DNA of 32,000 nt from Candidatus Iainarchaeum sp. (GTDB taxonomy: Archaea; Iainarchaeota; Iainarchaeia; Iainarchaeales; CSSED10-239). The position numbers were made by a program, and so were the translations under genes. Below the pieces are notes generated by a model. It was not told where the DNA came from. It ran no database searches and was given only the letters and a program-made list of their open reading frames with translations. How positions within the stretch are numbered: the stretch's first letter is position 1; every line of letters begins with the position of its first letter. The stretch spans positions 2,821 to 34,820 of the forward strand of contig CALBUD010000051.1 of assembly GCA_937968065.1 (NCBI GenBank). The letters run 5' to 3'. Positions 1 through 32,000 of this stretch are shown here, piece by piece.

Positions 1-3000
1 TATTTTTCTAAATTATTTTTTAATGTTTTTTCTTCATCAGTTTGAGCATCCATTTCAATATCAAATACTTTAATTTTTCCTAAATCCACATTACTGTAAA
101 AATTTAAGAAATTATAACCTAAAGTATTTTCATCTTTAATATAATCTTCAAACAAAGGAGTCAATCGTTTATCTCCATAACTTTCATTATTAACTATAAG
201 ATTGTATAAATAAAATAAATCTTTATATTTAATAAGTCTGCCTTCTGCATTTCTAATTTTATAATTATCATTTATAGTAGAATCAACTTTATTAAAATTA
301 CTTAATAGTTCTTGAAACTTATCTATATTTATTGGTGAATTTAATTCATTAATTGGGAAAGTTGAAGTTATTTGAGTTGTTCAATGTCCTATTGAATTTC
401 TAAGACTACTTAATTTTAAATTTTTAGCCAAGGGTGAATCTGATTTTTTTAATATTTCAAATATAACATTTTCCATTAATATTTTAAAATTAGCTATTCC
501 ATAATCAGTTTTTAAATCAATTACAAAATCTGTATTAGGAGTAACTACTTGAATATCATCTGGATATAATTCTGGATTTTTTTGAATATCTCCAATAGCT
601 AAATTTTTAGCATTATTTGATTTATAAAATATTACAGATTCAATACCAGATGTTTGTATTAATTTTTTAGCATTAAATCTAATATGATCATTGTCTGTTT
701 GTTTTAATCATTTTGATATAGTAAATTTATCAAAAGTAACTAAAGCTCTACTTAAAATAAGATCATTTATTTTTATACCAAAAGCATTATTTCCAAATCT
801 TCCATTTAATACACTATTATTTAAATCAAGAATTTTTTCAATATTATCTTTAATAATATCTCTTGAAGTTGAGAAAGCAAAATTATATTTAGCAGATACT
901 AAACTTAATGTATTATGAATTGTACTAACTCCAGAAACCATTGCTTTAAAGTGAGGAGAATTTTCTATTACATCAAAAACATTAATTGTATTTTTAAATA
1001 AATTATAATACTCTATTGTTGCTTTTCTATAATCATCATTTGCTTCATCCATATAATATCTAAAATCAAATTGACCTCCAATTAAACTAACAGTTTTAGT
1101 ATCAGGTTTTCCTTCTTTAGTTATATAATTAACTTTTATAGAATTTGCTTTAACTAATACTTCTTTTACATAATTACTTACTTCATTTAAATAAAATTCT
1201 TTTTCTTCTTTAGTTTGTGCATTTTCTGCTAATTGTTTATTTTTATCGTCTTTTAATTTAAGTAAAGAATTTGATTCTATAATTTTTTTAATTAATGTTG
1301 TTGGAACTTTATTAATTTCTATTAATTCATCTCATTTTGCAGGATTTCTTAATAAAACTATTTGTCTATTTAAAACAGAATGTTCTCTAGCATACATACC
1401 AGATTCCAAATTAGATAAGAATCTATTTAACTCATCAACATTAGCAGCAGTTTTTTGATTTACTTTTAATATCTGAGCTAAAAATTTAAATTCTTGAGCA
1501 CCTTCATATATTTCTCTAAATTGTTTTACTTCTTCTTCTTGACCTTCATTTTCTTGTAAATATTTAGTTAATAAAGCATCAACATAAACAGATTTAGATG
1601 ATTTAAAAATATTACCTCTAATATTATTACTTATATATTTTCCTATTGGAGAATTCATATAAAGAGCAACATCTTTAATACCATAACCTAAAGACATCAA
1701 ATATAAATGCATAGATGCTAATTCAACTACCGCATTAATTTTTGACATAACTAACTCTTTAGCGTTATCAGTTGCTGCAGAAATAATACCTGATATTTCT
1801 AAAGCTGCCTGAATTTCAACATCAATTTCAGAAAGTTGTTGTTGTAATTCATCATAACCATAAATATTGAATATAGTATTCATATATTCTTGGCTTACAT
1901 TAGTATTAGCTATTGTATGAATTAATTTTTTATTACCATTAATAGTAAATTCTTTTCTAAATACTTTATTATCATTATAAAAATTTATAGCTTCCTTGTC
2001 TATTAATACATCATTTTTATATAAATGTGTGTATCAATTATTATAATAATTACTTAAAGCCAAGAATACTTTTTGACCATTTGCTCCAATACCTACGTCA
2101 GCTTTACCAACAGAAGCATCTTCTTGTTGTTTAAATGGTGAAATCCAATCTCAATTAGAAAGTAAATCTTCAGTATATTTTAATTGTTCTTTAGCAGCTT
2201 CAGCAGCTTTGTGTATAGAATCTATGCTAATTGGTTCAGAAGCAAATAAGAAATTACTTGGAGTACTAATGATTTCTTTAATTTTAGATACAATAGAATT
2301 TCTAATAGCATTTCGTTTATAAATATATTCTGTACTTGTATTATGTTTATTTATAATATTTATATATAAATCAATAATTTTAGAATTATTAGCATATAAA
2401 TTTTGATTTACAACTAAAGTATTATTAGTTTGTTTATCATCATTATTATTAGATTTTCTTAATACAGATATAAAATCTCTTATAATACTTAAAGGAAACA
2501 TTGAAGATAATTTTTCAGGATCAGTTTCAGTTATATTATTTGATTCAATAAATTGAATAAAATTACTTATTTCTGTATCTACATTATCTATGTTTGAACC
2601 TGAATCAACCGTTATTTCTTTACCGTTAGGTAAAGGAATTCTTTCTAAAATATCTAATTCTTCTTTAGTACTATAATCAAATAAAGGAGTTCCTACTTCA
2701 TAATGACCATTTTTATTAAATCCATATCCCATCATATAAGATTTATCAATATCAAAGTCAGAACCTTGATATCAAATTTGAAATATAGATACATAAGCAT
2801 CATTTGATTCAGTATTAAAATATGCAACATTTTTCATTGTCATGAACGATTGCATAGATTGAGCAGGAATACGAGCCGATATTGTTTCTAAAGATTTTTG
2901 CCAGCTTGCAAATTTTTTATTAGATAATGTTTGTAAAACTGTTTGTATATTTTTAGATAACCAAGAAGAATCTAAAACATCAGAATCTCTTTTTCTATAA

Positions 3001-6000
3001 TTATAAAATTTTGAAAATATTTTAAAAGTTTCTTCATTTATATTTATAGGTTGATTATTTCTATTTATAGTATTAGTAATTAAATCTTTATTATCATTAT
3101 TTAATAAAGGAACTATAGCAGAAATATCTTCATCAAATGATCTAATAAAATTCCATAAAGAATATTGAAGATTTACATTTAATTGTCTAAATTTATTTGT
3201 TTTATTAGTTGCTTCATCTACAACTTTAACTTCTTTACTAATTTTTACATAAATAATATCAACTCCATTTTTATGAACTACTTTTGAATTTTTAGGTTTT
3301 GTATATAAAGTTCCTCCAGTTGAAGAAATTCTTCTTAATTCTGTTTCTCCAGTTTCATCATTTGTTTTAGAAACAAATAATTTAAGATTATCTTGTTCAA
3401 TAGGTAAATCATGTACAAATTTAATATATACATTAGGATTTCCTTCAGATAATACAAATTTTAAATCAGCATTTGTATCATCTTCTTTAAAATTAGATTC
3501 TAATTGTTCAATAAAATATTCAGGTCCAGTAACTTCGTTTATTGATTTACCTTTAATATCAAATGCTGAATATATTTTAGGTAATATTACTTCTGCAGGA
3601 ATATGATTATAATTTTCAACTCTAACAGTATTTAATTCATTATATAATTTTTTTGCATTTTCTCACGGAGTAGATAAATTATCTCCTTGTGGAAAATATA
3701 TATTAAAATCAATAGGTAAATTAGAATTTGTTCTAGGAATCATTATTCTTCCTGAATCTAATAATTGAGTATTACGTTTAGTTCAAGCATTTAATTTTTT
3801 ATCTAATTTATCAAATGATTCGTCTGTACCATTTAAAGGAATTTTAGCTCATTCAGCAAAAGATGTAAGATGTTGTAAATATTTTGGATTAATAAAAGTT
3901 TTATCTTTATCAGCCTTTTTAAAATTTTCTTGAAAAGTATTTAAAACAAATCTTAATTTTACTGAATCTAAATCAAATTTATTATAATAAATTCCATTTA
4001 CTGTAAATGTAGTTTCATCAGGTTTTAAATCTCTCGGAGCATTATATATTTTAACAACTTGATCTGATAAACTATTTACATTTGTTTTAAAATTATAATA
4101 TTTTTCAAGTGTATTTAAAGTAACAGGTTTACCATCAATTAAAATAGTATCTCAAAGATTAACTTCACCTACTGTTATATTATCATTGGGAAAAAATGTT
4201 TCTAAATATTTATCTAATATTTGATTATTTGAAAGAACTTTAACATCAGGAAGACTAGTTCCTCATTTAAAAGCTAATTTTCTTAATTCACTTTGTTTAT
4301 ATATTTTTCCATCTTTCCCTTGATATAATTGAACTATACCGTGAGAAGGATTTATGACAGCACCAAGACCAGGATAATAACGAGTTATAAATTCATTATT
4401 CATTTTTGTAATCATCTCTCTAGTAAAATCTCTAAAGAAGTGTTGATTACTAAACGGTAGTAATTGACCTATTCCAAAAGTTTCAGCTATTGTTTTTGCT
4501 AATGTTGTTCCTTCAGAATTTGCTAAATTATATGCAAATTGTTTAGATAAAACTGTATAAAAATCATTAATTTGTTTTTCAGTTAAATTATCAGAACTAG
4601 AATAATATTTTTTAGAAGATTCTTTTATTATTCTTGCTATATCTTGATATACTTCATTAGCTAAATAAGCAGTTGTAGGATTTTGAGCAAGAGCAGATAT
4701 AATCTGAGTAATTTCTTTTATTTTAGATTCATTTGCTGAGTGATTAGCATCTAACTGAGGTCCAATATAATCATTTTTAAATGTAGTGTAAGTTAATCTT
4801 TCATTACTTTCTCATAATCGAGAAGGATTTAGATTAATTTGTCCAGATTTAAAAGAACTACCATTAGATATAAAATGAATCATTTTATCTTTTAAAATAT
4901 ATTTTCCATCATTATCAACATAAGATGTTACTAAATCATATATTAAATCATTTGATCCTTCAGAAAATTCTAAATCTTCTGTAATAGTATCAGCTCCTCC
5001 AAATGCTTTTCATATATCAAATAAATTTTTTACTTCAGTCTCGACAATTGGTTTAGAAAGAATACCATTAAATTGTTTTGTATCAGGATTATAAGAATTA
5101 CCTAATATAACAATTTTACCCTTAGAAATAGCATAATTATTTATTTTATAATAATTTCCATTTTTATAAAATCCTATAAATGGTAATTCTTTTGAAGTAT
5201 ATTCTAAATCTGAAGGTAAATCAAATGCAGATAACATTTGATCTTGTTTATTTAACATATTAACTTCAGATTTTGAAGAATCTCTAATTACTTCATTTGT
5301 TATTACAAATTCAGCATCCTTTTTAAGAGAACTTCCATAAGGACTTATAAAAGTACCAATTTCCTTTTTAGTACCTTGATAACTTTTACTTGGAAAAGAT
5401 TCTTCAATCATTCTAGAATAAGCATAATTTATTCAAGTTGATCCATCATGAATATCTTGGGTATGAGTTTTTCCAGATAAATTACCTAACTTTGCACTAC
5501 GATCTTGTATAATTGCTCCATTAATTTTATCAGGAACACCTAATTGATAATTCTTAATAGGAATTTCATAAGTAGCTGTAAAAGATACATTACGCTTACT
5601 CATGTTAGGAAGTCTAAAAGACATTTCTTTAAAGTACTCTGTTCAATGAAGTTTATTTTTATCTATATCACCTTTTTTAATATCTTTATCAGATAAAAAT
5701 TTAGAATCAATAAAATTATCTCCCCTAAATTTTAATTTAGATTCTTTATCTTTTGATTTAAAAGGGTGCATATATTCTGGTTTAGTAGTAATATATAAAT
5801 ATTCATGTTTGAATAAATTGTTTACTCATAAACCTCTTTTTAATAAAGGATTTAATAAACCTGTTTTAGATTTAATTAATACTCCTTCTCCTTTAACAAC
5901 AAAATTAGTCTGAAAAGATTTTTTATCAATTCCGAAAGTAGTTAATAAACTATTTAAACTTAAATCTTTTTCTTCCATTTTATCTAAATCACCAGATGAA

Positions 6001-8843
6001 AATAGATATTCACTATTAGAATATTTAATTAATTTGTTTATTAAAGAATTTTCAGACTCTTTTACAAAATGATTAAAATTATCCTTATTTTCAAATATGA
6101 AAAAATTATCAATAATAGGTTGATTTAAACCTAGCCTAATAGATTTTCCATCTTCTGGAGATACATAAATTGAATAATGTAATTCTCCAGAAATATTAAT
6201 AGAATCATCGTTAAGTCGTTTAGTTCTAATATGTTCTAATAAATCATTTAAAGTTTTAAATTCTTTTAAGAAATCATTTATTTTCTTTATATTACTTTTT
6301 ATTATTTTTATATCAGGATTAGCAACATTAACATTGCTAATTTTAACTCCTAATTTACTATATTGATCAAATATATTTCTTACTACATCTCAGTAATAAT
6401 TATATGATTGAGTTCTAACTAATTCTAATAAATTAGTTTGAGTCATTACATTTTTACCACTATTATTACCTATAATATATTCTCCGTTATGTTTAATATT
6501 TTTATCTATTATCTTATTAACAATAGAATTTTTATCTGAATAATTACCAATCATAACATTTATTCCACCTACTTTTGATGTAGGTCTAAAAACATCTAAA
6601 AAGTCATATTCAAAACTTGCAGTAAAACTTTCTAAAGCTGTTCAATTAAAAGCTGTTTTACTTTTATCTTCATTAATAGCTTCTAATTTTGTAGAAGTTC
6701 CTAATAAACCTCCATCTTGTAAAAATAAATTTCTATATTGTTCAGAACCAGTTTGTTCTAATAAATGTCTTTCTAATAATACATTTCCATCATCAAACAT
6801 TAAATTTGCAAGTTTAAATGTTGGAATTTTTTCTCCTGTACTTGTAGTAGTAACCATTATAGCTTTCATTGGCTGATTTTCCAAGAAAATATCTAATATA
6901 TCTTGAATTTTTTGACTTAATTTAGAAATTACTTCTGATTTAGATTTAACTTCAGCCTTTGTTAAGTCAGCAATATTTTCTTCATTTTCTTGAATAGCTT
7001 CTAAAATACCCTTTTGACCTTCTTCTTCTGATTGTCTAATTGAAACTAAAAAGTCTCTAACATACCTAGCAACTTTTTCTTTATTCTCTCCCTCATTAAA
7101 TTTAGGATCTTTTAAAGCTTCCATTAATTTAAATGCTCCTTCTGGTCCTAAATATATACCTAATTTAGCATAAATCATATTAGATAACTTTTGAGGAGTA
7201 TCTGTTTGTTTTTTAATATTTTCAATTTCTTTCTTAATATTCTCAGACTCTTTAGCTGCATTTTCAGATGTAGAAGATACTCCAATTCAAAATTGATTAG
7301 GAAGAGTTGTTCTTTGAGACAAATAAGAATATATTGAATTTTGTAAGTCAACTCTAGTTGCATTATGAGAGTGCATTTCTTGAAGTTCTAACTTACCTGT
7401 ATTTTGATTATATACTGTATAATTTGCTCCGTATGAATTATTTACTACTTGAGATACTATATTTAAAATTGATCTTTTAGAATTTTTTTCTTTTGTTGCA
7501 TTTTTAGTTAAAAAAGAATCCAAAGATCTTAAAACTCCAATTTTATTATTGAAAGTTACTGCATTTCTATTATTATATAAAGAATCTTCAGATACTCAAT
7601 TATCTCCATCTTTAGCTTCAAGTATATTATGAATATACCATTTTAACATTCTTAAAGGATCTTTAGAGAACAATGTTCAATTTTCAAATCCAAATGGGTG
7701 AGTATCTTTAGTATCACCTAATTTAGAAAAATCATCATCTCTTAATTTAATTAATTTATTGAAGTTTAATATTTCAAAGTTTTTTATAAAAGCAGCTAAA
7801 GAATATAAATCTTTTCTATCTAAATATAAACCAGTAAAATCTCCATTATTATCTAATAAAGGAATAGATTCAATAATAGCATCAGATAATTGATCGCGAA
7901 TTTCTTCTACTGATTCTGACATATGTTCTTCAGTTTTCCAATATTCTGTAGACTTTCCTTTAGGAGTTAAAGAATATTTACTAGAACTGCCTCCATAATT
8001 AAAATCATTAAAATATTTTACGTCAATTTTAATAACATTGTTATAATATTTATAAAGAATATTATCAAAATTAACTAATAATATTGCAGCATTATAAGCA
8101 TCTAATTTTAATCTATCATTTATATTAGATATACTTCCTGTTAGATCAGGTATAATTTGATCAAATATATTTACTACAGCATTAACGTTATTTTTTCCTA
8201 ATAATGTTTCTTCTAATATTTTTAAAGTATCTTTATATAAATCATAGTTTTTAAAGTTACCTCTAAAATCATATAAATTTGCTATAAATTTATCTTCTTT
8301 ATAATATTTACTTATGTTATCAATTTTTCCTAATTCTTTTAAATAATCAACAATAGTTTTAAATAATTTATTTTTTAATGACTTAATATTATTATTAACA
8401 TCAAAGTCACCTCTTACATAAGTTTCTATTGGATTTCCTTTTTCATCTTCTTCGGGATTAAATATAACAGCTTCTACAAATTGTTGATTTAATCGTTTTT
8501 CAAAATATTTTTTAGCAACATGATAATCGCTAAATAAATCTACAATTAAAGGTGAATTAAAAATAGATTTTACATTAGATACTTTTTTAGAAATTACTTT
8601 CTTTCTAATTTGAGGATCTGATGCATTAAAATTATAATTTAATCGTTTAAAAACTTTTTCAATTCTATTATAAGAACTTTCAGTAAATTCTTCTTTTATC
8701 TTTTTTAAATTATAATCATTTCCTAAAAGAGAACGCACATATTCTAGTGCGTTCTCTCATGAAGAAAAACTTCCATTTTCTAATTTAGTCTCTAATTTTG
8801 ATACTACTCTTCCCTGTAAATTAGGGCTACAAATATCGCTCAT
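1..8843 (-). CDS. Giant virion-type RNA polymerase-like protein. Partial: the C-terminus runs off the left edge. More than 2947 aa with TGA read as Trp.
   Basis: Track fragments 708..1052, 1332..1883, 2151..2735, 5010..5411, 5433..5624, 6642..7178, 7287..7523 and 7677..8738 share one frame (low coordinate divisible by 3), and each ends in TGA. I read every gap codon and found no in-frame TAA/TAG from 3 to 8843. The start is ATG at 8841-8843 (MSDICSPNLQGRVV...), 9 nt after the upstream stop. There are 22 in-frame TGA. The segment SARIPAQSMQSF...WYQGSDFDIDKSYMMG lies at 2745-2873. It resembles the RAPTLHRxxxQ...NADFDGD segment of RNAP beta-prime and the DFDID metal site that I recall (from memory) for the phi14:2 gp66 / crAss-like virion RNAP. 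Confidence 0.7.
2745..2873 (-). other. Putative catalytic double-psi beta-barrel segment of the RNAP-like giant (R-I-P-A-Q-S ... D-F-D-I-D, about residues 1991-2033)
   Basis: Direct translation gives gtc-aaa-atc-aat-atc at 2745-2759 = D F D I D on the minus strand, and acg-aat-agg-agc-ttg-aga at 2856-2873 = R I P A Q S. The spacing and flanking aromatic residues mimic the beta-prime NADFDGD loop context. Confidence 0.55.
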
Positions 8844-8852
8844 TTTTTATTT

Positions 8853-11800
8853 TTATTGACAGTTTATAAATAAATTATCAAGTGAATCAGAATCAGAATG
8901 ATCTATTCCTAAAGTTTTAAAAATATAACTAGTTAAATCATATTGAACAGTATGATGATCTGAATTTTTAGAAGTTAAATTATAATAATGGTCTAATAGT
9001 AATGAAGATTCTTTCGGAAATTCATTTAATATTTCATATAATGATTTACCATTAAATACTTTATTTCTTCATTTACTGATTAATTGATTAAATATTAATT
9101 TATCTTCTTCACTTAATTCATCGAAATTTTGATGAATAGTTTTAAGATTATTTAATAATGCTTCTACTGGTTTGCTCGAATTTTTATTAACAATTTCAGT
9201 TATTTCATCAAAAACTATTTCAGGAGTTAATTCTGTTTTTTCAGTATTTAAACTTCTTAATTTTTGTTCTAAGTCAGAAATATAAATATTCATTCCTTCT
9301 TCAAAAGATGTACTTTCAGAAACACCTGGTAATGTTGATAGATTAGATATATCAGTTAATCCTTGCAAAGTATATTCTGTATTCTTTTTATGTTCTAATA
9401 TATCTTTAATTAAAGTTGCAACTTTAATTTTTAAGTTTAATCTTTCTTTTGTATCACCTGGTTCATCTTTAACTATAGCTTCACCACTATATTTTATTGA
9501 TTTTAATTTAGTAATAAGTTTAGTTATTTCTGGGTCTATTTTGTCTTTTTTGTCTTTTTTCTTAGCAATGATTACATTATCGGATAAATCTAAATTCAAA
9601 TAAGGACCTTCAGGAGTTAATGTAATAAAAGTATTTGATAAATTACTATCAACATCTTTAATTTTAAAACCTTCTCCATCTTTAGTTATGGGAATATTAT
9701 AATAAAATTTATCATTAAATTCATTAGATCAGAATTTAAGCATTTGATCAATAATTTTTATTTGACTTTTATAAACTTGAATAGTTTCGTCAAAATAATT
9801 ACCAACTTCAGCTTCATAAAGACCAAGTGTATGATTCATTTGATCATAAAATGAAAATATATTCCAGAATTTAGTTGACCAATATTTCTTATCGGTATAA
9901 CCTTGAATTTTTCTTACTAATTTAGTTTTTAAATTTTTTTCAGTAAGAGTTGTTTTTGATTTTTCTGCAATAGTTAATTCATTTTCAATTAATAAATATA
10001 CTTCTCTTAATCTAGAATGTTGTCCTTTTTCTTTATGAGTCATATTCTCAATTAAATCCTTAGAAACAATTTCATTTATTAATGATAATAATTCATTATT
10101 TTTTATATTCTTTCCAGCTAAATCCTTATTAGATTCTTGTATAAGTTGTTTGCCAGTTTTGAAAAATTCTCTAAATAACTGAGGTTGTTTTACAGCCATT
10201 CTAACTAACATATCTAATACTTGATTAGCATTAAATAATGTTTCTGTAACTGGAAATACTTCATCTTGTCGTTTAGATAAAATTAATTGTCTTGCTGAAA
10301 TAGGAGTTTTTAATCCTAAAGGATTTCTTATAGTTTCTTGTATTTGTTTTATTGTTTTAGTATTAGACTTCAACAATACATATTGAACGTGAGATTTATC
10401 CTTTATAAATGTAACTGCTACATAAGGTTTACCTTTATATCCAGAATTAGTTCCTTTTCCATAAAACAATTCTTTTAATTTTTCTTCAGATATTGGTTCA
10501 CCAAAGGTTATTTCAGCATATTTTTGTTTAAATTTTTCAAAAGTATTAGGAAATATTTTAATTGCTGGCTTTTTAACATATTCCGTTCCATCAAGAAATA
10601 ATAAACCTTTAAATTTAGATAATTCTTCTAAAGAATATTTTACAGGATTATCATCACTTTTAACAAGTCTAGTAGAAGTTTTTACATTGATTTTAGTTGG
10701 ATCAATTTCAACTTCATCGTCAATAGAATTAATAAAATTTTCAAATTTATCTCTAGATTCTTTGTCTTTTTCAAATCAAGTATTTACTGTATTAAGTAAT
10801 GGAAATGTTGCTAATTGTACATAATATTCTTTTGAACCATTACTAACTTTTAACATTAAGTTATAATAATCATCTCCATCTTCTAATGGTGAAGTTTTAT
10901 CTAACTTTTTATCAAAAGCTGTATTATATGCTTTATAATATGTAGATTTTTTTACTACTAATGTACTTTGTAATTTACTAGTATCTCCAAATATAGCTTT
11001 TAATACTGTATTTAATACTGGAGGTTGAAATTTATTTTTTCCAGTTGATTTAGAAGTTTTCCAAATATCATATTTTAATCTAACAAATTCTTCAACATAA
11101 TTATCAAAATCGGCTTCATTAAATCCGTCTGTTGGTTGAATATCATATAAGAAAGATAATCCATAAGAAAAACTACTATTTGGATTCTTTTCAACAAATA
11201 CTTTTCCACCTTTCCTGGTAATATTTATATCTAAATCATTATAAAAAGTATGAAGTCTATATTTAAAAGATTCTTTTTCAAATTCAGGATCAAATTTTTC
11301 TTGTGTTAAAGTTTCTCCTGTATATTCAGAATCTCCATCATCTTCATCAGTTAAATCTAATTCTGATTTAGAAAATTTAAAGAAATCATATTTAATATCA
11401 AAATTTGGATTTAATATTTCTTTTAGTTTATCAATTCTTTTCTTTTTATCTTCATCAATTACATTTTTCTGTAATGGAGTTACAAATACTGTAGAACTTT
11501 GTTGTTCATTTTTCAATCGAATTATGCTAGTATCAGGATTTGTAATTTCACCTTCATTTAATATTATAGTAGCTTGTTTAGACCTTGTACTATAAGTATA
11601 TAATCTTCTTAAAGAATCTAATACGTGTCTACCTTTTATAAATGAATTAGGTAATATAAAATAATCTACTTCAGATCCTTGAATATTACCTTCAGTAAAT
11701 AACTTAATATTAGCTTTAGTAATACCAAAAGCTTCAAACTGTTTTTCTAATTCTGGATCTAATTCATTAATATTATTAGATAATACACCAATTTTAGTTT

Positions 11801-14800
11801 CAGGTTTATTTTTAATAATATTTCTTAATGTATTTAATACATCATTAGGAATTAAATTAGTACTAGAAAGTAAAGTTCCAGTTAATACTTCAGGAGATAA
11901 ATGATATTTTAATAATATACCATTATCTATCATATCCATTATAGCTGGAGTATCTTCAGCAGATGAAAATATATTTATTGATCGTTTAACTAATGCAGAT
12001 AAATAATCATTATTTTCTCTTTGTTGAGAATTAGCTGCCCTAACACTTAGGGATAATTGTGGTGAAAATATTCCAGATACTCTATCAATATTATAAGATA
12101 CATTTTCAACTTTTTCATTAGTAATACCTAATTGAATATAATCACCAGCTCCTATAATTTTTAATTTATTTGTTCGTTTAGAATATTCATTAAGTAATTC
12201 TAATTCTAAAGCATCAAAGTGAGATATTTCATCTATAAATAAAACATCAGGCAAATTAGTTTTAGTTAAATCAAAATTAATTTTATTTCAATCTTTAATA
12301 ACTATTTTTTCAGCTTTATTTTCAGAATTAGGTATAGCTATTTCTACTATTTCTACTATTTCAGAATTATTAAAATCTTCTGCATAAATTTGTTCAAGAA
12401 TTTTATCAATTCCTAATTCTTTAAATAATGCAGATTTAATAAATTTTTCTTTAGTAAATAAAGTATGATCAATACTACTTAATACAGAATCATATAAATC
12501 ATTAGTTTTATCTAAACTTGGTGCTGAAAATCAGATATTTAAATTAGGATTATTATTTTGTAAAAGTAAAGTTATTATTTTAAATAATACTGCTGTTTTA
12601 CCAGTTCCTGCATCACCTAAAATATAAGTTATTCTGTCTGTTAAATGTGCAAGTTCACTTTGTGTATCAATTATTATTTCTGAAAATAAATCTGGTTCAA
12701 TAATTGAAGCATATATTACTTTAGTAGAAAATTCTTGAGTAAAAAATGGAGATTTATCAAATGAATCTTTTTCTAATATAGAAACTAATCTATTATTAAA
12801 ATCATATGAATCAACAGATAAACTAGTAACTAAATACAATAAAAAATCATTATTACTAATAGATTTAATATTTTTATCAATTCTATTACTTCCATCTTTA
12901 TCATATAAATCATATAATATATTTTTAAATTTAAATATTCTTGCTAATTCTTTTACTACTTTAATTCTATCTTCTTTAGAATAAGTATTATAATGTTCAA
13001 AGAAAAGATGTTCAATTTCTAATAATTTTTTCTCATCATCTAAATTAGAATCTATTAATTCTGATAAATCAGGAAATGAAGGAACATCTGGTTTTTCTTT
13101 TATAACAACCTTTCAAGCATATAATAATTGCTCATTTGTTTTTTTCCTTATTTCTTCTTCTTCTAAGAAAATTTGTCCTGAATTATTTCTAGATAAATAT
13201 ACTAGAAATTCTAATTTATTTTGAATTCTTTGTAATTCTAAAATTACTAAATTAGCTATATCAGAAGATATAGTTTTTAATTTTGTAATATCAGATTTAG
13301 TATCATGTTTTTCAGCAAATCGTTTTCTTGCTTCAATAAATCCTATAGGATCTTCACTAGAAACAGTAGTCATACTAGTACCTAATACAATAGACCTAAG
13401 CATCTTTAAAGCATCAATTGCTTGTAACATATCTTTTTCTTGAAATCCGGCTTTAATATAATTAGTTGGATCAGAAGCATTAAAAAGAGTTAAGTTTTCA
13501 TCCCTTAAAATATCAACTATTGTTTTTTGCCTTTTTTCTTTTTCATCGTCTAAAGATAATAAAAAATTATTTAAAAATTCATAAATAGTATTAGGAATAA
13601 ATTTTTCTTTATTATCTAATACTTCTTTTAATTCTTTTAACTTGTTAATTGTATTTTTATTTTGTTTTACTTTTTTATTTATTTCTGAAAGTTCATTTTC
13701 TAAAGCATACATAGTAGCATCAAAATTTTCAGAAGTATTTAAAATATCCATGATATAACTTGGAAAAGTATCCCAAAACCCCATATCGTTTTTATAATCT
13801 TCTATAGAATCTTTAAAATCTTGATTAATAGTAGAAATATTAAAAATTAAATCTAATAAATTTTCATTTGAAATTGTAATTTCTTTAAAAAAGTCTCCTT
13901 TAAAATTAGATATTATTTTTAAATAAATTTCTTCTAACTTATTAAATAACTCTTTATCTAAGTTACCTGAATCTTTAATTTCTTTTAATATTGCATCAAG
14001 AGTATAGTTGATTGGTTCAAATACATTAAAATCCTCAGCCTCTGTTGTTATTTCTGATTCTCTTTTTACATATTCAGAATAATTATTTTTATATATATCA
14101 AAAGTAGAATGTATTTTATCTACAATAGCTTCAATTTGAGATAATTTTGAATCAGAATCAGACATTATTAATTCAATTAATGAATTATCTCCGGGATTAG
14201 TTAAAGCAAAAAATTCAATATATTGTTTTAATGCTTCTTTAAGTTCATCATTTGTTAAATCAGATACATCTTTTTTAAGAGTCTTAGCAAACTTATCAAG
14301 AGTATTTTTATGTGTTTCTAATTTTCAAGTAAGCATGTCTGAAGAGAAACCATTAACAAGTTCAGGAGTTAATCCTAATCTTACCATTTCATTATTAAGG
14401 AAAAAAGCTATTTGTCTTTCTTTTTCATCTAACTTTTTATCTCCTTGAATATAATGTAATGCTACAATAAGTTTTTTACTTTCTAAATCCTTAATTTGTT
14501 GATCAATCTCATTAGAATTTTCTTCTGTTTTTTCTGCTAACAATTCTTCTTGTTTTCTTTCAAGACCATCATTATATGATTTAATTGTATCATTAAACAT
14601 AAGTGCTATTGAATTGAAATCTAAATTATCAGTAGGTAATTGAGAAAGAGTACTTTTTAAAACTCTTTGTATTATTTCTCTTCTTGTAGCTTTTTCTTCA
14701 CCTTCAGTTAATTCTTGATCTAAATAAGTATCTGATAAAGGATTTCCTGTAAAGTCAACAATAAGTCCTTTTTCTTTAAACTTATCATAAGCGTCTATTG

Positions 14801-17663
14801 ATAAAGAATCTCAAGGATTTGATCTTATACCAGTATTGGTTTCAACCATCTTCTGAATTTTTAATCAATTAGCAACTGATTCTTTTGCAGCATTTGCATC
14901 TTTTACATTAAACATTTTAAAGTTTGTTGCTATATCTAGAAGATTTAAAAATGTTTTTCTTCGTTGTTCAGAGTATCCAGACTCAGAATAATCAAAAAGT
15001 GGTTTATTTAATTTCTTTTCTAAGTCCTTATAAACATTTCAAGCAACATCCAAATTTTGTCTAAAATTTACAATATCTTTAGAACTTTCTCATTCTTTTT
15101 TAACTAATTCTTTAGTAATTCCTAATCCAGATTCTGGAAGAGTATGATATTCTTTATTATAACGTGCTTCTGTAAAACTTGCTAAGTCAATTGCTAAAAA
15201 TGCTTTACTTATATCTTTTTGTAAATATAAGTTTATTTTATCAAAATAATCTTGGGCTCTTTTACCTTCTTTTATATCAGTTACTTCACTTCTATGTCAT
15301 TCTGCTTTTTCTTGAAGTTGTTTAATCGCTTCTTTATTACCTTCTTTGTCTTCTGATAATTTTTGAATTTCAGCATTTAATTCAGTAAGAGCGGCAGCAT
15401 GTTTTCTAAAGTCTTCAACAATTATTCCTTCTATCCCAAGTTTATCTTTTTCACTAATTGTGCCAGCTAAATCTCTAATTATTAAATAATCAGCCATAGC
15501 CTTATCAATTAATTCTTCATCACTTAGAATTAACCCTTCTTTATTCATTAAACCATCTATATCTTTTATCATAGCTATAGTAATATCTGCTACAACATCT
15601 GCATGAGAATAACCTTCTTTATCTGTTGCTGTAGTTTTACCTTCAACTACAAAAGGTGCAATATATTTATTACCTAAATTTTTTCTTAATTTATTTACTT
15701 CATTTATTAATAAATCTGTTTGTCCATTTCCAATCATTTCATATACTGATTGTCTTGCATCAAACGATATTTCTTGATTTTTTAACCAAGGTTTAGATCT
15801 ATTAAGTTCAAATAAAGCACCACCTAATACACCACCCATTAATGAAGCTGCATATCTTTCTAAACCAGATAAAGAAAATACATTCTGAAATCCTCCAAAA
15901 GTTCCTCTCTTTTTAGTAAGTCCTAAATGAGACATTACATCTACAACACCTTTAGTGGCATCAATTACTAGTTCTTCTGATACTTCTTCAATACCTTCAA
16001 TTATAGCATTTTTTCAAAGAGCTTCTCCAATAACAGATGTATTAGTCATCATATCAGAAATATTACTCTTCCATCCTTTAACTGCTTGAGCAAGTTTAGC
16101 TTTACCTTGTGCTGTTCCAGATGCTTTAATTCCTGCTTCAATTGGTTCCATATATCCTTTTAAACCTTTTCTCATTAAAGCTTTATTAGTTTCAACAGTA
16201 TATCCTGTAGTTTCATCTAAAAATCAATCTCCCATTCTATTGTTCATCATAAGAGCATAAGTTCCTGTAGCTGCAAGTAAACCTGCAAAACCAGCAGTTC
16301 TTCTATCATATCCTCCTTCTAATGCTTCTCCATATATACTTGCTGTTGAAGTTAAAGCCATGTATCCTAAAGAAAAGGATTTAGCCATAGCAGATTGTTT
16401 TCTTTGAATTTCTTGTAAACCTGGAACTTTTGAAGCTAATTGAGAATGTATAAGTTTTATTTCATCTTCATCTATTTGACCAGTACCTCATTTTTTAAAA
16501 GTTGTTTCATTTACTTTACTTATTAATCTTTGCTGATCAGCAGATAATTTAACTTTAGAAGGATGGTAAAATAACTTAGATAATGAAGCCATTGCTCTTT
16601 GTTCATATATTTGACTAAAAATATCTGCAACCATTGTAGATATTTGTTCATAGTTAAATAAAGAACCTTGTGCTTCATCACTAGTAGAAGTTGCTGCAAA
16701 CTTAGCCATATAATTTTCTGCAGCTGTTGCTACATGATTTAATTTACTAGTTTCTTCTCCTAATATAATACCTTCTAAAGATTTATATAAAGTAGGAAGT
16801 GCAGAAGAAAGCCCAATTGCAGCTTTTACTGCTCCATAAGGTAATGCTACACCTGGAATAAATAATGGTGCTATTTCTGCAGCAATTTTTAAAGTAGTTT
16901 TAATAGCATTAGCTTCTTTATTATCTGCATCAAATATATCAAAACTATTTGCTAAAGTACCATCAGTAGTTAAAGCATCCATAGGATTAACTACTTGTTT
17001 ACCATAAACTTCTCTTTTACCTAAAGTTTCTACAAATAATTCTCCATCATTATTTACTTTCCAATCTCCTTTAGAATGTTTAACCATTCTATTACTAACA
17101 GGATCTAAATGTGTTCCATCTTCATCTCACTGTGCATAAACTAAAGTTTGACCAAATAATTTACCAAGAACACTTCTGTCATTTACAGATTCTTCTAAAA
17201 ATTCTCCTTTTTCAGTATCAAATATTTTTCCTCTTTGAGCAAGTTCTCTTAAAGAAAAATTACTTTCGTCCACACTAAACACATCTGTTTTTCCATATGT
17301 TTGTTTAAATGGATTAAAATCTTTACCATATTCTACACTAACATTAAAAGTTTTAGCTTCTTTTGGACGTGTAATATCAAAAGGACTATATCAAACTTGA
17401 TCGAGAGAATTAAGATAGTCAACTTCAGTTAATCTATTATAGTGTCCTTCAGCAACATCATAAAATTTGTCAAAAGATAAATTATCAAAATTTCCATCTT
17501 CTGTTGTAAACATTTTTTTAATAAAAGGAAATTCTTTATATTCATCTTTAGTATATAAAGATGTATTTTCAGGATTTATCTCTGACGACATTAAGTCATA
17601 TGTTGTTGCCATAGGATTATTAATTGTAGCAACAAATATATCATTGGGTTTCTTTAATTCCAT
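8853..17663 (-). CDS. Giant 2936-aa protein: N-terminal region with hydrophobic Gly/Ala-rich segments, a long coiled-coil-like acidic/Lys-rich middle, and an embedded SF1B helicase core. Putative virion cargo/ejected protein.
   Basis: The nine track fragments from 9069..9599 to 17391..17663 are all in one frame and all end in TGA. All eight gaps were read codon by codon with no TAA/TAG. There are 17 in-frame TGA. The start is ATG at 17661-17663 (MELKKPNDIF...), 1 nt after the upstream TAA. The stop is TAA at 8853-8855 (...DNLFINCQ*). Confidence 0.8.
11559..12617 (-). other. SF1B (RecD/Dda/Pif1-like) helicase core inside the 2936-aa giant (about residues 1683-2035)
   Basis: All motifs are seen in direct translation. 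Walker A is ILGDAGTGKTAV (12594-12617). Ia-like is IWFSAPS, with the W encoded by TGA at 12531. Walker B/II is DVLFIDEISH (12219-12242). Motif III is IIGAGDYIQLG (12129-12146). Motif V is GNIQGSEVDYFILP. Motif VI is LYTYSTRSKQATIIL (down to 11559). Order and spacing fit the SF1 helicase pattern GxxGTGKT / DExx / GDxxQL / QGxExD / YxxxTRxK. Confidence 0.75.
15804..16886 (-). other. Three hydrophobic Gly/Ala-rich, transmembrane-like segments in the N-terminal third of the 2936-aa giant
   Basis: The segments are IAAEIAPLFIPGVALPYGAVKAAIGLSSALPTLY (16785-16886), RRTAGFAGLLAATGTYALMM (about 16245-16304) and AASLMGGVLGGALFEL (15804-15851). This is judged by eye only; no TM predictor was run. Confidence 0.4.
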
Positions 17664-17664
17664 G

Positions 17665-19512
17665 TTATTCCATAATTAATTGTTGAGCATTGCCAGACTG
17701 TACAGGAACCTGACTAGAATGTCAAATATTTCTTTGAACATCTGCAATAGTAGATTTTTTATCAATTGGACCTTGATTAACTAAAGCATCTACAACTGCT
17801 GTAGCTGTATCCCTATAAGGAATTGTTATAATAGCTTTATAATAATCTTCTATATTAAATCTAGCATTTGGTGTAACGTCTTTAGCATTTTTACCTATTC
17901 CTACTGTTCATACTTGTTCTAAAATAGGAAGTATTGATCGTTTTTCATCAGAAGATAATTTTTTAACTCAAGGATTATTTTTAGTTAAACCCGTAGCATC
18001 ATTTGTATATCCATACATTACTAAAAAAGGTTTGATATAAGCATTGTTTCTTATTACTTTTTCTCCACCTACTTGATCTATTTTTAGATTAAAATCAGCA
18101 TTTCTAAAATGTTTTTCTGCTTCAAGTGTAGTCCAAGTATCTTTCTTTTTTTCATATTCAGCATATACTTCTTTAAATTCTTGAAAAGCTTCATAATCGG
18201 GTTTACCATCTTCACCTACTGGCATATATATTTTTGCAGCTGAACTAGTCGGGTCATAAACAACATTGTTTAAATTATTTAATTCAACTTTCTTATCTCC
18301 AAAGTGAACTTTAGAGCCATCAGCAATCATATTATAATCATATTGAGATAATATTTGACCAACTGTACTAAATCCAATTGATTCATCTTTCTTGGTCATA
18401 AGTGGTCCAACTGCTCCAATAGCACCTCTAAATAATACATTTAATTTAGGATCATTAAATGCAAATGTAGATAAAGGATCAGCTAATTTATCTTTGTGAA
18501 ACATTTGAAATGCTGTTAAAGATTCTAATCCTTTTTCTGTTTGAGAACCTTTTATTGATGTCTCTGTTTCGGGACTTATGATAGATGTAGTTTGTGGTTC
18601 TGTATATGAAATTAACATATCATAAATAAATGCTTTTGGGTTACTTTGTCCGTTCATTGCTGCAGAAGCTTCGAGTTTTAATTGACTATTTCTACCTAAC
18701 GAAGTTCATATATAACTTAATGCTTTATCTATATTCTGTCTTTTTCCTTTAAATTCTGATACAATTTTTGTATAATCTCCTGGAGTATTTAATGCTTCTT
18801 GTAGTGTTTTGATTGCATTCATATCTTCATTTGTTGGTTCTTTACCTCCAAATGATTTTAAATATTGTGCTAATTGGTCTTTAGAATAATATCTTTCGGT
18901 TTTCTCTGAAAAATCACTCATAATACCCATCATTTGTCTGATGTGATCAGAAATTTTTTCTAAACCTATTGCTTGATCCGCAACAGAAAATACAGATTTA
19001 TTAAAACTTAATTGCGGATCATATTGTCTAGCCATCATTAATTCAGATACAGTCAAAGGATTATACTTACTTTGATCTTTCTTATATGTGTCTAAACTAA
19101 TAGTTTTAATATTATTATCTTTATCTCTGACATAAAGTTCTCTACTTGGACCAATAGCTACTTCACTTAATCCTCCAGATTCTTTAGCAACTTTTAAAGA
19201 GTTTTCTCATATTTCTTTATTATTTCGTAATTCATTGATTTTACCGATTAATTGATATGTTTTAGATCTTGATCCTTGATCCATAAAATTAAAAGGGTCT
19301 GATTCTAATGCACCTAATTGTTCAACAAGTGCATTAACCTCATTTATCAATCCTCCTTTAGTTACTAATTCTTTATACATAGTATCATCTAATAATCCCG
19401 CTTTCTTTTCTTCTGCTTGAGAAGATCCTGTTGGAGCAGCAGGAGCTGATTGAACAATGGGGGTGAACGTAGCAAATCCACCCCCTTGTAATTTCCTAAT
19501 ATTATATTTCAT
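17665..19512 (-). CDS. 615-aa virion-module protein of unknown function, with an N-terminal KLQGGG leader
   Basis: Fragments 17968..18657, 18706..19056 and 19207..19512 share one frame and end in TGA. The gaps and the 17665-17967 tail were read with no TAA/TAG. There are 5 in-frame TGA. The ATG at 19510-19512 overlaps the upstream TAA (19512-19514) as TAATG. The stop is TAA at 17665-17667 (...NAQQLIME*). Confidence 0.8.
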
Positions 19513-22500
19513 TATTTGAATATCTTTAATAAAGATTTCTGCATTAATTCATTGTTTTTAAGAATAGTTTTATATATTCTTTCAACATCTTTTTGAGTTC
19601 TTGATAATTCACTTTTATATCTAGCTAACTCTTTTTTCTCAGATAAACTTCCACCTTTTGCTCTATAAGAAACTGAACCTGGCATTTGCATTGCTAATCC
19701 TAAATTTCTAAGATTATATTGGTAATTTTCCATATATTCTCTTATTCTATTAAGTCTGGCATCAAATTCTTTTGCAGCTTGAGATTCTTCAAAAGTAGTT
19801 ACTGTTTCATCAGAATCATCTTGAGATCATGCTTGTTTAGCTTTTTCTCTAGCTTCTTGAATTTGTTGCGCCTCTTTCATTTGTGCTCTATATTCAGGAT
19901 CAGTCATAGCTGCATAATAATCAGAATATTTTTTATTCCTCTCTTTAATTTGCTTATTTTGAGCATAACCTTGGATAAGATTTTGGAAAGCTGCATTATT
20001 TGCAAGCATTTTATTAGCATCAACTAAATGAAGTGCTCTTTCACCTTCAGCAGCAGAAGCCATATTTTTAGCCATTGTTTCTAAATTAACTAACTGAGTT
20101 TGTCTATTAGATTGATCTTGTCTTTCTAAAGTTTGTTGTATTTGTTGCTGATCAGCAATAACTCCTTTTTCTCTTAATCCTGCTCCTTGTCCTTCTGCTG
20201 TAAGTCTTGCTGCAAAACCTTTGTCTATATCAGCAATACTTCCTGCCATTCTTTTACCAACTGAAGATAATCTTGCAGCTTGTGTATCATAAAATGGAGC
20301 TAAAGTACTTGATGCTCTAAAATATTGTGGAGCAATTGTAGGTAATTTAAGTATTCCAGCTAATGCTGCTCTTTTTTGAGATTCAGCTATTGCTTTATTT
20401 GCTTGAATAGTTTCACCATATCCAACTACATTTAATAAATCTGTTTCATTTATATTAGGTAATTTAGACTTAATATCTCCCAAATTTATTCTTCTATTTT
20501 TAATAATGTCGGATCCAGATTGAGGTTCAAACATTTTTCTTTCTGCAACATTCATGTCATCTTTAGTTACTTGATATACATCTACTTTTCTTCTTGGAAT
20601 AATTCCACTATTTTGCATTTTTAATACTCCACCTTCTTTATAACCTCTAAATCAACTTTGATTTAAATAACTGCCAACATCGCCACGAAGAATTGCTCTT
20701 AATCTTTCATATTCATATTTAGGTAATTTAGATTCTTCTAAAGTCATTATTTTAGACTTACCTGCAGGATTAATTTTAAATTGATCATCTATATTAAGAT
20801 TCTTAATTTTATCAACCTGAGATTTATCAACCAAAGCTTTTTCTAATTCTGATTTAAACTTATTAAATTCAGTTTCATTGTGAGTTTTAATTGCTTCTTT
20901 ATCTTTACCAAGTTTTCTTATAGATGATTTTTTAAAATTAGGAGCGTTTATTTCTTTAGTTAATGCAAATTTTTCTTTACCTATTTCTAATTGAACTTTA
21001 TCATTAGTTCCAGCTTTTCTTAAAGTATCAGCTTTTTTAATTGCGCCTTTATTTTTTAAGAAACCTTTTACAGCACCGGCTCCATAAAATACATTTTTTA
21101 AATCTTGCATTTGAACACCTTCTGTACCTGCTTCTGCTGCACCTTTAACTACATTAGCACCAGAATATAATACATTAGCACCACCTAATACACCTAAACC
21201 TTGAGCAGCACCTTTACTAATTTTCTCCCATCCTGGTAATACACCTATAAGTTTTCTTAATCCTGTAGTTTCATCTAATAAAATTCTCTTAGCTAAACTA
21301 GGATCTTTTGGTACTACTGGTGGTGGTTGCGGTTTAAGAACAAACGGTTTAAATTCTTTAACTTCTTTTGTAATTTTTGAAGGAGTAAAACCTCTAGTTA
21401 TATTTTGATCAAAAATAGTTTTTGCAGAATCACTTGTTCCTTTCTTAATTATAGTAGTTGATGTAGTTTTTGGATTAACTATACCAGCAGCTTTTAATAA
21501 ATCTAATTCTTTATCAGTAATATTAGCTGCTTTATAAGTTGATACTGTTCCTTGTTTTGACATTAATTTAGATACACCACTAGCAAAATTTTTAGCATCT
21601 TCTGTTTTATCAACAACTTTTACTAAACTCTGTAATTTACCAGCTTTACTTGCGGCTTGAGTACCTATTTTTAATGCTCTTAATCCACCAAGTCCTATTG
21701 CACTTAAACCTATAAAACCTAAGTTCATTAAGTGAGTTCCTAAAGTAACATCATCGTCTCCTCTAATATCTCTAGCAATATCAGCAACTGTAGTTACTGC
21801 TGCACCAGCCATACCAACACCGGGCAATAAAGAAGCAGCTGCACCACCAACTGATAATCAATCTAAGAAATCAGCATCAGCCATACTACCTCTAATGTCT
21901 CTAGTTTTAGATTCTTTAGGTTCTTCTTTTGGTTTATTAGCATACTTATTTAAGTATTCTTGTGCAGTTAATGATGTTCCAGATTGTGCTTTCAATATAC
22001 CACCTTTTTTTCTAAGAATTTGCATATTTGGAGATCTAAGTGATTCTCCAACTTTACCAATAACAGATTGATCTTTAGGTGCTGGTACTTCAGATACTTG
22101 TAAATAATTATTTATAATTTTTCTTATAATATTTTTAGTTTCATGTCCAGCAAATCTATCTTGACTTTGTAATTTATCAAGTAATTCAATATATTTATTA
22201 CTAGCTTGACTTCTAACTAAATAACTTGGGTCATTTTGTGAAATATATTTTAATTCAGAAATAGTTTTACCAATACTTTCAGTTTCAGAAGTTATATTAC
22301 TTCTAAGAATTGCATCTGCTGTATTTAATGTAGCTGTTGTATTTTCAGGTTGAGTTCCTTGTATTGGTTTAAATGGATCATTTTCAGAAAGAGTTAAATA
22401 ATCTAAATATGCCGGTCTTAAACCTTCACCTTCTGCAAATCTTTGAATATCTACATTAACAGGTTCACCATTATCTTTTCTAGTATAAACACCATTTTGA

Positions 22501-23771
22501 TTGTATTGTAATTCAATTTCTTTTTTTGTTTGAGGATCTTGTAAAATTAAAGTTTTTGTATAATTAAATCCTTTTTCTCCTCTTTCAGGAACTCCAAATA
22601 TATTTCAACCTTCAAAACCAGTTACTTTACCTTGAATTGGTCTAAACCTTTCTCCTTCAAATTGAAATTTGAATTTAGATGGATCATAACCTTCAACTCC
22701 TTCTTGAAATAATGTAGGAATACCTTCTATATGACTAAAATAAGTACCATAACCAGGTGCATCAGGATCAATATATGTAGATTCAAATAATCCTGTTTTA
22801 CCAATTACTATTTGTCTACCTGATTCATCTTCTAAAACTAATCCTTTTTTAGATATATCTTCTTGTAATCAAGGAGAATCAATGTTTTTTAATCTATTAT
22901 CTGCAGAAATTTTAGTAAACCCTTTTTCAACAGCACCAGCAATTACTGAATCAGCATATCCTTGCTGTCTAAGATTCTTAATAAATCCTTCAAGTTCATT
23001 TTGTTTAGCTTGTTGACTTTCTTGTTTTATCTGTTCTTCAGATTTAGGAAGTAATAATCCTCTAGGATTTCATCCTAATTTCTGACTTTCAGAAACAAAA
23101 GTATCTCAATCATTATTTTCTATTGCACTTAAAATAATTTCTTTATTTTCAACAGGTAAATATTCTCATCCTTCTTTTGGAGTAGTACCATATTCAGAAA
23201 CATATTTTCTAGCAATATTCATTACTCTTTTCTTTTTAGCTGACTCATCTTCACCAAAAGTTGCTAAATCTTGTGCTCATAAATTCTCTGCTCCTTCTTG
23301 TCCACCATATATTGATTTTTGTATATATAATCCAAGATCTCCAATTTTCTTTTTACCTAAATATCCTGCAGCTTTCTTTTGAGAATCACTACCTTGAGTA
23401 GATTTTTTATTTTGTAAATATTCATTAGTTCAATTAGCTATTAATGTATTGACGTTAGATTTAGGTGTAACTTGTCCAAATATATTTGTTTTTATTCCTT
23501 CTTCACTCCCTGTTCAATCAATACCTTGTAATTCAATTGGAAGTTTACTTGCATCTATTTTATATTTTTGTGTAATTGGATCATATTGATATGCTTGTTC
23601 AAGTGATCCAGATTTAATTAGTTTTCCTCAATTGGAAGCAGCTTCTCTTGCTGGTTGTTCTGCTTTTGCTGTAAGAATACCTTCTCCAAATTTCTTACTT
23701 ATGAAGTCTTCATAATCTTCATATAAATTTGGCGAAGTACCTCCAGATTGATATTTTTTAACAACTGACAT
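19512..23771 (-). CDS. 1419-aa tape-measure/ejection-like internal virion protein. It has Gly/Ala-rich hydrophobic segments, a Gln/Ala-rich coiled-coil C-terminal part and multiple x-x-GG motifs.
   Basis: ATG at 23769-23771 (MSVVKKYQSGGTSPNLYEDY...). The track shows no ORF across 21858-23771 because TGA codons are dense there. I read all of it in frame and found no TAA/TAG. It joins fragments 20652..21827, 19827..20618 and 19512..19733. There are 12 in-frame TGA. The stop is TAA at 19512-19514. The functional label rests on composition and architecture only. Confidence 0.75.
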
Positions 23772-23800
23772 ATTATATGCTGTATTAATTGTTTTTAATT

Positions 23801-23836
23801 AAAAAAATAAGGGAAGACAGATTCTGTCTGCTCCCC
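23801..23836 (-). terminator. Rho-independent terminator downstream of the 88-aa Ala/Gly-rich gene
   Basis: The minus strand reads GGGA[GC]AGACAG-AAT-CTGTCT-TCCC followed by TTATTTTTTT. That is a 10-bp GC-containing stem with a 2-nt bulge, a 3-nt loop and a T-run. It begins 10 nt after the TAA at 23846-23848 and lies about 30 nt before the next ATG (23771). It is the only GC-rich hairpin plus T-tract I found in the window. Confidence 0.7.
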
Positions 23837-23845
23837 TTATTCAAA

Positions 23846-24112
23846 TTACTTCCTGCTTACTTTTACAAGTTTTCCGCCTTTTCTGGCATATACAGGTGCT
23901 TCTTGAGGAGCTGCTTCCATTCCTGCGCCACCACCTTCTAACATAGCCATAATAGCTTGAGCAAGCATTGCAGCGGCTTCTGGGCCTAACTGTTGTACGA
24001 TCTGTTGTGCCATCTGCATTAATTGTTCTTCTGGTCCTGGACCACCAGCACCTGCGCCCGGTGCTGCTTCTGGAGCCATTGCTCCACCTTCTTGAAATCT
24101 TTTTACTTTCAT
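23846..24112 (-). CDS. 88-aa Ala/Gly/Pro/Met/Gln-rich acidic protein with basic GG-containing termini
   Basis: The track ORF is intact (no TGA), with a TAA stop at 23846-23848 and ATG at 24110-24112, 8 nt after the upstream TAG. The sequence is MKVKRFQEGG-AMAPEAAPGAGAGGPGPEEQLMQMAQQIVQQLGPEAAAMLAQAIMAMLEGGGAGMEAAPQEAPVYARKGG-KLVKVSRK. It is visibly far more GC-rich than its surroundings. Confidence 0.75.
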   Translation of the reverse strand: MKVKRFQEGGAMAPEAAPGAGAGGPGPEEQLMQMAQQIVQQLGPEAAAMLAQAIMAMLEGGGAGMEAAPQEAPVYARKGGKLVKVSRK

Positions 24113-24120
24113 TTTTAAAA

Positions 24121-24696
24121 CTAGTTTTTTGATACATATTCAGGCTCTGAATCATTTTGAGCCTTTAAAAATTTAAACACTCTCTTCCCTAATGCTTTAT
24201 AGTCACTGTCTTTTTGAGTTACAGCAGCTTTCTTAGCAAACTTAATTAAAGTCTTAGTATTAGGTCTTGAAAAAATTCTTTCTCCGCCTTCCAATTCCAT
24301 TTGCGGAGTTCCATCGTCATTTAACACTAACATTTTATCTTGTTTTACTTTTGTATTTGGAGAAAATTCTAATTCATCACCTGGTTTTACTCCTGAATTA
24401 ACATTTAATTCTAAAACAAAAGCTACGTCTTGTTCTGTAAACATTTCTTCTGAATTAGGTTCTCCTTGATAAACTGCTTTAATATTGAGATCAGTATCTA
24501 TAAAAATAATATCTAAAGGAATTAAAGTATCTTTCATTCACATAGAAACTTCTTCTGTATCTGTAAAAGAAAATAACATACCTTCATCTTGTGGTAAATT
24601 TTCTACTCCTTGAAGTCCCTTTTCTCTTTGTTCATCAGTTTCAGCAATACTTACTTTATATGTATTATCACCGATTCTTATTTTTATTTTATCCAT
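24121..24696 (-). CDS. DUF192 (PF02643/COG1430-like) domain protein with a C-terminal extension, 191 aa
   Basis: The ATG at 24694-24696 is preceded by an in-frame TAA at 24700-24702. The stop is TAG at 24121-24123. The translation is MDKIKIRIGDNTYKVSIAETDEQREKGLQGVENLPQDEGMLFSFTDTEEVSM[W]MKDTLIPLDIIFIDTDLNIKAVYQGEP...AFVLELNVNSGVKPGDELEF. This matches the family pattern as I remember it: GLM...GMLF.F......fWMKNT.iPLDiiFid...yVLEl.aG....GD. The bracketed W is the TGA at 24538-24540. Confidence 0.8.
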
Positions 24697-24835
24697 TTTT
24701 TATAATCTATGAAAGAAAGTTTACCTTGATTTTTAAGTACATTTTTTAAATGAATTGCTTCATTTCAATCATTTGTTTCTAAATGAGTTATATATTTTTT
24801 CTTCTCTATATTATAAGTAATAACTCAATATATCA
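24697..24835 (-). promoter_or_regulatory. Largest non-coding gap in the window (139 nt); candidate regulatory region upstream of the DUF192 gene
   Basis: No ORF longer than 11 codons exists in any minus frame, even with TGA read as Trp. It contains an 8-bp inverted repeat (TGAGTTAT...ATAACTCA) and a 7-bp hairpin, AAATGAA-GCAA-TTCATTT. I could find no convincing sigma70 or Bacteroidota-type promoter consensus. Confidence 0.3.
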
Positions 24836-25102
24836 TTATTTAATAATATTTAAAATTAAATCATTCATAGAAAATAATTTTCCTCCATCTTTATGTTTTC
24901 ACTTCCTTGCATTATCTGCAAAAGTAGCTCTTTTTCTTATTGCTGGATTAGGACTATTTTTTCCTTTAGAAATACATTCTTGTGTAACTTTTCCACCACA
25001 ATATTCTGTAAATTTTCCTCTATTTTCTGGTTTAATATATATCTTTGATTTCCCACCTTTTTTATAAGATGATATTAATTCGGGTATAAAATTTAAATTC
25101 AT
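24836..25102 (-). CDS. 88-aa basic protein of unknown function
   Basis: ATG at 25100-25102, 1 nt after the upstream TAA. Track fragment 24899..25102 ends in TGA, and reading on gives ...ADNARK[W]KHKDGGKLFSMNDLILNIIK* with TAA at 24836-24838. The sequence is MNLNFIPELISSYKKGGKSKIYIKPENRGKFTEYCGGKVTQECISKGKNSPNPAIRKRATFADNARKW... Confidence 0.7.
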
Positions 25103-25103
25103 A

Positions 25104-26351
25104 TTATTCTACTTGTTCTAATAACCCTGTGTTATCTTGCGTATTTTCTAATATTTCGTATACAAGTATTTTACCTGCTTCAATAGCTGCATCTTCGTCT
25201 CCTCTTTCAAATTTTTTAAGTAACTGTTCTATTTGATTAGTTAATTTTTTATGAAAGATAATTTCATTTACTTCTATTTCAGCATGTTGTTTTACTTCTC
25301 CACCTTCTTCAAATGTTACAACGGGAATCCCTTTATTAGTAACATGTTTTGCTATTTCTTCTGGTAAATTATGTTTTCTTGCATGTAATACTCCACTTGG
25401 TATAACATTTACAGGTTCTTTTGAAATAACTTCAACTACTCCACCTTTTTGTAATTTTAATAGATTGTGATTAGCTTTAGCTTTTATATTCTTTAAATCT
25501 AATAATTTAACACCAGATTTTGCAGCAAGAATATTAGTTGTTTGTCCACCTAAAAGTTGTTGTCTATTTTTATTAAGTATATCTTGAGTAGATGTCATAG
25601 AACCTAAAATATTTTGTTTGTTTCTATATCCTACGTCTGATGCTCTTGCTAATATACTTTGATAATTTTTAACATTTTGGTTTATTCCTTCTGGTCGTCT
25701 TGATTTTTTATTAAATAATCTACCTAATCCAGATATTTTTTTACCAGCTAAATCAGCTACATAATCTCCAGTGTATCCTGAACCAACATTAGTTGCTTGA
25801 GTTATATCCTGTTTATCTGCTGTTTTTCCTGTTAATTGGTTTATAGCATGTGCTGCGGTTAAACCTCATCCTATTGGATTAGATGCACCTAATAATAAAG
25901 GTGCTGCTATACTTGCATATTTTAATGCTTTATCTCCAGTATTTTTAATATCTGCTTCTCTTCCAACACCAGTAAAACTTAATGCTGTAGAAGCTAATCC
26001 TGTTATTCCTCCAATTCCACCAAGTGCTTTTAATGCTCCTGCTCCTGCAGCACCTAATTTACTTGCTTGTGCTCCAATTACTGTCGAACCTCTATTAGTT
26101 ACTGCTCCAAATGCATCTGGAACTGCTTTACTAAACACTGAAGGTGAAGCACTTTTAAAAGTATTAAATGCTTTTACACCCTCTTTTACTCCTTTAGCAG
26201 CCTGATAAAGTTGGGGAGCTGTAGCAACAGCCATCCCCAACCAATCAGTTTTTTTGTTACCAGATGAAATAACAGGAGAGGAATATAAATAAGGAGATTG
26301 AAACATACTTTGATTAAACCAGTCAATTGACTGTAATGTATTTTCATCCAT
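25104..26351 (-). CDS. 415-aa protein with an N-terminal Gly/Ala-rich hydrophobic half and a C-terminal LQKGG/EEGGE-containing half. Putative internal/ejection protein.
   Basis: Fragments 25866..26351 and 25104..25598 are in one frame and joined through the TGA at 25866. The 25599-25865 gap was read with no TAA/TAG. The ATG at 26349-26351 lies 3 nt after the upstream TAA. The stop is TAA at 25104-25106. Confidence 0.75.
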
Positions 26352-26354
26352 AGT

Positions 26355-29300
26355 TTATGCGTAACTTATTGTAAATAATGTTCTAATTGCGTTTATAATA
26401 GCGTATTTTTGACCATTATATTTTACTCTTATTTTAATATACTTGTCTCTCAATTTCATTTCGGAATTATTAGTATATACTAAATTTGACCCCGATAAAT
26501 ATCCATATTTGAATGTTATAGGTTGAATTTGAATATCCCATGAATCCTCTACATATTGCATGTTTCCTCTTAATCTTCCAACTTGTTTAATATCCAATCC
26601 TTTTTGATATATAGTTACTAATTTTTCTTTAGTTTTGTTATGTTCTCTAATTGTTAAATCTCTTACAACATTTGGAACATCTGGTCAATTCGGATTAAAT
26701 ACATTAATATCTCTACACCAAATAAAAGGTAATTTGTTTACAGATGGATTTTGTAACAAGTAATTTCTATAATTATTTGATAATTGAGCTTTTATTGTTT
26801 GAGCATTTCCTATACTTTCAGGAGGACTTAGTGAATAAATAGTATCTTTTAAATAATTTCACTCAAATCCTTCACCTACAATTTCATATTCAAGTGAATC
26901 TGGTTCAGCTCAATTAGAAATAATTTTCAAATTATCAAATATCTTTTGAATACCTTGTACTTCCGTAACAACAAATTCATATTCAAAAGGATGTTGTTCA
27001 TCATACCAAAAGGTTGGTTTAATAATTCCAGTTTCTTCTAGTGTTCCAGCGAATCCGTGCTTATATAGTATTGAACCTCTATTCGTATGAATTTTTTCAT
27101 TTGCAAATGTATAAAAAATATTATTAATATTTTCCGAAAATTCAGGAAATCATGTATATTGTGTTACTCATTTATTTTGAAGTTCATTTCAACATAAATG
27201 TCACTTTTTATTTCCATATATAAATACAAATAATACATCATGCTTAAATGCGTTGAAGTGACTCTTTATTACATATTGACTTACTGTTTTATCTCTATCT
27301 GCAATTCCTAAATTTATATTATCATTTAAAAACTTCTGAATTTTAAGATCTGATATCAATTCAAAAGTATCACCATTAGTTCTTCATATTTTTTTAGCAA
27401 CAGTATCTAAACCATATACAAATCTTGGAGTTTTTATAATACTTTCTGATCATAAAGAACCAAAAGTATCAGATAAAACTTTAGGATTTTTAGGTAATAC
27501 TGTATCAGTATTTATATAAACATTTTCTCCAGAAGCATTAGTCATCATCGCTCTCTCATTTACAGGAATCATTAATACTCCATGTTCCATTACAGCAATT
27601 AATGAACCAAATCATTCTTCTAATTTTACTAATGATCCATATTCCGAAGAATAATCTTGATAATTCTGAGATTTAAATACTCTATTTTCATTAACAAATG
27701 ATGCCTCTTGTAAAATATCTGAATAATATATTCTTGTACTAAAATTAGTTTTTATAAAAGGAACATCTGGAATTTCAAAATAAAATTTATTTCCAAGTGA
27801 ATAACTTATTCCTGAATTAATAACATTTGATTCAGGTAATTTATTCTCAGGTTTAGCGGATTGTAAAGGATAAAAACTTCTTTTCATTTTATGCAATGCT
27901 TCTTCTGCAGGTCTAGAGAAATCTACATCTCTCATTGCAAGATTAACATTAGAACATATTTTAAAAGTTATTCAGTGTCCAATAGGTACTGCATTTACAT
28001 CAGCTCTATTTATTTTAGTTGCACCAAAAGTACCATTAGCTTCAGAAAATTTCTTAAAGTCTTTTGAATCAGGCATTGTAAGTTTAGCAAGTGATATATC
28101 TTTACCATCTACCTCTGCTGTTTTTCAAGTAAATAAATCTAATACTTTTTTATATGATGCTGTTTCTGTTCCTCCTGTAATAATTCCATCTGTTGAATCT
28201 ACAATTACATTACCTCCAGAACCTCCTTGCATTATTTTTGTTGTTTCGACTCTATAATTTTTATACCAAGTATAAGGATCAACAATTTGATTATTAGTTG
28301 GTAATTCAGGATCAGTAAAATTTCACATTACTCTATGAGTATATGTATTTATATAACAGTCACCTCTATAAATTAGTTTAGTTTTATCATTTGATAAATC
28401 ATTTCAAGTCATTCTATCACTTACAGGTAAGAATGGAGAAGAATCGTTATATCTAACTCTAAAATAATCTTTTCACCTATTTGGGAAATCATAATTTTTT
28501 TGAAAAATATTATAATACTTACCAAATTCTAAATTATTATAAGTACTTGCTATATAAGTATTAAATTCACCCCTTATTTTAGTTACTCCTTCTGATCAGG
28601 TTGCTTCACTAATATTTACATCAGTTCTTAAATCTTCTAAATCCCCATTTACTGGATCTACATGTTTTCAAGAAATTTCAGGAGTGCCTGCTCTTGAACA
28701 GAACTTACTATCATTGTTATAAATCAATTCTATTCCTGGTTCAATTAAAGATAAATTAGAAAAGAAAGTACTATCGTCAAGTTCATCTCTTTTTATAAGA
28801 TTTCCTAAAGTAAATATCTTTCTATCATTCATGTTATCTGTAAATGATCCAACTAGTGGATTATGATTAAATAACTTAAGAGTAAATTCAGATGAATTAA
28901 AGAAATTATTAAATACATACGGTCTGATAGAAGCTTCTGGACAGATTAAAGCATTATTATTTATATCTTCTACTTTGAAAAAACTTCTACCTAATTTAGG
29001 TTTTGAATTTGAATCTTTAGTTAAAAAAGATTCAGTAAAATATTCAGATGAAGTAGTTATTCCTTCTGTATAAGTTCCTTTAATTAAGGGAGTAAATGCT
29101 TTTTGTGAAGTAGCGATTGCTAAACCTTGAGTTAATAATGTAGGTATTCTTTTTTGTCTTACTATAAAAAATCCTTTCGTTAAATCTTTTAAACCCGGGA
29201 TTCCTTTCTTTTCATTTCCAGATAAAACACCTTTTCGCTGTCCATCTAATACATCTGTATATTCATTAAATTTAAATTTAATACCAATAGGTTTAATAGG

Positions 29301-30617
29301 TTTACTTCCATCAAATATTCTATCATTATATTTAATTTTAAATACACCTTTAGCATTTTCAGGATTTGTAACTTTTAATGATTTTTCTAAAATAAAATCT
29401 TCTCCAAAACTTATTTCCTCATCAATAAGAAAACTATTAAACATTCCTATATTTGTATTATCTTCACTTAATTCTTTTATTCCTCTAATATTAAATACTG
29501 GAGATAATGTAAAATCATTTAATATATAAACTATACCAAATCTATAAATTTCTTCATTTCAATATCCTAATTTATAATAAATGTTTTTAGTATTATAATA
29601 TTCATATCCATCATCGTATGAATAATTCTCTTCATATCTATCATTTAAGAATCCTATGTTCTGTCTTTCAGGATTATCATATGTAATTAGTTCTGGTGTA
29701 ACATGTAAACTATATTGTTCTAATGTTTTAAACAAATCATAATTTTTAGTTACATTTCCAGCAAAAGTCATATTTTGACAATTTGTATTTGTCTCAACAG
29801 AATCAAAATTTGCAAATCTAATATTTATTTCTGATAAATCTATTTCTTCATGTTCCTCATATCCTGTTATAGATATCTCAGTAGATGTTCCATTAATTCT
29901 AAATTTATCTGCAATCCTATAACTCTTTAAAGTTTCAGTTTTATCGTCTCCAGAAGTCCTTGTATAATAAATATTTATATAATTATAGGCTAAATCTAAA
30001 TCATTTAATCTAAACTTAATAACCTTATCACTATTTTCATCTAATTGACCTCCTCTGATAGACGATGGATTATTAATCGCCCCAATATGACATACTACTT
30101 TTCCAGATTCTGAAATAAAATCAGATTCATTTCCATCAGCATCTGCTAATTTGAAGTAAAAATGATAACTACCTACAGACATTCTTCCACCATCAAATAC
30201 TCCTAAGAAATCTAATTTAACAACAGATCTAACTGTTTTAATTAATCCAGACTCTATTACAAAATTATCTTCAGTATATATGTTTGTATCAATATTCCCT
30301 TTTCTATCAGCAATTTTATAATGATTTGAATCAACTAAATAAAATCTAGAATTTACAATCTTTAAAGGATTTGTATGATCATTAACAATTAAATTGATAG
30401 AACCATCATATGATTCTTCTGAATCTAAAAAGATAGGATTATTGATATTTATCTTAGCTTTACTTGCTTGTAAAGTAAGTCTCTCTAAATCTATTTTTTC
30501 ATCGTCTCTAACTATTTTTAAGTTTTGAAACGGCGAATATTTATATATGAGTTCCCCATCTTCGGGGAACGCATATATTTTATTATTTATTACTGCATTA
30601 ATGTGTGGTAAACTCAT
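26355..30617 (-). CDS. 1420-aa large virion structural protein (tail/baseplate-type by size and position; function not identified)
   Basis: Fragments 29559..30617, 28668..29444, 27612..27935 and 26355..26597 share one frame and end in TGA, except for the final TAA at 26355-26357. All gaps were read with no TAA/TAG. There are 18 in-frame TGA. The ATG at 30615-30617 (MSLPHINAVINNKIYAF...) is preceded by tandem TAA TAA. Confidence 0.75.
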
Positions 30618-30626
30618 AATAATTTA

Positions 30627-32000
30627 TTATTCTCATAATCCTCCATCGTAATTAGGTTCTACATATATTCTTACAAATATATTTCTATCTACTACTGTGA
30701 CAGGAAAAGGTTGTGTAACTTCTTGAGCTGGTGTAGGATCATCTATTATTATATATGTTTTTAAAGAATCATATGCTGCACCATTTATATATGATATGAG
30801 CATTGTAGGATCAATATAATATGTTCCTGGAACTACTGGTCCATGTGTAAATAATGTTGTCTGTGGAAAATTCATAGGTATAATATATTCTGTACTATCT
30901 ACGAAAAATCTTCCACCTAATCCGTTACCATATCCTTGTTGAATAGGTACATAAACAACTTCTACAGTAATACTATTTCCACCAGGAGTATTAGTAATCA
31001 TTGATGCTGCTCGATACATATATCTAAATATTAAATTCACATTTGGTGGTCCAAAAGGTGTACTATTACAATCTGTTCCACAATCAAACATTCATCCAGG
31101 AACTACTCTAAAGTTTAAGTTATTTGATATATTATTATAAGATTCAGTTAAGAATTGTTGTCCTGATCCAAATAAAGTAAATGTATCATTTAATGTAAAA
31201 TTATTATTTTTGACTAATCTATGATTACTTTGGTAATTACAATAATCTTCAAATATAAAAGTATTTTTTGCTCTAGTCATAACCATATCAACAGATAATG
31301 GTGACTCTCCTGCTTTATAATATCTATAAGTTAATGAATCAACAACAGGTAGATTAGTTAAAGTACCATCTCAATAAAGATAGTGTTTAAATGGGAAACT
31401 TGGATCATTTCATACCATATAACTTGGTACAATATTACATATAAATGCATAATTTCTAGTTAAGTTTTGAGTTGGAAAAAATGCATCAGTAATTGGTTCA
31501 AATCCAGATCTATTTACACTAATTTCAGTATATACATTTGGTTGTATTTGTATTTGTATATTATTAAATCCTAATCCTTCTTGTTGTAATATTGTAGAAT
31601 TATATAATTTAGAATTTGCTCCTTGTTTTATTGTCATAAACATCATAGAACATAAATCTCAATCTAAATTGAAATTTAACGTTAAAACTGTATAATTACA
31701 TTCTAAACTTTGAGCATATACTTTATAAGTATTTTTAAATAAATTAACAAGTTCAATATAATCTTGATAATCTTGTTCTAGAGTAATAATTATAGGATAT
31801 CCATCTGTTCCTATTTGATAAGTTGCTAAAACAACATCGTCTACTTCTGGAGTTTCTCCATCTAATATAAATATATGTCTATATTGAGATTCATTAAATA
31901 AATAATCAATATATACTCCATTAATATTTTTTATAGATACAATTTTACTTGTTTTAAATAATGTATTATTGTTACATTCGTGATCTTCTTCTACAAAATT
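30627..32000 (-). CDS. Large structural protein. Partial: the N-terminus runs off the right edge, and 457 aa are visible.
   Basis: Fragments 31410..31646, 31092..31286 and 30633..31091 are in one frame and joined through TGA codons. The frame stays open up to position 32000. The gene ends ...EPNYDGGL[W]E* with TAA at 30627-30629 and a second TAA at 30624-30626. There are 5 in-frame TGA. Confidence 0.7.

Follow-up and report, generated by a model that had tools for sequence, protein, structure and literature searches.

The window, as the whole 32,000-nucleotide stretch of DNA analysed here is called, raises the question of which genetic code its genes obey, and why. Translated with table 11, it is a mosaic of about 35 fragments, the longest ORF measuring 504 aa. 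Taken as sense, TGA gives minus-strand ORFs of 2948, 2941, 1429, 1423, 631, 458 and 417 aa, a gain not matched in the window when TAG or TAA is set as sense instead. With ATG starts chosen, the fragments merge, as the first-pass annotation had claimed, into ten minus-strand genes which tile the window and carry 82 in-frame TGA codons. About 80 had been announced there, 82 by hand count, and the recount agrees gene by gene. The GC content is 26%. TGG is used beside TGA, as had also been stated: the genes contain 21 TGG codons, and TGA makes up 80% of the Trp codons.

The coding frames contain no internal TAA and no internal TAG. In the remaining two minus-strand frames TAA occurs 524 and 912 times, and TAG 391 and 214 times (9 of the 10 genes, the small gene gS being omitted). 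TAA and TAG are the sole terminators, as originally proposed, but the number of stops, earlier given as ten (nine TAA and one TAG), has to be lowered to nine (eight TAA and one TAG), because gene g9 extends past the window start. Stops had been placed 1–10 nt before the next ATG; 7 of the 9 lie within 10 nt of it or overlap it, but two longer intergenic gaps measure 74 nt (23772–23845) and 139 nt (24697–24835).

The fragments obtained with table 11 resemble those of a decaying locus, and TGA could be viewed as a true stop. The genes would in that case be pseudogenes or products of misassembly, or the ribosome would pass each TGA by programmed readthrough or by inserting selenocysteine. The 82 in-frame TGA, set against no TAA or TAG in frame and hundreds out of frame, reduce the probability of this to practically nil. 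Frame and synteny are maintained across 32 kb, and the pattern is common to hundreds of independent assemblies. TGA sites are conserved in relatives, and swap with TGG: in the TGA-using relative L004 window TGA codons face TGA at 28 of 44 sites and TGG at 10 of 44, and window TGG codons face TGA at 5 of 14. No Rfam family, SECIS included, was found above threshold in the window. The true-stop reading is ruled out by the frame-specific lack of TAA and TAG.

The residue specified by TGA was sought in nine relatives in which TGA is not sense, namely MT835470, which uses the standard code, and eight TAG-sense loci. At 27 window TGA sites, 38% of the aligned cells hold TGG-encoded Trp, which has a background frequency of 1.1%. 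Phe and Tyr come next (10% each), and the list of the seven commonest residues does not include Gly. In control columns of the same relatives, W makes up 59% at TGG, G 55% at GGN and Y 47% at TAY. In pairwise alignments, TGG is found opposite 9 of 35 window TGA sites in L001, and 9 of 31 in L002. Gene g4 (24121–24696), which encodes a DUF192 protein of 191 aa (Pfam PF02643, E = 2e-24) and is the only one to end with TAG, has a sole TGA at 24538–24540, codon 53. This codon had been reported to fall on the conserved W of the family, and indeed, when the query residue was replaced by X before alignment, W was found opposite it in both PDB 3PJY and 3M7A. Phages of Gracilibacteria or Absconditabacteria read TGA as glycine (code 25), which likewise makes TGA sense and lengthens the ORFs to the same extent. 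Yet GGN columns are 55% Gly in the very relatives in which Gly is missing from the top seven at TGA sites, pairwise counts at these sites give 0–3 Gly per relative against 9 Trp, and both solved DUF192 homologs have Trp at the corresponding site. Code 25 retains hardly any probability, and is ruled out by the alignment-column counts. Three independent lines of comparison agree on TGA as Trp, namely the relatives lacking TGA sense, the TGA/TGG interchange within the TGA-using clade, and the conserved Trp of DUF192. Judged from these alignments, the window genes read UGA as tryptophan, leaving UAA and UAG as the only terminators. TGA-as-Trp recoding in the window is real.

The genes, all on the minus strand, are described from the window end backwards; unless stated otherwise they stop at TAA. 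Gene g1 (30627–32000; 5 TGA, no TGG) is represented by its C-terminal 457 aa, the N-terminus lying beyond the window end. Its position, upstream of the muzzle gene, matches that of a 680–1017-aa gene in the loci L004, L006 and L103. Gene g2 (26355–30617; 18 TGA, 4 TGG) encodes a crAss-like muzzle protein of 1420 aa, which matches PF25731 crAss_MUZ (E = 1.2e-23, passing the curated cut-off). One entry of a public protein collection (P0001) is 100% identical to its translation with TGA as W, and 2756 homologs were found. Gene g3 (25104–26351; 1 TGA, 2 TGG) encodes a 415-aa protein, 62% identical at the C-terminus to its MT835470 homolog. It is followed by gS (24836–25102), which encodes an 88-aa basic protein and has one TGA (24899–24901), by g4, and by g5' (23846–24112), which encodes an 88-aa Ala/Gly-rich protein, has no Trp codons, and hence no TGA. 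A terminator-like hairpin follows g5' at 23829–23815, and an identical g5' protein was found beside DUF192 on one 905-bp Logan contig.

Larger proteins are encoded by the remaining genes. The 1419-aa product of g6 (19512–23771; 12 TGA, 1 TGG) features Gly/Ala-rich and coiled-coil segments, matches neither Pfam nor PHROG families, and is likely a cargo or tail protein. The 615-aa product of g7 (17665–19512; 5 TGA, 1 TGG) is likely a virion or cargo protein, and has syntenic homologs in L001, L002 and L004–L011. Gene g8 (8853–17663; 17 TGA, 7 TGG) encodes a giant protein, 2936 aa long, in which a helicase-like segment contains a P-loop (GDAGTGKT). The protein is 27% identical to the product of MT835470 49838–58738; its homologs in relatives give faint or weak matches to AAA_22, AAA_30 and AAA_19, and a PHROG scan of its full length was empty. 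Gene g9 (3–8843; 22 TGA, 6 TGG) encodes more than 2946 aa, the C-terminus lying beyond the window start, and is homologous to two adjacent genes of MT835470. The protein carries a DFDIDK motif, and has the size and the syntenic position expected for a giant virion RNA polymerase. Over its full length neither Pfam nor PDB sequences gave a match, nor did PHROG over residues 1004–2947, the part scanned; it is regarded as a putative virion RNA polymerase from motif and synteny. The g9 homologs retrieved start just past the DxDxD motif.

The muzzle match of g2, together with Crass_capsid (PF23898) and weak CrAss_Ring_1 (PF24228) matches located upstream of the muzzle, outside the window, in the syntenic relatives L004, L009, L011 and L319, supports the view that the window comes from the late arm, the one with the virion genes, of a crAss-like phage not yet in culture. 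The window muzzle is 31% identical to that of S22M_St_77, a Zeta crAss-like phage (Table 1 in PMC12386605), and at this level of identity the window clade appears distantly related to the Zeta group. Among the annotated phage records searched no match from the window clade was detected, and only MT835470 and MT835492 match. A megablast of 15 kb against these records, exact 68-mer searches of IMG/VR and GTDB genome contigs, and look-ups of identical proteins with the table-11 fragments and with P0001, gave no match; a full-text literature search for the accession MT835470 found no paper. Relatives of the window feature mixed codes, homing endonucleases, inteins, and genomes of up to 172 kb; CAYRBL010000001.1 and ERZ27248700 k141_1552526 measure 163 and 172 kb.

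Codes are distributed among relatives according to distance. TGA is sense in 18 IMG/VR contigs, in which the muzzle is 51–58% identical (16 contigs) or 40% identical (two contigs) to that of the window. The other ten IMG/VR contigs, with muzzles 34–49% identical, are TAG-sense, as is MT835492, and the code of MT835470 is the standard one. TGA recoding is common to all of the closer relatives; farther away the code is TAG-sense or standard.

In-frame TGA might mark the whole phage genome, or its late genes only. The two arms were compared in six clade relatives (L210, L229, L231, L233, L235 and L212; muzzle 56–58% identical to that of the window), in which the early arm was reached by a metagenome scan and two walking steps. 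The TGA:TGG ratio is 181:85 in the late arm and 20:153 in the early arm (Fisher p = 1e-33). In a tally that took in 106 early genes, TGA made up a fraction of 0.13 there and of 0.71 in late genes. Other pairs of codons ending in A or G are used alike in the two arms, the A-ending fraction for Lys, Glu, Gln, Leu and Arg being 0.80–0.87 in the early and 0.83–0.93 in the late arm. The early arm is nearly TGA-free for about 20 kb more, and includes, as an example, an 848-aa ribonucleotide reductase gene with no TGA and 15 TGG. A few early-arm genes carry 2–4 TGA. The first gene across the junction of the arms carries TGA in L229 and L235, and the gene found at that position in L212 has a lysozyme domain. 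Searches of IMG/VR with DNA polymerase A and the last late gene led to another TGA-recoded clade and to MT835470-like phages (g9 C-terminus at most 32% identical), and a search for the early arm with PNKP gave distant matches only.

The link to late-gene recoding suggested in the first-pass annotation is borne out in the relatives, as in-frame TGA nearly vanishes across the late/early boundary and early and replication genes avoid it; for the phage of the window, whose contig measures only about 34.8 kb, arm specificity is extrapolated from these relatives. The remark that structural, cargo and RNAP genes are recoded alike fits the published pattern, since all lie in the late arm, and the RNAP label is putative. 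The contrast between the arms, at equal usage of the other codon pairs, argues for a standard-code host and for recoding specific to late genes.

The window most probably derives (probability about 0.85) from the late arm of a Zeta-related crAss-like phage which would read UGA as Trp in a standard-code host, and make late translation dependent on suppression. That the host would read TGA as a stop follows from the early arm of the clade relatives, which is almost TGA-free and uses TGG. The muzzle, the cargo-like proteins and the giant putative virion RNA polymerase would be made only once UGA is suppressed during infection, and recoding would place the translation of late genes under a switch controlled by the phage. 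Suppression would most likely be due to a phage-encoded, Trp-charged tRNA whose anticodon is UCA, of the type known from published TGA-recoded phages. Given an AT-rich genome, TGA would then drift toward the frequency of other A-ending codons.

Several features would fit a host which itself uses genetic code 4, such as a member of Mycoplasmatota, in which TGA would be Trp genome-wide and no switch would be needed: the very low GC (26%), the share of TGA among Trp codons (80%), near the 90–95% A-ending bias of other codon pairs, the presence of TGA in every window gene containing Trp, the lack of a detected suppressor tRNA, and one related contig placed in a bin labelled Anaeroplasmataceae. Such a host would leave without reason the avoidance of TGA in the early arm (fraction at most 0.13 vs 0.71 in the late arm, other pairs being equal). 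Moreover, sister lineages are TAG-sense or standard, and bin labels are scattered, including Bacteroides, Lachnospiraceae, Ignavibacteriaceae and Methanobacteriaceae. A code-4 host is accordingly held to be unlikely. The MAG labels of related contigs were discarded as evidence on the host, as they are mutually inconsistent, and spread over unrelated taxa they carry no host signal.

Suppression by a phage tRNA in a standard-code host remains the preferred reading, although neither ARAGORN nor Rfam detected a tRNA in the window, in which no other Rfam family was found, and neither returned a tRNA from the roughly 75 kb examined in clade relatives, whose genomes measure 95–172 kb. These 75 kb comprise the late arm and some 30 kb of the early arm. 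A tRNA(tca) is present in L086, which belongs to a different TGA-recoded clade. The lack of tRNAs in the window and in the 75 kb sampled, compared with the 6–26 of published Zeta phages, leaves a small chance that the clade may reassign UGA to Trp without a tRNA gene of its own. Host RF2 could be disabled or sequestered, for example, and UGA be read by the host tRNA-Trp(CCA); alternatively, the phage could modify a host tRNA.

TGA recoding is well documented in crAss-like phages, so the window is a further example of it, not a new phenomenon, and reveals no new mechanism. It adds to the crAss-like lineages alternating TGA, TAG and standard codes a low-GC and apparently large clade, whose members provide a clean example of a code change at the boundary of the late and early arms. 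There are consequences for annotation, as table 11 replaces the 10 genes of the window with fragments and misannotates many relatives; one NCBI MAG contig of the lineage carries such a fragmented annotation. Binning has placed related contigs in MAGs of bacteria and archaea that bear unrelated names.

Late-gene-specific recoding has been described in three studies (PMC7886860; bioRxiv 10.1101/2021.08.26.457843; PMC12386605). As in the window, the phages of PMC7886860 (2021) use in-frame TGA for Trp, for the most part in late genes. Their code flips among TGA, TAG and standard between phages that are phylogenetically close, and all three states recur here, in the window clade, in TAG-sense relatives including MT835492, and in MT835470. 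The suppressor tRNA of those phages is sometimes undetectable. The window clade differs from them in a lower GC (21–30%), in the lack of tRNAs in the parts sampled, and in being unmatched in the annotated phage records searched, MT835470 and MT835492 excepted. In the Zeta crAss-like phage Lera and its relatives opal suppression affects muzzle, ring, RNA polymerase, helicase, lysin and holin genes (PMC12386605, 2025), and homing endonucleases and inteins interrupt genes, a trait shared with the relatives of the window. Lera, in contrast, has 26 tRNAs including tRNA-Sup-TCA, none having so far been found in the window clade, and TGA is contained in 18% of its ORFs, compared with 9 of the 10 window genes. 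Borges et al. (bioRxiv 10.1101/2021.08.26.457843), whose model concerns the recoding of late and lysis genes in gut phages, detected a suppressor tRNA in only about 35% of TGA-recoded genomes. No 'code-change module' of RF1, TrpRS or tRNA was identified here; in both sets structural and lysis modules are recoded and the replication module is compatible with the standard code. Phages of Mycoplasma and Spiroplasma, which infect code-4 hosts, share with the window an AT-rich genome and TGA as Trp; they use TGA genome-wide because their hosts do so, whereas the relatives of the window avoid it in early genes.

All plausible genes of the window, which has a G+C content of 26%, reside on the minus strand. 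Under table 11 the longest ORF measures 504 aa. Gene re-calling with TGA as sense, proposed as a check in the first-pass annotation, lifts this value to 2948 aa, and minus-strand ORFs of 2948, 2941, 1429, 1423, 631, 458 and 417 aa tile the window; no comparable gain in ORF length was obtained in the window by making TAG or TAA sense instead. Once ATG starts are chosen, ten genes are defined. These carry 22, 17, 5, 12, 0, 1, 1, 1, 18 and 5 in-frame TGA codons, for a total of 82, exactly as counted earlier by hand. TGG is used 21 times, and TGA makes up 80% of the Trp codons. Internal TAA or TAG codons are absent from the coding frame of all ten genes, against 524 and 912 TAA and 391 and 214 TAG in the two other frames of the same strand (tallied in 9 of the 10 genes). 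Since the absence of TAA and TAG is specific to the coding frame, chance, pseudogenisation and assembly error are excluded.

Ten stops (nine TAA and one TAG), each with an ATG 1–10 nt downstream, had been described. TAA and TAG are indeed the sole terminators, but only nine (8 TAA, 1 TAG) fall in the window, because g9, the gene nearest to the window start, runs past it. Two of the nine junctions are gapped, by 74 and 139 nt; the others are tight. The 74-nt gap follows g5', a small Ala/Gly-rich gene, and hosts a terminator-like hairpin (23815–23829, minus strand; AGACAGAATCTGTCT) followed by a T-rich tail. The 139-nt gap (24697–24835) is AT-rich, and its promoter-like matches are weak, at chance level. 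Within the same co-directional block, G+C content steps from 22–24% at 1–14000 (g9 and the C-terminal half of g8) to ~30% at 15000–27000 (N-terminal g8 through g3).

The product of g2, translated with TGA as Trp, is already present in a public protein collection (P0001, 100% identical). Database proteins were left out as evidence for this reason, and codons were compared on the DNA of relatives, the code of each being determined in this analysis. Nine comparison loci, none reading TGA as sense, were used, among them the phage records MT835470 and MT835492 and six of eight further TAG-sense IMG/VR relatives. Of the window TGA sites, 27 are covered by three or more of the nine; there Trp occupies 38% of the cells, against a background of 1.1%, followed by Phe and Tyr (10% each). 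Gly does not appear among the seven most frequent residues, which excludes code 25 (TGA = Gly). Control columns gave 59% Trp for TGG, 55% Gly for GGN, 47% Tyr for TAY and 40% Phe for TTY. In TGA-using relatives, TGA and TGG are swapped both ways: in one of them, L004, window TGA codons face TGA in 28 of 44 cases and TGG in 10 of 44, and window TGG codons face TGA in 5 of 14. The TGA of the DUF192 gene (g4) had been placed on the conserved W of the family motif. With this residue masked as X, Trp is found there in both solved structures, 3PJY and 3M7A, within a W-M-K/R-N-T motif followed by P-L-D. Within the limits of sequence comparison, TGA is established as a Trp codon.

The g2 product corresponds to the crAss-like muzzle protein (Pfam PF25731, E = 1.2e-23). 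In syntenic relatives the muzzle gene is preceded by the crAss capsid and a ring-protein family, and followed by DUF192, a ~1400-aa protein, a ~620-aa protein and two giant proteins. A P-loop segment is found in g8. No Pfam or PDB sequence match was obtained for g9, nor any PHROG match for its residues 1004–2947, and the gene is therefore viewed as a putative RNA polymerase only. Relatives split g9 in two immediately after a DxDxD-like motif (DFDIDK, ~2745–2762 in the window, where the gene is unbroken). The insert is a LAGLIDADG homing endonuclease in the related locus L210 (9228–9926), another small ORF in MT835470 (42006–42707). The split resembles the disrupted RNA polymerase genes of the Zeta group (Yutin et al., PMC7886860). 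Short K/Q-x-GG motifs (MKVKRFQEGG, KKYQSGG, RKLQGGG, YKKGGKS, LQKGGVV, RKKGGIL, YKEGGVL, RAKGGSL) recur, N-terminally or internally, in proteins whose genes separate the muzzle gene from the two giant genes, at 24083–24112 (g5' N-terminus), 23739–23771 (g6), 19477–19512 (g7) and ~25050–25070 (gS), as within g3 and g6. They may serve to mark cargo proteins for processing or packaging.

As the source contig measures only ~34.8 kb, late and early arms were compared in relatives. In MT835470 two further late genes lie past g9, and the early arm then meets them in a convergent junction. Six relatives reach this junction (L210, L212, L229, L231, L233, L235), and L231, L233 and L235 share contigs with muzzle proteins 56–58% identical to that of the window. 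The avoidance of in-frame TGA by early genes, suggested as a test, holds in these clade relatives: TGA:TGG is 181:85 in late and 20:153 in early-arm genes (Fisher p = 1e-33), and ~20 kb more of early arm, reached in two walking steps, are still nearly TGA-free. One ribonucleotide reductase of the early arm (848 aa), for instance, has 15 TGG and no TGA. Strand or mutational bias was controlled for with other codon pairs: the fraction of codons ending in A is 0.83–0.93 late and 0.80–0.87 early for Lys, Glu, Gln, Leu(TTR) and Arg(AGR), vs 0.71 late and 0.13 early for Trp.

A few early-arm genes hold 2–4 in-frame TGA (L229 11487–12230, L235 11464–12174, L231 14053–14784, L266 2695–3837), and recoding is therefore not strictly tied to one strand. 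In L229 and L235 TGA occurs in the first gene past the junction, and the gene at the same position in L212 has a lysozyme domain, in agreement with published recoded lysis genes (bioRxiv 10.1101/2021.08.26.457843). The major capsid gene is nearly TGA-free despite the recoded late arm, with TGA/TGG of 0/7, 0/7, 0/8, 1/6 and 2/5 in relatives (L004 150–1580; L103 1024–2454; L111 965–2383; L011 488–1918; L112 591–2018). A few kb farther downstream, ring-like, tail and muzzle genes abound in TGA (6/0, 5/0, 11/0, 20/3). The phage seems to make its most abundant virion protein without relying on suppression.

UGA is read as Trp in late genes, and early genes of clade relatives avoid it. The host would take UGA as a stop, and suppression would be set up during infection, the agent probably being the usual one, a phage tRNA(UCA). 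Neither the window nor ~75 kb sampled from clade relatives, whose genomes measure 95–172 kb, yielded any tRNA; incomplete sampling is at present the most economical explanation. Suppressor tRNAs are detected in only ~35% of TGA-recoded genomes (bioRxiv 10.1101/2021.08.26.457843), and in Zeta phages a tRNA block resides near the genome start (PMC12386605). In a different TGA-recoded crAss-like clade, found via DNA polymerase A, locus L086 encodes a 78-nt tRNA(tca) (1266–1343, anticodon UCA, labelled SeC by ARAGORN). The DNA polymerase A gene of that clade (L056, 10001–12109) has 8 TGA and 3 TGG; its neighbours are TGA-free.

Among 50,697 annotated phage records, tblastn with the muzzle protein identified only MT835470, MT835492 and a few Flavobacterium phages (weak, 18% of length), and the capsid protein matched only the first two, both unannotated human-faecal contigs. 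Classified phage records show no detectable relative of the clade to which the window belongs. S22M_St_77, classed as a Zeta crAss-like phage (PMC12386605), is a more distant relative (muzzle 31% identical). Phage contigs of the lineage reside in public MAGs named Saccharimonadaceae, Bacteroides, Lachnospiraceae, Ignavibacteriaceae, Muribaculaceae, Alistipes, Bacillota, Methanobacteriaceae and Anaeroplasmataceae (L212; L322–L331). The Saccharimonadaceae record (L212, GCA_053580305.1, JBMDUZ010000001.1) is annotated with table 11, so that its late genes are chopped into many short ORFs. The anaerobic ribonucleotide reductase measures 1062 aa in MT835492 (38265–41453) vs 688 aa in MT835470; intein/LAGLIDADG-like motifs lie in the additional segment.

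The standard code applies to the whole of MT835470; MT835492 reads TAG as sense, in the late arm only. The late block is TGA-sense in 18 IMG/VR contigs (muzzle 51–58% identical to that of the window, two at 40%), as in all closer contigs retrieved from ENA, Logan and JGI (55–71%); the other ten IMG/VR contigs (34–49%) are TAG-sense. This alternation corresponds to the short-range code switching known for crAss-like phages (PMC7886860). The TGA-sense observation was correct, and its reading as late-gene recoding is supported by early-arm TGA avoidance in relatives. The window is a further example of known phage recoding, and its novelty is low. Recoding was extended to many gut phage clades together with a timing model for late and lysis genes (bioRxiv 10.1101/2021.08.26.457843), and in 2025 it was described gene by gene in one Zeta phage, where it covers the muzzle, ring and RNA polymerase genes as well as those for lysis (PMC12386605).

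Follow-up and report, generated by a model that had tools for sequence, protein, structure and literature searches.

Gene content of the locus

The window, that is the whole stretch of 32,000 nucleotides that was analysed, carries the following genes and motifs around a gene for a giant protein, g2936:

1..8843, minus strand: downstream giant of at least 2947 aa (start ATG 8843-8841), continuing past the window edge; homolog of the crAss-type virion RNA polymerase (RNAP)
2745..2759, minus: DFDID catalytic motif (aa 2029-2033) of the RNAP giant, with ARIPAQSMQSF ahead of it at 2844-2876
8853..17663, minus: g2936, 2936 aa, code 4 with 17 in-frame TGA as Trp, stop TAA at 8853-8855
17665..19512, minus: g615, a 615-aa conserved partner directly upstream of g2936 with a 1-nt gap; homolog upstream in 40/42 IMG/VR loci
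19512..23771, minus: g1419, 1419 aa, hydrophobic segments rich in Gly/Ala at aa 641-702; candidate for a cargo or channel role
24121..24696, minus: g191, DUF192 protein (Pfam 2e-24), in 36/42 loci
26355..30617, minus: g1420, Crassvirus muzzle protein and identifying marker of the block (Pfam crAss_MUZ 1.2e-23; PHROG virion structural protein)

An earlier note on this DNA gave the span of the 2936-aa ORF exactly but left out the strand, which is minus, and the 2936 codons are obtained only with TGA as Trp. With TGA as sense, the gene runs from ATG to TAA without any TAG and with that single terminal TAA; the standard bacterial code splits the span (longest fragment 492 aa), and the other five frames contain 111-526 stops across it. 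At the conserved TGA sites, homologs show W in 17-20 of 21 (aa 179, 480, 858, 951 and 1711) or in 16 of 21 (aa 1517), and W also stands at aa 179 and 1711 of a relative that uses the standard code. TGA is therefore read as Trp in g2936; a reading as Gly was rejected on the same residues. In Zeta phages, TGA recoding is concentrated in late and structural genes. A protein identical to g2936 (P0001) is already present in a public collection.

The downstream giant aligns with crAss001 gp50 in two collinear HSPs and with the phi14:2 RNAP (gp66) in a 57-aa HSP across 1361-DFDID-1365 (E 3.5e-4), and is, by these alignments, a crAss-type virion RNAP and a true homolog of gp50 and gp66. This agrees with the claim that g2936 lies directly upstream of a virion-RNAP gene, and the proposed same-frame junction of 9 nt is exact (TAA 8855-8853, AAA TAA AAA, ATG 8843-8841). 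The "terminator-delimited unit" downstream of which both genes were said to lie was overstated: one hairpin does lie upstream of g1419 (23829-23815), but terminator-like sites number 5 against 3.6 +/- 1.9 in shuffled sequence.

Domain structure of g2936

The following regions and motifs were delimited in g2936:

14964..17663, minus: N-terminal conserved block, aa 1-900 (conservation; AF2 pLDDT 63)
16809..16898, minus: Gly/Ala/Pro-rich hydrophobic segment, aa 256-285 (TTLKIAAEIAPLFIPGVALPYGAVKAAIGL; Kyte-Doolittle 1.54)
13614..14963, minus: variable Lys/Glu-rich linker, aa 901-1350 (conservation dip, composition)
12762..13613, minus: conserved pre-helicase region, aa 1351-1634 (conservation)
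11529..12761, minus: SF1B helicase core, aa 1635-2045, two RecA-like domains with inserts (HMM envelope 1635-2044, Pfam, PDB profile, AF2, Foldseek)
12732..12749, minus: Q motif PFFTQE, aa 1639-1644 (Q1643 in 116/116 aligned sequences)
12594..12617, minus: motif I / Walker A GDAGTGKT, aa 1683-1690 (G1686, G1688, K1689 in 116/116)
12219..12242, minus: motif II / Walker B LFIDEISH, aa 1808-1815 (D1811, E1812 in 115/116; gap in the remaining sequence)
12126..12152, minus: motif III GAGDYIQLG, aa 1838-1846 (G1840, D1841, Q1844 in 115/116)
12030..12047, minus: motif IV SVRAAN, aa 1873-1878 (R1875 in 115/116)
11664..11687, minus: motif V NIQGSEVD, aa 1993-2000 (Q1995 113/116, G1996 115/116, E1998 113/116)
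11577..11600, minus: motif VI YTYSTRSK, aa 2022-2029 (T2023, R2027 in 115/116)
8856..11528, minus: C-terminal ~890 aa, increasingly variable (conservation, domain searches)

The helicase motifs that had been placed at residues ~1683-2035 are all found there, among them WFSAPS (aa 1711-1716), and the core also contains the Q motif, which had been missed. On the helicase segment, Pfam AAA_19 and AAA_30 scored above gathering thresholds, with UvrD_C_2 faint, and the family profile found Upf1 best in the PDB (8e-12, spanning both RecA domains), followed by HelD, RecD, nsp13, IGHMBP2, Pif1 and Sen1. The AF2 model of the core (pLDDT 90.8, pTM 0.89) likewise retrieved SF1B helicases in Foldseek, the best being DSH9, nsp13, RecD, Dda, IGHMBP2, Upf1, Sen1 and RecD2 at 1e-11 to 1e-7, with the SF1A enzyme PcrA at just 2e-6. 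Given these Pfam, profile and Foldseek scores, the motifs are far above chance level, and g2936 carries, as judged from sequence and model, a complete and intact SF1B helicase core with a predicted SF1B fold. Its catalytic residues, the Walker A lysine and the DE of motif II among them, are each kept in 113-116 of the 116 aligned sequences, and since they are invariant despite pairwise identities of at most 45%, the alignment indicates purifying selection on them.

The SF1B class is safe, while the sub-family is ambiguous, pointing to Upf1 by sequence and to DSH9, nsp13 or RecD by fold, with 13-16% identity and TM-scores of 0.35-0.48 at most to any solved SF1B member. The previously suggested "RecD/Dda/Pif1-type" therefore holds for the SF1B-type core but is too narrow as a subtype, Upf1/NAM7 giving the best full-length profile and nsp13 standing level with RecD and Dda in fold. 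The relatives Upf1, Sen1 and nsp13 act on RNA, and sequence gives neither the polarity nor the DNA-versus-RNA substrate of the g2936 helicase. As in both the Upf1/IGHMBP2/Sen1/nsp13 and the RecD/RecD2/Dda/Pif1 branches, seven motifs plus the Q motif and two RecA domains with inserts are present; unlike those helicases, that of g2936 does not stand alone but is embedded in a ~3000-aa protein, and it forms its own clade.

Over the giant as a whole, conservation is highest in the first ~660 aa (column identity averaging 64% for aa 1-660). In the N-terminal block, long helices come after a small beta domain (~aa 140-215). The structure prediction suggested for the N-terminal third yielded a mediocre model (pLDDT 63); Foldseek, Pfam and PDB searches with the block gave no match, and no structural likeness of this model to ejectosome or channel proteins was found. 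Three transmembrane-like segments had been described, of which aa 256-285 deserves the term by its hydropathy and the others are milder. Domain searches of the C-terminal ~890 aa gave no recognisable domain, and 16 full-length members of the family yielded neither a methylase, nuclease or peptidase nor an effector domain of another kind.

The cargo block in related and cultured phages

The order muzzle, g415, DUF192, g1419, g615, giant and RNAP giant is collinear in 42 IMG/VR loci and recurs in L001/L002 and in phage Lera. Judging from its genes, the cargo block that hosts g2936 belongs to a crAss-related gut phage, probably one of Zeta/'Echekviridae' type. As to whether homologous giants keep the helicase fused, a question raised in the earlier note, it is present in 40/40 untruncated giants of the IMG/VR loci and in 119/120 database homologs, and the best 150 matches of an exhaustive search included no standalone form of the lineage. 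The helicase clade comprises at least 299 representatives (E<=1e-30, clusters at 50% identity), nearly all giants or fragments, and the family occurs both in the largest crAss-type genomes (contigs up to 213 kb) and in ~117-121 kb phages.

Giants at this position had been said to be packaged, and the counterparts of the block in cultured phages are indeed all virion proteins by MS, namely crAss001 gp45, 46, 47, 49 and 50 and phi14:2 gp076-gp082, the phi14:2 proteins all being listed as 'structural protein, MS/MS' (the structural paper numbers gp076-gp078 as gp65-gp67). These blocks, however, do without a helicase, as no helicase or P-loop domain was found in any crAss001 or phi14:2 cargo-block protein. 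In common with crAss001 gp47, gp49 and gp50 and phi14:2 gp076-gp078, g2936 occupies the slot downstream of the muzzle and small cargo genes, adjoins a DFDxD RNAP gene on the same strand and is of giant size; the phi14:2-type neighbour differs in having a zincin-like protease domain, whereas an HExxH motif was found in no cargo-block protein of the window. Because sequence comparison of the g2936 blocks with the virion proteins of crAss001 and phi14:2 detected no similarity, the sole link is synteny, and it is from its positional equivalence to gp47/gp078 that we infer, by analogy, that g2936 is packaged and ejected. Since cultured crAss-like phages employ this vRNAP strategy although their block lacks a helicase, a helicase is not generally required for a crAss-type vRNAP.

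Possible roles of g2936

We tentatively propose, with a probability of about 45%, that g2936 is virion cargo co-ejected with the vRNAP and that its helicase unwinds the entering DNA for transcription. According to this model, g2936 would be expressed late, packaged with the virion RNAP in a Zeta/'Echekviridae'-type crAss-related phage and ejected ahead of or together with the DNA, and its N-terminal ~660-900 residues might, as a guess, handle packaging, ejection or envelope association. The central domain, putatively a catalytically competent SF1B (5'->3') ATP-dependent helicase/translocase, would load onto the entering genome end and unwind it, or keep it unwound and R-loop-free, and the unwound template would let the co-ejected crAss-type vRNAP begin early transcription; translocation could also help to pull the genome in. 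Packaging, ejection, the polarity of the helicase, its nucleic-acid substrate and its working together with the RNAP are presumed here. The helicase-plus-RNAP machine suggested in the earlier note gains a rationale from the preference of phi14:2 gp66 for single-stranded template, as this enzyme transcribes ssDNA and denatured DNA efficiently, native phage DNA weakly and double-stranded M13 DNA not at all. Against co-ejection, a folded protein of ~340 kDa would have to cross the tail unfolded and then refold, and the mediocre, unmatched model of the N-terminus (pLDDT 63) leaves its role in ejection a guess.

Alternatively, g2936 might be an ejected anti-defence or genome-protection protein resembling P1 DarB, whose helicase would counter host immunity rather than serve transcription, for instance by removing restriction, RecBCD or other nucleases from the incoming DNA or outrunning them, or by remodelling its end. 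DarB sits in the virion head, has a helicase module and protects in cis, such modules are common in polyvalent proteins, the variable C-terminal ~900 aa would suit an arms-race surface, and other crAss lineages manage without the helicase, as an accessory counter-defence would predict. We nevertheless hold this to be rather unlikely: DarB-type proteins combine an SF2 SWI2/SNF2 module with an adenine methyltransferase while g2936 is SF1B with no effector domain in the 16 full-length members, its place beside the RNAP gene does not vary, and the strong, uniform conservation of helicase and N-terminal block over a very diverse clade better fits a core infection function than a counter-defence that evolves fast.

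That the protein is a genome-internalisation motor, anchored by its N-terminal block at the ejection channel or inner membrane while the SF1B translocase reels in a 150-190 kb genome, seems to us quite improbable. RNA polymerases internalise the genome in T7 and in part in N4, and SF1B enzymes (RecD2, Dda, Pif1), the class matched by Foldseek, are processive 5'->3' ssDNA translocases. The hydrophobic Gly/Ala-rich segment and long helices of the N-terminal block, the similar segments in g1419 and the occurrence in the largest crAss-type genomes, where passive entry suffices least, would be in keeping with it; yet SF1B enzymes track single strands, so that pulling dsDNA would demand continuous unwinding, TM-like hydropathy is confined to one segment, the smaller ~117-121 kb phages have the family as well, and the structural searches found no similarity to ejectosome or channel proteins. 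Finally, g2936 could be a non-virion, late-expressed intracellular helicase of the late operon, acting for example in resolving or processing newly replicated DNA for packaging, in recombination or in late transcription. Helicases are typically replication and recombination enzymes, automatic annotations read RecD-like or exonuclease V-like, and the packaging of g2936 is itself a deduction, but an enzyme-only role would leave ~2500 non-helicase residues unexplained, including the most conserved N-terminal block, and the missing standalone relatives among the best 150 matches also make it distinctly unlikely.

Comparison with known systems

Automatic annotation already gives members of the large g2936 family the label 'RecD-like', and the helicase itself is therefore not undescribed. 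ORF191 of Lera (PV725988), a Zeta crAss-like phage, is a 'RecD-like protein' encoded by an 8346-nt gene with opal recoding and with matching synteny (muzzle, hypothetical, DUF192, two hypotheticals, a 1887-nt hypothetical, RecD-like, RNAP region), and UniProt holds A0A8S5RTY8, 'RecD-like protein [Siphoviridae sp. gcode 4]', and A0A8S5TKT5, 'Helicase [Podoviridae sp.]'. All three almost certainly belong to the family, Lera being compared by synteny, size and annotation; BFVD pieces match the helicase model at 9e-24 (TMq 0.72). These entries provide names only, proposing no function, packaging or RNAP link, and 'RecD' does not occur in the main text of the Lera paper. The P1 head protein DarB and the vaccinia virion protein NPH-II contradict, as a general statement, the remark that no ejected cargo protein with a helicase has been described; that a helicase probably enters the cell together with the polymerase of the phage is not known to have been discussed.

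P1 DarB, located in the virion head, joins a methyltransferase to an SF2 helicase module and protects DNA entering the cell in cis. Helicase modules rank with the most frequent domains of the polyvalent proteins that phages package, and SF1 (UvrD-like) ones have been reported from just a few proteins of actinomycete conjugative elements (Iyer et al. 2017). DarB-type giants are akin to the proposed g2936 cargo in being multidomain, head-packaged and injected, with a helicase-like module on the incoming genome, and differ in combining SF2 SWI2/SNF2, N6-adenine methyltransferase and LPD36, whereas g2936 is SF1B and without methylase or effector. Phage N4 has a T7-like single-subunit RNAP that reportedly needs a single-stranded promoter structure (Falco et al. 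1978), its template being opened by host gyrase and SSB, and we know of no helicase among its ejection proteins. The N4 ejectosome, in which the giant virion RNAP is expelled with two ejection proteins, is reported to be transcriptionally active, and the likeness lies in a giant virion RNAP ejected together with accessory proteins. The closest functional analogue of the mechanism proposed for g2936 is vaccinia NPH-II (also NPH-I), which is evolutionarily unrelated and is a separate SF2 DExH protein of ~70 kDa inside the core particle of a eukaryotic virus; NPH-II is likewise a virion-carried helicase acting with a virion RNAP, is needed for proper early transcription and has been proposed to prevent R-loops and release transcripts.

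Genetic code and gene map

Translated with the standard bacterial code, positions 8853-17663 yield only minus-strand fragments, each of at most 492 aa, because 17 in-frame TGA codons break up the reading frame. A stop-codon census of the minus-strand frame that begins at 17663 found these 17 TGA, no TAG and one terminal TAA, and counted 111-526 stops in each of the remaining five frames over the same span. Homologs have tryptophan at the TGA-encoded residues 179, 480, 858, 951 and 1711 in 17-20 of 21 sequences and at residue 1517 in 16 of 21, and the standard-code relative MT835470 has tryptophan at the positions aligned with residues 179 and 1711. Judging from the census and this alignment, TGA is evidently read as tryptophan, and the 2936-aa protein (g2936) is therefore real; an identical protein (P0001) is already public. 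The span and length given in the earlier note hold, with the amendment that the gene lies on the minus strand and needs code-4 translation. Standard-code ORF calls were dropped on the same two grounds, and code 25 (TGA as glycine) was ruled out, as glycine occurs at none of the aligned TGA positions.

TGA accounts for 17 of the 24 tryptophan codons of g2936. Once it is taken as sense, the whole minus strand of the window resolves into tightly packed genes, every one with in-frame TGA codons (1-22 per gene) that all need this reading; no tRNA, suppressor or other, is encoded in the window.

Genes of the window
30627-31646, minus strand: g339, code-4 ORF
26355-30617, minus strand: g1420, code-4 ORF, muzzle (crAss_MUZ)
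25104-26351, minus strand: g415, code-4 ORF
24121-24696, minus strand: g191, code-4 ORF, DUF192 (Pfam)
19512-23771, minus strand: g1419, code-4 ORF
17665-19512, minus strand: g615, code-4 ORF
8853-17663, minus strand: g2936, code-4 ORF, helicase giant
From 8843 down past position 1, minus strand: RNAP giant, code-4 ORF of at least 2947 codons

PHROGs held no match for g2936, g615, g1419, g415, g339, g191 or the RNAP giant. The muzzle gene g1420 was identified through the Crassvirus family PF25731 (crAss_MUZ) at 1.2e-23, with 83.7 bits (cutoff 27). A cellular, Mollicutes-type origin of this code-4, 24%-GC sequence was ruled out by this match, by the virion RNAP homolog and by synteny with viral contigs. 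Within g2936 the GC content steps at about 15000, from 21-26% over 1-15000 to 28-33% over 15000-27000, just where the N-terminal block, conserved and Gly/Ala-rich, ends.

The sole sizeable non-coding gap of the block (23772-24120, 350 nt) separates the DUF192 gene from g1419 and contains a terminator-like hairpin at 23829-23815 (minus strand); an Arg/Ser/Trp-rich ORF at 23799-24155 is probably spurious. Relatives have a gene of about 80 aa at this position (3396-3638 of the relative's locus L002, and ORF194 of the Zeta crAss-like phage Lera).

The helicase core

The helicase motifs described in the earlier note were confirmed at their residues, and a Q motif is present in addition. In Pfam the helicase segment matches AAA_19 and AAA_30 slightly over the gathering thresholds and UvrD_C_2 faintly, over motifs V-VI; 16 full-length members of the family hit AAA_30 and AAA_19, plus AAA_12, Viral_helicase1 and SLFN-g3. 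Single-sequence phmmer searches of the PDB with the helicase segment and with an RNAP segment returned no match. A family profile (A1) of 42 sequences, all below 45% pairwise identity, recovered Upf1/NAM7 from the PDB at 8e-12 over its full length, with both RecA domains aligned motif by motif, followed by HelD (5e-8, N-terminal part only), RecD (2e-7, N-terminal 65 positions only), nidovirus nsp13, IGHMBP2, Pif1 (3e-4) and Sen1. Profile searching, which had been proposed as a check, thus recovers SF1 helicases for this segment both in Pfam and in the PDB.

The catalytic residues named in the earlier note, the Walker A lysine and the DE of motif II, are conserved in homologs: Q1643 and, within the Walker A sequence GDAGTGKT, G1686, G1688 and K1689 are kept in 116 of 116 aligned sequences, and Walker B D1811/E1812 in 115. 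The same count of 115 applies to G1840/D1841/Q1844, R1875, G1996 and T2023/R2027, and Q1995 and E1998 are found in 113. Motifs Q, Ia, III (GDxxQ), IV (R), V (QGxE) and VI (TR) are invariant or nearly so, in canonical order and spacing.

An AlphaFold2 model from the A1 alignment (pLDDT 90.8, pTM 0.89) has two tandem RecA-like domains. Foldseek matched 193 PDB entries at E<=1e-3, with helicases at the top of the list: Dda-like DSH9, nsp13, RecD, Dda, SLFN11, IGHMBP2, Upf1, Sen1 and RecD2 (1e-11 to 1e-7); SF1A PcrA reached 2e-6 only. Together, sequence and predicted structure identify the core as an SF1 helicase of the SF1B class with its catalytic residues intact. These data do not establish the narrower label "RecD/Dda/Pif1-type", since over the full length the Upf1-like branch gives the best sequence match; the fold search interleaves Dda-like DSH9, nsp13 and RecD.

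The remainder of the giant

Judged by BLAST coverage, 120 homologs share conserved blocks at residues 1-900 and about 1350-2050, separated by a variable Lys/Glu-rich linker; the C-terminus becomes increasingly variable. Conservation is highest in the first ~660 residues, where the mean column identity is 64% in an alignment of 24 sequences with 50-61% identity to g2936. Beyond P-loop and helicase families, the 16 full-length members matched nothing in Pfam, and a full-length family profile matched no PDB entries other than helicases. The model of the N-terminal block, of mediocre confidence (pLDDT 63), has a small beta domain at ~140-215 and long helices after it; Foldseek against the PDB gave non-significant matches to membrane-transporter helices (best E=0.095, TM ~0.1). 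From the three transmembrane-like segments proposed earlier, residues 256-285 reach a hydropathy of that kind and the others do not.

Similar Gly/Ala-rich hydrophobic stretches occur in g1419 (aa 641-702) and g415 (aa ~88-130). By analogy with the predicted transmembrane helix of the crAss001 cargo protein gp45, which these stretches recall, both are candidate channel-forming ejection proteins. The zincin motif HExxH is absent from the cargo-block proteins of the window.

Conservation of the helicase and of gene order

The survey of homologous giants suggested in the earlier note bears out the fusion: the helicase occurs in 119 of the 120 homologs listed, the exception being a truncated 1719-aa product, and in all 40 giants uncut by a contig end among 42 IMG/VR loci, with one helicase per locus. 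An exhaustive profile search of 1.84 billion representatives gave 299 matches at E<=1e-30, a number that rises to 655 at E<=1e-10. Of the 150 best, 112 are giants that exceed 2000 aa, with the domain mostly at ~1400-1750. The remaining 38 are shorter, and many of these are fragments from gene calling in which the match begins at the first residue or extends to the last; no standalone version of this helicase lineage was evident among these 150. A second helicase, sought on the cue of the "exonuclease V" (ORF186) of Lera, was not found in the window, in L001 (MT835470.1, 33075-74415) or in L002.

Upstream of the helicase giant, the 42 IMG/VR loci contain a homolog of g615 in 40 cases, DUF192 in 36 cases and the C-terminal part of the muzzle in 31; detected neighbours are collinear and on the same strand without exception, and downstream of the giant the 18 closest loci have a homolog of the N-terminus of the RNAP giant. 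Thirty-seven of these loci use TGA as tryptophan and five the standard code. The same survey shows the DUF192 (COG1430) gene g191, which lies between muzzle and giants, to be a conserved part of the cargo block.

The neighbouring polymerase

The RNAP giant contains ARIPAQSMQSF...(22 aa)...YQGSDFDIDKSYMMG, with DFDID at aa 2029-2033. Pairwise BLAST gave two collinear alignments with PhiCrAss001 gp50, the first pairing GSDFDIDKSYMM of the giant with GSDFDVDKLYIM of gp50 and the second being a 49-residue block (E=9e-5). Residues 1314-1370 of the phi14:2 RNAP (gp66) align at 39% identity (E=3.5e-4) across 1361-DFDID-1365, which is experimentally essential in that enzyme; I or V at position 4 of DFDxD is a crAss signature. 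Because of these alignments to gp50 and to the phi14:2 catalytic region, the downstream neighbour is truly homologous to the crAss-type virion RNAPs.

The junction between the giants is as previously described, 9 nt and in the same frame (TAA, AAA TAA AAA, ATG). The spacer (8844-8852) places a second in-frame TAA just past the g2936 stop, a tandem ochre; in this genome, no stop codon other than ochre was seen for the large genes. The RNAP giant is a single unbroken ORF in the window; its closest database homologs (P0124-P0133, ~1950-2035 aa) stop shortly ahead of the DFDID position, the corresponding region of MT835470 is split into ORFs of 2281, 991, 809 and >1172 aa, and that of Lera (ORFs 186-190) has a homing endonuclease gene. 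The polymerase is thus fused here and split elsewhere, apparently at a hotspot of mobile-element insertion.

Phage lineage

Lera (PV725988) has the order muzzle (4575 nt), hypothetical (1554), DUF192 (570), three hypothetical genes (324, 2796 and 1887), "RecD-like protein" (ORF191, 8346 nt, at 104,596-112,941), hypothetical (6321), homing endonuclease and "DNA-dependent RNA polymerase", and is opal-recoded. This is the order of the window, from muzzle through DUF192 and RecD-like giant to the RNAP region, and synteny and length suggest that the RecD-like protein is homologous to g2936. Zeta genomes are 156-189 kb at 28-38% GC, and the longest contigs with g2936 homologs measure 176-213 kb. The phage probably belongs to the Zeta group, judging from opal recoding, low GC, contigs of 150-213 kb and the gene order shared with Lera; the genes for TerL, portal and MCP are outside the window.

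Megablast and tblastn against 50,697 annotated phages gave matches in MT835470 and MT835492 only. These unannotated "UNVERIFIED" human-gut phage records from Mexico (MT835470.1 and MT835492.1, 117-121 kb, the former 117 kb) carry the muzzle-to-RNAP block with a 2970-aa helicase giant, in the standard code and at 36% GC. The family thus extends beyond the opal-recoded Zeta genomes of 156-189 kb.

Packaging and possible function

In PhiCrAss001 virions, mass spectrometry detected gp45, gp46, gp47, gp49 and gp50, encoded after the muzzle gp44, and in phi14:2 all products from gp082, at the muzzle position, through gp076 are annotated "structural protein, MS/MS". Among the latter is gp078 (1797 aa), directly upstream of the RNAP, whose genomic slot g2936 occupies. 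HMMs of four g2936 blocks found nothing above noise in crAss001 gp45-52 and phi14:2 gp076-082, and six-frame scans of both cargo regions found no helicase. Packaging of g2936, the weak point of this reading, is probable from position, operon structure and late-gene recoding; a rival reading is a late helicase that stays outside the virion. As the cultured crassviruses lack such a helicase, its function would be lineage-specific or otherwise supplied elsewhere.

The phi14:2 gp66, the only characterised enzyme of its kind, is good on single-stranded and poor on double-stranded DNA: the recombinant protein transcribed single-stranded M13 and denatured phage DNA "very efficiently", double-stranded M13 not at all and native phage DNA weakly. 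Here we propose that a co-delivered helicase, moving 5'->3', would open the entering genome end for the co-injected RNAP or, alternatively, would remove R-loops and release RNA, like its Upf1/Sen1 relatives and vaccinia NPH-II. Template opening or R-loop/RNA clearance is the most economical role for the g2936 helicase, and such co-delivery would account for the fixed adjacency of helicase giant and polymerase gene. The protein might instead be a motor for genome internalisation, or protect the genome in the manner of DarB, a P1 head protein that also has a helicase module, of the SF2 type. However, g2936 is without a methylase or other effector domain, and a search for the DarB signature (LPD36, an EcoKI/TaqI-type adenine MTase and SWI2/SNF2 SF2) gave no MTase or SF2 signal, either in Pfam with 16 full-length members or with the profile against the PDB.

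The helicase domain of this giant family has already been flagged by annotation pipelines, in UniProt and as Lera ORF191, and in BFVD our model is matched best by parts of giants that UniProt lists as "RecD-like protein [Siphoviridae sp. gcode 4]" (9e-24) and "Helicase [Podoviridae sp.]". Pieces of "DNA helicase" giants from the uncultured crAss-like phages cr50_1, cr118_1 and ctcfK29 (A0A7M1RUN7_4, A0A7M1RVD7_4, A0A8S5MJ87_1) match it at E~1e-10 and TMq 0.43-0.52, like generic SF1 helicases. Our literature search found no paper discussing a helicase in this cargo giant, and the key crAss papers name helicases in the replication block only.

The helicase in the cargo giant is a real, ancient and widespread feature, and the function we infer for it is tentative. 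In the boldest reading, to which we give a probability of roughly 0.3, an abundant gut crAss-type lineage would inject a protein of ~340 kDa with an SF1B helicase as the obligatory partner of the virion RNAP, giving it a single-stranded template or clearing R-loops and releasing RNA, tasks beyond the crAss two-barrel polymerase on duplex DNA. A conserved, intact helicase (at least 299 sequence clusters) adjoining the polymerase gene offers a testable answer to the single-strand preference in one major lineage, and raises the question of which factor does this job in crAss lineages without it. In practical terms, these giants are recognisable only under TGA=Trp translation.

The earlier note knew of no described ejected cargo protein with a helicase, which needs correction, as P1 DarB and poxvirus NPH-II are virion-borne helicase modules; PhiKZ was dropped as a further precedent, since the paper states that its virion proteomes contain none. 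DarB has an SF2 module, whereas g2936 has an SF1B core; it would add an SF1B member to the few helicase modules that phages seem to bring into the cell as protein, until now SF2 modules of the DarB type. NPH-II is the closer likeness to the proposed role and, if the helicase is indeed the obligatory partner of the polymerase, the two would parallel, in a phage, the transcription machinery of poxvirus virions and would form the first phage ejectosome to carry its own DNA-opening motor.
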